Origin: Naegleria gruberi
Lineage: Eukaryota
Assembly (NCBI GenBank): GCA_000004985.1
Contig: GG738915.1
Strand: one strand, 5' to 3'
Length of the DNA: 64,000 nucleotides
Below, piece by piece: positions 1 through 64,000 of the stretch. The position numbers and the translations under genes are program-made. Positions within the stretch are counted from its first letter, which is position 1; the number at the start of each line of letters is the position of its first letter. The notes beneath the pieces are model-generated. The model saw only the letters and a list, made by a program, of their open reading frames with translations. It was not told where the DNA came from and did no database searches.

Positions 1-1277
1 AACCAATAGCAATGCTTTCCACCAACAGCATGATTATCAATGAATGAATTGTTTGGATTGGTAATCCAGAAAACAGCAACTTCACTATCAGATGGAATCA
101 AACGATACGTCAAATCATAAACAGGTTTTGGACGAATTCCCAAATTATGCTTGAACACATTACCTAGTTCAGAACCATCCTCCAAAAAGTATTCATGACC
201 AATAGCATTGAAACAGACATTATCTTCAAGAAGGAAATAATTAGTATCATGAACCACATAACATCTCTGGAATGAATCATGAACAGAACATCCCCTAATA
301 TAGTATTGAGTGCCAAATGTTGAGTTTTGTGCAGTATTTTCCAGGAGGTGAAGATGGAATGAATATCTTCCCATCAAGCCATATTGACCAAACTTTCTAA
401 TTTCAATTCCTTCAACTTGAAATTGAGTAACCAAACGAACCATGAAATGACCACCGAATTGTGAAACATCAGATGAGTTGTCACCTTGGAAGATAATTCT
501 TCTGGAGAGTAAACCAACTTCAGGTCTAATTTCAGCACCATTGCTGTAGTGAGTATAATTGAGTGGAGAATCTAATACAATGGTTTTACCACCGTCTAAA
601 ACTTGAGTAATGACACGTTCTTCGTTTTGATCAGGGAAGTAATTACCAATTTTCCAATTGACCAATGATGAGCTAACTAATCTATAATCATAAACTTCAC
701 CATAATCTGATGAGGCAATAACAATAGAGTCGCCAACTCTCCATGATACGCTTTCCCTCAACTTGATTTGATTAGAACCTTTCTTTGCAGTTACAGCAAG
801 ATCAGTAAAAGTTGGTGAGTCAACTTGACCAAAGATTTGAACCTTGGATCCAGATAAGAAACCAATACCCTTTGAACCCATGTTAACGTTATCAAAAGGA
901 TCGATACCAATTTCACTTTCTGTAGTGCGAGAACCATAGAATGTCAAAATAATCTTGTTAGTAATTGGACATGTGGCACTTCCCATGATCCAGCTAGCAC
1001 CACTTTCAACTCGAATGTAATCTACATGCAAAGTTAAATTGGCATTATCGAAAATGAGAGAACCACCAGATAGTACAGTAATACTGCGAAGTTTGTAAGG
1101 AGGAGATTTATCAACCTTGACAGCTTTGTTAATAGTAATTTGACTGTTGGCAACTGAAAAACCAGACAAAGAACTGAACAAAGTAAGACCGCTTTCAGCA
1201 TGTGGACAATTGGTTTGACAACATGCTAAACATGCAAGTGCAAGAATAGTAACAACTAGTGTCAGTAATCTTGACAT
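1..1277 (-). CDS. Secreted G8-domain protein with a right-handed beta-helix (CEMIP/TMEM2/PKHD1-like). Partial: the 3' end runs off the window start.
   Basis: The minus-strand ATG at 1277 gives 'MSRLLTLVVTILALACLACCQTNCPH...', which reads as a signal peptide. Downstream are the G8 hallmark stretches (..SGGSLIFDN..LTLHVDYIRVESGASWIMGSATCPI..KIILTFYG) and then beta-helix-like segments (RYSFHLHL, GHEYFLEDGSELGNVFKHNLG). The frame is open all the way to position 1. The supplied ORF track does not list this gene because it is incomplete. Confidence 0.55.
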   Translation of the reverse strand, partial: MSRLLTLVVTILALACLACCQTNCPHAESGLTLFSSLSGFSVANSQITINKAVKVDKSPPYKLRSITVLSGGSLIFDNANLTLHVDYIRVESGASWIMGSATCPITNKIILTFYGSRTTESEIGIDPFDNVNMGSKGIGFLSGSKVQIFGQVDSPTFTDLAVTAKKGSNQIKLRESVSWRVGDSIVIASSDYGEVYDYRLVSSSLVNWKIGNYFPDQNEERVITQVLDGGKTIVLDSPLNYTHYSNGAEIRPEVGLLSRRIIFQGDNSSDVSQFGGHFMVRLVTQFQVEGIEIRKFGQYGLMGRYSFHLHLLENTAQNSTFGTQYYIRGCSVHDSFQRCYVVHDTNYFLLEDNVCFNAIGHEYFLEDGSELGNVFKHNLGIRPKPVYDLTYRLIPSDSEVAVFWITNPNNSFIDNHAVGGKHCYW

Positions 1278-2121
1278 TTTTTTTTTGATGTGTTAAAAAA
1301 CAATGCATCGATAGCTCCTTAAAAACAAACTCTTAGAGTAACGCAATATTGATTGATGATACAAGGTCTTATGAGAAGTTACCTGTCAAATGCTACTTTT
1401 TCATTAAATGGTCGTTAAGGAATTAAAGAAAGAGATGAATTTCTTAATATTGTACTTGGTCATCCATTAATGATAACTCTGTATTCCAATAAATCGTTGT
1501 ATTGAAGAGATTGTAACAATGAGTGTTGTTTCGTTTTTTTGTGGTGATTGATTGGCTATTAACATGTCCCTAATTTGGTGTTACTCCTTGAAATTGTAAC
1601 ACATTCGAAAAAATGAAGAATACTTGTTAGTTTCATTGGTAACACACAATGTACAGCGGTATGTTGACGTGTTGATTGAAAGACTGTACAGAAACAAACT
1701 ATCCCTTCTTGTTTCTCAAGGGAAAATAAAGTGGCTGATGAACTGAATTGAGTGTTGTATAAGTTTTCAATTCCAAATTGAAACAGTTCTTCTGGAATGA
1801 GAGAATAAAAACCGTAAATAAGAGGATATTTGGTAAATGATTTTATGGTCCAACAAATGAAGATACTGAGATTTTGAAAAAAACATCTGCATGCTGTTTC
1901 TTCTAAGGAGTTTAATTATTTTCATCAGTACTACAAATAATGGTACACAGAAGGACTTTGAGAATGGTTAATTGGATTTAAACGTGCTTTAGTTTTAATG
2001 TTAAATGTAATGAAACTTAAAAAAGAAGTTTATGAACAATCAAAAACTTAAATTAAGATATTAAAGTGATTTCTAATAATAAATAATATCAAGAATAAAT
2101 TCTGATAAAAATCTTAAAAAA

Positions 2122-2568
2122 ATGCTAAGACTAAAGCCCGTTATTCGAAACTACACTGTTATCGGAAATTCAAGAGGATTTCACACTGCAATAACCCTCA
2201 ACACTGAAATTGTTATCAAAATGCCAAATATCTCTTTTGGTTTTGGTGGAAGCTGTGTTGAAAAGATAGACATTGATTATTGTGTGAAAGAGGGCCAACA
2301 TTGTAAAGCAAACGAAGAACTGTTTTATTTTACAGGATATCCATCTAATATTCATGGTGGTGTTAGAGCCTTACAATCAGGAGTTGTGAAAAAGCTGTTG
2401 GCAGATCCAAACATTCAAGCTCAAGAAGGAGCACGTCAGGAAATGTTGATTTTTGACACTGACGAAACTCCAGTAGAGGAATACTTGCCAGAGAAAAAAG
2501 AACCAATTGAAAAGAAAAAGAAGGTTAAAGAAATTGGAGATGGATTTTATAATATTTCTATTTTTTAA
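2122..2568 (+). CDS. Hypothetical 148-aa protein. The N-terminus looks like a mitochondrial presequence and the tail is Lys/Glu-rich.
   Basis: The ORF is complete, with an A-rich context at its ATG. It begins 'MLRLKPVIRNY...' and ends with a KKKKVKE tail. I recognise no domain. Confidence 0.3.
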   Translation: MLRLKPVIRNYTVIGNSRGFHTAITLNTEIVIKMPNISFGFGGSCVEKIDIDYCVKEGQHCKANEELFYFTGYPSNIHGGVRALQSGVVKKLLADPNIQAQEGARQEMLIFDTDETPVEEYLPEKKEPIEKKKKVKEIGDGFYNISIF

Positions 2569-2645
2569 AGAATAATTATTTCAACAATCTTTTTAATTTT
2601 TATTGTAAATTGGAATTAAACAAAACCACCATATATATAGACAGT

Positions 2646-4607
2646 TCAATTACCAAAATCCAATGGATAGTAACCAACATGATATAGTGGTTCTCTTAGT
2701 GTTGTGTCCTCTAATTTAAATTTCAAATGTTTCTCTGTGCAGTTCAGTAAATGTTCTTCCACTTCTTTGGTTGGATATTCTTCCTTACAACAAGGACAAA
2801 CAGAAAGAGTTCTCAACTGATTGGTATTTTTCTTGCACAGATCAGGTAGATTGTGACAAGTTGCCAAATGTCCAGTTATTAACCGTCTTGGAAAAACCTT
2901 TAAACATCCAGGGCAAGAAATCTCTGCTTCTTGCAGAGCTTGTTTAAATTCCTTTCTCTGTTCTATAATAATGTCGATATCTTGGTCGTAATCAATTTGA
3001 GCCAATGCAGAATTATCATTTGAAATTCTTGGTTTAGTACGAAAAACAAGTTTTGGAATTCTCTCCAGTTGAAGAATTGTTTCATTGTATAGATTAGGTA
3101 ATTTCTTCAATGAGACCCAGCACATTCTCAATGGTTCATCAAGTGTTGTCTTGAGCAAGCTTTCATTTTCAAGAAATTCCATGTATGGGAATGTGAATAA
3201 CAATTTTGAAAGGTTTTTGTAATTTCTTGAAAGAGCAGAAATCAACTCGAAATATTTCACCTCATCATCAGAACCTTGATGTTCATAAAAAGATATTCTA
3301 AAGGTTTCCAGATGAATCATTCCTGAAATGGATTCTCTTACAAGATGACAATCCTTCGACTTGACATCTTCCAATACCAAATGTTTCACATTAACAAATC
3401 CAGAAACGAAAGAACCCAATCTAATTTTCGAAAAAGTATCTCCAATAATCCTTATATACAATTCCTCAATCATTCCTCCAACGCCTCCATAATCAAATGG
3501 AATATTTTGCATTAAGTTTGATTTGAAAAATTCCAATCCCAATGTTAATCTTCTCAATTGTGGATTATTGGCAAGATTTTTACAAAGCTTTTCGAGCGCA
3601 TTTCGAATATCCTGTTCCGTAAGATGTCTTTCAAGGAATTCAGTTGTTATATTATAATCTACCACCCTACTCTTCTCATTGAACACTTCTTTAGCTAATA
3701 ACCCAAAATCTCTTCTATTACTTTTACAAACCAGTAAATTATTACGTGATTCATTATATTCAAACTCTTGCTTGTCATAAAAGTAGAAATTCTCTGAAAA
3801 GTACAAATATTCGAAATGTCCAGAACCGTACCGAGGCAATCTAGTATTGTCAATGACTGCAATTTTTGATTTCATCAAAATATCTCTCAATAAATCCCCA
3901 CTAGAATCCCCAATTACATTTGAAAGTGAAACAAGCTCAGTATCTTTACAAATTTTAACCAACTCTCCCATGGTTTCAACATCCATACTTTCCCATAACT
4001 GTTCTCCATATGGAGATGTTCCATTATTAAACAAGTTAAGTGTAAATCTTCGAAGAGCTGGCTCAGTTAAACTATTTGGAATGTAACCACCTTTCAAACT
4101 CTGCAGTCTTGTGAAAAATTCAATTGATTCTCTCTGTGCTCTATTTGGAATGAAAACTTTCTCATTCCTTGCCAGTGGATTCAAGTTTCCGAATAGACGA
4201 AACTGTTTTCTGCAAATAATATCTTCAATTTGACCATTGATGAATAAATATTTGATTGTCATTCGATTCGATTGGACAAACTTGATCGTGTATCGAACAA
4301 ATGGCAATAGATTTGTTTGAACATTAGTTTCTGTCATGACATTTGGTTGTTCTTCTTCAGATAGGAGCTGGACATTCGGATAGAAATGTAGAGTTTCTAA
4401 TTTTTCAATGACTAATCTTCGCCATGATGAACAAACATGTGGAATAACTTTGATCAACAGGTGAAAATCAAGGTATGGAAATAATCGATAGAAAGCAACT
4501 TCTTCTGGTACCTGTTGATGAAAATACATTTTTTTTAATTGTGTCATATGAACCTTTCGAATATTGTAATAAACGAATCTAAGAAATAATTCAATGGCAT
4601 TGAACAT
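2646..4607 (-). CDS. F-box protein with two C-terminal C2HC (TRAF/FBXO30-like) zinc fingers.
   Basis: The N-terminus carries an F-box-like helix (LPEEVAFYRLFPYLDFHLLIKVIPHVCSSWRRLV). The C-terminus has two C2HC patterns, 'CPGCLKVF...HLATCH' and 'CPCCKEEYP..EHLLNC'. It is a 653-aa intronless ORF. Confidence 0.45.
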   Translation of the reverse strand: MFNAIELFLRFVYYNIRKVHMTQLKKMYFHQQVPEEVAFYRLFPYLDFHLLIKVIPHVCSSWRRLVIEKLETLHFYPNVQLLSEEEQPNVMTETNVQTNLLPFVRYTIKFVQSNRMTIKYLFINGQIEDIICRKQFRLFGNLNPLARNEKVFIPNRAQRESIEFFTRLQSLKGGYIPNSLTEPALRRFTLNLFNNGTSPYGEQLWESMDVETMGELVKICKDTELVSLSNVIGDSSGDLLRDILMKSKIAVIDNTRLPRYGSGHFEYLYFSENFYFYDKQEFEYNESRNNLLVCKSNRRDFGLLAKEVFNEKSRVVDYNITTEFLERHLTEQDIRNALEKLCKNLANNPQLRRLTLGLEFFKSNLMQNIPFDYGGVGGMIEELYIRIIGDTFSKIRLGSFVSGFVNVKHLVLEDVKSKDCHLVRESISGMIHLETFRISFYEHQGSDDEVKYFELISALSRNYKNLSKLLFTFPYMEFLENESLLKTTLDEPLRMCWVSLKKLPNLYNETILQLERIPKLVFRTKPRISNDNSALAQIDYDQDIDIIIEQRKEFKQALQEAEISCPGCLKVFPRRLITGHLATCHNLPDLCKKNTNQLRTLSVCPCCKEEYPTKEVEEHLLNCTEKHLKFKLEDTTLREPLYHVGYYPLDFGN

Positions 4608-4714
4608 CTAAAGTTTATTTCCAATATTTCTCGATCAAAAATTCCAATCCTTTACACAATTTGTATATTCATGTAAAAAGTCTTACTAAATTGACCAAAA
4701 TAATGTAATATAAT

Positions 4715-4936
4715 TTATCTTTTTCTTCCATCATATCTCCAATCATAAAAATCCAGACATTCAATCTCATTAACCGAATCCATATCAATAAAACCAAACT
4801 TCTTCTGACCCTTATTCTTCTTGAGAGATTTACAAGGATTACCAGTATGGCACATATGACAATGAACAACGCGACATTTACCTCTCTGTCTGGTCTTATT
4901 AGTGTGTTTTCCACTCAATTTACCTTCCCTCTTCAT
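4715..4936 (-). CDS. Small basic Cys/His-rich protein, possibly a zinc ribbon. The call is weak.
   Basis: It is a 73-aa ORF with an ATG start, 'GKHTNKTRQRGKCRVVHCHMCHTGNPCKS'. It sits in a tight gap between two larger genes and has no firm homology. Confidence 0.2.
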   Translation of the reverse strand: MKREGKLSGKHTNKTRQRGKCRVVHCHMCHTGNPCKSLKKNKGQKKFGFIDMDSVNEIECLDFYDWRYDGRKR

Positions 4937-5140
4937 GGTGAAATGTTTTGAAAGTGTTCTGATTGAAACGTGTGTTTTGTAGGTGTGTTGTTTTTTCTAA
5001 AGTGATATTTTTAAAAATAGATTTATTGGCGGAAATTAAAAGAAATTAAGATGTTGAAGTGTAAAGTTCGGAGAAAGGAAAACAACGATTTTCATTAGAT
5101 GTTACAATAAATAAATAAATATTTTACAATGGAACTTCGT

Positions 5141-8100
5141 TTAATGCATAGCTTGGCTGTGGATCATGTTGGACACGGAATGGACATTGAAAAGGTTGTA
5201 AATCAGCTCAATGTTTGCTGTTCGAATGGTGTTGAAAGATTCCAAATCTTTGAGCCATTTCTGTAGAGTTTCAATAATGGTATGCTCATCGTCTGGTTTA
5301 TACAATCCAACAGATATGCCAATCTTGAACTTGTTGATAAAGTTTTCCAGTGTTGTGTCTGGTTGATGATGCAGGGCAATGATTGCATTCTGTGTGGCCA
5401 TTGATTGAAATACAATTGGTGGAATGGAAACTTGTGAAGTGCTTTGGACACCACACGAGTCACTAAATAGATTCACATGAGAATAGGGAGAGAAGAGTCG
5501 AAGGTACTTTTTGAGAGTTCTACTACTTGCCTTCTTTCCTGGCTTGACAAAGAGGATTCTATCAGGATGTTTGGAAGTGAGCTCTTCAATCATTGAGAAT
5601 AGTTTGATGGTGTTATGAGTTTTAGATTCCTTTTCATTTCTGTCCTCAGGGAAAATGTCAAGATTGTAAGATAATTTCTTATCGGTGAGAAGAAGGAATT
5701 TCACTCTTTCAAGATGTTCGCTCTCCAAAATATATTTGATGATTTTAAAGACATCAGAATCACATCTACTCTTGTCCTCATCTGAAATCCAATAACTGAT
5801 TATCAAATCCTTTGAATTCTCGTCGAAATTCAGAATATCTTTCGAACCAATAAGAGTAAAGTCTTCTTCGTTAACATTCACCAAATAGTCGAGCTTCTTA
5901 TCAGATGGCTTGACACGGAACTCTGCCAAATTGACCAATGAAGGATACAGAACACTAGTCTTCTCAGATTTGATTTCAATAAGACTTGATAACTGAGTCA
6001 AGTCTGGAGAAGAGAGGAAGGTCTTGTAAACGAGATCATTATGTTTTACACTCTCAGTTATGTACTTGTTGGTGTTTGATGTGTAAATATAATCCAAAAC
6101 TCTAGTAAACTCCATCAATTGAGGAGGTAATAAAGATAATGACTTGTAACCAAGAATGCTTTCCATTATGAAAATATTATGAATATGTCTTGTAGAAATG
6201 ACATATTGAATTAGTAGGGAGAGTACATGTTCATCTGGAGGCAAAGTTTTGTCAACAAAATGATTCAGATGGAAAATATCTGTCGAATATCTTTCCAATT
6301 CTGCACGATAGGCATGATTTGATTCTTCTGTGTCAGTAGTTATTACAACCACGTGCCAGTCGTACTCAAATATAAATGATTCCATGAGTTTAACTATGAA
6401 TTCTCTTCTTCTTGGGTCATTTAAATTTTCTGAGACCAGAATGATTGATCTATCTTTACCCTTGTGGAATTTGTGACGATCATGAGCCAGTCTCCTCAGA
6501 ATTGTCTTTGAGTTTGGAATTTTAACTTTGGTAGTGAGGTATCCTCTGCTTTGCAGCTCTTTTGCTGCCTTCTCCTCAAACATGGTCTTGTATCTCTTTT
6601 TCAGATGTGTGCTGATAAATTTCTTTTCCTCTGACTTTTCAGTGGTTACTCTATCAGAATCCTTTTCCTTCCCTTGAATATTGTGCCAAAGCAAAACTTC
6701 TGGAATGGTCCATGAACGATAGCCTTTTTGGATATATTTCACCCAAAAATCCCAAATAACTAATGAGTATTCCATAGGATTAGAATTAAATCCTCCTAAT
6801 TTTTCAAAAACTTGTTTCTCAATCATAAAGGTGGAATGGAACAAGTTCTTTTGTGTTAACATTTGGGCAGACTCCTGTACTCGATACAGATTGAAGAATT
6901 TCATCTTATCAAATTCTAGTGTCATTGTATTCACCATAGTAATAGGTGTGGATGTGGAGAGTGTTTGGAATTCCAAGAAGAGAAATAATTTCTCAAGCAA
7001 AGAAGGTTCAATCATGCCCCCTGACTCTACAAATGTTAAATACCTCGATTCTTTTGCTAAATATTTACATGCTACAATTTTGAGCATTCCTTGTGATTGC
7101 TTCTCATTTGAAAAGATGAGAGAAATCTTGTTTGTTTTGTACATTTTTCCAATATCTATTGGTGTTTCTTTTTCCACTGTTGGATTGATAGAGAGCCACC
7201 TTAATATCTTATCATGAGGCTCGCCTTGGTTTACAATGATAATCCACTCAAAATATCTAAATGTTTGTCTCAATATTGAGTCTCGTGTGTTCTTGAAGGA
7301 ATCTTCATTTGAAAAAGTAGTAATTACAGAAACTAGAGGAGTATCCTTTCCTAAATGATTATTATTGAATTTGTGAACACTAATTTTCTCTTTGGAATAG
7401 ATTCTATAGTTGGATATTGGAGTATTTTGAAATAAAAATTCATCATATGGCATGACTGGCAGTATCGAGTCCATTTGTTCGAAATATGAAGTATGATTTT
7501 TAGAGTTGACATGTTTAGAAATTATTGAATGGTGTTTTGATTTGACAGTCTTTTTTGAATTTCCTTGTTGATGCTTGCCTCTCAAAATATGTCCATGTGA
7601 ATGAACAGTATCTTTTTGTTGAGTAGCAACTTCCTTATGAATAGGTAGACCCTTGTCATCTTTTGAAATTACAGTCTCTGTTCTATATATTGAAATAAAT
7701 CCTGAAATGAGTAGAAACATCAAAATGATTACAAGTAAGAAGGCAGTAAGTGTGCATTCCACTTTTTCAGGTCTTTCTTTCAGCATTTTAGTTTCATCAA
7801 TTGTATTTCTCTTTCCTCTCTTACTCTTTTTTGCTGGTTTTGAATTAAACCTCTTCATGACGCTCCTATTTCTGTTTGTTGAAGAGTATGAGAAGGAAGT
7901 TCCTCTTTCCACATCGTAATCGTCATCATCATCGTCATCACCATCTAAAGTAATAAAACTTCCTCTTCCTCTAGGTAGATAATCATCACCATCCGAATCA
8001 TCAAACTCCTCCTCTCCACTCGAATTTGTATAATTTTGATAATCTTGATCATCCATGATATTAATTCCCAAATCAACTTCTCTCATTTCTTCGTCATCAT

Positions 8101-8230
8101 CGGAATCATCCACTCCATCATCCCTCCTCTTTTTAAATAACTGTTTATGAATATCAACCTTCCTTTGAGTTGTCGAAGAAGCAGAAGAACCTCCACGAAC
8201 AAACGAAGGAGGACCAAAACCTTGAAACAT
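5141..8230 (-). CDS. Type II membrane glycosyltransferase (GT2-like, Golgi-type) with an acidic cytoplasmic N-terminal tail.
   Basis: The N-terminus is a poly-Asp/Glu tail followed by a single TM helix (TLTAFLLVIILMFLLISGFISIY). A GT-A/GT2-like stretch reads 'LVSVITTFSNEDSFKNTRDSILRQTFRYFEWIIIVNQGEP'. A second 'VVVITTDTEESNH' segment suggests a tandem glycosyltransferase domain. It is a 1029-aa intronless ORF. Confidence 0.45.
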   Translation of the reverse strand: MFQGFGPPSFVRGGSSASSTTQRKVDIHKQLFKKRRDDGVDDSDDDEEMREVDLGINIMDDQDYQNYTNSSGEEEFDDSDGDDYLPRGRGSFITLDGDDDDDDDYDVERGTSFSYSSTNRNRSVMKRFNSKPAKKSKRGKRNTIDETKMLKERPEKVECTLTAFLLVIILMFLLISGFISIYRTETVISKDDKGLPIHKEVATQQKDTVHSHGHILRGKHQQGNSKKTVKSKHHSIISKHVNSKNHTSYFEQMDSILPVMPYDEFLFQNTPISNYRIYSKEKISVHKFNNNHLGKDTPLVSVITTFSNEDSFKNTRDSILRQTFRYFEWIIIVNQGEPHDKILRWLSINPTVEKETPIDIGKMYKTNKISLIFSNEKQSQGMLKIVACKYLAKESRYLTFVESGGMIEPSLLEKLFLFLEFQTLSTSTPITMVNTMTLEFDKMKFFNLYRVQESAQMLTQKNLFHSTFMIEKQVFEKLGGFNSNPMEYSLVIWDFWVKYIQKGYRSWTIPEVLLWHNIQGKEKDSDRVTTEKSEEKKFISTHLKKRYKTMFEEKAAKELQSRGYLTTKVKIPNSKTILRRLAHDRHKFHKGKDRSIILVSENLNDPRRREFIVKLMESFIFEYDWHVVVITTDTEESNHAYRAELERYSTDIFHLNHFVDKTLPPDEHVLSLLIQYVISTRHIHNIFIMESILGYKSLSLLPPQLMEFTRVLDYIYTSNTNKYITESVKHNDLVYKTFLSSPDLTQLSSLIEIKSEKTSVLYPSLVNLAEFRVKPSDKKLDYLVNVNEEDFTLIGSKDILNFDENSKDLIISYWISDEDKSRCDSDVFKIIKYILESEHLERVKFLLLTDKKLSYNLDIFPEDRNEKESKTHNTIKLFSMIEELTSKHPDRILFVKPGKKASSRTLKKYLRLFSPYSHVNLFSDSCGVQSTSQVSIPPIVFQSMATQNAIIALHHQPDTTLENFINKFKIGISVGLYKPDDEHTIIETLQKWLKDLESFNTIRTANIELIYNLFNVHSVSNMIHSQAMH

Positions 8231-8321
8231 TTTTTTAATATTATTAGATTTTTATTTTCGAGATATTTGATGAATCATCTAGTTTACAAAAGCAGATCTC
8301 ATTATCCAATGGAACGACCTT

Positions 8322-9257
8322 TTAAAAGATGGATAATGTTGGGAAGAGTAAGATCCAAAAGCTTATCAATCCAAAAACGTAAAAAGTGGCAATAATTGGC
8401 TTACTCATGTTAAAACTTGGTAAACCCATTTGATTGCAGTAGGCATGTAAAAGGATGGCAGCAAGAATGCAACTAGTTTTTGCATAAATGTATCCACAAT
8501 AGAACCCAAATACTGATGTGTAGGTGAATTGCACTATAACATTAATAAGTGCAGAGGTAATTGACATTTGTCCATGTACAACATGTTCAATAATATGATG
8601 GCAATGGCAAACTCCAAATAAGAGGCATGCAATCAGTAATGAGCTCAACAATGAAATTCCTCCATAATAATACAATAAATAATGTAAACAAGTTCTAAAT
8701 ACAATTTCCTCAGTCAATGGACCCATTACAATAGCTCTGAATGAGAAGAGTCCTTGTTCATCCTGAATAACTTTCTGCTCATCTAAAAGGAAAGCAGTGA
8801 ACAATTTCGACATTTCCAACAAGTTTGTACACAATTCCACAAATGATTTGCACACCCACTCAATTTTCCTCTTAATATAATCCATATTCAATTTGGAAAC
8901 TTCATCTACTTCCAATTCCTCAGCAATAGGACCCAAAAACAAGCAAGTATTCAAAAAGATTGCAATAATTATTGCCAAAATTTGGTAATGTATCTGGGCA
9001 AAATTAAATCCCATAGAGGAGAGTAATCCCATTTCCTGATGACTTTCATGATTTCCGAAGAATAAATAAACAAGACAGGAATAAATTATCGAGACCAATG
9101 ATGACAAGAGAACAGAGATACTTCTACGGCGAACTTGTGATGGTTCATTCCTAGATTTTGCTAAACTTCCATCCCACATATACAACGATCCGACATACAA
9201 TGCCGAGAGTACAATGGCGTGAATGACGGCAAGGATTTCTCTACTATTTTCAAGCAT
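8322..9257 (-). CDS. RCE1: CAAX prenyl protease 2 (RCE1; CPBP/Abi family intramembrane protease).
   Basis: The protein is multi-TM and carries the three RCE1/CPBP motifs: EExxxR (GPLTEEIVFR), FxxxH (FGVCHCHH) and HxxxN (HAYCNQMG). I moved the start to the first ATG (MLENS...) because the track start is a TTG. Confidence 0.7.
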   Translation of the reverse strand: MLENSREILAVIHAIVLSALYVGSLYMWDGSLAKSRNEPSQVRRRSISVLLSSLVSIIYSCLVYLFFGNHESHQEMGLLSSMGFNFAQIHYQILAIIIAIFLNTCLFLGPIAEELEVDEVSKLNMDYIKRKIEWVCKSFVELCTNLLEMSKLFTAFLLDEQKVIQDEQGLFSFRAIVMGPLTEEIVFRTCLHYLLYYYGGISLLSSLLIACLLFGVCHCHHIIEHVVHGQMSITSALINVIVQFTYTSVFGFYCGYIYAKTSCILAAILLHAYCNQMGLPSFNMSKPIIATFYVFGLISFWILLFPTLSIF

Positions 9258-9323
9258 TTTTTTCAAGTTGACTTTATTTATTTAATTATTGTTTAATTTA
9301 AATTAATTTATTATTTACAATGT

Positions 9324-9782
9324 TTACGATATTAATTTTACAAGACCTTGTTGAATGAGATATTCTGCATCACCTAATTGAATGAATAAATGTGAACCTT
9401 GAACCAAGTTATAGGTCTTGCCACTTTCTAGCAATCTACTGCCACTTGTTTTGAGAACTTCAACTTCCACACAATCTCCTTTAGGTGGATTGGCATGTTT
9501 ATATAAATCAAAACCAATTTCCTCTCCATAACTATCAATTAATTGTCTGTATTCTGTTGCAAATCGTTGTTCATTGTCACTCAAATCTTTCCAAATTGGT
9601 GTATTTTCAATACTTTCATGATGCATGGTGCTGATAGATTTCACTCTATCAAATCTTGTATGAAGATAGGCCAATAATATTCTCTTATATCTTTCATAAA
9701 TTGTGAAAATTAAAGCAGATGACATTCTCAGTTTTTCCGTATCCTCTTCACTCAGTTCCTCTTCTTGTGTATTTTGTGTCAT
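9324..9782 (-). CDS. GINS1: GINS complex subunit PSF1 (GINS1). The N-terminal part is probably incomplete.
   Basis: It aligns to PSF1 along its length: 'ILLAYLHTRFDRVKSI' matches TVAYLYDRLLRIRAL, 'NPPKGDCVEVEVLKTSG' matches KPPKSLYIEVRCLKDYG, and the C-terminal 'EYLIQQGLVKLIS' matches EQLIRQGVLEHILS. About 40 N-terminal residues expected from PSF1 are absent. Confidence 0.55.
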   Translation of the reverse strand: MTQNTQEEELSEEDTEKLRMSSALIFTIYERYKRILLAYLHTRFDRVKSISTMHHESIENTPIWKDLSDNEQRFATEYRQLIDSYGEEIGFDLYKHANPPKGDCVEVEVLKTSGSRLLESGKTYNLVQGSHLFIQLGDAEYLIQQGLVKLIS

Positions 9783-10098
9783 GATATCAATAATTTGGTC
9801 CGAAAGAATATTGACTTCTCTGATTACAGAAGATACAAGCTCACTCTGTGATTATTTCATTCCGATCATTTCATCATCAAGCATGTTATATTAATTATTA
9901 AATTATTTAAATAATTATTAGTAATTTGTGATTACTATTGTGTGCAATTATTTAGAAAACCTACGTTGAATGGAGGCAGTGTATTGTCTCTGGTTTGGTT
10001 TAGTTCGTGAAGCAGCTGTAACGATTTCTCCATTTTTTTATTTTTGAAAATTTGAAATGAATCTTGGCGGGAAATAATATTTGAGAAGAATTATTGAT

Positions 10099-19422: not shown

Positions 19423-21988
19423 TTAGAAATAGGCAAAGAAGAATGATATCACAATAATCAGATAGACTACTAACAAGCTGAAACCATGGAAATAATTGGA
19501 TTTACCATCAATGGTAACATAATTAAGAATGATTACAGCAAAGAAAATAGCTACCAAGTCCAATCTTGGGAATGTAAGAGAAAATACCTTTGTAATGTCT
19601 TCTTGGAAAATAATAGTACTGAAAATAACAAGAGCTGGAATTTGGATTAAAGCTGTTTGAATACCAGCAACATTACCAATTTCCAAAGATAATGTAACAT
19701 TATTTTGTAATGCAAACTATAAAATTTGTGGTGAGAATTACAACAGTATTGTTAAATTATACAAACCTTAATAGCACTGACAATTTCTGAAATATTTGGA
19801 ACGAGAGCGAAAATCGTAAGACCAGCAAACTCTAATGGAATACCCAGAGGTTCAAATGCTGGCTCTAGAGATTTTGTCATGGCTTCAGCGACAAAAGCAA
19901 ATGCTATTGTTGCAATGAGAAGAATGAGTACACAAACCCAACGAGGCCATTCAGCAGCACCGTGACCACCTGGAGTCTTTCCTGTACCATCATTATCTTC
20001 TTCATCAACCTTTGGAGCTCTGAGATAATACTTGTTGTGAGTCTTGAGTGAGAAAATCAAACCAACAAGATAGGCAAGTGGTAGAATTGCAGCTGTAGTT
20101 AAGGCTAATGGTTTTGCCTTATGTTGATAAATTGGATCTTTAGTAAAGTCCTTCTCTACATAGATGCAATTTTGACAGGCAAGATGGTATGGAACTGTTG
20201 TACCGTTTCCAGTATTATTTTGACCACCTGGGTAAGGGAGTGAAGCAGTGCCATTTGCAGTGTTATTGAAAAAGATAGCCAAATCTACACAACTGAGACA
20301 GGTTAATTCATAATCTGAATATATGTGTTAATAAAATGTTAAATTACTGGTCAACTTACTGCCATAAATTGTGTAGAATAATGAAGGAACAAAACAACCA
20401 ACGGTAGCGACAAGCAATAAAAGAGATGAGGTACCTGCAGCATGTTTGTTAAAATATTGAACTCTATGTTTGAAACCTCCAAATATCATACTAAGTCCAG
20501 GAATCAACAAAGTATCACCCAAAAATGATCCTGTAACGGCTTGCATGACAATCGCACTCATACCCTTGTAAAGAGTGGCAAAGTAAAGAATAATTTCAAC
20601 AACTGAACCGAAAGAAGCATTAAGGAAAGCACCCACAACATAGTTACTCTGTGCTGAAATAGAACTGACAGCCTTACTAATGTAATAACTCAATGGAATG
20701 ACAGCTAAAATACAAGTAACAAAAATTCCAACACCATATTCCTCAACAAATTCATCACTGAAAGCAAACCCTAAAACAATACTAAGTGGTACGAAAGGAA
20801 GCATGTTGAACAATAAAACATTAGCACCAAACAAGGAATACTTGTAATAGTAAAGATTGAAAGCTTGGTATGTACAGACCATGATATCACTTTCAACATT
20901 TGGTGGAAACTCGTCACTAACATGGAGCTCTAAAAAGCTCTTATATAAAAGCTTTAAACCATGGAACTGGACTTTGGTAGTGGGTATACCAAATACAGTA
21001 AGCCAAGAAAGTACACAGCATACGCAGTGCACAATAAATAAAATTGGAGCAGGGAAAATGCACCAAATCACCATACCAACAATTCTTAAAAACTTTTTAC
21101 CACCTGATTCTCTTGCATTCTCATCATAGTACACTTCTTCTGACTCATTTGGCATCAGTGAACTATTTTCAGAATTAACAGCATGGTTGTGAGGAACAAT
21201 TCGCTCAATATATTTACCAAATGGCCAGAAATAATAAAAAGCCATAGATAAACACTTATTTCCATATGGAATGCAAAATATTGTCAAATAACACAATAAG
21301 GCAACAAAGATATAACTCAAAAATAACCACCATCCCCAAAGTAATGAGTAAACAATATTTCCGAATGAAATCATTCTATTCTTTTCAGGTTTTTTCACTT
21401 GTTCTGGTTTAAGATCACCCACTTGTTCATACAAGGTTTTAACCTTTTCACTTCTTTCATTAATGTCTCTTACAGTTACGTGACCTATTCCGAGTGTCAC
21501 AAATAATAATGAATTTTTAACATACCTGCAAAAGGCATAATACCAAACATGGTATTCATAATGGATTTTTTAACTTCAATTTCATTTTCTCCATCAACAG
21601 TAATATCATCTTCGTTTTCATCTTGATCCTCAAATCTCAAAGAATATCTTTTTCTTCTCTTTAGTGAAGAAGATGAATTCAAAGCATGTTGAAAATCCTC
21701 ATGATATTCACTACTACTGTCCTTTCTATCAAATGATCGAATAATATCCCTCGATGAATCTCCATACGGCCCATAATCACCTTCCGATTCAATAGGTTCT
21801 TCCAAGGGTATATATCCCCGAGTGGTACTATTATTATTATTACTACTATTAACATCGCCTTGTTGTTGATATGAAGAGTGTTGTTGTTGTATGTGGTCAT
21901 CACCTCCATCACCACTAACAATATTCGGATGATTGCCTGCACCACTACTGTTACGTCGCCCTCCAGCACTCTCTTGATTTTGCCGCAT
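19423..21988 (-). CDS. CAX: Ca2+/H+ (cation) exchanger of the CaCA/CAX family, with a long low-complexity cytosolic N-terminus. Four exons: join(21988..21526, 21484..20360, 20314..19767, 19716..19423), minus strand.
   Basis: It contains the alpha-1 repeat 'LNASFGSVVEIILYFATL' (the GNxxE-type motif) and the alpha-2 repeat 'FAGLTIFALVPNISEIVSAIK'. The C-terminus 'YVTIDGKSNYFHGFSLLVVYLIIVISFFF' matches CAX '[29 protein letters not shown]'. The three introns are 41, 45 and 50 nt (GTATGT...AATAG, GTAAGT...TTCAG, GTTTGT...TTATAG) and join four ORFs in phase. The start is the first ATG; the track ORF begins at a TTG. Confidence 0.7.
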
Positions 21989-22362
21989 TTTTTTTGATGA
22001 AGAAATTTGAAAATTCGTAAAGTATCTTCTTTGCTGATGATTCTTGTTCGCTCTTGTTGAATAATCATCAAATAGCAAGTGATAGGATGTGAATTGATGA
22101 ACACGAATTCAAGGTTGGTTTTGGATATGTTGAAGGTTAGAGGAAAATTGCATTTTGTATAGAAGGAGTACAATGTTAATACTCCGAGGGCAGGTAGATT
22201 TTTTGTGTCGAATCGTTTTGGGTATTGTAAGTTCTGTCAGGTAACTTTGCAAATATTTTGTCATACATTTATAATCTTAATGATCACAGTTGAGCTGTTT
22301 TACAATCTTGTTGTAAATTGTAAAGTTTTGGATTTATCAATTCAAATCAGACTGAAAAAAAT

Positions 22363-23528
22363 GGGACAATCACAACCATCGTATCCTGCCTCTACTCCAC
22401 CATGCAATTGTGATGATAAACACAACGTGAGAGAGAGTGTCATTAAAAAGATTGGAAATGTCAGAATGGTTCCGATTGATATTTTCCAAACATTGTTGGA
22501 ACAAGAGGAGAAGAATGATGAGAATTTAATTGATTTATTTAATGAGGAAAATTGTTCGATTTATGAGAAGGAATTACCTCATGAATTATTTATTCATATT
22601 TTAGGATATCTTACAGGGAGTGAAATTGTAAAACTGGGACGAACTTGTAAAAATTTTCAGTTTTATTGGATTAGAAATAGGACCTTGTGGAAAGGGATAT
22701 TGCAAAAGGAAGAACGTGATGATTTTGTTCCTTTCATGTATTTTAGACCAATTTTTGATTCATCAATGATTCAATCTATAATTTATTATCATACATATTT
22801 TATTCCACTTATTAGGAACTCATTCAAACGTAGTGATGAAAAGCAGATAAAAGCTTTTACCAAGACTGTACTGTTAGGACCTGAAGGAAGTGGAAAATCT
22901 GAAATTGTAGCAAGAATTGTCGGTAAAGACTTTGATCCTACTTATACTCCTACAATTGGTATGTTTTTTAATAATATTTTCAGACATTTATAAAGATTTA
23001 TTAGGTGTTGAGTTTGCAATGGTACCATATCAATTAAGCACTGGAATTAATGTTAAAATGCAGTACTGGGATGCTTCAGGCAAACCTACTTTCAACTCAC
23101 TTTCGAGAGCCTACACGAGAGGTGTACATGTAATCGGTTTCTGTTTTGATTTAAACAATGAAGAGTCATTTTCAGAAATGAAGAACAGAGTTGAGATTTA
23201 TAGAAATGAGAATTTTTCAAATTTAAAGTGGAATGCAAACCTGAAGGAGGAAAACGCTCACCTTTTAATTCTCGGAATGAAAAGAGATTTGGAGAGAAAG
23301 GTATCGATACAGCAAGTAAAAGAATACATTTCCGAACTAATTCAAGTAAAAAAGGAAGGAATATTACTGAAAGATTTGAGAATTCAATATTTTGAATTGA
23401 GTAACAAGACAGACACGATAGAAATGATAGAATTTCCGTTTATGTATGGTGTCCTCCAAGTAGAAGATAAGCTGGCAGTCGAAAGTCCACCACAACCTGT
23501 ACATGGTAATCTTCCTGCCAAGAAATAA
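22363..23528 (+). CDS. F-box domain fused to a Ras-superfamily small GTPase. Two exons: join(22363..22958, 22984..23528), with a 25-nt intron.
   Basis: The F-box reads 'LPHELFIHILGYLTGSEIVKLGRTCKNFQFYW'. In exon 1 the G1 P-loop is 'VLLGPEGSGKSEIV' and G2 is 'YTPTIG'. In exon 2 G3 is 'YWDASGKP' and an NKxD-like motif is 'LILGMKRDL'. The exons join across GTATGT(22959)...TTTTCAG(22983). I took the likely start as the ATG at 22363 (MGQSQP..). Confidence 0.55.
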
Positions 23529-23682
23529 CATCATTTCACAATTCCTATCAAACAACGATTTTTTGTAAAGTTTAGCGAAATTGGAACATACAAATCACCG
23601 CCATAAACACTACAAAAAAAAATAGCAAAATCAAGATTTCTGGATTTCTTCGGATTGATTTTGTATGCCAATACTTTGAAAA

Positions 23683-25404
23683 ATGATAACACCAACAATA
23701 TTCAATAGTGATGTGCGGGGGATGGTTGATGATGAAGATGATTGTCAAATGGTGATTTCACCAATGGAAAGATATTCGGATCATTCATTAGTCAATTTAC
23801 CTTCCGAGATTATTCATTTAATTTGTCAATATTTGCAATCACATGATTTGTTTTATTCATTGTTTGCTTTGAGTAGACATTGGTATGAATCATTGGCAAT
23901 GTATCCAACAATATTTCTGAGAAGATGTAAAAATGCAGAAGGTGCCATACAAGTATTGAGAAATAGATTTAAAGACTTGAGATTTCTTAATTTGAGTGGT
24001 TTGCAATTGTATGACGAAAATGGTTGCAAAACTGATTCATCGAATACTATTCTTAAGGTTTTGAGAGATTCAATGAGAGAGGGATGTACTAAATTGAACT
24101 ATTTCAGAATGGCTAATTGCTTAACTAGTCCAAAACAGGTCAAAGTCGATGAACCACAAAAAACTGAGGAGTTAACGCTCGATGAATATGACATGGTTGG
24201 TGATGGTAATAATTGGATTGCAGAGCCAGCTGGCAATGGCTATGGTGAAGAAGTTATCATTGAAGTTTCTCCGAAATTTATAGAAACAGTTGTGTTTGAA
24301 ATGATGGGACAAATTAAGAAAATTCAAGTAGAAGATATTATTGACCCATACGATGCTAATTGTAATGCCCAACCAAAGGAAGTATCGTTCTACATTTCCA
24401 GATGTAAAAATATTAGCACTGAGGCATTTGAATCGTTGGGTCGTAACCCAAGATTTTGTTCTTCAGTTACCAAAATGATGCTTGAATGGGATGTTGGAGT
24501 CAATAGCCAATCTATTTGCGTAATGTCTCAATATTTTACAAATATTACAAGTTTGAGTATCGCCAATTGTGTTAATATCGATTCTGCTGGTTTTGAGGCA
24601 ATAAGCAAAATGACTGGAATACATACTCTAACCCTAGTTGGTACTACAATTAGGGACGCTGATTTATTAACAATCTCTAAACTTCCAAACCTTAAAAGTA
24701 TCGACTTGACAGGATGTAAGAATACTGTCCAATCTGAGGAAACCATTGTGCAATTCTTGACAAACTGTCCTCAAATGGAAGAGCTATTCCTTGTTGATTG
24801 CAACTTGACTGATTGGACCTTGCATATTATTAAGGAAAAGCTCAAGAATTTGAAATTCTTGGACATTTCTTGGAATGTAGATTTCACAGATGAAGGAATG
24901 TTTAATATTCTTGGAGAATTACCAAACCTCGAAAGCTTTAACATTACCACTGGTGCAAAAATTGAATTAGCCATTCTACTAAAGGATGATAACTCGTTAT
25001 TGGCCTCGAGTGAGGATGTTGGAAAGGACCTCTATACCCCTCTCTTACCAAAGCTCACCAAATTGAACTTGAGCATGAGAAACTATCAGTGTAATGAAAG
25101 TATACAAGCTGTTTTAAGAAATACTCCTAATTTAGTATCCCTCCAACTATCTGGTTGTTCTCGCCTTACAGACGATTCCTTCTCTAACATTAATCCAAAA
25201 ATTTATCCTCTTCGTAAATTGAAAGAAGTTCACTTGATGCGTTGCTCTTGGTTGACTGACGAAAGTCTCAACAAGCTCATGCCACTTTGCATTTCAAGCC
25301 TAGAAAATCTATTCCTCCAAAGATCCAAATTCTCTAAACAAAAAATCGATGAATGGAAATATAAACTCGAGAATATCAAGAAAATTGGTTATCCAAAAAG
25401 GTAA
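23683..25404 (+). CDS. F-box/LRR-repeat protein (FBXL/SKP2-like, with cysteine-containing LRRs).
   Basis: The F-box reads 'LPSEIIHLICQYLQSHDLFYSLFALSRHWYE'. It is followed by CC-type LRRs ('LTGCKNT', 'LSGCSRLTDDSFSN', 'HLMRCSWLTDESLNKL'). It is 573 aa. Confidence 0.65.
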   Translation: MITPTIFNSDVRGMVDDEDDCQMVISPMERYSDHSLVNLPSEIIHLICQYLQSHDLFYSLFALSRHWYESLAMYPTIFLRRCKNAEGAIQVLRNRFKDLRFLNLSGLQLYDENGCKTDSSNTILKVLRDSMREGCTKLNYFRMANCLTSPKQVKVDEPQKTEELTLDEYDMVGDGNNWIAEPAGNGYGEEVIIEVSPKFIETVVFEMMGQIKKIQVEDIIDPYDANCNAQPKEVSFYISRCKNISTEAFESLGRNPRFCSSVTKMMLEWDVGVNSQSICVMSQYFTNITSLSIANCVNIDSAGFEAISKMTGIHTLTLVGTTIRDADLLTISKLPNLKSIDLTGCKNTVQSEETIVQFLTNCPQMEELFLVDCNLTDWTLHIIKEKLKNLKFLDISWNVDFTDEGMFNILGELPNLESFNITTGAKIELAILLKDDNSLLASSEDVGKDLYTPLLPKLTKLNLSMRNYQCNESIQAVLRNTPNLVSLQLSGCSRLTDDSFSNINPKIYPLRKLKEVHLMRCSWLTDESLNKLMPLCISSLENLFLQRSKFSKQKIDEWKYKLENIKKIGYPKR

Positions 25405-25439
25405 ATAAAATATTAATAAAAATTTAAAATTAGAAAAAA

Positions 25440-26696
25440 ATGTCTAAACATTCTAGAGGAGGAATCCTTGATGGTCTTACTGATGAAGGATTCGTTGGAG
25501 AACAAGTTGAACATGTAGAGAAGAGGAGTGATGATCGGAGATCTTCATCTATGGTCAACTCGGAAGCAGAACCATCATCATCAAACAATACAGAAAATAC
25601 AAATCAGGAGGATGATGATTCCGGAAGAAAACAAATAGAGTGGATGTACAATAAAGATTATGATAAAGTGAATGAGGAAAGTTTGGAAGAATATTTAGTA
25701 GGAAAAAAGAGCATTGAAAAGTTGGTTCAGGGAGGAGATTTAGTGGATAATGATTATAAAATCATGCTGGAACAAAAGAAGGCTGGTGCATTGTTTTTAC
25801 ATAGCCACGAAAATAGACATCACTCTGGAGAAGCAATAATTGATGATCCGATGATTAAAATCAAACATGAATCACTTATGAGAATGAAAATGTATTTACA
25901 AAATCCAGAATTATTACAAAAAGAACTTGAAAAGAGAAAGAAGGAAAAGAAGGAAAAGAAAAAGAAGGAAAAAAAGGAAAAAAAGGAAAAGAAGAAGGAA
26001 AAGAAAGATAAGAAAGAGAAGAAGGAAAAAAAAGAAAAGAAAAAGGATAAAAAGAGAAAAGATTATTCAAGTGATAGTAGCTATACAAGTTATTCCAGCG
26101 ATGAACCAAAGGAAAAGAAGAAAAAGATAGAACCAAAAACTAAAGCTAGCTCTGAACCAAAAGAAACCCCTAAAACAAATCTATCAAATTCTGAAAAGGA
26201 ACCATCTAGCTCAACACACAAAGATGATAAATATAATAGAAACGATGATAAATATTATAGAGAAAGAGCGTATGACAGAAGAGATGATAGAAGAGACGAC
26301 AGAAGGTTCAATGACGATTATTATAGAGATGATAGAAATTATGATAGAGATTACAATAGAAGGGATTCATATCGTAACGAAAGATCTCGAGACAGATATT
26401 ATGATGACAGGAGGGATAGAAGTTATAATGAAAGAAAGTACAACGATAGAGATTATGAAAAAAGTAGAAAGAATGAAAATGTTTATGCCAAGGATGACTC
26501 ACAAAAGCAACTAGATCAAATGCTCAAAAATGGACAGCAAAGAGAACAGCAAAAACAAGAAAGCAAACTCAAATCACTTCAAGAAAAGGAAGAAATTCTC
26601 AATACTGCACCACAAGCCATCCACAATGAAAAGGCAACCTTTTTACAACAAACCAGAAAAGACACATACATGAATAAATCGTTCAACAAGCGGTAA
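25440..26696 (+). CDS. CWC25: CWC25-like pre-mRNA splicing factor, with highly charged K/E and R/D/Y-rich repeats.
   Basis: 'KQIEWMYNKDYDKVNEESLEEYLVGKKSIEKL' matches CWC25 'KLDWMYQGPGG..DEYLLGRPIDK'. The C-terminal 'TYMNKSFNKR' matches 'ALEKNFMKR'. The central (GAA/AAG)n-encoded KEKK repeats and RDDRRDD/YDR repeats are typical of the family. The N-terminal CIR segment was not found. Confidence 0.5.
   Translation: MSKHSRGGILDGLTDEGFVGEQVEHVEKRSDDRRSSSMVNSEAEPSSSNNTENTNQEDDDSGRKQIEWMYNKDYDKVNEESLEEYLVGKKSIEKLVQGGDLVDNDYKIMLEQKKAGALFLHSHENRHHSGEAIIDDPMIKIKHESLMRMKMYLQNPELLQKELEKRKKEKKEKKKKEKKEKKEKKKEKKDKKEKKEKKEKKKDKKRKDYSSDSSYTSYSSDEPKEKKKKIEPKTKASSEPKETPKTNLSNSEKEPSSSTHKDDKYNRNDDKYYRERAYDRRDDRRDDRRFNDDYYRDDRNYDRDYNRRDSYRNERSRDRYYDDRRDRSYNERKYNDRDYEKSRKNENVYAKDDSQKQLDQMLKNGQQREQQKQESKLKSLQEKEEILNTAPQAIHNEKATFLQQTRKDTYMNKSFNKR
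25925..26060 (+). repeat. Purine-rich (GAA/AAG)n microsatellite inside a coding region.
   Basis: 'aaggaaaagaaggaaaagaaaaagaaggaaaaaaaggaaaaaaagg...'. It encodes the EKKEKK repeats of the CWC25-like protein and produces spurious antisense and alternative-frame ORFs. Confidence 0.9.
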
Positions 26697-28733
26697 TTAT
26701 TCCTGTAAAATCAAATCTGATGCAATTTCTGCAATCATTACAATTGGAGCTTGAGTATTTCCTCTGACAATAGATGGAAATACTGAACCATCTACAACTC
26801 TCAAATTTTCCACACCAAACACTCTCAACTTTTCATCGACTACTCCTAGTTCAGAATTTTCACTCATTCTACAAGTTCCAACAGGGTGATAAATCATATC
26901 TACATGTTTCACTACGTATTCAATAATGTGAGCCCTTTGTTCAGTTTCTGTTGGCGAGCTCTTGATAGTATCCATCAAGGCTTGCACTCTTGGATGAGGT
27001 TTGATAAATATATTTTGCTTCATGAGATGGTCGCCAACTTGAAGCAACACTCTAATAGCCTCAGCCATTGTTTCCTTATCGTGTTTGTGTCCTACAAAGT
27101 TACTGTCAATTATAGGAGCCACAAATGGATTATTTGATTTGAGCTTTAAACCACCTCTAGATTTTGGTTGGAGAAGCAGTGGAATAAATGTAAAACCATG
27201 TTGGTGTAAGTGTAATGTTTCACTGTTTTCCATGACTGTTGGCGTATTGTGAACTTGAATATCGTGGGAGTCACAGTGATGCTTGTTGTAACATTGTTGA
27301 TTTTTAACATCCCATAGTGAAGGAGGATACGAGTTCACTAACTCGTTTTTACAAACCTTTGTTTTGAGTAGACCATTCAAACCAATTCCATTAGTTCCTA
27401 AAACTCCAGATCCTTCAAATAATACTTTGTAAATTTCATTGGGCTTGAATAACACACTCAAAACACTATCATAATCCCAACTGATATAATAAGGAACATG
27501 AATAGCAAGATGATCGTGTAAATGTTTTCCAACATTCTTATTATCAACTATTGTTGTAATATTGTGCTTGGATAATTCTTTTGAATCTCCAATACCAGAA
27601 AGCATCAATAATTGAGGTGAGTTAATAGCACCACCTGAAAGAATAACTTCTTTTCTCACTCTTTTTTCAACGTAGGCCTTTTTTCTCCTATCAAAGTATC
27701 TGACACCAACAGCCTTATTTCCTTCGAATAAAATATTGGTGGCCAAGGCTTCAGTTCTTACAAATAGATTTGGTCTTTTGAGAACTGTATCATTCAGGAA
27801 GGCATCAGCAGTACTGAAACGTCTACCATGCAAACTGTGAATCTGTGTAGTTCCTACAGCACCATATTCTACAAAATCTGATTGACTGTTATCTTTTGAA
27901 TGAGTAATTTTTGGATTATTGAGATCTCTCACGATTGGAATTGAAAGCACTTGACTCATGGCCTTAACTACTGGCTCAATAATTGAGAAAGTTTCTCCTT
28001 GTTCCTTCACAATCCATTCTCCATTTCTTCCATGATACTCATCTGAGAATATTTCTGCTGGACCTTGTTGTGCTTCTGATTTCTTAAAGTACTTGAGAAC
28101 ATGTTCAAAATTCCAAATCTTACTCTTTCCTCCAAATTCACATTCATTCCATGTATCATAATCCTGTGGACTTCCTCTCATATAAATCATTGCATTCATT
28201 GATGAACTACCTCCCAATATCTTTCCTCTTGGCCAAAACATCTTTTTCAATAAATGTTTAGGATTAATCTCTGATTCCTCTCCAATAGTATAATATTGCC
28301 AATCATGAACACTCTTCAACATGAACAAGTATAATGGAGTAAACTTTGCTAGGGGTGTATTATCAGACTTTCCAGCCTCCAACAATAATACTGAATGATT
28401 AACATTTTGACTCAGCCTTTTTTCAAAGAGTTTCAAAAGTTATCATTGATCATCATCAACATATTCATTAATATATTAATATGTATTAATTGATAATAAT
28501 TAAAAAGAAACTATGCAAATAAAAACAAACCTATTGGCCAAGACCGATCCTGCACTTCCACTTCCCACAATTATAAAATCAAACTCTTTGGGATCTTGAT
28601 GATTTTGAAATCTTTCATGTTGTTCCGAGAGACGATCAGGAAACCAAACGTGCGAATAGAGAAAAGTAAAGATTAGAAATAGAGAGAAAAGAAGGAAGAG
28701 TGTTGTCCTGAATAGTGTACCAAGTATGGACAT
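26697..28733 (-). CDS. GMC-family FAD oxidoreductase (choline dehydrogenase/glucose oxidase-like) with an N-terminal signal-anchor. Two exons: join(28733..28531, 28416..26697), minus strand.
   Basis: Exon 1 encodes a TM/signal segment and then the FAD dinucleotide motif 'DFIIVGSGSAGSVLANR'. The GTTTGT donor and the 114-nt intron join in phase to 'LSQNVNHSVLLLEAG'. Exon 2 contains 'GGSSSMNAMIYMRGSPQDYDTW', the GMC signature. Confidence 0.75.
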
Positions 28734-28934
28734 TTTTTTTATTAAATATTTGAAATATTATTTAATATTATTATTATATTTATTAAAACTATTGTAACCA
28801 CTATCAAAGTGTTAATCAATAGGTTGTGGAAATGAATAATTGATTGTGATTTGCCAATTTAGTCCTGTATGGTTAGTGGTAGTTTGAGAGTTTTGATTAT
28901 TACAAAAAACATTTAAATTATTTAAATTGCTTAA

Positions 28935-30422
28935 TTATTTATTGTTAACTTGATGTTTACGACTCATGGATTGATCTTCAAAAAAATTATGCTTGTATTC
29001 GAGTAATTGCAAATTTGGAAAGTTTTGACTTTTTTGAATTATTTCAAAATCAAAAACATTGTCATTACCAGAAATATCCAATTCTGTAATTCTTGTGAAA
29101 TTGGTAGAATTAGCCAAAGTAGAGCAATTATCCTCTTCTAATTGAGTATTACATAAATTTAAGTATGTCAATCTTGTAATAAATTTACTAGTTGCCAAAT
29201 AAGTACAACCTTCAGATCCAATGGGATTTGATTTTAATTGTAATTCTTGTAATTTTGAAAGTGTTGGTGAATTAGTTAAATATTTCAAACATTCTGCTGT
29301 CAATTCACAATAACTCAAAGATAAATCAGTTAAATTTCCAAATACCTTTTCGTTTTCACTTAAAACTTTACAAGATTCTTCATTTAATTTAATATTATCT
29401 AATATTAATCTACATAATTTCAATGAACTTTTAGCTAGAAAATTAATTGAATTAAAGGAGCAAAAAGTTCTTCCTAAATTCAAACTTTGTAAATTTTTAA
29501 AAAGTTCATTATTTTCAGAAATGAATTGACAAACCATGTCAGAACTAGGTGTTCCAAATAAAACTAATTTCTTCAATTTTGGTAAATTCTCTAAAATTTT
29601 AATGAATATAGAATCATTACATTTGCTACAGCCAATATCTAATTCTGTTAATTGATCTAATTTGGCATTTTGTAAAGATAGATCATTAAAAAGAACATAT
29701 TCACCAGCTCTATGAAGATTCAATACCTTTAAATTACTTAATTTATCACCGATATTAATATAGTTCAATCTAATATTATTATTTAAATGTAATTCTGTTA
29801 AATTTGGTAATGGATTTTCTAGATCTAAAGAAACAATTCCACAATCATTAATTTTTAAAACTTTTAAATTCTTTACAATATTAGAAGTAAAAATAGTATC
29901 CAATCCATAATTATTCGACAAATCAAGACTAGTTAATTGATTGTTTAAATTTGGTAACAAAACTTGTTGAATACATTCACTAAACTCATATCTACAACCA
30001 ACACGTAGAGATTCTAAATTTTCCAATAATTCATCATCAATTCTTTCATTTTTAAATGGAATTCCTTCACCTAAACATAAACTTTTTAACTTTCCTGTTT
30101 TGAAATAGTGAATTTTACGTAATTCAGAAATTATCATTTCTCCACCTTTGAATCCACTCAAATTCAATCCAGTTAAATTAAAATTAATACCCATAGTACT
30201 GATTGTTTTAACATTCTTCTTTACATTACTAAATTGTGAATTACTTTTAAATTCAATAGACACTGGAATGGGAAGAGAAAATTCCCTCCACAATTTACAA
30301 ACTTTTAAACAGTTCAAAATAGATTGGCCATCACAATAGTATAAAATATATTTCAACTCATCGTGTGCAAGATCATCAATTGCAACGATTCCGACTTTAT
30401 CATGAGCTGCTTGAGTTGCCAT
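28935..30422 (-). CDS. F-box-like/LRR (RNI-type) repeat protein.
   Basis: The N-terminus 'DDLAHDELKYILYYCDGQSILNCLKVCKLWREF' is F-box-like. It is followed by more than 12 LxxLxLxxN/C LRRs ('LTELHLNNNIRLNYINIG', 'LQELQLKSNPIGSEG'). It is a 495-aa intronless ORF. Confidence 0.55.
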   Translation of the reverse strand: MATQAAHDKVGIVAIDDLAHDELKYILYYCDGQSILNCLKVCKLWREFSLPIPVSIEFKSNSQFSNVKKNVKTISTMGINFNLTGLNLSGFKGGEMIISELRKIHYFKTGKLKSLCLGEGIPFKNERIDDELLENLESLRVGCRYEFSECIQQVLLPNLNNQLTSLDLSNNYGLDTIFTSNIVKNLKVLKINDCGIVSLDLENPLPNLTELHLNNNIRLNYINIGDKLSNLKVLNLHRAGEYVLFNDLSLQNAKLDQLTELDIGCSKCNDSIFIKILENLPKLKKLVLFGTPSSDMVCQFISENNELFKNLQSLNLGRTFCSFNSINFLAKSSLKLCRLILDNIKLNEESCKVLSENEKVFGNLTDLSLSYCELTAECLKYLTNSPTLSKLQELQLKSNPIGSEGCTYLATSKFITRLTYLNLCNTQLEEDNCSTLANSTNFTRITELDISGNDNVFDFEIIQKSQNFPNLQLLEYKHNFFEDQSMSRKHQVNNK

Positions 30423-30584
30423 TTTTTTTGATTACAGAAAAAGTTATAATAACTCATTCAACTGGTAGGTACCAATTAGAAGGTTACACTACAATCTAAT
30501 CGCTTTGACACATATATGGAACAAACCGTAGTGTGAGCTCAAAATCGAGGTGTATGTTTGGGTGGCAAACGAACTAACTCCAGT

Positions 30585-31688
30585 TTAATGGCTAGGAAAA
30601 ATTCTGTCCATTATTGAACATCCATACTCATTGTATTGTTCTTTGTGAACTCTATATGGCCTCATATGTCCCATTGAACTAACAATGGAAGCTCCAATCC
30701 AAGATGAATAATTTCTTTCTGGAGGTGAAATTATTCGAAACGAATGTCTTTGGTTGAGTTGGTCAAGTTCTTGTTTCAATTTGACATTGAAATCCTGTAT
30801 TAAACTTGTTCCTCCACTTAGAATAATATTAGAGTATAAATCTAATTTTGTATCAATTGGGCATTTACAAATTGAATTGTAAATTAATTCAGCAATTCCA
30901 AAATCTGAACTAATTCCCACTAAATTGGGATTAAATAAACATTCCACACATTCATATCTTTCCCTACTTGTTTCAATTAATGTACCATCTGGTAATTCAT
31001 ATTGTTGAACTAGATATTCCTCCCCTTTTGAACATGTCACAATTGACTCTTTCATTTCTCTCAAAATTTCCATTTCTGATGAAGATGTAAAATTAATTCC
31101 TTTGTATTCCAATAATTTGCCAAGATATTTATCAATTGATTTTCCACCAACATTTAATTTTCCACTCGCATGTGAAATAACGTAACCTTCATGAATGGGC
31201 AAAACTCTACAAGACGAATCTCCACAATCAGCAATCAATCCACTCGTTCGACCAGCACTATACATGGCCATCACTTGTGCATTTCCAAATCCCAAGCTTG
31301 CACTATTGAATGATTCGAAACAGAGTTGTGTTAATGAATTTCTATTCGATTTTAAATTACTGGAAGGTTCCACTAACATGATATTAGAATCTTGAAGTGG
31401 AATATTTAAATTATGAAATGTATATTCGAAAAATAATGCCAAAACATCCCAATTAATTATTTTACCATTATCGATTGGATGAAAGAGTGAAAGAATTCCT
31501 CGGAGTTTGTTTGCTTCCTCTCCAATATAGGATAGTTTCGAATAGGATGAAAGATAATTTAATGCAGTTGTTTGATACTTTGGAAAACCAATCATTGAAT
31601 AAAAGTTTAGAACAGGAGCATCCGATCCACTAAAACCAGCTCTAATACAATGGGAACCTAAATCTATAGTAAGAGTTTCGTCTTGCAT
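30585..31688 (-). CDS. Actin-related protein (a divergent Arp).
   Basis: It shows the actin fold: 'TLTIDLGSHCIRAGFSGSDAP' matches actin '[21 protein letters not shown]', and '..ILSGGTSLIQDFNVKLKQEL..' with 'SWIGASIVSS' matches actin '[20 protein letters not shown]' and 'VWIGGSILAS'. It is 367 aa. Confidence 0.7.
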   Translation of the reverse strand: MQDETLTIDLGSHCIRAGFSGSDAPVLNFYSMIGFPKYQTTALNYLSSYSKLSYIGEEANKLRGILSLFHPIDNGKIINWDVLALFFEYTFHNLNIPLQDSNIMLVEPSSNLKSNRNSLTQLCFESFNSASLGFGNAQVMAMYSAGRTSGLIADCGDSSCRVLPIHEGYVISHASGKLNVGGKSIDKYLGKLLEYKGINFTSSSEMEILREMKESIVTCSKGEEYLVQQYELPDGTLIETSRERYECVECLFNPNLVGISSDFGIAELIYNSICKCPIDTKLDLYSNIILSGGTSLIQDFNVKLKQELDQLNQRHSFRIISPPERNYSSWIGASIVSSMGHMRPYRVHKEQYNEYGCSIMDRIFPSH

Positions 31689-32113
31689 TTTTTTCTAATA
31701 TTTTTAAAATGGTATAACCCAAGCTGCAAAGAAATGTATCTCAATAACTGTATTGACCTACGCCTATCTTTTCAATAAAACAATAGATAAATACTTTAAA
31801 ACAAGGAATCTTGCCATCTGGCTTGATTCAACATTGGGGTTGTGTCCTATCGTTTTATGTCATAATTATAATTTGGGCATAACTATTAATATGTCATTAT
31901 GTTTTGGCAGAAACCCACTTTCGAGATTATAATATGCCATGATATGTTTACCTTTTTGTTGGAGCTGTATTATTGAACTTTGCTCTTTGCAGATCATGAG
32001 GGTTATTGGTGCGATCATAAAAATCGTATGTAGGTGTGCCAGACAGTCCCTGGTTCTCTTAAAGAGGGGATTGCTGTGGGTTAATAAAATTGTTTCTGTG
32101 GTCACAATAACAT

Positions 32114-34177
32114 TTAATTATTATTTGGATGTAGACTGGAATCCAAAAACATACAAGCTACTTCAAATTTAACATCAGTGTATGCACTTGTTTGTTCGCT
32201 TTGAACTGTACAATGCAACGTTGCCATGCCAGAAAGGTTGTTAAAGAAATCCTCAGCGCCTATCTCAAATTGTCTTGTACTACTCCTGTACACCCTATCT
32301 GTCACCATGTTATCTCTATGTATTAAGAGCTTAATAGGAACATTCTCATGAGTGTCATGGTCCTCAGCAGCTACTTCCAAAGTAAAGGAGCCACCAGTCT
32401 GTGGATATATCACTAACGGTTCTGTTGCCCAATTATTGTAATTGTGAGTCACATCCATTGTTCCTGTTGCCACAATGACAAATCTATTCTGGTAGCTCTC
32501 ATACTGACATAGTTTTTGTATCGGGAATAATGCATCACCATCTTGTAGATGGAGGTTGCTGGTATTGCAAGAGACCCTTTCATGTATAGCAACATCACCC
32601 AGTGAAGTAGTGTTAGCAACTAATGTATTGCTACTTTTTTGCAGAATGTACACCTTAGCACCAGGTAAACAATTTGTTACCAGTACTTCATTAGCCCCTG
32701 GTCTAACATATTTTTGCACCTCCGGTAACACACTTATGAATAGGCCATCGTGAGGTAGGTCTAGTATTGTTGCTTCTGTTTCACGATCGGCATTACAACC
32801 TGTCTGTTTTACCTTCACTTTTCTCTCGATACCTCTCTGTTTCATGAGTACATGAGAAAGGTGTAGTGTTACATTATCACTATCTACCAATACAGGTAAA
32901 TCACAAAGCCCTACAGTATCGTCATCTGAATAGTAAGCTTGCAGAGAGCTAGAGGGATATGCTCCTCTAACGGAAACAAGTTGAGAGCATTCATATAATG
33001 GCTCATAGATTACTAGGGGGCCGACAACACCAGAATTATTGAGATCATGAATTTCGACAGGATCAGCGTATTCACTTTCCTCACCACAAGCTATCTGCTT
33101 GGCAGTCAATCTATCACCTGGTTCGAAAGTTATTCCTTGGAATTCAGGAAGAATTAAAACATCATCACCAGTTTTGCTTGCTATTATCGGAAGACCAATT
33201 TGTACGTATGGATCTCCTCCATTTGGGTTTTTCTTCCACTGTGCAAACTGTACAAAGGCATCTTGTTCAAGATTTCTCAAGAACACCTTACCAATGTCCA
33301 AACACACGCCTGATGGTGCATTAATAATTGGTTTGAGAGGTTTCTCTTGTGGAAGTACCTCTAACTCGAGGGGATCAGAAATCTGCTCACACTCCTCACG
33401 AAACTGCTGCCAAATCTTCAACATAGTTCCCTTCTTCGAATGTGGAATACCACTTGCATGGAATTTTGGACCTGAAGTAATTAAAATTGTATACCACCAG
33501 TTCTTGTTCGTACCACTATAGTTTTCTATACACAATTGTGCTGTAACCCTTGCATTGTTGACATCTAAAGAATCTGTGCATGCATGGACGTCTCCTCCTA
33601 TCTCTAATTTTGGTAACCGACCTCCCCCTGGAATCTTTTCTATCTCAATAGGTGAACTAAACACGCTGGGACTCGTTAATACCCCATTAACAGTCGTGAC
33701 TTGCTGGTAAGCTTCTATTGAGAATGCTGCACTGGGATGATTGGAAACTTCTACATAATCCAATGACCTAACAGCAGGGTTACGTCTGCCAATTTCAGAC
33801 AAGTTTTGACGGATTATTACCTGCGCCCCAGGCTCCATATTATTCAGAATCAACCACTGCATGCAAGTGCTTAGAGGAGAATTAAAGCAAAGAGGTTGAA
33901 GTGTTGTCACTGAACGAACAGTTGCTTCTGCCTCTGGGCTTAAATTTCCATTAACCATTTGAAGCACAATGATAGTTTCTCCAGGAATAAGCACCGTGCC
34001 TTGAGTAAAGGGTACCCATACTATACCATGATTGTCAATGTTATCAACACTACCTATTATAGTTCCATTTCTCATAATGATAACTGAGGCATTTGGTGAG
34101 AGACTTGTAACACAAACATTTGGTGAAATCTCAGTGATTTGGCCGTTAATTAGTGGTGCCTGTGGTTTAACTCCCAT
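32114..34177 (-). CDS. Hypothetical 687-aa protein encoded by a compositionally atypical (about 45% GC) intronless gene.
   Basis: It is a long clean ORF with an ATG start. Its base composition and codon usage differ from the roughly 30-35% GC neighbours. It has no signal peptide and I recognise no domain; the sequence has the look of a beta-rich protein. Confidence 0.4.
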   Translation of the reverse strand: MGVKPQAPLINGQITEISPNVCVTSLSPNASVIIMRNGTIIGSVDNIDNHGIVWVPFTQGTVLIPGETIIVLQMVNGNLSPEAEATVRSVTTLQPLCFNSPLSTCMQWLILNNMEPGAQVIIRQNLSEIGRRNPAVRSLDYVEVSNHPSAAFSIEAYQQVTTVNGVLTSPSVFSSPIEIEKIPGGGRLPKLEIGGDVHACTDSLDVNNARVTAQLCIENYSGTNKNWWYTILITSGPKFHASGIPHSKKGTMLKIWQQFREECEQISDPLELEVLPQEKPLKPIINAPSGVCLDIGKVFLRNLEQDAFVQFAQWKKNPNGGDPYVQIGLPIIASKTGDDVLILPEFQGITFEPGDRLTAKQIACGEESEYADPVEIHDLNNSGVVGPLVIYEPLYECSQLVSVRGAYPSSSLQAYYSDDDTVGLCDLPVLVDSDNVTLHLSHVLMKQRGIERKVKVKQTGCNADRETEATILDLPHDGLFISVLPEVQKYVRPGANEVLVTNCLPGAKVYILQKSSNTLVANTTSLGDVAIHERVSCNTSNLHLQDGDALFPIQKLCQYESYQNRFVIVATGTMDVTHNYNNWATEPLVIYPQTGGSFTLEVAAEDHDTHENVPIKLLIHRDNMVTDRVYRSSTRQFEIGAEDFFNNLSGMATLHCTVQSEQTSAYTDVKFEVACMFLDSSLHPNNN

Positions 34178-34810
34178 TATATCTTTTCTACAATTGAAAC
34201 TTCAGTTTTTTTGGTGGATTGGTGGATTGTTTTAGAGATATTTATGTTGACGTTATTTTGCAAAATGTACATTTACTAAACTCAAAACAAATCTAAACCA
34301 GGCAAAACGACATGTATGAAATATGTAAGATGAGTAAATTCCATTTCCAAAGAAAAAATCCATAACTAAAATAGAGCCTGTGATAATAAACTTACTCTTT
34401 TTTGGATTGGTATTTTTCTCTCAAAAAGTTACATGTTCAACTTGGTTCTTGGTTATTACAGCAAATTATTCAGGGGCATTTTCAGCGGTCATACCACCAG
34501 AGCAATTTACTTTTAATTGAGGGATTTATTGAACGAGGAGATGGGAGGATGCTAAATTATTAAAGATGTATTCCATTGACTTGGATATTGCACAAAGTCA
34601 AGGTATTACAGAAGCACAATGGTTACAAACTGCTTTTCAGTTTTAATGTTTAAGTAATTATTCCATAAAGAAAATGAATCCAAATCATTGCCTTACAAAG
34701 GAGCAAGTGGATTATTTATTATCAATGAGTTTTAGGGATTCTCTAAAAAATGAAAAGGCAAAGGAAACCAAACAAAGAAACGGTCACAAAGAACAAACAC
34801 CAAAGAAAGA

Positions 34811-35134
34811 TTGAATTGGAAAACAATTGATTCTAGTTCTCAATTTCTAAACTCCGATTATGAATCACACAATTTATGTGAGGGAAAATATCTTCTCCGA
34901 TTCCCAAATATTTCCTGTGATGATTTTCAGAATATTTGCTCCACCATTTATCAAGAGAATGGAGGTGGATTGAATAGGAGGAAATATAAGGTGATGGCTT
35001 ATCCGGATCGGATGCATTCACTTCCGAGTGGTTGGTATAGACATTTGTGTAGGAAATGTATTGTTTTGACGAATGAGAGTCATTATGATGATGAAGAGTA
35101 TTGTGCTGGAAATGATTTTTCCAATGGATATTAA
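34811..35134 (+). CDS. Small Cys-rich hypothetical protein (107 aa). Low confidence.
   Basis: It is an isolated ORF inside a roughly 1-kb intergenic stretch. There is no homology support. Confidence 0.15.
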   Translation: MNWKTIDSSSQFLNSDYESHNLCEGKYLLRFPNISCDDFQNICSTIYQENGGGLNRRKYKVMAYPDRMHSLPSGWYRHLCRKCIVLTNESHYDDEEYCAGNDFSNGY

Positions 35135-35236
35135 ATTTATGATTTATATTTAAATAAATTATAATATATTTATTTTGTAATAGTTTTAAATAGGTTTAAT
35201 ATTGCTTTTCGGAAATTTGGAAATATTTAAAAAAAA

Positions 35237-36304
35237 ATGGAGCAACTTAAACAAACTCTCACAAAGATTTGGCAAGAGCCTATTCTTGTTGGTCATCAAT
35301 ATTTACCACCCAAAATTTATGATCTCCTATGGAATATTACAGAGGGAATATTAACTGCGCTATTATATCCGATTTGCATCGTAGTGGGAGTTGTCAGCTT
35401 TTTATATTATAATTTGATAAAGAAGGGAGGAAAGGATTTATTCAAATCATCAGAGGAATATAATTATGAAAAGATTTTAATTGTTGGAAGTAGTAGTGGA
35501 ATTGGTAGAAGTTTGGCTCTTGAAATTTCAAGCAAATTCGCCACTAGAAAGAATCAAAAGAGTTTGACCTTGACATTGGTTGGAAGAAATTTGGCTGCTA
35601 ATGAAAAGTTAAAAGAAGAATGTAGTGCTATTATTAAAGAAAGTCATCCTGTTGAAGATTTTGAAATTAATGTTAGACAAGCTGATGTGACAAACGCTGA
35701 GAGAATGAAGGAAATTGTTAATGAAATGGATTATGATTGTATCATTGCTAATGCTGGTGTTACAATCTTTGTCATGATGGGAGATAAGAAACCATCTGAG
35801 TTCACAACATTGGAAAAGATTCAAATGGAATTCAAATGTTGGGAAACTAATCTTACTGGTTGCACTAATACTGCCTTCCCAGCCATTGAAAGATTGATTC
35901 AAGATGCTGACAATGGAAACAAGAAGAGAAGACATGTTATTTTAACATCTTCTGGAACAGCATACTTCCCAGAAATGGGTCTCTATCCAACAGCTAAATC
36001 TGCTCTTATTGGAATTGCTAGAAATCTCAGAGCCAAGTTGGAATCCTCTCCTAAATATTCAAATCTTAGAGTTTCAGTTCTAGTGCCAGGATGGGTCCAT
36101 TCAAGTATGTCAAAGGCTTTCCCAGCTAAGGAAATGCAACTTGGAATGATTTCTTCAGAGTTGGCTGCCAAGTTGACTTGGAGTGGAATTGAACGTGATT
36201 TTGAAATTATTGATATTAGTGGAGTTTGGGGATTGATCATGCGTGTTTTCCTCAAATTCCCATTCAATCTTAGTTCATCACTTGTGGCTTTACTCGATAG
36301 ATAA
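35237..36304 (+). CDS. Short-chain dehydrogenase/reductase (SDR) with an N-terminal TM anchor.
   Basis: The Rossmann motif reads 'ILIVGSSSGIGRSLALEI' (TGxxxGIG). 'NAGV' is present. The catalytic YxxxK reads 'YPTAKSAL', preceded by 'TSSGTA'. Confidence 0.8.
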   Translation: MEQLKQTLTKIWQEPILVGHQYLPPKIYDLLWNITEGILTALLYPICIVVGVVSFLYYNLIKKGGKDLFKSSEEYNYEKILIVGSSSGIGRSLALEISSKFATRKNQKSLTLTLVGRNLAANEKLKEECSAIIKESHPVEDFEINVRQADVTNAERMKEIVNEMDYDCIIANAGVTIFVMMGDKKPSEFTTLEKIQMEFKCWETNLTGCTNTAFPAIERLIQDADNGNKKRRHVILTSSGTAYFPEMGLYPTAKSALIGIARNLRAKLESSPKYSNLRVSVLVPGWVHSSMSKAFPAKEMQLGMISSELAAKLTWSGIERDFEIIDISGVWGLIMRVFLKFPFNLSSSLVALLDR

Positions 36305-36480
36305 ACATCGTATTAAAGTAGCTTTTGTAAGTTTTCTTGATTCATGTTCAACAAATAATTTAACCATTCAACAATACAATTCCTCTTAACATCTCACGTT
36401 TCAGATCTTTAAATAGATATTTGAAACTGCTCACGAACTTTAACAAAAAAAAATATTTAACTTGATAACTTGATCAGAGA

Positions 36481-38592
36481 ATGGTTAAGACTTCAATTGG
36501 AAGAGAAAAACAAAAGGCATCCATTGTTAATATTGCCACAAGAAGATTACTCAAGGATTTGAAGGAAATTAATGAAAATCCACTGCCTGATATTGTGGCA
36601 GCTCCCGTAGATGCAGAGAAAAATCTATTTGAATGGAGAGCCAATTTAAAGGGATTTGGGTCTTATGAAGGAGGAATATTTCACATTAGGCTAACCTTTC
36701 CAACTGACTACCCAATCAAACCACCAACTGTTGAATTGTGTACACCAATTGATCATCCAAATATCATTGGCAAATCAATATGTTTAGACATGTTGGGAGA
36801 TGCATGGTCAACAGCTTACTCTGTGCAATCAATTTTACTCCAATTACAATCCATATTATTGGATGACGAGAGAGTGGATGAGATGGCAACTATTAACCCA
36901 AAGCAATACAAGCAAAAAAAGAAGGAAATAGTTGACGCTTGTAAGTGGGCAGTTGAGCAATCTTTGAGATTTTCAGACCCTTCTGTTGGCCATTTTCCTC
37001 CTGCAAAGCCGTTCCCAAAGTTTCAAACAGCACAGGCAAAAGTTATTGATTTGAATGAGTTTACCAAATCTGAGCTTGTTTGCTATTTCTCCAGAAGTTC
37101 CTATGAGGAAGATGTGCTTGGTTATGGTATCACCTTTACAAAGAATATTAGAACTGGAAGAATTAATTTGATCCAATCAACTCTTGAGTTGTTATCTTTG
37201 AGATCATTTATGAATTATTCCATTAGAAAAACATCGAATGGTGATGAATTTACTCATTGGATGCCTATTTTCGTTGAGCCAAACCATGGTAAAAAGGCAA
37301 TGCACTTGGCTAAACGTTCAATTTCAATGATTTGCACAGGTAATGCAAAGAATTTCAAACCTGAACAAGTTATGGAAGTATTTCCAAAGATTCTGACAAC
37401 TATTTCTGTTGACATTATGACTACACAGAAGAAGCATGGTTCTATCAGAGCATTGAAGATCTATTGTCATTACTATAGAACATTTTTGGAGTTTGTGAAG
37501 GAATATCCAGAATTATTGGTAACAATTAATAATAATGTTAAGAGATTTATTGATTCTGAGGATAACAGACACAAAGACGTGACTCCAAATTTAGGAGAAC
37601 TATTGGCAATCCTTCCATTGAGTGATTACTCTTGGAAGGACATTTCAAGTGCATACATTGAGGAGTCGTTTACTAGAAATGTATTTTGGCTTCTTAATAG
37701 ATATAAAGAATTAGAAATGGAAAATTGCAAAGAATTCGATGACATGGATCGTCTCAAATATTCATTTGAAACAAGTAAGGCCAGTCAGAAATTGTTAATG
37801 TTGAACATATTCATTTTAGAAAACATTGCAAGACCTGAAAGAACTGAAATTGAAGAAATCAGAAATGAGTTTGATAATAGACTTGGTAGATTGAATCCAA
37901 CAGATGAAGATTCCTGTTTAGAAACATTGAAAAAAATTAACTGTGTCAAAAACTACTTGGAATTCTTTGAGTTTGTTGGAATGAGTCAGGTCAAGGAAGA
38001 TCAAATTGTTGAACTATTGAAGCAATCTATCAAGAAGAGTAAGACTAAGGGATACCATGGATCTACTATCTATGTTATGAGTCCTGAAGAGTTCCAAAGA
38101 CACACTAAGAAATTGGACGAATATCTAATTAATGATGGACAAGGAAATTACATACTCGAAACCAATGAAGAGAAGTGGAAAACAGGCTGTATACAAAGAT
38201 GGGGTACGGTTAAATATCCTGACTATTTGGAAAACCTCTCAAATCCTTGGCGAAAACTCTACTTGCAGTACAATTTACAAGACTTGATTTCTTCATTGAA
38301 TGAATCTTGTGATTTCAAGTATCTCCATCATGTTTTGGAACTTTGTGTTGAGATTCCAAGATTGGAAATTGTCATGTTTAATCCAGAAAAGTTGAAGAGC
38401 AAATACTACTTCCTCACGCTTGTATTGACTAAACTTGTGAATTTGGACACCTTAACAATTTCAAGAGGTGAAACTGGTTTGGGAACATCAGGTTTCCGTG
38501 CTCTTATTAAAGGGCTTTCTAATAATCAAGCCAAATTAGAGAATTTGATTTTAGACAGTTGTGATATTACAGCTAGTTGTGTTGAGAATTAA
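36481..38592 (+). CDS. Protein with a ubiquitin-conjugating enzyme (UBC/E2) domain at the N-terminus and a long extension that ends in RNI-type LRRs. It probably continues into the next ORF.
   Basis: The UBC fold reads 'FEWRANLKGFGSYEGGIFHIRLTFPTDYPIKPPTVELCTPIDHPNIIGKSICLDMLGDAWSTAYSVQSILLQLQSIL', with HPN and the catalytic Cys. The last 50 aa ('LSNNQAKLENLILDSCDITASCVEN') already read as an LRR. Confidence 0.6.
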   Translation: MVKTSIGREKQKASIVNIATRRLLKDLKEINENPLPDIVAAPVDAEKNLFEWRANLKGFGSYEGGIFHIRLTFPTDYPIKPPTVELCTPIDHPNIIGKSICLDMLGDAWSTAYSVQSILLQLQSILLDDERVDEMATINPKQYKQKKKEIVDACKWAVEQSLRFSDPSVGHFPPAKPFPKFQTAQAKVIDLNEFTKSELVCYFSRSSYEEDVLGYGITFTKNIRTGRINLIQSTLELLSLRSFMNYSIRKTSNGDEFTHWMPIFVEPNHGKKAMHLAKRSISMICTGNAKNFKPEQVMEVFPKILTTISVDIMTTQKKHGSIRALKIYCHYYRTFLEFVKEYPELLVTINNNVKRFIDSEDNRHKDVTPNLGELLAILPLSDYSWKDISSAYIEESFTRNVFWLLNRYKELEMENCKEFDDMDRLKYSFETSKASQKLLMLNIFILENIARPERTEIEEIRNEFDNRLGRLNPTDEDSCLETLKKINCVKNYLEFFEFVGMSQVKEDQIVELLKQSIKKSKTKGYHGSTIYVMSPEEFQRHTKKLDEYLINDGQGNYILETNEEKWKTGCIQRWGTVKYPDYLENLSNPWRKLYLQYNLQDLISSLNESCDFKYLHHVLELCVEIPRLEIVMFNPEKLKSKYYFLTLVLTKLVNLDTLTISRGETGLGTSGFRALIKGLSNNQAKLENLILDSCDITASCVEN

Positions 38593-38618
38593 CAAAAGGA
38601 TCTCTGAGCTCTTGTAAC

Positions 38619-40418
38619 TTGAAACGTATTGCTCTATGTGGAAATCCACTGGGAGATCAAGGAGCCAATTACCTGTCCAAATTCCTAATGAGACATGAAA
38701 ATGTTCCCCATCTACGTGAGTTGGATCTTTCTCGCTGTGGAATTAGACAAAATGGAGCTGAATGTATTGCTGAAGCTTTGCTAGTAAAGAGGGAAATTAC
38801 ATCCTTCAAATTTATTGGAAATCCATCAGAGCAAGGACTGTATACCATATTGAAACACTTGGGATACTCCTCATGTATTGCGGAGATTGATTTCAGTATG
38901 ACTAGTTCTATTGTAGCCAATGGTAATTCTGAAAGTATGGTCAAACTGTTGGATCTTTCCACAACTCTCAAGAAGATTAACTTGTGGAAAGCTAATGGAT
39001 TCCACATTCTCACCCAAGAAGTATTCAACAGAATTGGTAAATCAAAGAGTTTGAAAGATATTGATATGGCCGAAACAAAATTCAAAGATATTTCACTATT
39101 TGCTTTCGCTTTGAAAGATAACTACGTATTGGAAACTTTGAATCTATCAAATAATGATATCAAACTCTCTGAGGTGTATCAATTATATTGTAGATTACTT
39201 TTGTTACACTTTGAGAATGCTAACAAAACGAGAGAATTCTTGGATGGACCTAATGCTGCTGTCCCACCAAAGCTTGTCCATTTACAAAAGCTAACTCTAT
39301 CTAAGAATAATTTAACTAATCTATTACAGTCAAATATCAAAGAGGCAATTAGTATTGGTCAAATAATGAAAATGTGTACAAATTTGAATTATTTGGATTT
39401 ATCGGGATGTAAAATTGACAAAACTCATATGGAAGGAATTGCAGCAGCTTTGGATCCTAAATTCAACCTTCCTCTCAAAACTCTCAAATTGAATAATAAT
39501 GAGATTGGCAAAACAGGTTTGAGACCACTTGCCTCTATAATGAAACTCAATACTACCATTGAAGATTTGGACCTCTCTGGTAATGATTTGGGAGTTACAG
39601 GAAGTGTTTCATTAGCTGAAATCATTACAAATAACTCTTCCATCAAGAAATTGAACATATTCTCATGTTTTGTTCAAATTGAAGGAATTGACATTATTTC
39701 CAAAGCATTACAACAAAACACATCAATCACAGATTTGGATATTGGTTTGAATTCAGCCAAAGAAAGAGGAGCTCTTTCAATTATTGAAATGCTCAAACAA
39801 AATACCACTCTTAAGAGGCTTGGACTCAAATTGAATCATTTAAGTGACAAGACATGTACACAAATTGCCAATATCATTGCTATTGAAAATCCTAAATCCG
39901 CAATTCAATATTTAGCTCTTTCTGGTAATTCTCTTTCAATTTCAACAAGTTCCAATATTTCCATAGTTCTAAACTCTGTAAAGGATAGAGTAATTGAGTT
40001 TGATCTTACCAAATTGGTTGAAGTGAAAGATACAGAAAAACAAAATAGAACTATTTATCTTTCACCACTTCCAAACTCAATTACAATTCAAGATATCAAG
40101 AAATTCTTCTATCAACACAAATGTGGAGCTATATTGAATGTCTACATTCACAAACATAAGACTCCCAATAAGAAGACCAGACTCAACAAGTATGCCTTTG
40201 TAGAGTTTGCTCATCCAGACTCACTTCAATTGGCCATACGTTTGAGATATTCTAATAGACCAGAAAAGAAATCTCCAAATGTTGTAAAGCTTTTGAAGAG
40301 AATTCGTGGAAATGATGGTAAGAAAACTAAAGCAAAATGGTATGAATCCAAGCTCATCATCACCAAATCAGGCAATCAACTTCACAATGAAAGAGCCAAA
40401 AAGAAAATCAAACATTAA
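38619..40418 (+). CDS. RNI-like (ribonuclease-inhibitor-type) LRR protein with a C-terminal RRM. It is probably the 3' part of the UBC gene upstream.
   Basis: It carries more than 12 repeats of about 28 residues ('LDLSGCKIDKTHMEGIAAAL', 'LKLNNNEIGKTGLRPLASIM', 'LDLSGNDLGVTGSVSLAEII'). The C-terminal RRM reads 'RTIYLSPLPNSITIQDIKKFF...KYAFVEFAHPDSLQLAIRL'. The track start is a TTG, and the reading frame is open 33 nt upstream of it. Confidence 0.6.
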   Translation: MKRIALCGNPLGDQGANYLSKFLMRHENVPHLRELDLSRCGIRQNGAECIAEALLVKREITSFKFIGNPSEQGLYTILKHLGYSSCIAEIDFSMTSSIVANGNSESMVKLLDLSTTLKKINLWKANGFHILTQEVFNRIGKSKSLKDIDMAETKFKDISLFAFALKDNYVLETLNLSNNDIKLSEVYQLYCRLLLLHFENANKTREFLDGPNAAVPPKLVHLQKLTLSKNNLTNLLQSNIKEAISIGQIMKMCTNLNYLDLSGCKIDKTHMEGIAAALDPKFNLPLKTLKLNNNEIGKTGLRPLASIMKLNTTIEDLDLSGNDLGVTGSVSLAEIITNNSSIKKLNIFSCFVQIEGIDIISKALQQNTSITDLDIGLNSAKERGALSIIEMLKQNTTLKRLGLKLNHLSDKTCTQIANIIAIENPKSAIQYLALSGNSLSISTSSNISIVLNSVKDRVIEFDLTKLVEVKDTEKQNRTIYLSPLPNSITIQDIKKFFYQHKCGAILNVYIHKHKTPNKKTRLNKYAFVEFAHPDSLQLAIRLRYSNRPEKKSPNVVKLLKRIRGNDGKKTKAKWYESKLIITKSGNQLHNERAKKKIKH

Positions 40419-40732
40419 TCTGTTTTAATCACCAAATTCCCAAATTTCACTAGTAGAATTCTTGACATTGAATCATTTTTTGAATGTATTTTTACTAAGG
40501 TTTTGTGAAATTTATTTTCAATACTTCAGAAAAGGTCGAAATGATAAGGTAAAGATAGTCCTCTAACTAGCTTACTTTAAAATTAGTAAAACTCCTACAC
40601 CCGTCAAAAGTCCTACCCGCTGCATTTAAGGATCCAACAAGTGCGGGCTATTTTAATCATCATTGATGCAACTTGATGTAATATGAGTGGCATCAAGTAT
40701 TTTCAAACAAAACACAACAAAACACATAAAAA

Positions 40733-41737
40733 ATGGCAGGAGGAGGTTCAACCTACAAATCGACAGAACCAATCGGAACTGGTAGAATATTCTTTTATTG
40801 CATTGTTTGGCTGATATTGGTGATTGGTCTATCGTTTATGAATAAAGCAGTATTTAAATGGACAGAATTCAAGTATCCAGTGCTGCTGTCGACTGTACAT
40901 ATGATTATAAATTGGTTGATGGGAAGTTTTGTGTGGGGAAGGATGAATGGAAAGATAAAGGAGGAAGAGGAAAAGAAGGGTCATGATTTGAGACATTTAA
41001 TAATGTACTTCTCATTGTTATTTGTATTGAATATTGCTTTCGGAAATATGAGTGTCAAGGCAGTGAATTTATTGTTGAGTCAAGTTTTCAGATCTTCAAT
41101 GCCAATATTTATAATGATTTGTTCGGTTGTGTTGGGTGTTGGAAGTAGACCTAGTACACGCGTTATTCTCACTGTTTTACCAATTATTATTGGAGTTTAT
41201 TTGACTTGTAAGAAAGATGACAGTAAGGTTAGCTCAAATACTGAAGAAGATTTATTGAATATCAAATCATTGGCTATTTTATTAATTGGAAACATTATGT
41301 GTGCTCTCAAAACTACTCTTACCAATAAGTATCTCAATCAGTACAAGTTCCATCCAATTTATTTATTGAGTAAGCTTTCAATGTGGAGCTCTTTTGGAAT
41401 GTTTGCTTTTGCTGCAGTGACTGGAGAAGTTTCAGACCTTTTCAACAATAATTTACATGTTTTATATAATGTCAAGACAGTTGGATTTGTCATTTCTACA
41501 GGATTTGTTGCATTCCTATTGAACTATTTCAATTTCCTTGCCAATTCCTCTACAAGTCCACTCACAATGGGAATTTGTGGATTGTTACATCAAGTGCTGA
41601 CAGTCTACCTTTCTACCATTGTTTTTGATACATCTTTGAATCAAACTAATGTGATTGGTATTTGTCTTGCAATGATTGGCAGTGCTCTCTATACTTTTGT
41701 AAAGTATTTAGAAGCTCAAAAAGTAAAATCAAACTAA
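40733..41737 (+). CDS. Nucleotide-sugar/triose-phosphate transporter family protein (SLC35/TPT, drug-metabolite superfamily).
   Basis: It has 10 predicted TM helices. The N-terminus 'NKAVFKWTEFKYPVLLSTVHMII' is typical of SLC35E/TPT. It is a 334-aa intronless ORF. Confidence 0.65.
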   Translation: MAGGGSTYKSTEPIGTGRIFFYCIVWLILVIGLSFMNKAVFKWTEFKYPVLLSTVHMIINWLMGSFVWGRMNGKIKEEEEKKGHDLRHLIMYFSLLFVLNIAFGNMSVKAVNLLLSQVFRSSMPIFIMICSVVLGVGSRPSTRVILTVLPIIIGVYLTCKKDDSKVSSNTEEDLLNIKSLAILLIGNIMCALKTTLTNKYLNQYKFHPIYLLSKLSMWSSFGMFAFAAVTGEVSDLFNNNLHVLYNVKTVGFVISTGFVAFLLNYFNFLANSSTSPLTMGICGLLHQVLTVYLSTIVFDTSLNQTNVIGICLAMIGSALYTFVKYLEAQKVKSN

Positions 41738-41787
41738 TTTCTAACAACAACTTTCGTATTGAACTTTCCAATAAATTATATTAAAAA

Positions 41788-42858
41788 ATGGCAGAACAAG
41801 TTAGGGTTGAGTTATTCGATTTTTCAACAACACCATCACAGCAAGGCTGGGAATTAAATAAATTTCTGCAAGAAAGGTTTCGTAAGAAGAAACCGACCGG
41901 AGCTTCATTTGCATATTCCACCTTTCGTAAAATTAATACTATTAGCACAAGAAGGTGGAAACGACGATTCATTGCCAACTCGTTTGCAATTTGCAAATCT
42001 TTAAATTGTATTCTCATGCTCTCATCAAACAACACGGTCTATGTTTATTCTCTCAAATCTAAAAGGTATCTGAATCGGTTTCCACTCTTTCCCTTTGGAT
42101 ATAATTTGGGAGGACCTCCACTACATTTTAAAGTGGTAGAACGAGAGCAAGATCCAAATAATCAGGCTCACATTATTGTACTACTTTCGGATAGTTTTAA
42201 TGGTAAATTGGAAATACATAAAATTAATTTGGACACATTGATGAAAGAACGAAGTCGTATGAAGAATAGAAATACCAGGATTTTAGATAGCTATGCTTCT
42301 AATTTGGTGTGGAAAATTGAGAAGAATATACCCAAGACAAATGGAACTGCCACAATGCTATTTGTTCCAAATAGAGAGTTTGAGAATGTTGAAAAGGGTG
42401 ACGCTGCTATATTGATCTATTTCACTAATCAAAAGAATATCCTAGATTGTTTTAGTTACAAGTATGGAAAACAACTGAGTTCTATAACTGTCCCTGATAC
42501 TATAAGTAGCTCAAGTACTGTATTACATTTAGCTGTCAGTGGATCTAATTTAATATTTTACAGGTATAACTCTGCTGATTTTGTGGATCAAAGAATGAAT
42601 GTAATACAGAGTTTGAAAACAAACATTATTTGCATTGGAAGCGCTGTCATCTATGAGCCAAATTCAAATGTGTTTATAACCCAGCAATCATCTAAAATTA
42701 TGGCATTTCAATATCGCGATGATAATCTCAGTGTTGTTGGATCACGCAAGTTGAGAGTAAAAGGTAAAACAATCGATTGGTCAATGATGCATTTCAATGA
42801 TTCCAATGGAGAGCTATTGGTTCTGCATCGTAATGAGAAATTATTAACATTCAAGTAA
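41788..42858 (+). CDS. Hypothetical protein (356 aa).
   Basis: It is a complete ORF with an A-rich ATG context. No domain recognised. Confidence 0.3.
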   Translation: MAEQVRVELFDFSTTPSQQGWELNKFLQERFRKKKPTGASFAYSTFRKINTISTRRWKRRFIANSFAICKSLNCILMLSSNNTVYVYSLKSKRYLNRFPLFPFGYNLGGPPLHFKVVEREQDPNNQAHIIVLLSDSFNGKLEIHKINLDTLMKERSRMKNRNTRILDSYASNLVWKIEKNIPKTNGTATMLFVPNREFENVEKGDAAILIYFTNQKNILDCFSYKYGKQLSSITVPDTISSSSTVLHLAVSGSNLIFYRYNSADFVDQRMNVIQSLKTNIICIGSAVIYEPNSNVFITQQSSKIMAFQYRDDNLSVVGSRKLRVKGKTIDWSMMHFNDSNGELLVLHRNEKLLTFK

Positions 42859-43400
42859 AATATTTCAAGGTGTCATTTCTTTAAATTGATTGAGTTAATA
42901 GATTAGGATTTCATTAATGTATCAAGGTATGGCACGGTGTTGAAAAACTTTGGTATATTGTTAAACAATGGCAATATTAAGCAGTGTTTGACGAGTTATT
43001 AATTTTGTGATCAGAAATACAAAGGTATCCAACAGTAGTTTGCATTAAATTAGTAAATTTATTAAATTTATGACACAAAAAGTGGAAAAACAGGAATCAT
43101 TTTCCCACATTCCATTCTCCTCATTGGTAGCATAGGTAATGCTTGCTAAAGAGCCACCATCTACACCCTTGGTAGATATTGTAATTCGGAATACATCCAT
43201 ATATAAACCTCCACTCAATTTAAAAACAACTGTTTGCGTCTTTGAGTGGCTTGAAAAATTATATAGATTTCGTTTGAGCAACCTATCACCGAATAACCCT
43301 CAATAGCATCCATTTTTTAACAATCAATGAAGAGTTCTTGAATAATTTTTTTTCACACAATCAAATAATGTAATTGAGGTATTATAAGGTTAAAAAATAT

Positions 43401-45173
43401 TTAGTTGTCGTCTACTGTACTCTCCTTTAACACAGCATCTTCAAAATTTTGGATTTGATGATCAATAAAGTGTTGAAAACGAGAACAGTCACTAACTTTC
43501 CATTCAATTTCATTCCATTTCGAAAGTAATTTAAACATCATGCTGGAGAAAGAGGATAGATCTTTAAGAATTTGAACTTTTTTCAATTTTGGTGGTTTAA
43601 ACTGTTGCAATAACTCAATATCTTTGTACGATGAAAATGTACATTCCAATGCAATTAAATTCTCATAGTTTTTACCCAATTCTTCAAAAAATTCTTTTGG
43701 AAATTCTCCAATTGTACAAATAATACTTAAATATTCCAAATTTCTCAGTACATCCAATTTAATAAAATCCATCAATTGCTCCTTTCCACTGATTACCACT
43801 GATAATCTCCTTAAATGTTTTAAATGTTCAATCTTTTCCAAATTTTGAGAGATATCTGAATTTGTAAACAGCGATTCCAAATTATTCAAACATTCATTAG
43901 AAAACATATTAAAATCTATATCTCCTAGGACTTTGATACGTAAATGCTTCAAATTTTTAACTAAGCTCAAATTACTCAAACTAAATGCCAAATCTTTGGT
44001 CGCATATAAATTAAATACTAATATTTCTAAATTTCTCAATGTATTATTACTGAAAAATTTTTCAGTGTCCTTAAATACTCTCGAAACTATTTTCAATATT
44101 TTCAGATTTGAAAAGTTATATTTCCATACATGATTAAGACAATAACTGGCTTGATCAGTGTCTTGTGAATAATCAATCCTTAAGTATTTTAAATTTAGAA
44201 TCATATCAGTGTCAACAACCTCATCATCTTGCTCACTTGCATCTATCATGTATGCTTTTAAAATTTCTAATGTTTTAATATTATTTAGAAGCATTATTAG
44301 TTGCTTTTCACCATCGAGCTGTATATCCAAAACTGAGAGGAGTTTCAAATTTAAAATCCGAGAAATATTACTAAATAGATCATCAATTCTCAATATTCTA
44401 AGACAGTCAGTATAATTATTGATAATTGGTGATAGTTTTTTCATAATATCATACTCCTCCATTGAAATATCTAAAAGTTTCAAATTATATAAATTTCTGT
44501 CTTTTAATTCTATTTTGTTATAACTAGTTTTAATTTTTATAAATTGTATGGTAGGTTTCTTGAAATGGAATGTGAAAGTTTTATCATTTTCCTCAAATAA
44601 CCTCTTAATGACAAGGTGTTTGATGTTTACACATTTGAGAATTAATTTTAATAGAGAATCGGGTTCATACTGAGAAAGTATTTCCAAATTTTCTATTTGA
44701 ATTAAATCACAGTTAGGTATTAGAGTAGATTTCCTTATCAATAAATTTTTAATAGTATTAATAACATTCCTAAATTGTTTTGAAACTGTCAAGTATTTAA
44801 AAATCTCAAAATCATAATTTAAATATGCAAATATGTTACATAATACATCATCACAAAATAATTCCGAACAGGTTTTGATTTGTTTGGTTTTCAACAGTTT
44901 ATCGTGATCCATATCTTGATCACTAATTTCCTCAAATTTGCGTTTGTTCTTATTTTCATCAGTGCTACTTCCATTTGATTTTAATTTACATAATTCAATT
45001 TCCAATTTTAATTCTTCCTGTCTTGCTTTTGCTTTGGCTTCTTCTTGAGTGAATTGTAATTTCAACTTCCACAATTCAAATATTTGCTCCGAAGAGAGTC
45101 CAAGCCTTTGACATTGTTCAATGAAACCATCAGAGTCCCCACCATCCTTTAACACAGCATTTTGTTGCGGCAT
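43401..45173 (-). CDS. F-box-like/LRR protein with an N-terminal coiled coil.
   Basis: The coiled coil ('QEELKLEIELCKLK') is followed by an F-box-like segment ('CDDVLCNIFAYLNYDFEIFKYLTVSKQFRNVI') and then many LRRs ('LKHLRIKVLGDIDFN', 'LEYLSIICTIGEFP'). Confidence 0.5.
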   Translation of the reverse strand: MPQQNAVLKDGGDSDGFIEQCQRLGLSSEQIFELWKLKLQFTQEEAKAKARQEELKLEIELCKLKSNGSSTDENKNKRKFEEISDQDMDHDKLLKTKQIKTCSELFCDDVLCNIFAYLNYDFEIFKYLTVSKQFRNVINTIKNLLIRKSTLIPNCDLIQIENLEILSQYEPDSLLKLILKCVNIKHLVIKRLFEENDKTFTFHFKKPTIQFIKIKTSYNKIELKDRNLYNLKLLDISMEEYDIMKKLSPIINNYTDCLRILRIDDLFSNISRILNLKLLSVLDIQLDGEKQLIMLLNNIKTLEILKAYMIDASEQDDEVVDTDMILNLKYLRIDYSQDTDQASYCLNHVWKYNFSNLKILKIVSRVFKDTEKFFSNNTLRNLEILVFNLYATKDLAFSLSNLSLVKNLKHLRIKVLGDIDFNMFSNECLNNLESLFTNSDISQNLEKIEHLKHLRRLSVVISGKEQLMDFIKLDVLRNLEYLSIICTIGEFPKEFFEELGKNYENLIALECTFSSYKDIELLQQFKPPKLKKVQILKDLSSFSSMMFKLLSKWNEIEWKVSDCSRFQHFIDHQIQNFEDAVLKESTVDDN

Positions 45174-45549
45174 TTTTTGGTATCTTTACGATACTAAAAA
45201 TTTTCAAGCTTACAGTTTTGCTTGTGGTAAAACATGTTTTACCTGATGAATGTAGTCTCCAATTTTGAAGGATGATAGAATGGAGAGACATTCAAACAGG
45301 TTTCTCTCCGGCTTATTGATAAATATCGAGCAAATGAATTAATTAAGGGTTTTACTAAGGCACTTTATGCTCACTTGTTGTAAATTGGACAAGATTGTGG
45401 AAAATATCAATGATCAATCTCTGAATTGAATGCAACTACCCAGGTTAAAAAATAATATTATTGGGGTAATAAGCTTCCTTCTTAGAAGAATTGGCCCAAT
45501 AACTTTTCCCACCAAAATTAGAGTTTGAAATTGTAATATTTAAAAAAAA

Positions 45550-47531
45550 ATGAAAATAACGCTCGGTTTCAAACCAGGCGTTTTTAATGCTCTTGTTCAA
45601 GTGCCTGATCTTTTCAGTGTTATTCTTCAATATTTGGATTGTTCCTCATTGTTTGCCCTAACGATGGTGAATAAGAAATTATTTGGATTATTTGATGAGA
45701 GTAAAATTGATGAATTGGTTCAATCATCATCGGAAGAGGTGTTGAACGTTGTGACAATTGATCCTAATTTATGGTTGAATTTGGTTTCATACTATGAAGA
45801 AAGGTTGAGAAAATTAAAATTGGAGTTTAATTCTAACGATTTGTAAGTTGGCTTATCAAGTAGTTGAATATTTACTTGTTTTCTAAAAGCTATCGATACT
45901 ATCCAATGAACGTAAATTTTCAAGAATATATTGAGCTTGTGAAGCCAAAAACAACAGAGAAGGAAAATGTAAAAACTAGCAGTATTAGAGAAATACTTGA
46001 AATTATTGTTGACTGTAGGAAAAAATTGAAAAGGTTGTACTCTGATTGTTGGAAACAAAAGAAACCTGAAGAATATGGTGTTGAGTTTTCCAAGAGTGGA
46101 AGATCTAGTTGTAAAACTTGTTTTAAGCCAATTCCATACGGAGTTCTCAGAGGCTATCAGGACAACCACGAAAACTATTACAAAGCTCATGAATGTCACC
46201 ATTTGACTTGCTTTTATAAAATACTATTGACTGAAAATGTACGTGAAGAAGATGTGAAATATGAAGAGGAGAAACAAAAAGCAGCCATTTCCAAGCTTTA
46301 TGAGTTTATAGCAAAGGAGAAAAAATTAATACAGAAATCAAAGTGGCAATGCACCACTTGTGATGGATGTAATGTACTATTGAATGGAGATGCATACATG
46401 TCAGCAGAAAAAGGAAAGATGGATCTATGTGCAAAGTGCTATGTCACTAACGATGAGCTGGTTTCTGGAAAAAGTGAGAAGGGGCCTTTTGTCCCTACCC
46501 CTCCTTTAAAACCTTTCCAAAAATGTAGATATTGTAAGGAACAGATCAAAAGGGTCTTATTTAATTGTCATCAATGTAATATTGGCTTTTGTGGAGAGTG
46601 TTTAAAATCCTTAAGGTGGTTTGATCACAAAAAACACTTTATTAATGTAATTGGAAATGCTCTTGATGATGAAATGAAATGTTTAACTGCTGACTTCAAA
46701 CCTGAAGATGCTAAACCATTACCAGTGAGTGCTTATGAAAGGTTTTCTGTTCTGGATTTGATGGAAGAATTTTTAGGAGAATCTAAAAGGGATGCAGGTC
46801 AACCAACTCCTTCTGAAAGATTCACAGCTACCCCCAACAAGAAAACAGATCTATCAGGGATAAAGTCACAAAAAACTGCAACAATTACAAAACCAAGTAA
46901 TAACGAATCTAACCACTCTTCTAAAACCAACACTCAACCAAAGAAGCCAGAAAGTACAAAACCAACAACCGAAAAACAAGTTCAAAGCAACTTGAAACTC
47001 TCCAAATCGCAACAAGCTAGTTCCAAGACAATCCCTCAGAAGTCTTCTGTTCAACAAACTCTTTCATCAACAACTTCTAAAAAAAGAGTTTTAATTGAAT
47101 TGAGCTCTGATGAAGAATCAGAAGATGAAATCGATCTAAAGAAATTAGAGGCAACTACAGGATCTAATGAGATTCCAAAATTAAAACCTGAAGTAGTTAT
47201 TGCCTCAAAAGTTGAACCAGCCAAGAAGAAATCAAAACAAGAGAAATCCAAGAAGAAAGAAAGCAAGGAAAAAACAAAAAAGAAAAAACCAAAGAAAGAA
47301 GAAAACAGTGATGAAGAGAATGACGAAATCTACCTTGTGGAAAAGCTGTTGGATAGAAAAATAGTGCATGGAAAGCCATACTATCTAGTAAAGTGGGAAG
47401 GTTATCCCAACTCAGATAACTCGTGGGAACCAAACAACAATATTTCACCAGATCTAATTGAAGATTTTGAGGAGGAATTTGAGAAAAACAAGCCACGAGT
47501 AGCAAGCAAGACGAAGAAGAGAAAAATATAG
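45550..47531 (+). CDS. Protein with an F-box-like domain, ZZ-type zinc fingers and a C-terminal chromodomain. Two exons: join(45550..45842, 45890..47531).
   Basis: Exon 1 ('LVQVPDLFSVILQYLDCSSLFALTMVNKKLFGL', F-box-like) ends at GTAAGT(45843). The 47-nt intron ends in CTAAAAG. Exon 2 carries ZZ fingers ('WQCTTCDGCNVLLNGDAYMS..CAKCY', 'CRYCKEQIKRVLFNCHQCNIGFCGEC') and a canonical chromodomain 'EIYLVEKLLDRKIVHGKPYYLVKWEGYPNSDNSWEP'. Confidence 0.65.
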
Positions 47532-47744
47532 AGACACCATATTAAGAATAACACCAGGAACATTACAATTTGGAAGTTAAAACTCAGAAAATTTAACCAT
47601 TACGAAATTAAATTTCAGGAATGCAGTATTACAAAAGAGTAACTTCAAATTATAGATAATGAAATATTTGAAAACACATACTGTAATTGTAACATGCGCA
47701 TCAATCTCGAATGAACCCACCATTATTGACATTTTACAAAAAAA

Positions 47745-48914
47745 ATGATTCTCTCCTTCCTTCATCTAATCACCTGGTTTACTTTTCGCACATTAGTTCT
47801 ACTCTTCTCCATCTATCGTTTCATTATACAACTCTACAGAAAATATTACCATCATAGGGATGAGAAAAATCACCATGATGGAAAAGAAGCATCTAACGAA
47901 ACAATATTATGGAACAAGTTGATGAAGGTTGGACTAAAAATTAATCATACTAGCGTGGCCAAGTTTAGAGAGGCTTCTAGAAAGCAAATACCTGTCTTGT
48001 ATCCTAAATTGGAAGACACTTTGTTTGGCTGTGCAACAAAAGTGGAAAAGATTGAAAAATTGAGAGATTCACATTGGATTACAATGAAAGGTTGTAAAGA
48101 AATGAAAAAAGTCATGCTCTTTATTCATGGAGGTGGCTTCATATCTGGCTCTTCTTTAGGACTTGATCTTCAATCAACAGTCTATGGTATTAAAGATTTC
48201 AATAAGAAACATAAGAATAATGAAAATTTGATTAGCCATGTATTATCTGTTGAATACAGATTGGCAGAGGATCCTAAGTTCTACGAAACCATGGACAAGA
48301 GAACACTTACATCGAATCTCAGTGATCAATTAGAAGACTGCTTTGATTGTTTCAAATATTTAATTGAGGAAAAGAACGTACCAGCTAAGGATATTATAAT
48401 TTCTGGTTTCTCTGCTGGTGCATGTCATTCTGCATTGTTGGTTTTGAAAAAATTGATGAACAGCCAGTCTTGGCCCCTTCATTCGGTTGCACTATTTTCA
48501 GCTCCTTGTGATTTATCAAATGCTGTAATTAAAGCTGACAAGTGGAAGGAAGAAAACGTTTTGATCTTGAATCAGGGACTTGTTAATTTGATTAATAGAT
48601 GTATTCCAATTGAGGAAAAGAAGAATTATTCAATTCTTCAAACAATGTTGGAAATGGAGAAACAAGATGAATCATTTTATAACAAATTACTTCAAACCAA
48701 ATGGGTAATCAACTATAGTAATCACGAAGAGCTAACCCCTGGAAATGAATACTTGTCTCAATTACTAGAATCTAAATCTCATCAAATTAATCCAAGACAA
48801 GTGGCTGTTGTTACAGAAAATCATCAAATGCATTGTTATCCAATTGCACAATATATATTATCTGAAGGAAACCGATCTATGGAAAAGGTATTGTTAGAGG
48901 CAATAAATCTCTAA
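47745..48914 (+). CDS. Alpha/beta-hydrolase-fold esterase/lipase (HSL/arylacetamide deacetylase-like) with an N-terminal TM anchor.
   Basis: The oxyanion-hole motif reads 'LFIHGGGFISGS'. The nucleophile elbow reads 'GFSAGA' (GxSxG). Confidence 0.7.
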   Translation: MILSFLHLITWFTFRTLVLLFSIYRFIIQLYRKYYHHRDEKNHHDGKEASNETILWNKLMKVGLKINHTSVAKFREASRKQIPVLYPKLEDTLFGCATKVEKIEKLRDSHWITMKGCKEMKKVMLFIHGGGFISGSSLGLDLQSTVYGIKDFNKKHKNNENLISHVLSVEYRLAEDPKFYETMDKRTLTSNLSDQLEDCFDCFKYLIEEKNVPAKDIIISGFSAGACHSALLVLKKLMNSQSWPLHSVALFSAPCDLSNAVIKADKWKEENVLILNQGLVNLINRCIPIEEKKNYSILQTMLEMEKQDESFYNKLLQTKWVINYSNHEELTPGNEYLSQLLESKSHQINPRQVAVVTENHQMHCYPIAQYILSEGNRSMEKVLLEAINL

Positions 48915-48997
48915 CTCTTTAGTCCAAAACAACATTATCTCCACAAGATTTTGACATTTACCACATCAAGATTGTAACTAACATTGAAAAAAACAGA

Positions 48998-50202
48998 ATG
49001 GTGGGATTGAATGGAACGAATACAACTATTGTAGCCGAAACATCTAGGGAAGAGTTTGGACCATTTCAGTACATGATTTTCGGGGTCAATATTCCCTTTC
49101 TGATAATATATTCAATTCTATTTAGTGCTACCTTGATTAGTTTGATATTTAGTGTAAAGAAACAAGATAAGACGAAACGGAAAACCTTCTACATCCTTAT
49201 ACTTGTTCTGTCCTTGCTGTTTGCAGTCATTTTGAATTTACTTACAAGAATTGGTTCCGAACTTTGCTATTTCGAAACTGATCCGGATAGACTTGAACGA
49301 ATATATGGACTGGTAAAGGCTATTGACAGAACCATGATAGGATTTACAATGTCTATGGAACTTTTATTAATTGATTACATGTCTTTTCTATTGTAAGTAC
49401 TTAGAATACTTTCCATTTTATGATGATTAGTTTGGAAACAACTTGGAAAGTGAGCCATTTCATCTAAGCATTTCAAAATTGCTAAGTTTATAACTTTTGG
49501 ATTGGCTTTGGTTGTTTTGATTTGTTTAATGTTTCTTCTGAGTGGATTTTTAGTATTAGGAGGTTTCTTTTACGTTTATGGAAATCTTGGGATATTGAAT
49601 ACGATACTGACTTGTCTATTTACTGCCTCTGCTATATTGGTAGGGGTTGCTTCCAGTATGCTCCTGATAAACACTCATGTAGGTTTCTAATTATTTAAAA
49701 TTTGAACAAAATCAATTAGTATTGTGGGAAATTAATGCTGAAAACACTTGTTAATGGAAGAAAACAAGCCATGACACTTTCCTCATCTCCACCACAATTG
49801 AAAGAAAGTTATGATTTGAAAACAAGAGCCCTCAAGAAAGTGTGGAGTATCATTATTGTAGTTACACTAACTTCTGTTTTTCAGATTATTGGATTTATTT
49901 TCACTCCATTATCAATGGTGGATCATTTTATGATGAGTGGATTTCATATATGTTACAATATATCAATAATGGTCCTTGTAGTTCTGTATTTATATTTATA
50001 TGGACCTGTGAAGGAATTTCAACAATTATTCGAAAAGAGAGATTCAAAAGATTTGACAACCATTGTGACTGCATTCGATTCAACAGGATCTGAACGGATT
50101 CAGAAAGGATTAACCTTATCACATGTTTCGCCTGTGTCTCCTACCGATAGTGAAATAACCTCCAGGCAGGAATTGTTTCAGATAACAAATTCTAGGATAT
50201 AA
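48998..50202 (+). CDS. Putative seven-transmembrane receptor-like protein. Three exons: join(48998..49393, 49469..49678, 49720..50202).
   Basis: Exon 1 ends '..MSFLL' at GTAAGT(49394). Exon 2 ends '..LLINTH' at GTAGGT(49679). The 41-nt intron joins in phase to 'YCGKLMLKTL..'. That gives seven hydrophobic helices and a hydrophilic C-tail. I know of no family assignment. An alternative acceptor at 49486 is possible. Confidence 0.4.
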
Positions 50203-50462
50203 CAAAATACTTTATTAAGACATGCTGAATAACTTTAAATCTGAATTATTATTAATATTAATATTCAATTCATTATGTTGCATAACAGTACTTTGCAACA
50301 TTATGATGGAAACTTAAGTTGGAGCAGATTACAATAGTGGAATGATAAGACAAGATATCGTACTCAATACGTAAAGCTTCATAAATTAGAAAGGTGAAAA
50401 TAGACTTCAATTCTTCCACTATCCTTCTAATTATCCAATCACGACTTGAAAAAATCAAAAAA

Positions 50463-51649
50463 ATGAAAACACTCATCAAGGTACGATTTTTTCTTTTTCA
50501 AAATGATGATTAAATATTATCTTTATGTCGGAATGGAAAATTCAAACTCTTATTTTCATAATTTTAATGTATTTAATATATTGATAGATTAAATATTTTC
50601 CTCCTGTCATTGTTGTCTTGACAGCAATTTCTCTCCTATTTTGTATAGTTTTGAGCTTGTTAACAGCACCAGATAGTGTTTCTAAACATTTGCCTGCCCT
50701 GAGTGAAACAGGAATATTTCCTCCGACAAAATATATTTTCACAGCATCCCTTGTGATACCATCCATATGTTTAATAGTTGGAGCAATTTTGCAATTTATT
50801 ACAACAAAGGAAAAATTAACCTCATTGGATCATCAACGACACACTTTAAATTATTGTAATGGATGTTTTAGAATGGGATGGTTGAGTATTGCATCCTGTA
50901 TTTTTGCTTTGATTTCAGGATTTTGTTTACTTGGACTTGGAATTGTGCCAATTATGGGAGGAGAAGTTATTGATGATAGTTTACTTTCGAATTCTACTAC
51001 CTCTACTACTGTATCTTTTATAACTAGTTCTACTAGTCAACAGTCAGCAGAATCAATTGAAATTCTTCCATATACCATCATTCACTTGATATTTACATTC
51101 TTCTTCATGTCAACTGTGTTTATTCACATGGTACTCAATACCATTTTCAATGTAGTAAGTGCAATTATAGTAATTATTTATTAAGCGGAATGCATCACCA
51201 ATTCATTTAATATCCAGTTATATGATAAGAAAATTTCTCCAAAAAAGAAAATTCTCAATCCTTGGGTTATTGTAAAAATTGTCAGTTCATGCTCATTCTT
51301 GGTTGTGGGGCCAATCTTTAGTTTTATTATGGGAATTTTAGTTACAGTCACATGTTCTCAAACTGAGGTTATTAACAAGACTTGTCCACTCATGAATTTA
51401 TTCCAATTATTCCTTGGAGCTCTATCTCAATACAGTATTGTTGCCTCAATTTTAGTTTTCATGCTCACTTACATGTATGATTTCAAAGATGCATCCATCA
51501 GTATTAATGCTGAAGATCCAAGAAATGATATTCAAGAGAGGTTATCAGGACTTTCCTTAGAAAAGGATTTTGAATTGGAAGAGGACGATCTTGGAGCAGG
51601 AGACACCAACAGATTACACACTCTTGAGGATGAAGACGAATTTAATTAA
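50463..51649 (+). CDS. Frag1/DRAM/Sfk1-family (TMEM150/DRAM-like) multi-pass membrane protein. Three exons: join(50463..50480, 50588..51154, 51218..51649).
   Basis: Exon 1 is 'MKTLIK' followed by a GTACGA donor. The 107-nt intron ends in TTGATAG. Exon 2 contains the family hallmark '..LPALSETGIFPPTKYIFTASLVIPSICL..' (matches '..YISDTG..PPE..IF..'). The GTAAGT(51155)...TCCAG(51217) intron joins to exon 3, which carries further TM segments and an acidic tail. Confidence 0.5.
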
Positions 51650-52312
51650 GCAATTAATCATTCCATTAAAACGACAAGGAATTATGAAACTGGTTCATTA
51701 ACATTTTTGGCAACTGAGAAGACATTATTGGCCACCATAATAATTGTAATCCTTTGTCATTTTAATGAAATTGATGACCAATAGTATGTTTCTATCTTGT
51801 TACTTACTAAATTTCCTTGTTTCTTGTCAATACCTTTCAAATAAAGAACGCAAACGTACAGATCTCATACTTCCAATTCGTTGTAACGTTCATCAGGTGA
51901 AGTGATGAACAAGAACAACAACAAAATAATCGTTGCAATTACAATTTCAAAAAACAATCCTACACAACTCAACTGAAACCAATTCCTTTTTGATAATTTT
52001 ATTATTATCACAACAACATTAGATTCAGTAGTTTTTGAAGATAATACCTATCCTAAGGAATAGCATCATTCGTTTGAGCGCACAAAACTTCAACCAGTCC
52101 ATCACTTCTTGTCCGTCTCACCAATATCTTACTCACCACCTTATCACACAAAATATCGTACTCGACAATACAATAATAACATCCGCACAATAGCAGCGGC
52201 TGTTCTTTAGGTGTATATTAAAATATTCTTCCTTCATCATTTCTAACGGCCTGATTAACAACAAAACAACATACGAGACAAGTACATCAAGCAAAATTTA
52301 TTTTAAAAAAAA

Positions 52313-54265
52313 ATGACGAGTCATCAAACAGGGCAGAGTTCGTCTTTTACGGTTCAGGCGGGCGGCTCATCCTCTTCTTCGACAGTAGTTCCTCCTTCGT
52401 CTTCATCATCATCGGGTAGTGCTGCTGATAGTAACAATAACAATTTGAAGGCAACTAGTGAAAATCATAAAAATGATGATGCCAAATCAACAACAAGTAC
52501 AAATAGTAGTTTACATCAACAACAACAACAACACAGCGAATTAAACATCTCTGGAAATAATTTAAATGTTTTGGTTACACCTGTAGCATTGGATGGAAAG
52601 TCTGAGCCATTATCTCCTACAGCACACAGAAGAGCAACATCAATTTCATCAAATGGATATCCAGCAAATACACCAGCAACACCTGTCCATCCACAATTTA
52701 CTTCTCATCCTGAAGATGATAATGATTCTGATAATGGAAAATTAAAAGGAAAAAAGAACAAGAAGAAAAAGTGGCATGTCAATGCTATGGGTGAAATTGT
52801 TTACAAGGAACACAATTCATATAATTTAATGCGTCAAATCCAAATGGGTATTAGATCTGCAATCAGTGAAATAACACCTAAAAAACAAAAAGATGTACTA
52901 TTACTTAAGGATTTTACTAATATTAACAAAATGCCGTTTCCAGAAAAGGGATCAACAAGAACACCTCCACACGAATTCCCATTCTTTGATTTTTATGATT
53001 ACTCACCATTTCCTTTTAGACATTTGAGAGAACGTTTTGGTATTGATGCTTCCAATTATCTTGTTTGTTTATGTCATGAACTGTCTCTCTCAATTCTTGG
53101 CACTCCTGGTAAGAGTGGTGCTCTCTTCTTTTTCTCTGCTGACATGCAATACATGTTAAAGACTGTAACAAAAAAGGAATCAAAATTCTTGAGAAAAATT
53201 TTGCCAGATTACTATAACCATGTTATGGCCAATCCAAACACTCTCATTACTCGTTTTTATGGAATGTATAGTATAAAACCTCGAGGAGGTAAAAATGTAA
53301 GATTTATTGTCATGAACAATGTGTTTGACACAACAATGTATGTTTCTGAGAGATACGATTTAAAGGGTTCAACTGTTGGACGAGAAGCATCAGAGAAAGA
53401 AAAAAAGAGAGAAACACCAATTTATAAGGATTTAGATTTTTTGAGGAGAAGTAGCAAGTTAAAAGTTGGACCTCAAATGAAGAATCTCATTATGAATCAA
53501 CTTCAAGTTGATGCTACATGGTTGGAAAAGATGAAGATCATGGACTATAGTTTACTAGTTGGTGTTCACAGATTGGATCCTGAATTGGATGCAGAAGTAT
53601 TGAAAGAAGCTCAAAATTGTAATATCAAATTGTCAGATTCTGACATTCCTTCGGAAGCTTTTACTACTGTATTTAATCATGGCTCAAGTGTGGCTTCAAG
53701 TTCAATGACTTCTACATCATACTTAAACGGAACCGATCAGGGAACAGGCGCTTCATCTTCTTTAAATACTACAAATCCAATTTCAGATCATCATGACCAA
53801 GTTGTAAATAGTACAGATATTGCCATTGAGGTTAGTGATGAATCTCATCCAACATTGAATGGTTCATCAAGCACCAAAACCATAGAAAATACACCATCAA
53901 CACATCATCCAACAAGTATGTCAACTACTACACAGGACAGCAGAAAGAGTAGTGAAAGCACCTCCTCATTCTTTGGAAGATTTATGAATCACAGACTGAG
54001 TGTTTCTTTGAAAAAACACTACAGAGGTCCACGTGCCTCTCTATTCCAACAATTCCATGGTGGTACACTGTCACTTCCTTTAGAGGATGGTAGCCGTGAA
54101 ATTTACTACTTTGGTATTATTGATTTGTTACAAAAATGGAATAACAAGAAACAAATAGAAAATATTTTCAAGGGCCTTGTAGCTGACAGAAACCAAATTT
54201 CTGCAGTCTCACCAAAGAATTATGCAATGAGATTTGTAAAATTCTTGGGAGATGGTTTACAATAA
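52313..54265 (+). CDS. PIP5K: Phosphatidylinositol-4-phosphate 5-kinase (type I PIPK), with Ser/Thr/Gln-rich N-terminal and insert regions.
   Basis: The PIPK catalytic core reads 'GKSGALFFFSADMQYMLKTVTKKESKFL', 'FYGMYSIKPRGGKNVRFIVMNNVF', 'MDYSLLVGVHRLD' and the activation loop 'YYFGIIDLLQKWNNKK'. Confidence 0.9.
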   Translation: MTSHQTGQSSSFTVQAGGSSSSSTVVPPSSSSSSGSAADSNNNNLKATSENHKNDDAKSTTSTNSSLHQQQQQHSELNISGNNLNVLVTPVALDGKSEPLSPTAHRRATSISSNGYPANTPATPVHPQFTSHPEDDNDSDNGKLKGKKNKKKKWHVNAMGEIVYKEHNSYNLMRQIQMGIRSAISEITPKKQKDVLLLKDFTNINKMPFPEKGSTRTPPHEFPFFDFYDYSPFPFRHLRERFGIDASNYLVCLCHELSLSILGTPGKSGALFFFSADMQYMLKTVTKKESKFLRKILPDYYNHVMANPNTLITRFYGMYSIKPRGGKNVRFIVMNNVFDTTMYVSERYDLKGSTVGREASEKEKKRETPIYKDLDFLRRSSKLKVGPQMKNLIMNQLQVDATWLEKMKIMDYSLLVGVHRLDPELDAEVLKEAQNCNIKLSDSDIPSEAFTTVFNHGSSVASSSMTSTSYLNGTDQGTGASSSLNTTNPISDHHDQVVNSTDIAIEVSDESHPTLNGSSSTKTIENTPSTHHPTSMSTTTQDSRKSSESTSSFFGRFMNHRLSVSLKKHYRGPRASLFQQFHGGTLSLPLEDGSREIYYFGIIDLLQKWNNKKQIENIFKGLVADRNQISAVSPKNYAMRFVKFLGDGLQ

Positions 54266-54325
54266 TAAATTAATTTATTTTGAATTTCTTACAAATTGTT
54301 TATCTCATTCCTAAATGAAGTTGTT

Positions 54326-56083
54326 CTATTGTACAAGGCATTTACTACCGCTTGGTGTTGGCTTCTTTCCCAAGATATTCATCTTTGTAAATGGAGTCCT
54401 GGTTGTTGGACAACTTGCAATTAAAATATCACCATTTCCATCTCCTCCAATTAAAGCTTCATCATCCATTTCCAAACTCATTACTCCACTTGTAGGAATA
54501 AAGTTTACAACTTTCCAAGGACAGTTCTTAGTATCATTTCCAACCATCACTCCAGATTTGATAAATTTATCAATTTGTGGTGCTTCAGCAAGTTTTGAAC
54601 CATTCAATGATTGAGCAAATTCATCTGTTGTCATAACGACAACTCCAAGCTTGGATCCAACCACAATCTTTTGACCATCAAATTGTAATCCTCTAATAGC
54701 TCCCAATCTGAAAACATCCATATCATATAATATAGAAGGATCTGGATTTTCCTCTTTTGATGAAGAAGATGAAGAAACTTTTCTATAGTCAATAATTTGA
54801 ATAAATCCTCTATCAGATCCAGCTAGGAATAGATATTTTCCTGCCGATGGATCAAAGCATGAAGCATTGACTTCATAGAGATATGCATCAGTAAATACCT
54901 CTCCCACAACATTGGAAGATCTTGTATCGAAAATCTTGATATACTTATCTGCAGAGGCAGTAAGAAAGAGATCTGAATATCTTCCAGATGGATTACAATC
55001 GACATCATAGATTGCACTCTTGTGAGTGGAAACACCATTCTTATCACAAATCAAAGTTTTCACTTCTTTCATAGTGGAAGCATCGAATATTTTGGCCACA
55101 CCATCAGCTCCACCAGTTACAAAGCTACTTTCATTAATAATTCTCAAATTCCATATACCATTCTTGTGATTGTGGGGAACACGTCCGATATTCTTCATAA
55201 TTTCCCCATCCTCAGCCTCTGGATCATAGGAACCATAATTCAATATATTGGAAAATCCTCCAGTCACTAGAAAGTTTGGAATTCTATGTTGTTGAGTATC
55301 AATGCACCACAGCAAACTTCTCTCTTCATAAGTTTCCTTCCATTCATATTTATATTCTACATTGCTTACATATTGAGTTTCATCATCAAATGCAGCTTTT
55401 CCATTCACTTCAATATCATAAAAATTAACACTGTGAGAACAGGTCATTAAATGAATCTTGTTATGATCACTGGTCGATCTTAGGAATGTCAGATAATTAA
55501 TTCCAACACCAGGATCTGGTAATTCAGGTTTCTTCTCACAAGAAGCAAATGTCTTTTTATGATTGATAAAGAAATCATTTTCCATTTGATTTTCCTCTCC
55601 TTCTCTATATCCTCTAAATTTATACCATCCCTTATAGAGTGTCAAATGTTCATATTTGAAAATTTCATAGAGTGAATGCGCATTTGTATTCTCAAAAACT
55701 CGACGTCTTACTATACTTTTTTGTGAGGGAGGAATTTCAAGGTGGGTTTTTTCATCATTTGTTGAAGATGAATTATTTTCATTTCTAATAAATTGTTTCC
55801 ACAATGCATCATTCCTCGATGTATACAAAAAGGTTGAATTTACCAATGAAATATTTAAAATAATTTCCCTATATTCAAGGAATGAAAATATGAGAATTAA
55901 AACATCTTCGGGAACATCAGTTACATGATCCAATGAAGAATCACCCAATTTAAATGGTCCTATTTCATCTACATTATTAGTAGAAACTACTCTTTCCGAA
56001 ACATCATTTAAAACATTTTCATTTGGTTGATCATCAACATCTTCATCAACATGAGAGGATGAACCTGTTGGTTGTTGAAGCAT
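54326..56083 (-). CDS. F-box/WD40-repeat protein (FBXW-like).
   Basis: The F-box reads 'VPEDVLILIFSFLEYREIILNISLVNSTFLYTSRNDALWKQF'. The WD repeats read 'VTGGADGVAKIFD', 'LTASADKYIKIFD' and 'LAGSDRGFIQIIDY'. Confidence 0.7.
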   Translation of the reverse strand: MLQQPTGSSSHVDEDVDDQPNENVLNDVSERVVSTNNVDEIGPFKLGDSSLDHVTDVPEDVLILIFSFLEYREIILNISLVNSTFLYTSRNDALWKQFIRNENNSSSTNDEKTHLEIPPSQKSIVRRRVFENTNAHSLYEIFKYEHLTLYKGWYKFRGYREGEENQMENDFFINHKKTFASCEKKPELPDPGVGINYLTFLRSTSDHNKIHLMTCSHSVNFYDIEVNGKAAFDDETQYVSNVEYKYEWKETYEERSLLWCIDTQQHRIPNFLVTGGFSNILNYGSYDPEAEDGEIMKNIGRVPHNHKNGIWNLRIINESSFVTGGADGVAKIFDASTMKEVKTLICDKNGVSTHKSAIYDVDCNPSGRYSDLFLTASADKYIKIFDTRSSNVVGEVFTDAYLYEVNASCFDPSAGKYLFLAGSDRGFIQIIDYRKVSSSSSSKEENPDPSILYDMDVFRLGAIRGLQFDGQKIVVGSKLGVVVMTTDEFAQSLNGSKLAEAPQIDKFIKSGVMVGNDTKNCPWKVVNFIPTSGVMSLEMDDEALIGGDGNGDILIASCPTTRTPFTKMNILGKKPTPSGSKCLVQ

Positions 56084-56602
56084 TTTTTTTCTACTATTAA
56101 AACAACACTACGAGAAAGAACATTGAACAAGCAAGTTGGTAAGAGATGTTTTCGTATGACGTACTCAGGACGTCAGCAGAACATTGTAAGTGAGGGAATT
56201 TTTCAAATTCATTCATCATTCTAAAGCAATTCACAGAAGAGTGTTACAAGTTTCTCAATTACAAATTCAAACAACCATTTCTTGGAAATGTTCCCTTCTT
56301 TTTCGTCATTTACAAGGGAAACTCAAGAACATTTCTGTCAGAATAATCTGCTGGTATGCAATGTGGCAACTGGTTTCTGCCATCTCCCAATCAAATAGTA
56401 AACAAGACATGAGAATATTAAAATCCCGACCACCTAAACCTGTTGAATATCTTCTATCTCTTCTTTTTGGGGTTGCCGTCAAGAAAACCGGTTATGCTCT
56501 GACCAATCTGAAAGCCAAGCTGATTGTATATTGGATAGTGGTGCGGCTTAAAGATGAAAGTAAGGCAACAGACATAAATGATTACATTGTCTTTCACAAT
56601 TG

Positions 56603-57415
56603 TTATAATTTATTTCTCGAATTAATGAATTGTTTCTTTTTGAGTTCGTAACAATCCATCCAACTATTGAAGAAAATATTAATTTCGTCATCAGTGTAAT
56701 TTTCAGATGGATGGCACGAAGACAAAGGAGAGGAAGGAGAAGAAAGGGAATCGAATTGGGAGGTTATGGAGCAAGTTGTTGTGGAGGAGTATGGTGTAAT
56801 TGTCGAACTAGTTAATGGAATGACTGGTGTGGAAACTTCAGAAGAAGTTTGAACAATATTAGAATTAGAACGGTGTCTAGTGTTTTGAGTCGTACGGGAA
56901 TCAACAGTAGCAACAGATGACGGCTCTTCTGAATCGCTTTGAGAGAATTCATCACAACTAGCACTTATTTCAGAGGAACTCTTTGGAGTAATAGGCATAC
57001 CAGAGATTTCTGTGGTAATATCATTCAAATTGCTGGTGCATGGAGTAATGATGATTGGTGAGTAAATTGAATCTTGTGATTGAAGATTGAAAGAGGAGCA
57101 AACTGGAGTTAAAACAAGAGGAAAGTCTTCCAAGTGACGACGTTTGGATTTTTGAGTTTCCTCCAATCTGTTGGATGGTCGTTTTGTGGACTTGTTTTCC
57201 CTCTTCCTCATTGAATACTCCTTACCATTCTTACACACAGTTAGGATGAGAGAAGGTTTTGGACTCGAATTACTCTGCAGACAGGACTGCAGAGTTTTGG
57301 TAGTTGATGATTTTTCAGTTTCTTCACAACTGATGAGTGAAGAACATGAAACTTTACATTGTTGTTGAACATCAATAACATTCTGTTCAACTTGGCATAA
57401 TCTTGCATGAGCCAT
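56603..57415 (-). CDS. Hypothetical Ser/Thr-rich low-complexity protein.
   Basis: It is a 270-aa ORF from the first ATG (MAHARLCQ...). No domain recognised. It ends just below the assembly gap. Confidence 0.25.
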   Translation of the reverse strand: MAHARLCQVEQNVIDVQQQCKVSCSSLISCEETEKSSTTKTLQSCLQSNSSPKPSLILTVCKNGKEYSMRKRENKSTKRPSNRLEETQKSKRRHLEDFPLVLTPVCSSFNLQSQDSIYSPIIITPCTSNLNDITTEISGMPITPKSSSEISASCDEFSQSDSEEPSSVATVDSRTTQNTRHRSNSNIVQTSSEVSTPVIPLTSSTITPYSSTTTCSITSQFDSLSSPSSPLSSCHPSENYTDDEINIFFNSWMDCYELKKKQFINSRNKL

Positions 57416-57434
57416 TGTTGTTTTTTTCAATGGG

Positions 57435-57588
57435 NNNNNNNNNNNNNNNNNNNNNNNNNNNNNNNNNNNNNNNNNNNNNNNNNNNNNNNNNNNNNNNNNN
57501 NNNNNNNNNNNNNNNNNNNNNNNNNNNNNNNNNNNNNNNNNNNNNNNNNNNNNNNNNNNNNNNNNNNNNNNNNNNNNNNNNNNNNNNN
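57435..57588. other. Assembly gap (154 N).
   Basis: A run of N characters. It interrupts the YKT6-like gene. Confidence 1.
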
Positions 57589-57936
57589 TAATGTATATGT
57601 TGACTTTGGATATTTCTTTTCATACTCAACAAGTACTTTATAGAGTAATGAAAAAGCAACTCTAGCTGGATAATCACTATCTGTAACAATAACAGCACTT
57701 AATTGACTATCCACTCTTGTTTGTACATAACAAGTGTATTCATCCTTGACAATTTGTTGTCTTGTTCCTGGAGGATTTTTATCCGATAATAATCTAGTAA
57801 TAAATACAACATATTCACGAACAGTACCACGTTGAAAGAATCCGAATGAAGATAATTCATCATAGCCGGCCAAAATAACTGATTTGCTATTTGCTGTTGT
57901 TGGCTTGTAGAGAACGTGAATGGCCAATAATTTCAT
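57589..57936 (-). CDS. YKT6: SNARE YKT6 N-terminal longin domain. The gene is truncated by the assembly gap and its SNARE/CAAX C-terminus is not recovered.
   Basis: 'MKLLAIHVLYKP..ANSKSVILAGYDELSSFGFFQRGTVREYVVFITRLL...YTCYVQTRVDSQLSAVIVTDSDYPARVAFSLLYKVLVEY' is collinear with human YKT6 'MKLYSLSVLYKG..LLKAAYDVSSFSFFQRSSVQEFMTFTSQLI...YLCHVYVRNDSLAGVVIADNEYPSRVAFTLLEKVLDEF'. Confidence 0.65.
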
Positions 57937-58686
57937 TTTTTATTATTAGAGTTTTAAATTAATTGAATACCGACAGCATCATCATGCTACAACAATACAT
58001 ATTCTAAGTTTATGTTTGCCTCAAATGGAAAGAACATGTCTTTCCAATTAATATCTTTCTTCATCATCATCATGATTATCAATATGAATTAATCTCAAAT
58101 AATAATATATATTTCAATTTCACCCTTAACAAAGAATTCATACTCAAAGCTCCACATAATAATATTAATATTCTCAATACCTCACATTAATCTCTAATGT
58201 GAATGCAACTTTCATGTTTGCATCTCATCTCAATCCAAAAAAATCACTGACGATAAACTATTCAGGAATTTCTAAATCAAAAAAAAGGCCTCACTTCCCG
58301 TACGAGGCTTTATTAGCTGACTTGTTAAAGTACGAACCAAAGTAACCTCTCCACACTAACTTTATAGTTTAGTTGAACAAGTACGCTGTGATGATCATCT
58401 ATTTATGTATTGGCAATTTGAAAAACCATTCTTGTCAATCTCAATATGTATTATTCAATCAAAAATCCAAAAATGAGTATTGGCATTTGAATTTTACAAA
58501 TATGTGATTCCGTAAATTGATAAATACACTTTATTATACAAATAACAGTTTACAAAGAGAATATTCTTCAGTCGTGTGATTCACAACTTGAAAAAAATAT
58601 CGGCACACATCTTACCATCATCATTGTGTCTTGGTCGCGACCACACAGAACAAACAGAGGATTGTGATGATCACAATAATATACAG

Positions 58687-58795
58687 TACTAATAATGATA
58701 ATAATAATAGTGATAAAATAGATAATAATAATATGCTGAATAATAGTGATAAAATAGATAATAATAATTAATAATAATAATAATAATAATATACA
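58687..58795. repeat. Tandem AT-rich minisatellite with an (AAT)n microsatellite.
   Basis: The unit 'aataatagtgataaaatagataataataat' occurs twice, at about 58690 and about 58738. An (aat)n run follows up to 58795. It lies in intergenic DNA inside the putative element. Confidence 0.8.
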
Positions 58796-58855
58796 GTGAA
58801 TAATATATAGTAGTAGTCAGTTGGTAATTAATAATATCCAAGAACAGTGATCCTG

Positions 58856-60517
58856 TTATTTAAGCAGCGGAATGATATCAAATTCATCATCAGCAGTTCC
58901 AACTTGTTGAACATCTCTCTTTTGATTGTCTCTGAAATTTTCCCATTGATCATCTGTCTTGACAACTTTAAAACAGTAATGGTCGAGAATATGTTCAAAA
59001 TCTTCTTTCCACGCATTCTTAACTCTGGTTATGTTGAATTGTTTACAAATGAATCGTATTGCAACTCCAGGTTGCCTGGTTTTGGCTAGGAATCCCATTT
59101 GTTCGGAAGTGAAAAGAACTCTTCTTCCTGCCAATCTAATTTCAGCTGGTTGAGATATTATTTTGTACTCTTTCTTGACCTTATCTACATAATTTGTAAA
59201 AAGCTTGTAGAAAAGCTTGTGAATTTTCTTTTCAGCCTTCAATTCTACCTGTAATTGCTTAATTTCTGCATCCTTCTCTGCTAGTTGCTGCAAAAGATAA
59301 CTATTAACAAACATTGGTTGACTATTGAACATTGGTTGGTTAAATGATTGGCTAGTTTCAGGATTATTCATCAAGCCAAGGAAACTAACTTGATTTTCAT
59401 CAACAAATGAACTACCACTAATGTTATCACCGACAGTAATACTACTACTACTACTACTACTACTACTGCTACTGCCAGCACTACCAGCACTACCAGCACT
59501 ACCAGTACTGCCAACACTACCAGTAGAAAAAATTGGTTGCTCTCTATTATTGGTCTGTTGTGAAATCAAAGGTTGAGGACAAGTAACATCTTTTGGAGTT
59601 GTGGAATTATTCAACATTGATGGATTCACATTGGATGATGATGAACTTAAATGAGGAACTATGGAAGTGGTAACCTTATTTTCAAATATGACACTATTGT
59701 CAACTTCATCACTTTCATTTTGAAACTTGTTTTGGAATTGAGTAAAGGTCATTCTATTGGTGGCTGCCTCATAATTAACACTCATGCAGGACAGGTTCCA
59801 ATCTTCTATTTGATTGGGAAGCAATTCATCACTGTAGTACTTGTTACAATCTGGTACCAGTGATGTAATTACCACTCTAACTTTGCCAGATTCATCACAC
59901 CCAGTCATAGTGTAGCCATTAGCAATATGAACGAGTTGTTTATCCAATTCTATACCCAAACATACATTGGTACCAAAGGAAGGGGTTGAAGTGAGCTGAT
60001 TTCTTGTCATTAAGTTTGCTTTGACAAAGGAGTCCTTATCCAAAAAGCTTTTCAATTCATCCTTATGACTGAGGATTGTACTCTTGTGTTCTAGAATGGT
60101 GGTTAACAGAGCTGTCTTGTTGCCAGAGTATGACAAACTAGTAGAGCTGTATTTACTACATGATATGATGAAAGCCTTCAAAAAGTCACTTTTAAATTTC
60201 AATTCTTCCAACAATTTAACAGTACAATTAGTGTGCTCTAGATTTGCAATTAATTTGGTGAAGGATTGATTATCACTTGCTTTCAGACCATCTTTCCATG
60301 GTAATGGTTTAGCCTTTTTTAAAGGTTGTACAACTTGAATTTGTTGATCAACAGTGGATGATGATGTAATAGTTTGTGATGTTTGTGTAGGAGGATGGAA
60401 TTGAAATTGTTGAGATGATGATATTGTGGCAGGTGTAGGAAGGCTAGCCTTTCTCTTCTTACCTCTCTTTGTTTTAGTTTGGTTCGGATCGAACTGAACG
60501 AAATGCAGTGAAGACAT
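58856..60517 (-). CDS. Hypothetical 553-aa protein transcribed divergently from the transposase gene. It may be encoded by the element.
   Basis: The N-terminus is basic (KRGKKRKAS), and an (ACT)n microsatellite encodes a Ser/Gly run. No domain recognised. Its ATG lies 47 bp from the transposase ATG. Confidence 0.35.
   Translation of the reverse strand: MSSLHFVQFDPNQTKTKRGKKRKASLPTPATISSSQQFQFHPPTQTSQTITSSSTVDQQIQVVQPLKKAKPLPWKDGLKASDNQSFTKLIANLEHTNCTVKLLEELKFKSDFLKAFIISCSKYSSTSLSYSGNKTALLTTILEHKSTILSHKDELKSFLDKDSFVKANLMTRNQLTSTPSFGTNVCLGIELDKQLVHIANGYTMTGCDESGKVRVVITSLVPDCNKYYSDELLPNQIEDWNLSCMSVNYEAATNRMTFTQFQNKFQNESDEVDNSVIFENKVTTSIVPHLSSSSSNVNPSMLNNSTTPKDVTCPQPLISQQTNNREQPIFSTGSVGSTGSAGSAGSAGSSSSSSSSSSSITVGDNISGSSFVDENQVSFLGLMNNPETSQSFNQPMFNSQPMFVNSYLLQQLAEKDAEIKQLQVELKAEKKIHKLFYKLFTNYVDKVKKEYKIISQPAEIRLAGRRVLFTSEQMGFLAKTRQPGVAIRFICKQFNITRVKNAWKEDFEHILDHYCFKVVKTDDQWENFRDNQKRDVQQVGTADDEFDIIPLLK
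59438..59525. repeat. (ACT)n/(ACCAGC)n microsatellite.
   Basis: 'actactactactactactactgctactgccagcactaccagcactaccagcactaccagtactg'. It encodes a Ser/Gly run on the minus strand within the 58856..60517 gene. Confidence 0.9.
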
Positions 60518-60564
60518 TTTTTAAAAAAAACACCAACTCCACAACAAGTGACACTTTCACCATA

Positions 60565-63037
60565 ATGAAAGAGAAGAGCAATCATTCTAAGGCTTGGTCT
60601 GAATCAACTTCATACAACGTTTACAAGAGGAGTAGTACGAATAAGCAACAACAGCCGAATCGTGATGGCCCCAACCATATGAATATTTCTTCTTTTAATA
60701 TCATCAATGGAGAGTGCAATGCTCAACCCTGCAGATTGTTTGATAGGCATCAAGAACAGATTACCAAAGACTATCTTCCAACTTTCATTAGGGATCTGAA
60801 TGCTTATATGCAAGCAAACTCTATCAATTACCAACTCAATTGTCCTCAACAACAACAACAACAGCCTCAACAGCCTCAACAACAACAACCATCATTACCT
60901 CAACAAATACCCATTCATCCAATAGATAATTCATCACTACCTGCTTCTCCATCATCATCACCAGCATCAACACCATCATCATCAATATCAAATGGAGAAT
61001 TAGGAGGACTGGACATTATGCATGACGATGAATTATTAGATAATCTTGATTTCATGGAAGTTTGGAGAGAGAATTCACTGAAAACACTAAGAAAGCAACT
61101 AACAAAGAAAAAGGATTGCTCTATTGGCAATAATAACCAGCTATCCGATCTATTGTTCGATTTATTATCATTCTATACCGATTCCAACATTTCAAAGGTT
61201 AACATGAGACGAATAGTTGATCTCTTTAACAAGTACTCGGCGATTGGAAAAAAGATTCCAACCCTAGATACTCTCATCAGTAGAATTCACAATGTCAACA
61301 ATGAGTATGAAAAGGTGTTTTATTGTTCAAAGCATTTGACAATTATTAAAGGTGAAACTCTGAAGGCTTGTTCCTGCGAGCAGTGTAGTGTTGAGGGTGT
61401 ATTGAACAAGGAGAATATTCAACACTTTTGGACTAAAAGTATTGCCTCGTGCATATCGAATATGGTTGATAGGGTAGGCTTGAGAAGATTCCAATCACAC
61501 CTATCTGCAGCTACTGATACGAACATTCCTACAGTGGGCCAGAAACATTTCATTAAGGACTGTGTTGATGGGGTCGAGTATAAGAGAATTACAGACAAGT
61601 GGGTCATTCGAGATGATCCCAACACTATTTGCCTCACCATTAGTGCTGGCACTGATGGTGGCTCTGTCAACAAGTCCAACTCTAAATCCATCAATCCTCT
61701 CTTCTTTTGGATAAATGAGATTGGATTGAAACACAGATTTTCCTATCCATTGACTTCATTGGCAGCATATGCAAACCACAAAATACCCTATCAAATACTC
61801 TTGTCCAAATTTATAGATGAACTCAATGAATTGGACAAGGGTTTGACTATTGTTACCAAGGGAGGATGTAAATTCTTTCTAAAAGTAAGTTGATTGTGTG
61901 ATTCATTGGACAACAAGCCAATTATTATTATTATATACATGTGAAACAAATAATTGGATTTGTTACTAGGTTCGCCTCTTTCAAATGATTGTCGATTTGG
62001 TTGCTGCAAAAGATCTCTTGCAAATCAATGGTCACTCGGGCCTGTGTGGTTGTAGATGGTGTCTACATACAGGAGAAAAGAAGGGAGAAAACACTGGTGT
62101 ATTGTATTGTGTAGGAAATTCGAGTTGTAATAGTGGAGTCAATAGAGTTTGGAATAACATGATGCCACAGTTTTGCAAGTTGCAAAAAAATGAGATTTCT
62201 TCCTTCGATGGTGTGATTGGCATTTCAATTCTCCTCAAGCTCAGCTATTTTAGATGGACTACTCAGGTAGCCTGTGATATTTTGCACAATCTTTTAGAGG
62301 GTCTTTGTAAAAAGATTTTGAAGAATATTTGTTCATTGTACAAGACTTTAATTCCCAGCATTGATGGTAAGTATTGTGGTGAAGGAAAAATATGAACTCA
62401 ACCCCTTGGTGTTTAACAATTGAAAGAACGCATCAAACTTATTGAAACTCCATCCATGTATCACAGAGAGATTCGTTCCTTGAATGAGGCTGCAAAGTTC
62501 AAAGCTATTGAATACTACATGTTGTTTGCCTATTGTAAGGATGTTTTCAAGAATATTATTTCTGAAAACCACTTTAACATTTTAAAAAGTGTCGAAACTT
62601 TTATAGGACTCATCATGAATCCTAGTGAGAAGAGTGAGCAAGCCAAGGCAAGTCTATTGCAAATGGCATTCAACTTGCTGCGAAGTGTGGAAATTGAATT
62701 TGGTGAGGAGGATATTACAATGGCCTCTCATACTGTTCTTCACTTTCCATTGTAAGTACTCTACTAGTTATTCAGAATGCAACAATTTCATATAATATTG
62801 ATTGTTTTAAAACAAGATCGATATGGAATTTGGGCCCTCTCTATACCAAACTCTACGTTCATGTTGGAGGATTTGATGGGCTCTCTTACTTCCTCCATCT
62901 ATGGAGGAAAGGCCAACATGGATCATAAGGCTTTGGAGAATTGGTCCATTCATCAAATGACCAGTTTGAAAAGGGTGAGACAATTCACACTTCCAATACG
63001 AACATGGTTTGTATCTTTTTTTTTCAAAGGTTGCTGA
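60565..63037 (+). CDS. CACTA/EnSpm-type (Transposase_21/Tnp2-like) transposase. Four exons: join(60565..61884, 61970..62366, 62427..62751, 62776..63037). The last exon may be decayed.
   Basis: 'FYCSKHLTIIKGETLKACSCEQC' matches the CACTA motif 'ACPNDCILYRGE..LEACPVC'. 'ICLTISAGTDGGSVNKSNSKSINPLFFWINEIGLKHRF' matches 'LsLSsDGfnPF....S.WPV.l.iyNLPP..R'. 'GHSGLCGCRWC' and 'VACDILHNLLEGLCKKIL' (matching D.MH.EKN) follow. The introns have GTAAGT donors and are 85, 60 and about 24 nt long. The first ATG is at 60565; the track ORF begins at a GTG. Confidence 0.6.
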
Positions 63038-63142
63038 CACTCATAATGTTTAGATATTGTTAAATTTTCCAAGGGTATTTTTCAAATTGTTAAACGGTAA
63101 GTAGTTTCATGTCATGATAATGATTAATGATTGTATCACTAT

Positions 63143-63250
63143 CACCACCACCACCACCACCACCACCACATGAATATATTATTATCAATAATTCGTCGTC
63201 TCATCATCAACATCATCATCTCATCATCATCTCATCAACATCATCATCAT
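63143..63250. repeat. (CCA)n and (CATCAT)n microsatellites.
   Basis: 'caccaccaccaccaccaccacca...catcatcaacatcatcatctcatcatcatctcatcaacatcatcatcatc'. They are responsible for the low-complexity ORF 63127..63426. Confidence 0.85.
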
Positions 63251-64000
63251 CAAATAGACAAAAGGAAGGAGGATGGAAATTATTAAACTTGTTGGATAAT
63301 TCAATCATGATTCAGGATCATCTTTCCACTATTGATGCCATTCCTTGCTTTGCTGTTACTGGTGGTTCTTCTAGTGGTTCTCCTCAATACCTTCCTGTAC
63401 ACAGAAATGACATGTTTCTATTGTAATGTGTTGAATAATAAATTTAATGAAATATTTATTGTAATATTATATTTAATTATTACATTGTAATGACAATTGA
63501 ATATTTATTGAAAACATTGTAATAACATTCCAAGTTGAATCCACTTTAATCTTTACATTTTGGGTTTTATTCAAGTCCAAATTGGTCAATTGAAAAAGTA
63601 TAATAGGCAATGATTAATTGGGATTCAGAATCGATAGAGTGTACAATAAGCTTACTTTTCAAAGAACGCAAGCGACCTCTCTTCCTGTACTCGTTAAAGT
63701 TAGGGTGAAAGTAACCTCCCAACGTACTTTCAAAAAAGCCTCGTACGGGTTCCTTCACCATCAAACCACATACAGAGAAAATTTACAGTAATTTTTAAGG
63801 ATATTAGGTTGAACCATTCTTGATCGGGCACTTCTTAAGGAAACTCTGAGAGTATATCATTGTGAATTATTGAAGATTGTTTAAATTATTAACTACATCC
63901 CGAAGAAGGAGTGTAGAAATTGTATCATATTGTATAGATAGCTAAACATAAGAAGGATGAGGAATTTTCGACAATACAAATCATCGACTGTACAGGTATC

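What the first reader, a model, noticed from the sequence alone, without database searches (positions are those of the whole stretch)
2646..56083. Dense cluster of eight F-box genes with atypical substrate-adaptor fusions
The window holds eight F-box genes:
- F-box with C2HC zinc fingers (2646-4607);
- F-box with a Ras-like GTPase (22363-23528);
- F-box/LRR (23683-25404);
- F-box/LRR (28935-30422);
- F-box/LRR (43401-45173);
- F-box with a ZZ zinc finger and chromodomain (45550-47531);
- F-box/WD40 (54326-56083);
- the UBC-LRR gene described separately, which has SCF-like LRRs.

That is about one F-box gene per 8 kb. It suggests a lineage-specific expansion of SCF substrate receptors. An F-box fused to a complete small GTPase, and an F-box fused to ZZ and chromo domains, are not standard architectures. 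They could target chromatin or GTPase-signalling components for ubiquitylation.
Basis: partly seen in the sequence, partly recalled or inferred. Interest (0 to 1): 0.55.

Follow-up and report, generated by a model that had tools for sequence, protein, structure and literature searches.

The report
Scattered unrelated F-box genes in Naegleria
This stretch of the published Naegleria gruberi genome carries five supported and two possible F-box (ubiquitin-ligase adaptor) genes scattered among ordinary genes; they are not copies of one another, and the most striking one, an F-box fused to a small GTPase, is already described in the literature.

Summary
The window is a Naegleria gruberi NEG-M scaffold (exact matches to XP_002670447, XP_002670493 and XP_002670494).

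F-box status of the eight genes listed:
- Three pass Pfam's curated F-box cut-offs: the GTPase fusion, 43401-45173 and the WD40 gene.
- Two fall just below the cut-offs but have FBXL-type or RNI-type leucine-rich repeats (LRRs): 23683-25404 and 28935-30422.
- Two have only weak, motif-level support: 2646-4607 and the chromodomain gene.
- The UBC-LRR gene has no F-box.

No two of the proteins are detectably similar to each other. About 28 unrelated genes lie between them on both strands. This is therefore not a tandem array.

The F-box-GTPase gene is XP_002670446. Herman et al. 2021 list it, with the same corrected 373-aa model, among the Naegleria F-box Rab-like GTPases. That architecture is already known.

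The chromodomain gene is really F-box(?) + PARP-type zinc finger + ZZ-like fingers + chromodomain. It has no full-length relative among 1.84 billion representative proteins and appears to be unannotated. This is the only mildly new item.

I could not test whether 5-7 F-box genes per 64 kb exceeds the genome background, because no genome-wide count was obtainable.

The parts
2646..4529 (-). g1: 627-aa protein, starting at MYFHQQ (the ORF extends to 4607). It has a conserved N-terminal F-box-like segment, a leucine-rich middle region and two C-terminal zinc fingers.
   Evidence: ORF. Paralogue P0012 (48% identity, another N. gruberi scaffold) and the 96%-identical P0011. No Pfam F-box hit.
4380..4514 (-). 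g1 putative F-box (QVPEEVAFYRLFPYLDFHLLIKVIPHVCSSWRRLV...). Motif-level evidence only.
   Evidence: 40 of 51 N-terminal positions are invariant across the three sequences, against 51% identity overall to the paralogue. Local HMM E 0.006 and 10.2 bits, but shuffled decoys score as high. No PDB hit. The AF2 model is unusable (pLDDT 35).
2739..2915 (-). g1 two zinc fingers: CPGC-x11-H-x4-H and CPCC-x11-H-x3-C. They resemble UBZ-type ubiquitin-binding fingers.
   Evidence: The Cys and His ligands are invariant in the paralogue. Weak convergent Pfam hits to UBZ_FAAP20, zf_UBZ and zf-WRNIP1_ubi, E 0.03-0.08.
22361..23528 (+). g2: F-box-Rab-like GTPase, 373 aa, two exons (22361-22958 and 23005-23528) with a 46-nt GTATGT...TAG intron. 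It is XP_002670446.
   Evidence: The identical corrected model is listed as 'Rab ... F-box' in Herman et al. 2021 Table S8.
22571..22702 (+). g2 F-box (aa 71-114).
   Evidence: PF12937 30.4 bits against a cut-off of 24.3. 8 of the 13 weak PDB hits are F-box proteins: FBXW7, KDM2A, FBXO31, SKP2 and FBXW8.
22862..23414 (+). g2 GTPase domain (aa 168-336, spanning the intron). Motifs: G1 GPEGSGKS, switch I PTIG, G3 WDASGK (Lys in place of the catalytic Gln), G4 MKRD, G5 SNK. There is no C-terminal Cys.
   Evidence: PF00071 Ras 78.6 bits. Motifs read from the translation. Paralogue P0010 shares WDSSGK and MKRD.
23683..25404 (+). g3: F-box/LRR protein of FBXL type (XP_002670447), 154 bp downstream of g2. 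F-box-like segment at 23791-23889.
   Evidence: Exact match and the NCBI name. F-box-like 16.3 bits, E 0.008, and LRR_4 and LRR_6 above cut-off. Best PDB hits are FBXL17, FBXL2, SKP2, Rad7 and KDM2A/B.
28935..30422 (-). g4: F-box plus RNI-type LRR protein. F-box at 30279-30380.
   Evidence: PF00646 19.1 bits, E 0.0012, cut-off 20.5, and LRR_4 above cut-off. PDB hits are ribonuclease inhibitor, GALA protein and NLRP1 LRRs.
43401..45173 (-). g5: F-box protein (XP_002670493) with an N-terminal charged/helical region and a leucine-rich C-terminal region of unconfirmed fold. F-box at 44748-44855.
   Evidence: Exact match, and UniProt names it 'F-box domain-containing protein'. PF00646 21.6 bits against a cut-off of 20.5. 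No LRR by Pfam or PDB.
45550..47531 (+). g6: 644-aa model, exon 1 45550-45842 and exon 2 45890-47531, with a 47-nt GTAAGT...AAG intron. It lies head-to-head with g5, 376 bp apart. Weak F-box at 45607-45705. PARP-type zinc finger at 46083-46334. Two ZZ-like fingers at about 46368-46631. Chromodomain at 47331-47474.
   Evidence: Model. Chromo 56 bits and F-box 15.5 bits, E 0.017. zf-PARP 33.5 bits, E 7e-8, and ZZ_ADA2 20.6 bits, E 5e-4. No full-length relative or self-hit.
54326..56083 (-). g7: F-box/WD40 protein (XP_002670494). F-box at 55790-55918. WD40 region at about 54629-55291.
   Evidence: Exact match. F-box-like 25.8 bits, F-box 21.3 bits and WD40 38.7 bits, all above cut-off. The PDB hits are generic WD40 proteins.
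36481..40418 (+). UBC(E2)-LRR-RRM gene.
   Evidence: UQ_con 94 bits, LRR_6 63 bits and RRM_1 32 bits, with no F-box hit. No hit with the local F-box HMMs.

Best explanation
This is an ordinary, gene-dense stretch of the Naegleria gruberi nuclear genome. Five to seven of its roughly 35 genes happen to encode F-box proteins.

Each one is an independent, mutually unrelated member of Naegleria's diverse F-box repertoire. An N-terminal F-box, which is the Skp1-docking module of SCF (Skp1-Cul1-F-box) ubiquitin ligases, is joined to a different recognition module in each gene:
- a divergent Rab-like GTPase (g2);
- FBXL-type LRRs (g3);
- RNI-type LRRs (g4);
- an uncharacterised leucine-rich region (g5);
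- WD40 repeats (g7);
- possibly a PARP-type zinc finger, ZZ-like fingers and a chromodomain (g6);
- possibly UBZ-like zinc fingers (g1).

The inferred mechanism is the standard one. The F-box binds Skp1-Cul1-Rbx1, and the C-terminal module selects the substrate. For g2, selection may depend on nucleotide state. Its catalytic Gln is replaced by Lys and it has no prenylation site, so it probably acts as a soluble, slowly hydrolysing recognition module. Alternatively, it is itself the protein being turned over.

Shown here: domain content, gene models, lack of paralogy between the genes, and the published status of g2. Inferred: Skp1 binding, ubiquitylation, and the identity of any substrate.
For: - Organism and annotation: exact protein matches to N. 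gruberi NEG-M on a 260,018-bp scaffold.
- Domains: Pfam scans and PDB sequence matches.
- Not paralogues: in all-against-all BLASTP of the nine proteins, the best pair has E 0.001 in a nine-sequence database and aligns non-equivalent regions.
- Interspersed with unrelated housekeeping genes: Rce1-like protease, GINS Psf1, saposin-like, TFIIB, prolyl-tRNA synthetase, cation exchanger, CWC25, GMC oxidoreductase, actin-like, TPT transporter, PIP5K and a C9orf72-like protein.
- Paralogues of g1 and g2 lie on other scaffolds, 395 kb and 782 kb long.
- g2 is listed in Herman et al. 2021 Table S8. Their text says the F-box is the most frequent extra domain on Naegleria Rab, Rho, Ran and Galpha GTPases. 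It also says three Naegleria-specific Rab-like clades carry an N-terminal F-box. F-box use is therefore widespread across this genome.
Against: - If N. gruberi has only a few hundred F-box genes, then 5-7 in 64 kb would be a real local excess. The Poisson expectation is under 0.1 such window genome-wide at 300 genes. I could not obtain the count.
- Two adjacent pairs exist: g2/g3 in tandem 154 bp apart, and g5/g6 head-to-head 376 bp apart.
- The F-boxes of g1 and g6 are below every curated threshold, and both structure predictions failed.
- No expression or Skp1-binding data were available.
Confidence: 0.7

Rival explanations
1. This is a genuine F-box hot-spot. It could be an old local array whose members kept the F-box but swapped or diverged their C-terminal modules beyond recognition. 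It could also be a chromosomal neighbourhood that favours the birth or retention of F-box genes, for example by local exon shuffling of an F-box cassette.
For: - 5-7 of about 35 genes (14-20%) carry an F-box.
- There are two directly adjacent pairs, g2/g3 and g5/g6.
- The Poisson model makes this density unusual unless the genome has at least about 500-1200 F-box genes.
- In g6 the F-box lies in its own short exon, which would suit exon shuffling.
Against: - There is no detectable similarity between any two of the genes, even between the F-box segments beyond the generic motif.
- The known paralogues are on other scaffolds.
- The genes lie on both strands and are separated by many unrelated genes.
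- Herman et al. show that the F-box is used very widely in this genome, so the background rate may be high.
Confidence: 0.2
2. g1 and g6 are not F-box proteins at all. Their N-termini are unrelated short helical segments that only resemble the loose F-box motif. The window then holds five F-box genes, and there is no 'F-box + chromodomain' or 'F-box + zinc finger' architecture.
For: - g1 and its paralogue give no Pfam F-box hit at E <= 1 to 10.
- g6 scores only 15.5 bits against a cut-off of 20.5.
- Neither N-terminus hits any F-box protein in the PDB.
- Shuffled decoys reach the same score with my F-box HMM.
- The AF2 models are of low confidence.
Against: - Among 555 real six-frame ORFs, these two N-termini are the two best non-seed hits with both home-made HMMs, and at the expected N-terminal position.
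- For g6, F-box is the only Pfam family reported for the N-terminal segment.
- The N-terminal 50 residues of g1 are its most conserved part. They contain VPEE...YL...VCxxWxxL. By my reading, matching this to the F-box consensus needs two one-residue insertions.
Confidence: 0.35
3. The g6 'fusion' is a gene-model artefact. The 98-codon upstream ORF (45550-45843) and the zinc-finger/chromodomain ORF, starting at Met104 (MNVNF...), would then be separate transcripts.
For: - No transcript or protein record supports the junction. The exact 644-aa and 541-aa products are both absent from the 15-billion-sequence collection.
- No homologue shows the same architecture.
Against: - The 47-nt interval has a canonical GTAAGT donor, whose TAA is the stop that ends the upstream ORF, a T-rich tract and an AG acceptor. 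Removing it joins the two ORFs in frame.
- Its size and ends match the 46-nt g2 intron, whose removal gives the published g2 model.
- About 60 nt between the upstream ORF's stop and Met104 leaves little room for a separate promoter. This last point is inference.
Confidence: 0.15

Closest known systems
Naegleria F-box Rab-like GTPases (Herman et al. 2021, BMC Biol 19:142, Additional files 4 and 10)
   Same: g2 is one of them. XP_002670446.1 is listed with the identical corrected 373-aa sequence and tagged 'F-box'. It has an N-terminal F-box, a divergent Rab-like GTPase, and no close relatives outside Naegleria.
   Different: Nothing differs at the level of family membership. This member lacks the CaaX motif that one of the three published subgroups carries. 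That is read from the sequence.
TbFRP, the FYVE-F-box-GTPase of Euglenozoa (Exp Parasitol 2013, PMC3593210)
   Same: It combines an F-box with a Ras-like GTPase in another discoban lineage. Its authors also infer a link to SCF-mediated turnover.
   Different: TbFRP has an N-terminal FYVE domain that binds PI3P, and g2 has none. The authors found no Naegleria orthologue. I did not compare the two sequences directly.
Rab40 (GTPase + SOCS box, Cul5 adaptor) and RhoBTB (Rho GTPase + BTB, Cul3 adaptor)
   Same: A small GTPase domain is fused to a cullin-adaptor docking module. From established knowledge, the GTPase serves as the substrate or effector recognition part of a cullin-RING ligase. Herman et al. 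note that RhoBTB is present in Naegleria.
   Different: The docking module differs: an F-box pointing to Skp1/Cul1, rather than a SOCS box or BTB domain. The domain order differs from Rab40, with the adaptor N-terminal here. No biochemical data exist for the Naegleria proteins.
FBXL family (SKP2, FBXL2, FBXL17) and FBXW family of SCF substrate receptors
   Same: g3 has an F-box plus LRRs whose best PDB matches are FBXL17, FBXL2 and SKP2. g7 has an F-box plus WD40 repeats. Both are textbook architectures.
   Different: No orthology to a particular animal or yeast FBXL or FBXW protein was shown. The WD40 region of g7 matches only generic WD40 proteins.
KDM2A/KDM2B (FBXL11/FBXL10): chromatin-targeted F-box proteins
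   Same: If the g6 F-box is real, g6 joins an F-box to DNA- and chromatin-reading modules in one polypeptide, as KDM2 does with CXXC and PHD. The KDM2 architecture is established knowledge. The KDM2A F-box is among the PDB hits of the g2 F-box.
   Different: The reader modules are entirely different: a PARP-type zinc finger, ZZ-like fingers and a chromodomain. g6 has no JmjC domain and no LRRs. The g6 F-box is sub-threshold. No homologue with this combination was found among 1.84 billion representative proteins.

Membership tests
F-box protein (SCF substrate receptor) | F-box domain scoring above the curated Pfam cut-off (PF00646 at 20.5 bits or PF12937 at 24.3 bits) | tested here: inconclusive
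   Met for g2 (30.4 bits), g5 (21.6) and g7 (25.8 and 21.3). Just missed for g4 (19.1) and g3 (16.3). Missed for g6 (15.5). No hit for g1 or for the UBC-LRR gene.
F-box protein (SCF substrate receptor) | F-box placed N-terminal to a separate protein-interaction module | tested here: met
   The C-terminal modules are a GTPase (g2), LRRs (g3, g4), WD40 repeats (g7), a chromodomain and zinc fingers (g6) and zinc fingers (g1).. The C-terminal region of g5 is unclassified.
F-box protein (SCF substrate receptor) | Binds Skp1 and assembles with Cul1/Rbx1 | not testable with these tools
   No complex prediction or experiment is available. The single-chain AF2 models of g1 and of g6 exon 1 were of low confidence (pLDDT 35 and 51).
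Tandem or locally expanded gene cluster | Members are paralogues, more similar to each other than chance allows | tested here: not met
   All-against-all BLASTP found no significant pair. MAFFT alignment of the seven F-box segments has no invariant column. The paralogues of g1 and g2 are on other scaffolds.
Tandem or locally expanded gene cluster | Members are contiguous, not interrupted by unrelated genes | tested here: not met
   Only g2/g3 and g5/g6 are adjacent. About 28 unrelated genes on both strands lie in between.
Tandem or locally expanded gene cluster | Local density above the genome-wide background | not testable with these tools
   The N. gruberi genome is not in any searchable collection here. 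No published count was found.
Naegleria F-box Rab-like GTPase clade (Herman et al. 2021) | Listed in their curated table, with an N-terminal F-box followed by a divergent Rab-like GTPase | tested here: met
   XP_002670446.1 appears with the identical sequence and the tag 'F-box'. F-box-like 30.4 bits and Ras 78.6 bits.
Chromodomain protein | Chromo domain above the Pfam cut-off | tested here: met
   g6 aa 579-626 scores PF00385 56.1 bits against a cut-off of 25.1. 4972 library proteins matched at E <= 0.001. For 149 of the 150 listed, the best-matching stretch lies in the chromodomain end of the query.
ZZ-type zinc finger | ZZ HMM above cut-off, with the Cys/His ligand pattern CxxC-x(n)-CxxC-x(n)-CxxC-x(n)-H-x3-H | tested here: inconclusive
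   ZZ_ADA2 scores 20.6 bits, E 5e-4, below the cut-off of 27.5, in 2 stretches. The second finger (CRYC...CHQC...CGEC...H...H) has the full ligand pattern by eye. The first lacks the middle CxxC.
PARP-type zinc finger | PF00645 match with CxxC...HxxC ligands | tested here: inconclusive
   33.5 bits, E 7e-8, but below the cut-off of 39.3. The motif SKSGRSSCKTC...HHLTC is present. This region is the best-matching stretch against P0060, a 1376-aa protein built of repeated PARP-type fingers (11 matched stretches in all).
UBZ-type (Rad18/WRNIP1/FAAP20) ubiquitin-binding zinc finger | C2HC/C2H2 finger matching a UBZ HMM | tested here: inconclusive
   g1 C-terminus: UBZ_FAAP20 E 0.035, zf_UBZ E 0.077 and zf-WRNIP1_ubi E 0.083, all below their cut-offs. 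The ligands are conserved in the paralogue.

The most novel reading that the evidence does not exclude
g6 (45550-47531) may be a real, previously unannotated SCF substrate receptor with a unique architecture: F-box, PARP-type DNA-break-sensing zinc finger, ZZ fingers and a methyl-lysine-reading chromodomain. Such a protein would recruit SCF to damaged or marked chromatin. No protein with this combination exists among 1.84 billion cluster representatives. As a secondary possibility, unrelated F-box genes might be non-randomly co-located in the Naegleria genome.
Probability: 0.25. Interest if true: 0.4.

Novelty: new member of a known kind. Interest (0 to 1): 0.2.

Why it matters
It matters little as it stands. 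The window illustrates something already reported for Naegleria. This amoeboflagellate attaches the F-box to many different modules, including small GTPases, which suggests that GTPase-dependent ubiquitylation is common there (Herman et al. 2021).

Two things add some value:
- Two gene models look absent or wrong in the public annotation. g6 seems unannotated. The RefSeq model of g2 removes 52 in-frame residues.
- g6 has a one-off architecture that would link SCF to chromatin, if its weak F-box is real.

A genome-wide census could also show whether unrelated F-box genes cluster physically. That would be a modestly interesting fact about genome organisation.

Tried and rejected
- Structure prediction. 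AF2 on g1 with a 3-sequence alignment gave pLDDT 35. AF2 on g6 exon 1 as a single sequence gave pLDDT 51. Both are too poor for fold search, so no fold search was run.
- PDB sequence or profile searches with the g1 family profile, the g1 N-terminus and the g6 N-terminus found no F-box hits.
- Homologue searches were thin. g2 returned only two N. gruberi proteins. g6 returned none. g1 returned one paralogue plus a near-identical metagenome copy. An exhaustive HMMER search of g6 exon 2 gave essentially chromodomain matches (149 of the 150 listed) plus one PARP-finger repeat protein.
- Genomic context look-ups for N. gruberi proteins were 'not on record'. The rest of the genome could therefore not be sampled.
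- Six literature searches and several paper look-ups for a genome-wide N. gruberi F-box count found nothing. The 2010 genome paper is not held.
- Giant-virus or metagenome origin was tested for the low-GC F-box genes g4 and g5, and for g6. No relatives turned up in IMG/VR or JGI metagenomes.
- A regex LRR count did not detect even the bona fide LRRs of g3, so I discarded it.
- pN/pS between the window and the near-identical metagenome strain rests on too few differences to interpret. The GMC comparison was misaligned.
- MAFFT alignment of the seven F-box segments was poor in its C-terminal half, so it was not used as a profile.

Full report
**Source of the window.** The window is 33% G+C and densely coding, with long ORFs on both strands and few, very short introns. 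Exact-sequence look-ups identify it as Naegleria gruberi NEG-M, on a 260,018-bp scaffold:
- 23683-25404 is XP_002670447, 'F-box-containing LRR repeat protein'.
- 43401-45173 is XP_002670493.
- 54326-56083 is XP_002670494.
- Several neighbouring genes also match.

The region therefore comes from a genome published in 2010 and publicly annotated.

**Gene models.**
- The GTPase gene (g2) needs one 46-nt intron, 22959-23004, GTATGT...TAG. Removing it restores the Ras-family switch-I motif PTIG|VEF and gives a 373-aa protein.
- The RefSeq model of g2 (P0009, 321 aa) also removes 52 in-frame residues. A paralogue (P0010) conserves those residues, so my model is the better one. It is identical to the corrected model published by Herman et al. 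2021.
- The chromodomain gene (g6) needs one 47-nt intron, 45843-45889, GTAAGT...AAG. This joins a 98-codon first exon in frame to the long ORF.
- The other five genes are single ORFs.

**Checking the F-boxes.**
- Pfam hmmscan puts three genes above the curated cut-offs:
  - g2: F-box-like 30.4 bits.
  - g5: F-box 21.6 bits.
  - g7: F-box-like 25.8 bits and F-box 21.3 bits.
- Two genes fall just below the cut-offs:
  - g4: 19.1 bits, E 0.0012.
  - g3: 16.3 bits, E 0.008.
- Both near-threshold genes have supportive context:
  - NCBI names g3 an F-box protein.
  - The LRRs of g3 match FBXL17, FBXL2, SKP2, Rad7 and KDM2 best in the PDB.
  - The LRRs of g4 are RNI-type and match ribonuclease inhibitor, a GALA protein and NLRP1.
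- g6 scores only 15.5 bits (E 0.017), and only when its N-terminus is scanned alone.
- g1 gives no F-box hit, nor does its paralogue.
- The UBC-LRR gene has UQ_con, LRR_6 and RRM_1 but no F-box. It should not be counted.

**Extra tests on the weak F-boxes.**
- I built two small F-box HMMs:
  - The first used five seeds: the Pfam-supported F-boxes in the window.
  - The second used ten seeds. It added three PDB F-boxes taken and two published Naegleria ones.
- I ran both over all 555 six-frame ORFs of 40 aa or more.
- In both runs the best non-seed hits were the predicted N-termini of g6 and g1, and nothing else stood out.
- With 5,550 shuffled decoys added, however, two decoys scored as high. 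This is suggestive only.
- Single-sequence and profile searches of the g1 and g6 N-termini against PDB sequences found no F-box protein.
- The g2 F-box, searched alone, returned FBXW7, KDM2A, FBXO31, SKP2 and FBXW8 among its 13 weak hits.
- AlphaFold2 models of g1 (pLDDT 35) and of g6 exon 1 (pLDDT 51) were too poor to use.
- In favour of g1, its first ~50 residues are the most conserved part of the protein. 40 of 51 positions are invariant across g1, a 96%-identical metagenome copy and a 48%-identical paralogue.
- Tally: three firm, two probable, two weak, one wrong.

**Is it a cluster?**
- All-against-all BLASTP of the nine proteins finds no significant pair.
- An alignment of the seven F-box segments has no invariant column.
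- The paralogues that do exist lie on other scaffolds. P0012 (for g1) is on a 395-kb scaffold and P0010 (for g2) is on a 782-kb scaffold.
- Between the F-box genes lie unrelated genes on both strands:
  - Rce1-like protease, GINS Psf1, saposin-like protein, TFIIB and prolyl-tRNA synthetase;
  - a cation exchanger, CWC25, GMC oxidoreductase and an actin-like protein;
  - a 355-aa predicted protein, the UBC-LRR-RRM gene, a TPT transporter and an alpha/beta hydrolase;
  - a Frag1-family membrane protein, PIP5K and a C9orf72-like protein.
- Only g2/g3 (tandem, 154 bp apart) and g5/g6 (head-to-head, 376 bp apart) are adjacent.
- This is not a tandem or local expansion.

**Is the density above background?**
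- I could not determine this.
- The N. gruberi genome is not in any collection I could scan.
- No paper in the library gives a genome-wide count.
- I took 41 Mb and 15,727 genes from my own knowledge of the 2010 genome paper.
- On those figures a Poisson model says 5-7 F-box genes per 64 kb is ordinary only if the genome has roughly 500-1200 or more F-box genes. At 300 genes it would be a clear outlier.

**The F-box-GTPase.**
- This architecture is already described, and so is this exact gene.
- Herman et al. 2021 (BMC Biol 19:142) re-annotated the Ras superfamily in N. gruberi.
- Their Table S8 lists XP_002670446.1 with the same 373-aa sequence, tagged 'F-box'.
- Their supplementary text makes three relevant statements:
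  - Three Naegleria-specific clades of divergent Rab-like genes have a conserved N-terminal extension that is identifiable as an F-box.
  - The F-box is the most frequent additional domain on Naegleria GTPases (Rab, Rho, Ran, Galpha).
  - This points to GTPase-dependent ubiquitination.
- A FYVE-F-box-GTPase (TbFRP) is also known from Euglenozoa.
- Reading the g2 sequence adds some detail:
  - The P-loop (GPEGSGKS) and switch I are intact.
  - The residue after DxxG is Lys rather than the catalytic Gln (WDASGK).
  - The NKxD motif is MKRD.
  - There is no C-terminal cysteine for prenylation.
  - Paralogue P0010 shares the WD-x-SGK and MKRD features.
- I infer a soluble GTPase that binds nucleotide but hydrolyses it slowly, serving as the recognition end of an SCF ligase. 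This is functionally analogous to Rab40-SOCS/Cul5 and RhoBTB/Cul3, which are established knowledge.

**The 'ZZ + chromodomain' gene (g6).**
- The chromodomain is solid at 56 bits.
It scores 33.5 bits, E 7e-8, below the cut-off of 39.3. It is also the best-matching stretch against P0060, a protein built of repeated PARP-type fingers.
- The ZZ call is weak: ZZ_ADA2 20.6 bits, E 5e-4. The second finger does have the full ligand pattern.
- An exhaustive HMMER search of exon 2 against 1.84 billion representatives found no self-hit and no full-length relative. It returned chromodomain proteins (149 of the 150 listed) plus that one PARP-finger protein.
- UniProt accessions run in order along the scaffold. 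Only one (D2VZS4) falls between g5 (D2VZS3) and PIP5K (D2VZS5). The ORFs there suggest at least three genes.
- g6 is therefore probably missing from the public annotation.
- Its architecture is unique as far as these searches reach. The F-box is the weakest part, and the exon junction has no transcript support.

**g1.**
- The two C-terminal fingers are real.
  - CPGC-x11-H-x4-H: the conserved ligands suggest C2H2 for this one.
  - CPCC-x11-H-x3-C.
- All ligands are invariant in the paralogue.
- They give weak but convergent hits to three ubiquitin-binding zinc-finger families.
- An F-box protein with UBZ-like fingers would be a plausible reader of ubiquitylated substrates. Both ends of that statement are sub-threshold.

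**Verdict.**
- The window shows the already-reported habit of Naegleria of combining the F-box with many partner domains.
- It is not a tandem expansion, and its headline fusion is published.
- The remaining novelty is a probably unannotated gene with a one-off domain combination, plus an untested question about physical co-location of unrelated F-box genes.

Noticed in passing
window 38480-38700 (within the UBC-LRR-RRM gene, 36481-40418): The UBC ORF ends at TAA 38590-38592. The RNI-type LRR pattern nevertheless continues without a break in the -1 frame (…LDSCDITASCVE / LTKGSLSSCNLKRIALCGNPLGD…). This could be a 1-nt assembly error, a real frameshift, or a very short non-canonical intron such as 38558-38598 (GTTGTG…AAAAG, 41 nt).
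   Followed up: partly
window 45173-52313: UniProt accessions run in order along the scaffold. Only one (D2VZS4) lies between g5 (D2VZS3) and PIP5K (D2VZS5). The ORFs suggest at least three genes there: g6, an alpha/beta hydrolase (47745-48914) and a multi-exon Frag1/DRAM-like membrane protein (48998-51649). The public annotation seems incomplete in this stretch.
   Followed up: partly
window 22361-23528: The RefSeq model of g2 (P0009, 321 aa) removes 52 in-frame residues (FYWIRN…IPLIR) that paralogue P0010 conserves. P0010 itself is truncated at the N-terminus and loses most of its F-box. Herman et al. give corrected models for both.
   Followed up: yes
window 32114-34177 (-): A 687-aa ORF (XP_002670492, 'predicted protein') sits in the most G+C-rich 2 kb of the window (0.41 against about 0.33). 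It has no Pfam hit and forms a singleton cluster. Its origin is unknown and foreign origin was not tested.
   Followed up: no
window 11852-13693 (+): This gene encodes a C9orf72-like (DENN-type) protein, PF15019 62.9 bits, with a His/Asn/Gln-rich N-terminus.
   Followed up: no
window 57435-57588: A 154-N assembly gap interrupts coding sequence on the minus strand (ORFs 56603-57430 and 57427-57936).
   Followed up: no
L001 (matches window 23363-27943) and L002 (matches window 2604-4749): Contigs from ENA metagenome assembly ERZ929261 (PRJEB11402) are 99.0% and 97.4% identical to the window. The gene order is the same: g2 C-terminus, g3, CWC25, GMC oxidoreductase. A near-identical Naegleria strain is therefore present in that metagenome. 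g1 differs at 24 non-synonymous and 14 synonymous sites, none of them in its first 63 residues.
   Followed up: partly
window 28001-30000 and 44001-46000: The two lowest-G+C 2-kb bins of the window (0.27 and 0.29) coincide with the F-box genes g4 and g5. No close relatives were found in IMG/VR viral contigs.
   Followed up: partly
window 60508-62755 (+): A run of same-strand ORFs (461, 136 and 111 aa) has Cys/His-rich segments and no Pfam hits. It may be a multi-exon or degraded gene of unknown kind.
   Followed up: no

What the first reader, a model, noticed from the sequence alone, without database searches (positions are those of the whole stretch)
31700..34300. Compositionally foreign (about 45% GC) intronless 687-aa gene of unknown function, a candidate horizontal or viral acquisition
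The ORF at 32114-34177 (minus strand) is markedly more GC-rich than its flanks. For example 33541-33600 is 45% GC and 34261-34320 is 30% GC. Its codon usage differs from the neighbours, it has no introns, and it matches none of the eukaryotic families seen in the rest of the window. The roughly 400-bp 3' flank shares the elevated GC. A single compositional island in an otherwise uniform AT-rich region suggests a recent lateral transfer from a bacterium or a large DNA virus, or an unusual expression regime.
Basis: seen in the sequence. Interest (0 to 1): 0.65.

Follow-up and report, generated by a model that had tools for sequence, protein, structure and literature searches.

The report
Bacterial Ig-repeat gene acquired by Naegleria
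This gene of the amoeba Naegleria gruberi encodes a chain of seven immunoglobulin-like domains from an unnamed, otherwise bacterial protein family, so it is most likely an old gene transfer from soil bacteria, a known kind of event in bacteria-eating protists.

Summary
The window is Naegleria gruberi. The intact 687-codon ORF at 32114-34177(-) is the most GC-rich 2-kb stretch in it. It is 40.6% GC, not 45%, against a window mean of 33.5%. Third-codon-position GC is ordinary (31.5% against 29.1±4.6%), and about two thirds of the excess comes from amino-acid composition (rich in Gly, Ala, Val and Pro; poor in Lys). The 3' flank is not elevated (33.6%).

The protein matches no Pfam, NCBIfam, PHROGs, PADLOC or PDB sequence. 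An exhaustive search found 112 relatives, mostly about 750 aa and 25-32% identical over most of the length. Every named or context-checked non-amoebal relative is bacterial. These span five phyla and include an intact copy on a conjugative Rhodococcus plasmid. Searches of viral collections found nothing specific.

The only closer relatives (43-55%) lie on metagenome contigs, one of which carries heterolobosean genes. Those copies are 51-55% GC and look disrupted. A confident AlphaFold model shows six homologous Bap-like Ig modules, a seventh Ig-like domain, no signal peptide and no enzyme domain.

Verdict: bacterium-to-heterolobosean transfer is supported, but it is not recent and not viral. 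The function is probably non-enzymatic binding or scaffolding, which is inferred rather than shown.

The parts
32114..34177 (-). Intact intronless CDS of 687 aa plus TAA stop. It is 100% identical to a Naegleria gruberi 'predicted protein'.
   Evidence: GC is 40.6% and GC3 is 31.5%.
33908..34165 (-). Ig-like module D1 (aa 5-90). It begins within a few residues of the start Met. There is no signal peptide.
   Evidence: AF2 model, pLDDT 76-95. hhalign of D1 against D2-D6 gives probability 97.9-98.9%. No hydrophobic N-terminus.
33626..33907 (-). Ig-like module D2 (aa 91-184), with the conserved motif SPLSTCM and C105.
33344..33625 (-). Ig-like module D3 (aa 185-278), with conserved C200 and C263. 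It carries an insertion (NWWYTILITSGP) shared only with the metagenomic relative P0002.
33038..33343 (-). Ig-like module D4 (aa 279-380), with conserved C292 and C364.
32744..33037 (-). Ig-like module D5 (aa 381-478), with conserved C397 and C461.
32465..32743 (-). Ig-like module D6 (aa 479-571), with the VRPGA and LPGA motifs and conserved C557.
32117..32464 (-). Seventh beta-sandwich domain D7 (aa 572-687), not homologous in sequence to D1-D6. The protein ends here and lacks the C-terminal domain of about 125 aa found in most bacterial members.
   Evidence: hhalign probability at most 0.1% against D1-D6. 72 of 82 family members extend by a median of about 136 aa, against 13 aa here and in P0003. 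The 3' flank holds no remnant of that domain.
31689..32113 (.). 3' intergenic flank up to the next gene, an actin-family protein at 30585-31688(-). Its composition is ordinary.
   Evidence: GC 33.6%. Actin Pfam hit at 1e-85.
34178..35236 (.). 5' flank up to the short-chain dehydrogenase gene at 35237-36304(+). It is AT-rich.
   Evidence: GC 30.4%. adh_short Pfam hit.

Best explanation
The ORF is a real, selectively maintained Naegleria gruberi gene. Its ancestor was acquired by a heterolobosean amoeba from a GC-rich bacterium.

It belongs to an unnamed, rare family of leaderless bacterial proteins of about 750 aa. These are built from six tandem Ig-like modules of about 90 aa, of the Bap C-repeat / Big_6 type, followed by a seventh Ig-like domain. 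The amoebal copies have lost the bacterial C-terminal domain.

The gene has been in the host long enough for synonymous sites to reach host composition. What remains as a GC island is mainly the amino-acid make-up inherited from the bacterial family (rich in Gly, Ala, Val and Pro; poor in Lys), plus a flatter-than-host codon choice.

Function (inferred, not shown): a non-enzymatic binding or scaffolding protein that works through its array of Ig-like domains. It has no signal peptide or membrane segment, so it would be cytosolic or exported unconventionally.
For: Host and integration:
- The protein is 100% identical to an N. gruberi predicted protein on a 260-kb scaffold.
- It is flanked by actin-family and F-box/LRR genes on one side and a short-chain dehydrogenase gene on the other.

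Selection:
- The 687-codon frame is open while the alternative frames carry 50-72 stops.
- All 27 nearly invariant family positions are kept.

Family:
- There are 112 representatives among 1.84 billion proteins. Most are about 750 aa and align over residues 5-577 or more.
- Named members come from Vicinamibacterales, Inquilinus, Methylocystaceae, Gemmatimonas, Thermomicrobiaceae and Bryobacteraceae metagenome-assembled genomes.
- An intact 755-aa copy sits beside integrases on a conjugative Rhodococcus ruber plasmid.
- Bacterial chromosomal contexts were verified. They include DAHP synthase, mdh-sucCDAB, flagellar hook-length control, DegP and a porin.

Phylogeny:
- The Naegleria sequence groups with P0002 and with P0003 at 100% bootstrap.
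- That clade sits among bacterial sequences, nearest to P0004, P0032, P0008 and P0015.
- The amoebal sequences share loss of the C-terminal domain.

Age:
- GC3 equals that of the host.
- P0003's contig carries Arf, TTL, START and ankyrin genes. Its TTL is 49-50% identical to the Naegleria orthologues and 46% to Willaertia.

Composition: amino-acid content predicts 38.4% GC out of the observed 40.6%.

Fold:
- The AF2 model has pLDDT 85 and pTM 0.77 and is all-beta.
- D1-D6 are mutually homologous at 97-99% hhalign probability.
- Five of 30 members give weak Big_6 hits.
Against: - The backbone of the NJ trees is unsupported (0-44% bootstrap), so the donor lineage and strict nesting are not resolved.
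- I could not search the N. fowleri, N. lovaniensis or Willaertia genomes directly. Absence there rests on protein databases and on a word-indexed search of limited sensitivity.
- The relatives' copies have GC3 of 53-61%. That is hard to reconcile with one ancient transfer followed by vertical descent.
- There is no expression evidence.
- No conserved bacterial neighbour gene points to a function.
- Conserved cysteines suggest disulfides and hence an extracytoplasmic location, yet 80 of 87 full-length members have no leader.
- The target itself passes no Pfam Ig-domain threshold.
Confidence: 0.72

Rival explanations
1. Repeated or recent delivery. The Naegleria copy and the GC-rich copies in the related heterolobosean(s) were acquired independently from one unsampled, GC-rich donor lineage associated with these amoebae, such as an intracellular bacterium or a virus. 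That donor lineage already lacked the C-terminal domain.
For: - The L001 and L002 copies have GC 51-55% and GC3 53-61%, in a background of about 39-42% GC (GC3 about 0.40-0.48). The neighbouring Arf gene, and L7Ae on another contig from the same sample, are not GC3-rich.
- Such a signal should have decayed if the gene had been inherited since the split, which is measured by 50% TTL identity.
- Both GC-rich copies look damaged. L002 has TAA where L001 has AAA, and L001 has a frameshifting deletion.
- There is no synteny between the loci.
- The family occurs on a conjugative plasmid next to integrases.
Against: - No donor closer than about 32% identity exists among 1.84 billion representatives.
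- Amoebal identity (43-55%) matches the divergence expected for vertical descent.
- The shared domain loss and shared insertions are explained more simply by one event.
- Biased gene conversion or a local isochore could maintain the high GC.
- The stop and the frameshift could be population variants or assembly errors.
Confidence: 0.15
2. Acquisition from a giant virus (Nucleocytoviricota) or another virus of Naegleria.
For: A giant virus infecting Naegleria is known (PMC11043551, listed). The gene is an orphan with no introns.
Against: - No relative was found in IMG/VR pattern scans using the target or a bacterial family alignment.
- tblastn against 50,697 phage records found nothing.
- BFVD fold matches are generic tandem-Ig arrays with TM of 0.20 or less.
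- Every context-checked homologue is in a bacterial chromosome or plasmid.
- The flanking genes in the window are ordinary cellular genes.
Confidence: 0.04
3. A native, vertically inherited eukaryotic gene whose composition reflects only its amino-acid content or expression regime. On this view the bacterial homologues would be the recipients.
For: - GC3 is host-like, and most of the GC excess comes from amino-acid composition.
- A native saposin-like gene is equally GC-rich.
- At least two or three heterolobosean contigs carry family members, including the fully host-like P0026 copy.
Against: - Among 112 representatives, only P0001, P0002, P0003 and P0026 are amoebal or unplaced. The named members among the rest come from at least five bacterial phyla.
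- No homologue from any other eukaryotic group was recognised among the hits that could be named or placed in context, in a database that does hold Naegleria, Willaertia and Acrasis proteomes.
- The module type is a typical bacterial adhesin Ig fold.
Confidence: 0.06
4. Bacterial contamination or misassembly in the Naegleria scaffold.
For: None beyond the bacterial affinities of the protein.
Against: - The ORF lies 426 bp from an actin-family gene and about 1 kb from a dehydrogenase gene, inside 64 kb of contiguous AT-rich eukaryotic sequence.
- Its GC3 of 31.5% is amoebal, whereas bacterial homologues have GC3 of 0.73-0.84.
Confidence: 0.01

Closest known systems
Bap (biofilm-associated protein) C-repeats of Staphylococcus, and Pfam Big_6 bacterial Ig domains
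   Different: The target reaches no Pfam threshold. It has no signal peptide, no LPXTG or other anchor and no N-terminal functional region. It has only six repeats plus a different seventh domain. It carries conserved cysteines at the module ends. The model is globally confident (pTM 0.77), which may mean defined contacts between domains rather than a flexible stalk.
Leaderless giant adhesins built of bacterial Ig domains and secreted by type I secretion (SiiE, LapA class)
   Different: No ABC-transporter or membrane-fusion-protein genes lie next to any of the nine bacterial loci examined. The protein is far smaller. It is cysteine-rich, which to my knowledge is unusual for type I secretion substrates. 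No RTX repeats were detected. The Naegleria protein lacks the C-terminal domain altogether.
Previously reported bacterium-to-protist gene transfers in phagotrophic protists
   Same: A single intronless gene, a patchy eukaryotic distribution, bacterial relatives, and integration among host genes. Such transfers are generally agreed to be common in phagotrophic protists (for example PMC4046809, abstract seen).
   Different: From my own knowledge, not checked here, most documented cases are metabolic enzymes. This is a non-enzymatic repeat protein from a family with no name. I found no paper describing it.
Alpha-2-macroglobulin, complement and TEP proteins (arrays of macroglobulin domains)
   Same: Compact multi-domain arrangements of fibronectin/Ig-like beta-sandwiches. 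There are weak structural matches to TEP1, C3, C5 and CD109, and one member gives a weak A2M_BRD hit.
   Different: There is no thioester domain, CUB domain or identifiable bait region. TM-scores are 0.18 or below. The protein is about half the size.

Membership tests
Gene acquired by a eukaryote from bacteria (horizontal transfer) | Homologues are overwhelmingly prokaryotic and taxonomically broad. | tested here: met
   There are 112 representatives. Named members come from Acidobacteriota, Alphaproteobacteria, Gemmatimonadota, Chloroflexota and Actinomycetota. Bacterial neighbour genes were verified.
Gene acquired by a eukaryote from bacteria (horizontal transfer) | The eukaryotic sequences form a clade nested inside bacterial diversity, with statistical support. 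| tested here: inconclusive
   The amoebal pairs have 100% NJ bootstrap, and the clade sits among P0004, P0032 and P0008. The surrounding nodes have only 0-44% support. No maximum-likelihood tool was available.
Gene acquired by a eukaryote from bacteria (horizontal transfer) | The gene is physically integrated among bona fide host genes and is not contamination. | tested here: met
   Actin-family and F-box/LRR genes lie on one side and an SDR gene on the other, within 1.1 kb. GC3 is host-like.
Gene acquired by a eukaryote from bacteria (horizontal transfer) | The gene is restricted to a narrow eukaryotic lineage. | tested here: met
   The only eukaryote-context homologues are L001 (heterolobosean, by its TTL neighbour) and L009 (eukaryotic neighbour genes, lineage not determined). 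L002 has no neighbour genes. Caveat: other Naegleria genomes could not be searched at the DNA level.
Recent transfer (not yet adjusted to host composition) | Synonymous-site composition still resembles the donor. | tested here: not met
   GC3 is 31.5% against 29.1±4.6% in the host. Bacterial homologues have GC3 of 0.73-0.84. Only a residual flattening of codon choice remains.
Pfam Big_6 / Bap C-repeat bacterial Ig-like domain | The sequence passes the Pfam model threshold. | tested here: not met
   The target has no Pfam family even at E ≤ 0.1. In homologues the best Big_6 E-value is 0.0011, in 5 of 30. The profile against Bap in the PDB gives E = 0.076.
Pfam Big_6 / Bap C-repeat bacterial Ig-like domain | An Ig-like beta-sandwich that superposes on a solved member. 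| tested here: met
Pfam Big_6 / Bap C-repeat bacterial Ig-like domain | Surface-protein architecture: signal peptide plus cell-wall or membrane anchor. | tested here: not met
   There is no hydrophobic N-terminus and no transmembrane segment (maximum 19-aa Kyte-Doolittle score 1.23). 80 of 87 full-length family members show no hydrophobic N-terminal window by a simple hydropathy cut-off.
Insert derived from a giant virus or phage | Homologues in viral genomes, or viral hallmark genes next door. | tested here: not met
   Searches found nothing. One search gave only generic Ig arrays. The window neighbours are cellular genes. The sensitivity of the pattern scans is limited.
Alpha-2-macroglobulin / thioester-containing proteins | A thioester domain and a bait region within the array of macroglobulin domains. 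| tested here: not met
   The model has only beta-sandwich domains. There is no such Pfam hit in the target. TM-scores are 0.18 or below.

The most novel reading that the evidence does not exclude
The gene marks an unsampled GC-rich donor, either a bacterial symbiont or pathogen or a virus of vahlkampfiid amoebae. This donor has delivered the same truncated Ig-repeat gene more than once into different amoebal lineages. The Naegleria copy would be an old, domesticated insertion. The 51-55% GC copies in the sister lineage, which carry a stop codon or a frameshift, would be young insertions that are decaying.
Probability: 0.15. Interest if true: 0.6.

Novelty: new member of a known kind. Interest (0 to 1): 0.35.

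Why it matters
This adds a clean, non-metabolic example to the list of bacterial genes fixed in a free-living, bacteria-eating amoeba. It also shows that a GC island can persist through amino-acid composition long after the synonymous sites have converged on the host, which matters for screens that look for transfers by composition.

It brings to light an unnamed bacterial protein family: six Bap-like Ig modules, no leader, conserved cysteines, present in at least five phyla and on a conjugative plasmid. Nothing is known about its biology.

The contrast between the host-like Naegleria copy and the GC-rich, apparently broken copies in a sister lineage offers a small natural experiment on the fate of transferred genes. 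None of this changes current understanding of Naegleria or of gene transfer.

Tried and rejected
- Single-sequence word-indexed homology search. It found only the protein itself. The profile version recovered only the two metagenomic relatives. That tool's sensitivity was too low for this family.
- Pfam, NCBIfam, PHROGs, PADLOC and PDB sequence searches with the target gave no hits.
- Self-BLAST for internal repeats found nothing. The repeats showed up only with profile-profile comparison.
Both metagenome scans returned no confirmed relative and did not even recover L001.
- Viral origin was tested and rejected.
- I looked for a remnant of the bacterial C-terminal domain in the 3' flank and found none.
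- I looked for a conserved operon partner in bacteria. None exists across nine loci.
- Whole-architecture fold matches gave only generic tandem-Ig alignments with TM below 0.2. The afdb50 library was unavailable.
- The full-length NJ tree was distorted because the fragments P0002 and P0003 do not overlap. I replaced it with separate trees for each half.
- Literature searches found no description of this gene or family. The N. gruberi methylome paper (PMC12344493) reports 112 methylated, mostly silent genes. I did not check the paper's supplementary gene lists for this gene.
Full report
**Source of the window and the observation**

The translated ORF at 32114-34177(-) is 100% identical to a 'predicted protein' of Naegleria gruberi on a 260-kb scaffold. 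The window is gene-dense: thirty ORFs of at least 200 aa cover about 68% of it. Long uninterrupted reading frames are therefore the rule here and not a peculiarity of this gene.

The ORF is real. It has 687 codons from ATG to TAA. An in-frame TGA lies 27 nt upstream, and the two alternative frames on the same strand contain 50 and 72 stops.

Its GC content is 40.6%, the highest of any 2-kb stretch in the window. The window mean is 33.5% (SD 2.2%), and the ORF is at z = 2.3 against the other 29 ORFs.

The excess sits at codon positions 1 and 2 (GC1 0.516, GC2 0.385). GC3 is 0.315 against 0.291±0.046 in the neighbours. If the same protein were encoded with the neighbours' codon preferences, the predicted GC would be 38.4%. 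About two thirds of the island is therefore amino-acid composition. Val, Gly, Pro and Ala are enriched, and Lys is 3.6% against 8.5%.

A real but modest codon-choice difference remains (chi2 157, 41 df). Usage is flatter, with GAG, CAG, ATA, GGC, AGC and ACG roughly doubled or more.

The 3' flank is 33.6% GC, which is average. The window is not uniform either. A saposin-like gene is 40.3% GC, and two ORFs are 25.5% and 27.6% GC.

**What the protein is related to**

The target has no hit in Pfam, NCBIfam, PHROGs or PADLOC, and no hit among PDB sequences. An exhaustive phmmer search of 1.84 billion cluster representatives found 112 proteins with E ≤ 1e-3. Thirty of these are at E ≤ 1e-10. Most are about 750 aa long, 25-32% identical, and align from residue 5 to about 577 or beyond.

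Wherever a source name exists, it is a bacterial metagenome-assembled genome:
- Vicinamibacterales, Inquilinus limosus, Thermomicrobiaceae and Bryobacteraceae.
- A scan of GTDB species genomes added Methylocystaceae, Gemmatimonas and another alphaproteobacterium.

I checked that these are real bacterial loci. The neighbour genes include:
- class-II DAHP synthase, a beta-lactamase-family protein, an amidase, a YkuD transpeptidase and a BBE oxidase;
- the mdh-sucCDAB cluster next to the closest full-length homologue, P0004, on a 73% GC contig;
- flagellar hook-length control, DegP, RarA and a porin;
- other ordinary bacterial genes.

No neighbour recurs between loci, so the gene stands alone.

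A tblastn search of plasmids found an intact 755-aa member on a conjugative 179-kb plasmid of the cultured Rhodococcus ruber R1. It lies directly beside two site-specific recombinase/integrase genes. The family therefore spans at least five bacterial phyla and can ride on mobile DNA.

Viral searches were negative. IMG/VR pattern scans with both the target and a bacterial alignment found nothing, and so did tblastn against phages. The viral fold library returned only generic tandem-Ig hits with TM of 0.20 or less.

**Relatives in other amoebae**

Two fragments are much closer to the target than any bacterial protein. P0002 is 52-55% identical over the N-terminal 290 aa. P0003 is 41-43% identical over the C-terminal 370 aa.

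P0003 lies on a 5.2-kb metagenome contig (L001) together with Arf-like, tubulin-tyrosine-ligase-like (TTL), START and ankyrin genes. That TTL has its best named matches in N. gruberi, N. fowleri and N. lovaniensis (49-50% identity in a common alignment). Willaertia follows at 46% and Acrasis at 36%. N. gruberi and N. fowleri differ from each other at 55%. The host of L001 is therefore a vahlkampfiid that branches near the base of Naegleria.

The divergence of the Ig-repeat gene (43%) is of the same order as that of this vertically inherited neighbour (50%).

The target and P0003 both lack the C-terminal domain of about 125 aa that 72 of 82 aligned family members possess. No remnant of it survives in the Naegleria 3' flank. 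The target and P0002 also share insertions absent from bacteria.

In trees built separately for each half, the amoebal pairs get 100% bootstrap. They sit among bacterial sequences, nearest to P0004, P0032, P0008 and P0015. The surrounding nodes are unsupported.

A third contig with eukaryotic genes (L009: L7Ae, ASCH/zf-C2HC5 and ADH neighbours) carries a more distant member, P0026. Its composition matches that of its contig.

**An unresolved twist**

The L001 and L002 copies are 51-55% GC, with GC3 of 0.53-0.61. The background on those contigs is 39-42% GC, with GC3 of about 0.40-0.48. These are far stronger islands than the one in Naegleria.

Both copies appear damaged. L002 has TAA where L001 has AAA. 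L001 has a frameshifting deletion just downstream of that point.

If all amoebal copies descend from one ancient insertion, synonymous sites in that lineage should long since have equilibrated. Three explanations are possible:
- local GC-biased processes maintain the island;
- that lineage acquired its copy more recently, from a donor related to Naegleria's donor;
- the apparent damage reflects assembly or population artefacts.

I cannot decide between these with the data in hand.

**Anatomy and likely mechanism**

AlphaFold2, run with a 30-sequence family alignment, gives a confident all-beta model (mean pLDDT 85, pTM 0.77).

Profile-profile comparison shows that residues 5-571 consist of six mutually homologous modules of about 90-100 aa (hhalign probability 97-99% for every pair). 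Residues 572-687 form a different beta-sandwich. The module consensus is PLPxPxφxxPφxxCxxxφxφxGxxPGAxφxφ…G…φxAxQxxCxxxS.

No structural match covers more than about 160 residues, and whole-chain Foldseek TM-scores stay at 0.20 or below. No catalytic domain is present.

The target has no signal peptide and no transmembrane segment. By a simple hydropathy cut-off, 80 of 87 full-length family members show no hydrophobic N-terminal window, and in most of them the first module starts within eight residues of the initiator Met.

Several cysteines are nearly invariant: C200, C292, C364, C397, C461 and C557. Some distant members are fused to a PKD domain or to a GlxA-like copper-oxidase C-terminal region. 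To my knowledge both are typically extracellular, which hints at an extracytoplasmic role in bacteria.

I therefore infer, but have not shown, that the protein acts as a non-enzymatic binding or scaffolding array. Its location in Naegleria, whether cytosolic or exported unconventionally, is unknown.

**Comparison with what is known, and novelty**

As an evolutionary event, this is a bacterium-to-phagotroph gene transfer, which is a well-known category.

As a protein, it has the fold of Bap/Big_6-type bacterial Ig repeats. It fails the sequence thresholds for that family, and it lacks the leader and anchor that define those surface proteins. I therefore describe it as Bap-like in fold and not as a member of that family.

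Giant-virus origin, contamination and native eukaryotic ancestry are each contradicted by specific tests (see the rival explanations). I found no paper describing the gene or the family.

**Verdict**

The island is real but smaller than stated, and it is mostly due to amino-acid composition. Bacterial ancestry is supported. Recent acquisition, viral origin and a foreign flank are not.

This is a new member of a known kind of event and is of moderate interest. The most novel reading not excluded is repeated delivery from an unsampled donor associated with these amoebae. It rests on the GC-rich, broken copies in the sister lineage, and I give it about 15% probability.

Noticed in passing
window 28935-30422(-) and 43401-45173(-): The first ORF (F-box/LRR) is 25.5% GC with GC3 of 15.5%. 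The second is 27.6% GC. They are AT-rich outliers at least as extreme as the target is GC-rich, so gene-to-gene compositional variation is normal in this window.
   Followed up: partly
window 13843-14709(-): A saposin-like (SapB_1/SapB_2) gene is 40.3% GC and has the strongest codon bias in the window (C-ending codons 23.6%, chi2 per codon 0.63). This looks like a native gene with its own codon regime, possibly reflecting high expression.
   Followed up: partly
L002:760-939 against L001:1-183: The two GC-rich amoebal copies are 87% identical in DNA over this overlap, while a contig from L002's sample (L010) is 97.5% identical to L001 across the neighbouring genes. L002 has TAA where L001 has AAA, which is a premature stop after module D3. 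The two contigs also differ by a 3-nt indel.
   Followed up: partly
L001:150-260: The L001 copy changes reading frame just after the peptide SGVCMDGG and lacks about 15 residues that are present in Naegleria. This is either a frameshifting deletion (a pseudogene) or an assembly error.
   Followed up: partly
L009:502-2415: A eukaryotic contig from the same sample as L002 carries a distant family member, P0026 (338 aa, about 28-31% identical). Its GC matches its surroundings. A second ORF downstream (1858-2415) resembles the bacterial C-terminal region by eye. This may be an older paralogue or a split gene.
   Followed up: no
L014:6986-9253 (Rhodococcus ruber R1 plasmid NZ_CP038031.2): An intact 755-aa family member is present, but the PLSDB gene table lists only its C-terminal 353 aa as a CDS (8192-9253). 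It lies next to two site-specific recombinase/integrase genes and upstream of a 920-aa unknown ORF.
   Followed up: partly
L007:8327-9976: A 549-aa Gly/Asp-rich ORF with no Pfam match ends 25 bp upstream of the closest bacterial homologue, P0004. It could be co-transcribed with it. Nothing comparable was noticed upstream in the gene tables of the other bacterial loci.
   Followed up: partly
protein P0022 (1211 aa) and P0023 (751 aa): Distant family members have extra C-terminal domains. P0022 has a GlxA-like radical copper oxidase segment (E = 3.6e-54), and P0023 has a PKD domain. To my knowledge both are typical of extracellular proteins.
   Followed up: no
window 58856-60517(-) and 60508-61893(+): Two long ORFs on opposite strands overlap by 10 bp at their 5' ends. 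The second starts with GTG in the mechanical ORF list, so its true start is probably further downstream.
   Followed up: no

What the first reader, a model, noticed from the sequence alone, without database searches (positions are those of the whole stretch)
36481..40418. UBC(E2)-LRR(RNI-type)-RRM arrangement split into two ORFs by an apparent 1-nt frameshift
ORF 36481-38592 begins with a complete UBC fold and ends while already inside RNI-type LRRs ('LSNNQAKLENLILDSCDITASCVEN*'). The next ORF starts only 26 nt later, in the -1 frame. That frame is open back to 38586, it continues the same LRR periodicity ('..LTKGSLSSCNLKRIALCGNPLGDQGANYL..'), and it ends with an RRM. No canonical GT...AG intron can join the two ORFs. 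The options are a sequencing or assembly indel near 38583-38592, a recent pseudogenising frameshift, or ribosomal frameshifting. An E2 domain fused to ribonuclease-inhibitor-like LRRs and an RNA-binding domain would be an unusual architecture.
Basis: seen in the sequence. Interest (0 to 1): 0.6.

Follow-up and report, generated by a model that had tools for sequence, protein, structure and literature searches.

The report
One-base gap splits Naegleria ubiquitin gene
One missing G in this Naegleria gruberi sequence splits a conserved 1,312-residue gene into two reading frames; the split is a sequencing error or a very recent lesion, because a 99%-identical environmental strain has the G and an unbroken frame, and the whole protein looks like a self-contained ubiquitin ligase (E2 enzyme, UBR4-like E3 module, leucine-rich repeats, RNA-binding domain).

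Summary
ORF 36481-38592 has a UBC/E2 domain with an HPN motif and Cys101. The next frame, open from 38586 to 40418, carries RNI-type LRRs and an RRM. The two are halves of one gene. Naegleria fowleri, Willaertia, Acrasis and others encode all of it in single 1,300-1,385-aa proteins (96% query coverage), with no gap at the junction.

The window is N. gruberi (NEG-M reference, Sanger). An independent metagenome contig, 98.96% identical to the window, reads GTTGAGGAATTA where the window reads GTTGAG-AATTA. Its ORF runs straight through the junction. Adding that G gives a 3,939-nt CDS and restores a 28-residue LRR unit.

Intron and programmed frameshifting are rejected. Error versus a real NEG-M lesion remains open; I favour error.

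As a consequence, the reference annotates only the 3' piece (NAEGRDRAFT_81863, 576 aa). The E2 half is unannotated.

The parts
36481..38586 (+). 5' part of the single CDS (codons 1-702, frame of ORF1). It is not annotated in the N. gruberi reference.
38584..38592 (+). The lesion: GAG-AATTAA. One G is missing between 38586 and 38587 (intact form GAG GAA TTA = E-E-L). The TAA at 38590-92 is the resulting premature stop.
38587..40418 (+). 3' part of the single CDS (codons 703-1312 plus stop after repair).
36544..36930 (+). UBC/E2 catalytic core (aa 22-150), with HPN at aa 92-94 and catalytic Cys101.
37051..38070 (+). Domain with no Pfam family (about aa 191-530) whose predicted fold matches the UBR4 hemiRING-UZI E3 module. 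It has a small beta subdomain followed by a helical bundle.
38398..39986 (+). RNI-type leucine-rich repeat region (about aa 640-1169). The 28-aa unit 686-713 spans the lesion.
40053..40241 (+). RRM (repaired aa 1192-1254), with RNP2-like IYLSPL and RNP1-like KYAFVEF, followed by a Lys-rich tail.
   Evidence: sequence
38688..40418 (+). Extent of the reference gene model NAEGRDRAFT_81863 (EFC37706.1 / XP_002670450.1 / UniProt D2VZS0, 576 aa). This is a truncated fragment that starts at the first ATG after the lesion.

Best explanation
36481-40418 is one intronless gene of Naegleria gruberi that encodes a 1,312-aa protein. In this sequence (the Sanger NEG-M reference scaffold) one G of GAGGAA is missing at 38586/38587. 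I think the most likely cause is a base-calling or assembly error.

The intact protein contains, in order:
- a catalytically competent E2 domain (HPN, Cys101);
- a domain with the fold of the UBR4 hemiRING-UZI E3 module;
- about 18 RNI-type LRRs;
- an RRM with a basic tail.

Inferred mechanism: E1 charges Cys101 with ubiquitin. The UBR4-like module, fused in cis, plays the E2-docking and activating role that it plays in trans for UBE2A in UBR4. The LRR solenoid and RRM bring in the substrate, probably an RNA-bound protein or RNP. The protein would thus act as a self-contained E2-E3 ligase.

Shown here: the single-gene status, the exact missing base, the domain content and the fold match. Inferred: enzymatic activity, activation in cis, RNP targeting, and that the lesion is an error rather than a real mutation.
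For: One gene:
- The fused query hits single proteins of 1,300-1,385 aa at 96% coverage.
- The alignment has no gap at the junction: SIQ-ELTKG in N. fowleri against CVE[N*]/[*]ELTKG in the window.
- N. fowleri reads CAG GAA CTT ACA AAG GGA where the window reads GAG -AA TTA ACA AAA GGA, in mid-exon.

Missing G:
- Contig L004 (ENA ERZ929261) matches window 38419-42753 at 98.96%.
- It reads GTTGAGGAATTAAC, and its ORF runs through the junction.
- The other 7 indels between L004 and the window are all intergenic.

Repair:
- The repaired CDS is 3,939 nt with no internal stop, and the LRR unit at the junction becomes exactly 28 aa.

Still under constraint:
- Window against the other strain: 11 synonymous and 2 non-synonymous differences; pN/pS is 0.069 for the 3' part.
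- Under neutrality, P is 1.4e-4 for the 3' part alone and 2.5e-6 overall.

Source:
- The neighbouring proteins are exact N. gruberi entries on a 260,018-nt scaffold.
- The NEG-M genome was Sanger-sequenced (PMC9928731).
- The window contains a scaffold gap.

Fold:
- The model of aa 151-640 has pLDDT 88.6.
- Foldseek finds only 8b5w and 8btl_A as significant hits, with TM 0.59-0.62.
- These entries are the UBR4 E3 module, alone and with UBE2A (PMC10873205).
Against: - No reads or independent NEG-M data could be reached, so error and genuine NEG-M mutation are not separated.
- A Sanger error at a GG dinucleotide is plausible but not shown.
- The UBR4 similarity rests on a predicted structure only. 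A family profile finds nothing in the PDB and no Pfam family matches.
- UBR4's C-x2-C...H-x2-C zinc ligands are not recognisable in the N. gruberi sequence.
- No experimental evidence exists for activity or RNA binding.
Confidence: 0.55

Rival explanations
1. The missing G is real. It would be a very recent loss-of-function frameshift, possibly on only one allele, in the laboratory strain NEG-M, in a gene that is intact in wild relatives.
For: - One-base indels do distinguish this strain from the metagenome strain in intergenic DNA, including a non-homopolymer one at 36435.
- Every other frame break that I inspected in the window is explained by a canonical intron, so the assembly is not obviously indel-ridden.
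- Axenic laboratory strains are known to accumulate such lesions (general knowledge).
Against: - Both halves are free of any other stop. 610 codons stay open by chance with P about 7e-22.
- Substitutions are overwhelmingly synonymous, 11 against 2. Any real lesion must therefore be extremely young.
- It is the only indel inside coding sequence among the 12 indels seen in the 6 kb that can be compared.
Confidence: 0.38
2. Programmed -1 (or +2) ribosomal frameshifting joins the two ORFs during translation.
For: The two frames overlap by only 7 nt, and both are conserved coding sequence.
Against: - A 99%-identical strain and all orthologues encode the protein in a single frame.
- The allowed shift window 38586-38592 (GAG AAT TAA) contains no X XXY YYZ heptamer.
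- The 120 nt downstream fold no better than shuffled sequence, z = -1.05.
Confidence: 0.02
3. A tiny spliceosomal intron spans the junction.
For: - GT...AG pairs at 38576-38598 (23 nt) and 38558-38598 (41 nt) restore an open frame.
- Genuine introns in this window are as short as 41 nt.
Against: - Real introns here begin GTATGT, GTAAGT or GTTTGT and end YAG. The candidates begin GTTGTG and end AAG.
- They would remove SCDITASCVEELTKG or part of it. That segment aligns codon for codon with N. fowleri exon sequence and is present in every orthologue.
- Removing it would shorten an LRR unit from 28 to 13-20 aa.
- The other strain needs no splice.
Confidence: 0.01
4. True gene fission: N. gruberi expresses two separate proteins, E2 plus E3-like module (703 aa) and LRR-RRM (576 aa), as the reference annotation partly implies.
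For: The reference annotates the 3' piece as its own gene, NAEGRDRAFT_81863.
Against: - There is no intergenic spacer, promoter space or ATG at the break. The first ATG is 96 nt downstream, inside an LRR.
- The break cuts through the middle of a repeat unit.
- The sister strain is unsplit.
- The 5' piece has no model at all, so the annotation is a by-product of the frameshift rather than evidence for two genes.
Confidence: 0.04

Closest known systems
Naegleria fowleri FDP41_004051 (P0001, 1,349 aa, 'UBC core domain-containing protein'), with Willaertia magna ABK040_016060/004011/007384 and Acrasis kona AKO1_010097
   Same: These are full-length collinear orthologues or paralogues. Identity is 45-55% over 96-98% of the repaired protein, with the same order UBC, middle domain, LRR_6 repeats, RRM_1.
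   Different: They are unbroken single ORFs; N. fowleri has one small intron near codons 40-60. All are uncharacterised 'hypothetical proteins'.
Human UBR4 hemiRING-UZI E3 module, alone (PDB 8B5W) and bound to UBE2A (8BTL); Barnsby-Greer et al., NSMB 2024 (PMC10873205)
   Different: - There is no detectable sequence similarity.
- The C2HC zinc-ligand pattern is not evident.
- Here the module is fused directly behind an E2 domain, not placed at the C-terminus of a 574-kDa protein that recruits a free E2.
- No UBR box is present.
E2/E3 hybrid enzymes UBE2O and BIRC6 (from my own knowledge, not tested here)
   Same: These are large proteins in which a UBC core is embedded among substrate-binding regions, so one polypeptide both carries ubiquitin and selects the substrate.
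   Different: Their flanking regions (CR1-3 and coiled coil in UBE2O; BIR, WD40 and armadillo-like in BIRC6) are unrelated to the UZI-like, LRR and RRM modules found here.
Other proteins with the same 'UBC + middle domain' cassette, for example the Acanthamoeba castellanii 'ubiquitin-conjugating enzyme subfamily protein' (P0030) and members from Anaeramoeba, Soliformovum and Pelomyxa
   Same: They share the UBC core plus the ~335-aa middle domain at 27-35% identity. The family has 1,613 cluster representatives at E<=1e-3.
   Different: In place of LRR-RRM they carry other modules according to Pfam: F-box-like, VWA, TerD, SPRY, S1 or CCCH fingers.

Membership tests
Ubiquitin-conjugating enzyme (UBC/E2) superfamily | UBC core fold recognised by the family profile | tested here: met
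   PF00179 E 6.1e-27, 94.4 bits against a cut-off of 27, aa 22-150. 282 PDB E2 chains match at E<=1e-3; the best is 5v0r_A at 5e-26.
Ubiquitin-conjugating enzyme (UBC/E2) superfamily | HPN motif and catalytic cysteine | tested here: met
   HPN at aa 92-94 and Cys101 in ...IDHPNIIGKSICLDML.... These align with the HPN and Cys of 5v0r_A.
Ubiquitin-conjugating enzyme (UBC/E2) superfamily | Forms a ubiquitin thioester | not testable with these tools
   This needs biochemistry.
UBR4-type hemiRING-UZI E3 module | Three-dimensional fold: beta-rich finger packed on an 11-helix UZI bundle | tested here: met
UBR4-type hemiRING-UZI E3 module | Sequence homology to UBR4/UBR1-3 | tested here: not met
   A profile of 20 family members finds no PDB chain even at E<=10. 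No Pfam family matches.
UBR4-type hemiRING-UZI E3 module | C2HC zinc site (C-x2-C ... H-x2-C) | tested here: inconclusive
   Across the family only H171 and C201 (N. gruberi numbering) are invariant. Many members have C-x-H...C-x-H, but the Naegleria clade has V-x-H...C-x-F. No structural alignment of the ligands was available.
UBR4-type hemiRING-UZI E3 module | Binds and activates an E2~Ub | not testable with these tools
   This needs biochemistry or a structure.
RNI-type (ribonuclease-inhibitor-like) LRR proteins | LRR_6 profile matches and a 28-29-residue repeat period | tested here: met
   PF13516 E 1.4e-18. Repeat units measure 28, 31, 28, 30, 28, 28, 31 and 28 aa, and the unit across the lesion is exactly 28 aa after repair.
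RRM (RNA recognition motif) | RRM_1 profile above the gathering score, with RNP2 and RNP1 motifs | tested here: met
   PF00076 scores 32.3 bits against 20.7. IYLSPL and KYAFVEF are visible in the sequence; the motif consensus comes from my own knowledge. RNA binding itself was not tested.
Programmed -1 ribosomal frameshift site | Slippery X XXY YYZ heptamer in the overlap, a downstream stimulatory structure, and conservation of the two-frame layout in relatives | tested here: not met
   There is no heptamer in 38586-38592. The downstream fold has z -1.05. Relatives and a 99%-identical strain use a single frame.
Spliceosomal intron of this genome | GTA[AT]GT or GTTTGT 5' site, YAG 3' site, 41-85 nt, and sequence absent from orthologous proteins | tested here: not met
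   The candidates start GTTGTG and end AAG, and they cover residues conserved in all orthologues.

The most novel reading that the evidence does not exclude
The 'UBC + UZI-like' cassette could be an undescribed, widespread class of natural single-chain E2-E3 ligases in protists (Discoba, Metamonada, Amoebozoa). In these, a UBR-type E3 module would be fused in cis to its E2 and combined with interchangeable recognition arms. The heterolobosean LRR-RRM version would ubiquitinate RNA-bound targets. This would also mean that the UBR4 E3 module is an ancient, portable unit that predates its capture by the giant UBR4 protein.
Probability: 0.3. Interest if true: 0.7.

Novelty: new variant of a known kind. 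Interest (0 to 1): 0.4.

Why it matters
Practical: the N. gruberi reference (UniProt D2VZS0 / NAEGRDRAFT_81863) carries a truncated 576-aa model and omits the E2 and E3-like half. Comparative studies will therefore miscount this gene. Inserting one base repairs it.

Biological: the frameshift itself is ordinary. The repaired protein, however, shows that the recently defined UBR4 hemiRING-UZI fold, described in 2024 as a novel fold, also occurs fused directly to an E2 core in a large family of uncharacterised protist proteins. That offers a compact natural system of about 640 aa for studying how this atypical E3 module activates an E2. The link to an RRM also suggests ubiquitination directed at RNA-protein complexes.

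Tried and rejected
1. Intron. I enumerated the GT..AG pairs across the junction. The 20-nt and 38-nt pairs create a TGA. The 23-nt and 41-nt pairs keep the frame but delete conserved residues and lack the splice consensus.

2. Programmed frameshifting. There is no slippery site and the downstream fold is not significant.

3. JGI metagenome scan for the junction DNA with a 1-2-nt gap: no match.

4. Exact look-ups of ORF1, of the 576-aa and 599-aa versions of ORF2, and of the next gene, to find an independent NEG-M contig. None is on record.

5. PRJEB11402, the source of the intact contig, does not appear in the paper library.

6. Literature searches for UBC-LRR-RRM proteins or for hemiRING/UZI in protists found nothing relevant.

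7. Profile search of the middle domain against PDB and Pfam found nothing.

8. The afdb50 fold library was unavailable.

9. The word-index protein search is not exhaustive. One search missed N. fowleri P0001, and neither nor one search returned the N. gruberi model. The state of the annotation was therefore settled by exact look-up instead.

10. A regex survey for zinc ligands was too crude to decide whether a zinc site exists.
Full report
**1. The observation**

The ORF listing reproduces both ORFs at the stated coordinates.
- ORF1 (36481-38592, 703 aa) ends ...LENLILDSCDITASCVEN*.
- The neighbouring frame is closed by TGA at 38583-85. It is then open from 38586 to the stop at 40416-18, and begins ELTKGSLSSCNLKRIALCGNPLGDQGANYL.

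Pfam finds these domains:
- UQ_con at ORF1 aa 22-150 (E 6e-27);
- LRR_6 in ORF2 (E 1.4e-18);
- RRM_1 in ORF2 at aa 490-552 (32.3 bits against a cut-off of 20.7).

The E2 core has the HPN motif (aa 92-94) and the catalytic Cys101. With the local base composition, 610 codons stay open by chance with P about 7e-22. Both frames are therefore real coding sequence, and the cross-over is confined to 38586-38592.

**2. One gene, not two**

A query made by joining the two translations hits single proteins of 1,300-1,385 aa that cover 96-98% of it:
- Naegleria fowleri FDP41_004051 (55% identity);
- two Willaertia magna proteins;
- Acrasis kona AKO1_010097;
- transcriptome-derived EukProt entries;
- many metagenome proteins.

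In the alignment there is no gap at the junction. Orthologues read CDITAQ-SIQ-ELTKGR, and the window reads CDITAS-CVE(N*) / (*)ELTKGS. The N. fowleri gene has a single small intron near codons 40-60 and is one exon from codon 60 to the end. At the DNA level N. fowleri reads CAG GAA CTT ACA AAG GGA, and the window reads GAG -AA TTA ACA AAA GGA. Exactly one base is missing.

**3. Source and the decisive comparison**

The downstream gene (40733-41734, triose-phosphate-transporter family) is 100% identical to a Naegleria gruberi predicted protein on a 260,018-nt scaffold. Exact look-ups also place the upstream gene (EFC37705.1) and the gene at 41788-42855 (EFC37708.1) in N. gruberi. The window contains a 154-nt run of N. 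The only N. gruberi genome, NEG-M ATCC 30224, was Sanger-sequenced (PMC9928731, Table 1).

Looking up the transporter protein returned an independent 4,340-nt contig, L004. It comes from an ENA metagenome assembly (ERZ929261, run ERR1078381).
- It aligns to window 38419-42753 at 98.96% identity, so it is a very close but distinct strain.
- At the junction it reads GTTGAGGAATTAACAAAA, where the window reads GTTGAG-AATTAACAAAA.
- Its ORF, cut only by the contig start, reads ...DSCDITASCVEELTKGSLSSCNLKRIAL... without interruption.
- The other seven indels between the two sequences all lie in intergenic spacers.

A second contig, L001, from the same sample covers the first 113 codons at 99.3% identity. 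It differs from the window only by intergenic indels and synonymous changes.

Inserting the G gives a 3,939-nt CDS with no internal stop, encoding 1,312 aa. The LRR unit that spans the lesion becomes exactly 28 residues, in register with its neighbours of 31, 28, 30, 28 and 28 aa.

**4. Rivals**

*Intron.* Genuine introns in this window are 41-85 nt. They start GTATGT, GTAAGT or GTTTGT and end YAG. Examples:
- 22959-23004 in an F-box/Ras-like gene (PTIG|VEF);
- 21485-21525, 20315-20359 and 19717-19766 in a Na/Ca-exchanger-like gene.

Across the junction, the 20-nt and 38-nt GT..AG pairs create a TGA. The 23-nt and 41-nt pairs keep the frame, but they begin GTTGTG, end AAG and delete residues that every orthologue keeps. 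The sister strain needs no splice. Rejected.

*Programmed frameshifting.* There is no X XXY YYZ heptamer in GAG AAT TAA. The 120 nt downstream fold no better than shuffles (z -1.05). Relatives are single-frame. Rejected.

*Gene fission.* There is no spacer or start codon at the break; the first ATG is at 38688, inside a repeat. The break falls in the middle of an LRR unit. Very unlikely.

*Error versus real lesion.* This remains open.
- Coding differences between the window and the other strain are 8 synonymous and 2 non-synonymous in the 3' part (pN/pS 0.069), and 3 and 0 in the 5' part. Under neutrality P is 1.4e-4 and 2.5e-6.
- The gene has therefore been under purifying selection for essentially the whole divergence. 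A real lesion would have to be extremely recent, or confined to one allele.
- I could not reach reads or any independent NEG-M assembly.
- I put error at about 0.55 and a genuine NEG-M lesion at about 0.38.

**5. Consequence for the annotation**

The 576-aa sequence that starts at the first ATG after the lesion (window 38688-40418) is exactly EFC37706.1 / XP_002670450.1 / NAEGRDRAFT_81863 / UniProt D2VZS0, 'predicted protein'.
- ORF1 is not in the 15-billion-protein collection.
- A model bridging the lesion with the 41-nt pseudo-intron is not there either.
- The accession numbers of the flanking models are consecutive (EFC37705, EFC37706).

The E2-containing half is therefore unannotated in the reference.

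**6. What the protein is**

Residues about 151-640 match no Pfam family. An exhaustive HMMER scan finds 1,613 cluster representatives at E<=1e-3 and 994 at E<=1e-10. The conserved core is about aa 195-530. Named members come from Willaertia, Acrasis, Anaeramoeba ignava, Soliformovum, Pelomyxa and Acanthamoeba. In other members the same UBC-plus-middle-domain cassette is combined with F-box-like, VWA, TerD, SPRY, S1 or CCCH modules in place of LRR-RRM.

An AlphaFold2 model of aa 151-640, built with 39 homologues, has mean pLDDT 88.6.
- Foldseek independently finds only 8b5w (E 9e-6, TM 0.62) and 8btl_A as significant hits.

Sequence-level similarity is undetectable. UBR4's C2HC ligand pattern is not recognisable: only H171 and C201 are invariant in the family, and the Naegleria clade lacks the C-x-H...C-x-H pattern seen in many other members. 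I therefore call this a UBR4-like fold, not a proven hemiRING.

**7. Mechanism (inferred)**

The E2 core is charged at Cys101. The UBR4-like module, covalently tethered about 40 residues downstream, would act as the E2-docking and activating element. The RNI-type LRR solenoid and the C-terminal RRM with its basic tail would select the target, plausibly an RNA-bound protein. This resembles the E2/E3 hybrids UBE2O and BIRC6 (my own knowledge), but with a different and unreported set of modules. Literature searches found no description of such a protein.

**8. Verdict**

The frame break is a one-base deletion in the reference sequence of an otherwise intact, conserved gene, not a biological recoding signal. 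As a frameshift it is ordinary, an annotation repair. The interest lies in the repaired protein's architecture: an E2 fused to a UBR4-type module in a large uncharacterised protist family.

Noticed in passing
window 57435-57588: A 154-nt run of N (scaffold gap) lies inside a minus-strand gene with a Longin domain (57430-57939). That gene model must also be incomplete.
   Followed up: partly
window 19426-22108 (-): A multi-exon gene combines a YccF domain with Na_Ca_ex domains. It has very short canonical introns at 21485-21525 (41 nt), 20315-20359 (45 nt, containing the in-frame stop at 20328-30) and 19717-19766 (50 nt, GTTTGT...TATAG).
   Followed up: partly
window 22163-23525 (+): An F-box-like domain and a Ras/Roc-type GTPase domain sit in one gene, joined across a 46-nt intron at 22959-23004 (PTIG|VEF). 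This pairing is uncommon.
   Followed up: partly
window 45864-47528 (+): This ORF carries a PARP-type zinc finger (below the Pfam cut-off) and a chromodomain. A likely 47-nt intron lies just upstream at 45843-45889.
   Followed up: no
window 25440-26696 (+) and 26697-28436 (-): Two convergent ORFs abut with no base between their stop codons; the first has a CWC25 splicing-factor domain. Other spacers are also very short: 36 nt between 25404 and 25440, and 51 nt between 41737 and 41788.
   Followed up: no
window 32001-34000: GC content rises to 0.41 here, against 0.27-0.37 elsewhere in the window. The rise coincides with the 687-aa minus-strand ORF 32114-34177, which I did not examine.
   Followed up: no
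L001, L002, L004 (ENA ERZ929261 / run ERR1078381): An environmental metagenome contains an amoeba about 99% identical to N. gruberi NEG-M. The differences are synonymous substitutions and intergenic indels. It could be used to proof-read other reference gene models.
   Followed up: partly
one search compared: The word-indexed protein search did not return N. fowleri P0001 when queried with ORF1 alone. Neither search returned the N. gruberi model that is in the collection. Absence from that tool's output is therefore weak evidence.
   Followed up: yes

What the first reader, a model, noticed from the sequence alone, without database searches (positions are those of the whole stretch)
58288..63760. 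Putative intact-looking CACTA/EnSpm-superfamily DNA transposon with a 4-exon transposase, a divergent partner gene and related flanking repeats
The + strand gene at 60565-63037 carries the diagnostic motif series of Transposase_21/Tnp2-like (CACTA/EnSpm; relatives include KDZ and Plavaka) transposases:
- the C..C....C..C zinc-binding block 'CSKHLTIIKGETLKACSCEQC';
- the DDE-region block 'LTISAGTDGGSV...NPLFFWINEIGLKHRF';
- 'GHSGLCGCRWC';
- the D[IV][LM]H..(E/L)(K/G) motif 'ACDILHNLLEG'.

It is interrupted by short GTAAGT...AG introns. It shares a 47-bp bidirectional promoter with a 553-aa gene of unknown function, which is a plausible second element protein. About 480 bp beyond that gene's 3' end, and about 650 bp beyond the transposase 3' end, lie related sequences: an identical 15-mer in inverted orientation, plus an adjacent 29-bp direct-type motif that is about 75% identical. 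These are candidate subterminal or terminal repeats and would delimit an element of about 5.5 kb. CACTA-like elements are poorly described outside plants, fungi and a few animals, so a copy in this kind of compact protist genome is worth documenting.
Basis: partly seen in the sequence, partly recalled or inferred. Interest (0 to 1): 0.75.

Follow-up and report, generated by a model that had tools for sequence, protein, structure and literature searches.

The report
Defective CMC-type DNA transposon in Naegleria
This is a real 5.45-kb cut-and-paste DNA transposon of the CACTA/Mirage/Chapaev superfamily in the amoeba Naegleria gruberi, with clear ends and a 2-bp target duplication. This copy carries a frameshift in its transposase gene, and transposons of this type were already catalogued in the genus, so it is a solid but fairly ordinary find.

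Summary

**What it is.** The window comes from Naegleria gruberi. Positions 58297-63749 are a 5,453-bp TIR transposon. Its 15-nt perfect terminal inverted repeats read 5'-CCCGTACGAGGCTTT, and a 2-bp TSD (TT/TT) flanks them.

**Related elements.**
- The CCCGTACGAG terminus and the head-to-head two-gene layout recur in two divergent metagenome elements.
- A multi-copy N. fowleri family has CCCG termini instead. Its five copies are 94-100% identical, and each has a perfect but different 2-bp TSD.

**Transposase.**
- It gives no direct Pfam hit.
- A profile of the family finds 1,281 relatives. Of 63 sampled, 50 are Transposase_21-positive.
- A reverse HMM scores the window protein at 306 bits.
- The D...D-x18-C(2)C...H(3)H-x19-E signature is present.

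- The gene has 6 exons and ends at 63426.
- It carries one, probably two, frameshifts just before the catalytic E, so it is not intact.
- The TSD is 2 bp, not 3.
- The termini are not CACTA.

**Partner gene.** The partner protein is a family-specific orphan.

**Novelty.** CMC-EnSpm repeats were already listed for N. lovaniensis, so this is a new member of a known kind.

The parts
58295..58296 (.). Left copy of the 2-bp target site duplication (TT)
   Evidence: It lies directly outside the left TIR and is identical to 63750-63751. The same 2-bp rule holds in all 5 N. fowleri copies: TT, CT, TA, CA, AA.
58297..58314 (+). Left terminal inverted repeat, 5'-CCCGTACGAGGCTTT(ATT)
   Evidence: 15 nt are perfectly complementary to 63735-63749, and 18 nt match at 94%. 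The first 10 nt, CCCGTACGAG, also end the elements in L001 (both ends) and L002 (left end).
58315..58420 (.). Left subterminal region with short AAAGTWA-type motifs, including the 35-nt 'direct' motif at 58320-58354
   Evidence: family D8; end-to-end alignment; motif at 58339 and 58357. Its role as a binding site is inferred.
58856..60517 (-). Partner gene: intronless ORF of 553 aa with a conserved N-terminal domain, a Ser-rich linker, a coiled coil and a conserved C-terminal block
   Evidence: annotated as an N. gruberi predicted protein (P0165). It is homologous to the head-to-head partner genes of L001 (E 4e-10) and N. fowleri L003 (E 1.5e-9). It has no significant Pfam or PDB sequence match (weak coiled-coil-type matches only).
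60518..60564 (.). 47-bp head-to-head intergenic spacer, the presumed bidirectional promoter
   Evidence: Equivalent short spacers occur in L001 (36 bp), L002 (89 bp) and N. fowleri (86 bp). Promoter activity was not tested.
60565..61884 (+). Transposase exon 1: N-terminal low-complexity region, a CxxH...CxCxxC zinc-finger-like block, and the first catalytic Asp (D364, codon 61654-61656)
61970..62366 (+). Transposase exon 2: second catalytic Asp (D449, 61994-61996), C(2)C (C468/C471) and the DILHNLLEG motif
   Evidence: Intron 1 (61885-61969) is absent from L001, L002 and N. fowleri.
62427..62751 (+). Transposase exon 3, ending with H(3)H (H674/H678, 62729-62743)
   Evidence: The intron positions on both sides are shared with L001 and L002.
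62817..63006 (+). Transposase exon 4, with the catalytic Glu (E698, 62867-62869). It carries the frameshifting extra A (62846-62848) and a probable extra C (about 62988-62990).
   Evidence: tblastn of the paralogue P0002 and comparison with L001 and N. fowleri.
63054..63096 (+). Transposase exon 5 (DIVKFSKGIFQIVKR)
   Evidence: Homology-guided splice model matched to L001 exon GDAFILNNVKYMIMGK. Not verified by RNA.
63258..63426 (+). Transposase exon 6 and stop codon (...AIPCFAV...VHRNDMFLL*)
   Evidence: The C-terminal tail is conserved in L001 (PCFVV...CHNDKFFL*) and N. fowleri (IPCFQV...VHRNDLFLI).
63640..63731 (.). Right subterminal region with AAAGTWA-type motifs, including the 35-nt motif at 63689-63723
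   Evidence: It holds three motif copies within 110 bp. Only 0.08% of 110-bp windows in the 64 kb reach three copies, and all of those lie here.
63732..63749 (-). Right terminal inverted repeat (reverse complement 5'-CCCGTACGAGGCTTT(TTT))
63750..63751 (.). Right copy of the 2-bp target site duplication (TT)

Best explanation
Window 58297-63749 is one copy of a cut-and-paste (class II, TIR) DNA transposon of Naegleria gruberi. It belongs to a Naegleria-specific branch of the CMC / CMCT group (CACTA/EnSpm, Mirage, Chapaev; related in fold to Transib and RAG1).

**Genes.** The element carries two head-to-head genes.
- One is a six-exon DDE transposase. It has D364, D449 and E698, plus a zinc-binding C(2)C...H(3)H pair spaced as in RAG1.
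- The other is a fast-evolving 553-aa orphan protein, probably an accessory factor.

**Proposed mechanism.**
- Inferred: the transposase recognises the short TIRs (5'-CCCGTACGAGGCTTT) and probably nearby subterminal motifs, and excises the element. By analogy with RAG1/Transib, excision would proceed by nicking followed by hairpin formation on the flanking DNA.
- Shown from seven elements: the element reinserts across a 2-bp staggered cut, which gives the 2-bp TSD.

**State of this copy.** As assembled it is defective. A 1-nt insertion shifts the frame between H(3)H and the catalytic Glu, and a second indel lies further downstream. It could therefore move only if an intact paralogue supplied transposase in trans; P0002 on another scaffold lacks both indels.
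For: **Organism and copies.** The protein is 100% identical to an N. gruberi predicted protein on a 260-kb scaffold. A second, near-identical copy (P0002) lies on an 87-kb scaffold.

**Ends.**
- A 15-nt perfect TIR is flanked by TT/TT.
- The CCCGTACGAG terminus recurs at both ends of L001 and at the left end of L002. Their transposases are only 53% and 44% identical to this one, and their flanks are unrelated.

**N. fowleri family.**
- The unit is 4,918 bp, with five copies 94-100% identical.
- The TIR is a 17-nt CCCGAGCACTCGAAATT.
- The 2-bp TSDs are perfect and differ between copies: TT, CT, TA, CA, AA.
- Two copies are internal-deletion derivatives.
- Overall, 6 of 7 complete elements have a perfect 2-bp TSD. 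My estimate of the chance probability is about 1e-6, taking about 0.076 per element.

**Homology.**
- The family profile finds 1,281 proteins at E<=1e-3.
- Of 63 sampled, 50 hit PF02992 Transposase_21, 40 hit DUF1258, 7 hit DUF4218 and 2 hit Plavaka.
- An HMM built only from 101 non-Naegleria relatives scores the window protein at 306 bits (E 7e-92). The best of 2,000 shuffles scores 11 bits.
- That alignment lines up the zinc finger, D, D, C(2)C, DxxH, H(3)H and E.

**Fold.**
- The AF2 model has pLDDT 90.2 and pTM 0.90.
- In Foldseek, the top 36 PDB hits are RAG1 (E down to 1.3e-10), followed by HzTransib.

**Spacing.** D2 to the first Cys is 19 positions, and the second His to E is 20 positions.

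**Frameshift.**
Against: - There is no direct Pfam or NCBIfam hit for the window protein or for its N. fowleri homologues at E<=0.1-1.
- A sequence profile does not reach RAG1 or Transib in the PDB.
- The termini are not the 5'-CA..TG-3' typical of CMCT elements (PMC12730594).
- L001 has an imperfect TSD (AA/CA).
- Only one copy is in the window and none of its flanks could be compared with an empty site. The second N. gruberi copy could not be fetched, so it might be an allelic haplotig rather than a second insertion.
- The hairpin mechanism, TIR binding and any role of the partner protein are inferences.
- Introns 4 and 5 are modelled by homology only.
Confidence: 0.9

Rival explanations
1. 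The copy is actually intact and autonomous. On this view the apparent frameshift(s) in exon 4 are assembly or base-calling errors, or are bypassed by a splice pattern that homology modelling missed.
For: - Apart from the indels, the window protein is identical to paralogue P0002 over about 440 aligned residues, so the copy is very young.
- An assembly gap lies 860 bp from the element, which shows the local assembly is imperfect.
- The extra A sits in a short A run (AAA).
Against: - No canonical GT-AG combination restores the frame through STFMLED, which is conserved in P0002, L001, L002 and N. fowleri.
- There appear to be two independent extra bases, and the second is not in a homopolymer.
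- The public gene model for this locus also failed to read through; it is a chimera.
Confidence: 0.12
2. It is not a mobile element in N. gruberi but a host or domesticated gene pair derived from an ancient transposon. On this view the flanking repeats are relics.
For: - Only two annotated transposase copies were found in N. gruberi.
- No empty site was examined.
- The partner gene is an intact ORF.
Against: - The TIRs are perfect over 15 nt and an intact TSD is present.
- The transposase gene is broken, which is not expected for a domesticated gene under selection.
- The sister family in N. fowleri has near-identical dispersed copies at unrelated loci with different TSDs, and it has deletion derivatives.
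- Flanking genes differ at every locus.
Confidence: 0.03
3. The element belongs to a different superfamily, such as KDZ (Kyakuja/Dileera/Zisupton), Plavaka, P element or MULE. On this view the CACTA-like motifs are convergent.
For: - There is no direct Transposase_21 hit.
- The termini and TSD differ from canonical CACTA.
- Two of 63 relatives weakly hit Plavaka.
Against: - 50 of 63 profile-detected relatives hit PF02992, several above its gathering cut-off.
- No KDZ family is among the seven Pfam families matched by the 63 relatives.
- The C(2)C...H(3)H signature that defines CMC/CMCT is present with RAG1-like spacing (PMC12730594).
- Plavaka is itself now placed in CMCT (PMC12730594).
Confidence: 0.04

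Closest known systems
EnSpm/CACTA transposons (Pfam Transposase_21 / Tnp2 with DUF4218)
   Same: - DDE transposase with an N-terminal zinc finger.
[quoted passage not shown]
- DxxH and GPLW...F.FE motifs.
- Short TIRs with subterminal short repeats.
- A second element-encoded protein.
- Profile-level homology.
   Different: - Termini are 5'-CCCG...CGGG-3', not CACTA / CAC..GTG.
- The TSD is 2 bp, not 3.
- There is no direct PF02992 or PF13960 hit.
- The second protein has no similarity to TnpA-type families.
- The second protein comes from a separate, divergently transcribed gene, whereas in maize En/Spm (general knowledge, not checked here) both proteins come from one transcription unit by alternative splicing.
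Mirage and Chapaev (the animal branches of CMC) and animal 'CACTA' elements with 2-bp TSDs
   Same: - The closest named non-Naegleria relatives are animal and amoebozoan proteins (thrips, bivalves, Filamoeba). They hit both Transposase_21 and the C. elegans family DUF1258.
- A 2-bp TSD also occurs in some animal CMC elements (PMC6004678) and, from memory, in Mirage.
   Different: - Those elements keep 5'-CAC...GTG-3' termini (PMC6004678).
- No reference Mirage or Chapaev sequences were available, so placement within CMC is untested.
RAG1 / RAG1-like (ProtoRAG) and Transib transposases
   Same: - The catalytic and zinc-ligand spacing is the same as in RAG1 (D708-C727, H942-E962; RAG1 numbers from memory).
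- The implied mechanism is nick-hairpin.
   Different: - There is no detectable sequence-profile similarity.
- Transib and ProtoRAG make 5-bp TSDs (ProtoRAG from memory; 5 bp is the upper end of the 2-5 bp range given for CMCT in PMC12730594) and have heptamer-like CAC termini.
- There is no RAG2-like partner.
Naegleria fowleri multi-copy family (e.g. FDP41_002017, FDP41_010941; UniRef 'DUF4218 domain-containing' / 'Transposase domain-containing') and the 'CMC-EnSpm' repeats reported for N. lovaniensis
   Same: - Same clade: profile E 6e-117, with about 36-39% identity over most of the protein by tblastn.
- Same two-gene head-to-head layout with a homologous partner.
- CCCG termini and a 2-bp TSD.
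- The repeat class is already listed at 0.23% of the N. lovaniensis genome (PMC6125883).
   Different: - The TIR sequence differs after CCCG (GAGCACTCG against TACGAGGCT).
- The N. fowleri transposase lacks window introns 1, 4 and 5.
- There is no nucleotide-level similarity.
- To my knowledge the element structure (TIR, TSD, partner gene) is not described in those papers.
PlavakaA (fungal CMCT lineage)
   Same: 2-bp TSD and the CMCT motif set (PMC12730594).
   Different: - Termini are TGT..ACA.
- Only 2 of 63 relatives touch the Plavaka model, weakly.

Membership tests
CMC / CMCT clade (EnSpm-Mirage-Chapaev[-Transib]) | DDE catalytic triad on an RNase H-like core | tested here: met
   D364, D449 and E698 align to invariant or near-invariant columns of 111 relatives. 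The fold matches RAG1, P element, Transib, Mutator-family transposase and retroviral integrases.
CMC / CMCT clade (EnSpm-Mirage-Chapaev[-Transib]) | [quoted passage not shown] | tested here: met
   CRWC (C468/C471) begins 19 positions after D449. HTVLH (H674/H678) ends 20 positions before E698.
CMC / CMCT clade (EnSpm-Mirage-Chapaev[-Transib]) | Terminal inverted repeats and TSDs of 2-5 bp | tested here: met
   The TIR is 15-20 nt. A 2-bp TSD is present in the window element and in 5 of 5 N. fowleri copies; L001 is imperfect.
CMC / CMCT clade (EnSpm-Mirage-Chapaev[-Transib]) | 5'-CA..TG-3' termini ('in most cases', PMC12730594) | tested here: not met
   All 15 termini examined start with CCCG, apart from one with a C>T change at the first base.
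Pfam Transposase_21 (PF02992) / DUF4218 (PF13960) | Direct hmmscan hit above the gathering score | tested here: not met
   There is no hit at E<=1 for the window protein and none at E<=0.1 for N. fowleri P0153 and P0156 or for P0009.
Pfam Transposase_21 (PF02992) / DUF4218 (PF13960) | Homology to bona fide members, detectable by profile in both directions | tested here: met
   - The Naegleria profile reaches PF02992-positive proteins at E 1e-23 to 1e-11.
- An HMM of 101 non-Naegleria relatives hits the window protein at 306 bits.
EnSpm/CACTA in the strict sense | CACTA (CAC..GTG) termini and 3-bp TSD | tested here: not met
   The termini are CCCG..CGGG. For the TSD, the third flanking base disagrees in every element, e.g. 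CTT/TTC in the window.
EnSpm/CACTA in the strict sense | TnpA-type second protein (a known transposon accessory-protein family) | tested here: not met
   The partner proteins of four elements give no Pfam hit other than weak, mostly coiled-coil-type matches at E 0.015-0.9. There is no PDB sequence match.
EnSpm/CACTA in the strict sense | Arrays of short subterminal repeats in both orientations | tested here: inconclusive
   AAAGTWA occurs twice in the left and three times in the right subterminal ~110 bp, against 0.07 per 100 bp in the window. The numbers are small and no binding data exist.
Mirage | 2-bp TSD and grouping with Mirage reference transposases | not testable with these tools
   The 2-bp TSD is met. 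40 of 63 relatives hit the C. elegans family DUF1258, but no Repbase Mirage reference was available for a tree.
KDZ (Kyakuja-Dileera-Zisupton) | Similarity to KDZ transposase models; 8-bp TSD for Zisupton (PMC12730594) | tested here: not met
   No KDZ family is among the seven Pfam families matched by 63 relatives, and the TSD is 2 bp.
Transib / RAG1 | Sequence-level membership and 5-bp TSD | tested here: not met
   The fold is shared, but the profile search of PDB sequences does not find RAG1 or Transib, and the TSD is 2 bp.

The most novel reading that the evidence does not exclude
The Naegleria elements form a distinct, so far unnamed lineage of the CMCT clade. Its features would be non-canonical 5'-CCCG...CGGG-3' termini, a strict 2-bp TSD, and an orphan accessory gene transcribed head-to-head with the transposase. 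The N. fowleri branch would still be active: its copies are 94-100% identical, their TSDs are perfect, and apparently intact copies sit alongside deletion derivatives. That would give a native cut-and-paste vector for a genus that has essentially no genetic tools.
Probability: 0.3. Interest if true: 0.5.

Novelty: new member of a known kind. Interest (0 to 1): 0.3.

Why it matters
**Annotation.** The result turns two 'predicted protein' genes into a properly delimited transposon. One of those public gene models is a chimera.

**Pfam coverage.** Pfam's Transposase_21 model misses a whole protist branch of the CMC superfamily. A family profile or a predicted fold recovers that branch.

**Comparative data.** The finding adds a heterolobosean data point for the RAG1/Transib-like transposase fold. 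It also documents unusual CCCG termini combined with a 2-bp TSD.

**Practical use.** The sister family in the pathogen N. fowleri looks recently active. An intact copy, with its TIRs and partner gene, could be tried as an insertional-mutagenesis or transgenesis vector in Naegleria.

The find is not conceptually surprising. CMC elements are widespread in eukaryotes and were already flagged in the N. lovaniensis repeat annotation.

Tried and rejected
- **Direct Pfam and NCBIfam scans** of the spliced transposase and the partner found nothing useful.
- **Word-indexed homologue searches.**
  - For the transposase they returned only 3-4 close relatives.
  - For the partner the search returned only the query itself, probably because low-complexity words swamped it.
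- **First AlphaFold run** with a 4-sequence alignment was useless (pLDDT 38). It was replaced by a 111-sequence alignment.
- **Sequence-profile searches of the PDB** with A2, A4 and A5 gave only chance zinc-finger or coiled-coil hits.
- **The locus of the second N. gruberi copy (P0002)** could not be fetched. I therefore could not test whether it is a separate insertion or an allele.
- **The afdb50 fold library** was unavailable.
- **TSD.** I first looked for 3-bp (CACTA-type) or longer TSDs and for extension of the TIR outward. Neither fits any element.
- **L008 partner.** I suspected a Ulp1-like protease at its C-terminus, but Pfam gives no hit, so I dropped the idea.
- **My first C-terminal splice model** used an acceptor 1 nt off (63053). 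It is corrected to 63054. The structural model ends before that point and is unaffected.
- **Rfam, tRNA and tandem-repeat scans** of 57-64 kb found nothing relevant.
- **Other copies in the window.** There is no other copy or fragment of the element in the 64-kb window.

Full report
**1. What is in the sequence**

The window is 33.6% G+C with one assembly gap.

The - strand ORF 58856-60517 encodes 553 aa, and the two start codons are 47 bp apart.

The inverted 15-mer CCCGTACGAGGCTTT is exact at 58297-58311 and 63735-63749. With up to two mismatches, 0.02 matches are expected by chance in the window; two are found. The adjacent direct-orientation motif is 35 nt at 74% identity (D8).

**2. Source organism and gene model**

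The transposase-like protein is 100% identical over exon 1 to a 'predicted protein' of Naegleria gruberi on a 260-kb scaffold (P0001). That public model is a chimera. It joins exon 1 to unrelated downstream sequence.

A second N. gruberi protein, P0002, lies on an 87-kb scaffold. It is identical over the rest of the gene except where the window has indels.

I built the gene model from P0002, two metagenome homologues (L001/P0003 at 53% identity, L002/P0004 at 44%) and N. fowleri copies. It has six exons:

| Exon | Coordinates |
|---|---|
| 1 | 60565-61884 |
| 2 | 61970-62366 |
| 3 | 62427-62751 |
| 4 | 62817-63006 |
| 5 | 63054-63096 |
| 6 | 63258-63426 |

- Intron 1 is absent from all homologues, where the coding sequence is continuous. 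This confirms it as an intron.
- Introns 2 and 3 are at positions shared with L001 and L002.
- Introns 4 and 5 are modelled by homology only.

Compared with P0002, L001, L002 and N. fowleri, the window copy has an extra A in 62846-62848. It shifts the frame between GPLYT and NSTFMLED. It also has a probable extra C near 62988-62990. No canonical splice combination rescues the frame. As assembled, the copy cannot encode the catalytic glutamate.

**3. Is it a transposon? Ends and target duplications**

The decisive evidence comes from related loci.

*Metagenome elements.*
- L001 is a complete 5.1-kb element in a metagenome contig. It has the same head-to-head gene pair and ends in CCCGTACGAGAGTTTTTTT on both sides.
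- L002 has CCCGTACGAGC at its left end.
- Five termini from three elements, whose transposases are only 44-53% identical, therefore share CCCGTACGAG. The DNA outside those termini is unrelated.

*N. fowleri family.*
- The exhaustive profile search found a multi-copy N. fowleri family, and I fetched five loci (L003-L007).
- They share a 4,918-bp unit at 94-100% identity and have the same two-gene layout.
- Their 17-nt TIRs read CCCGAGCACTCGAAATT.
- Their flanking genes are unrelated.
- Their 2-bp target site duplications are perfect and differ between copies: TT, CT, TA, CA, AA. The third flanking base never agrees.
- L005 and L007 are internal-deletion derivatives that keep TIRs and TSDs.

*The window element.* It reads TT|CCCG...CGGG|TT. 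L001 is imperfect (AA/CA). Six of seven complete elements follow the 2-bp rule. I estimate the chance of that at about 1e-6, taking about 0.076 per element.

No other copy or fragment lies in the window.

**4. Which family? Sequence evidence**

- Direct scans fail. There is no Pfam or NCBIfam hit at E<=1, and none for the N. fowleri proteins.
- A profile of four family members, searched against 1.84 billion representatives, found 1,281 proteins at E<=1e-3 and 214 at E<=1e-10.
- Of 63 top hits scanned against Pfam, 50 match Transposase_21, 40 DUF1258, 7 DUF4218 and 2 Plavaka. No KDZ family is among the families matched. Several hits exceed the PF02992 gathering score; one example is a Filamoeba protein at 5.6e-17.
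- In the reverse direction, an HMM built only from 101 non-Naegleria relatives scores the window protein at 306 bits (E 7e-92). The best of 2,000 shuffles scores 11 bits.
- That alignment lines up the following features:
  - the N-terminal CxxC...CxxC finger;
  - D364 (GTDG) and D449 (IVDLV);
  - C468/C471 (CRWC);
  - the DILH motif;
  - H674/H678 (HTVLH);
  - E698 (FMLED).

The window frameshift falls six codons before E698.

**5. Which family? Fold evidence**

With a 111-sequence alignment, AlphaFold2 gave a confident model (pLDDT 90.2, pTM 0.90).

| Search | Result |
|---|---|
| Foldseek vs PDB | Top 36 hits are RAG1 (E 1.3e-10 to 4e-7, TM up to 0.60). HzTransib follows (8e-6 to 1.6e-4). 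The next hit is at E 0.08. |

The D2-to-Cys spacing (19) and the His-to-Glu spacing (20) equal those of RAG1 (D708/C727, H942/E962; RAG1 numbers from memory). This agrees with the known kinship of CMC, Transib and RAG1. It also supports, by analogy only, a nick-and-hairpin cleavage mechanism.

**6. The partner gene**

- A head-to-head partner occurs in all Naegleria-clade elements. Sizes are 553, 548, 522 and 499 aa, and spacers are 36-89 bp.
- The partners are homologous but fast-evolving. The window protein matches L001 at E 4e-10 and N. fowleri at E 1.5e-9. In the four-way alignment the other three partners are 18-23% identical to the window protein.
- They share an N-terminal domain, a Ser-rich linker, a coiled coil and, except in the N. 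fowleri protein (which ends earlier), a C-terminal conserved block.
- No Pfam family or PDB sequence matches beyond weak, mostly coiled-coil noise.
- The partner is not a TnpA-type protein by sequence.
- I infer it is an accessory factor, for example one that binds ends or subterminal motifs.
- A more distant relative (L008) also has a divergent partner, but an unrelated one.
- AAAGTWA motifs are enriched in both subterminal regions of the window element. This is weak support for such binding sites.

**7. Comparison with known systems and novelty**

At the superfamily level, the element meets the CMC/CMCT definitions for the catalytic signature, TIRs and a TSD within 2-5 bp.

It fails the strict EnSpm/CACTA criteria:
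- no CACTA or CAC..GTG termini;
- no 3-bp TSD;
- no TnpA-like protein.

It also lacks the 5'-CA..TG-3' termini typical of CMCT (PMC12730594).

Some animal CMC elements have 2-bp TSDs (PMC6004678), as does PlavakaA (PMC12730594). Placement relative to Mirage and Chapaev could not be tested, because no Repbase references were available.

Two facts limit the novelty:
- The N. lovaniensis genome paper lists 'CMC-EnSpm' at 38 pieces, 69.8 kb and 0.23% of the genome (PMC6125883).
- UniRef already labels N. fowleri homologues 'Transposase domain-containing' and 'DUF4218 domain-containing'.

The presence of this superfamily in Naegleria is therefore already on record. I did not find the anatomy described: CCCG TIRs, the 2-bp TSD, the orphan partner and the intron pattern.

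**8. Verdict**

This is a genuine but defective copy of a Naegleria-specific CMC-superfamily DNA transposon. It is a new member of a known kind and of modest interest. The most useful lead is the apparently recently active sister family in N. fowleri.

Noticed in passing
window 57427-57936 (- strand) and N-run 57435-57588: A Longin-domain (PF13774, E 1.2e-10) SNARE-like gene lies about 360 bp left of the element. An assembly gap interrupts it.
   Followed up: partly
window 60565-61884 and beyond (public protein P0001): The public N. gruberi gene model for this locus (1030 aa) is a chimera. It fuses transposase exon 1 to an unrelated downstream coding sequence, so the transposase is mis-annotated in the reference proteome.
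   Followed up: partly
window 61885-61969: Intron 1 of the transposase gene is specific to the N. gruberi element. The corresponding coding sequence is uninterrupted in L001, L002 and N. fowleri, while introns 2 and 3 are shared with L001 and L002. This is an apparent intron gain or loss inside a transposon gene.
   Followed up: partly
window 58320-58354 and 63689-63723: The 35-nt subterminal motif is in the same (direct) orientation at both ends, although the TIRs next to it are inverted. Short AAAGTWA units occur in both orientations, so the ends are not simple mirror images.
   Followed up: partly
L003 6074-10991; L004 6073-10900; L005 about 6239-11114; L006 5055-10060; L007 6663-9395: N. 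fowleri (GCA_008403515.1) carries at least five dispersed copies of the sister element at 94-100% identity, each with a perfect 2-bp TSD. Two are internal-deletion derivatives. This suggests recent activity in the pathogen.
   Followed up: yes
L008 928-3639 (-) and 3744-5909 (+), ends near 610-800 and 7760-7850: A more distant, very AT-rich metagenome relative also has a head-to-head partner gene (903 aa). That partner shows no similarity to the Naegleria partner and has no Pfam hit. TTTTCAAGTTTTCAAA-type repeats lie in inverted orientation on both sides of the gene pair.
   Followed up: partly
L009 3769-6249 (-) and 7356-9923 (+): A Transposase_21/DUF1258-positive relative sits next to a hAT-like gene (DUF4371, Dimer_Tnp_hAT) on a metagenome contig. 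This may be nested or adjacent transposons.
   Followed up: no
L004-L007 versus L003, near element position 4832: All N. fowleri copies except L003 carry about 83 bp more sequence near the right end. This is either a deletion in L003 or an insertion or duplication in the others.
   Followed up: no
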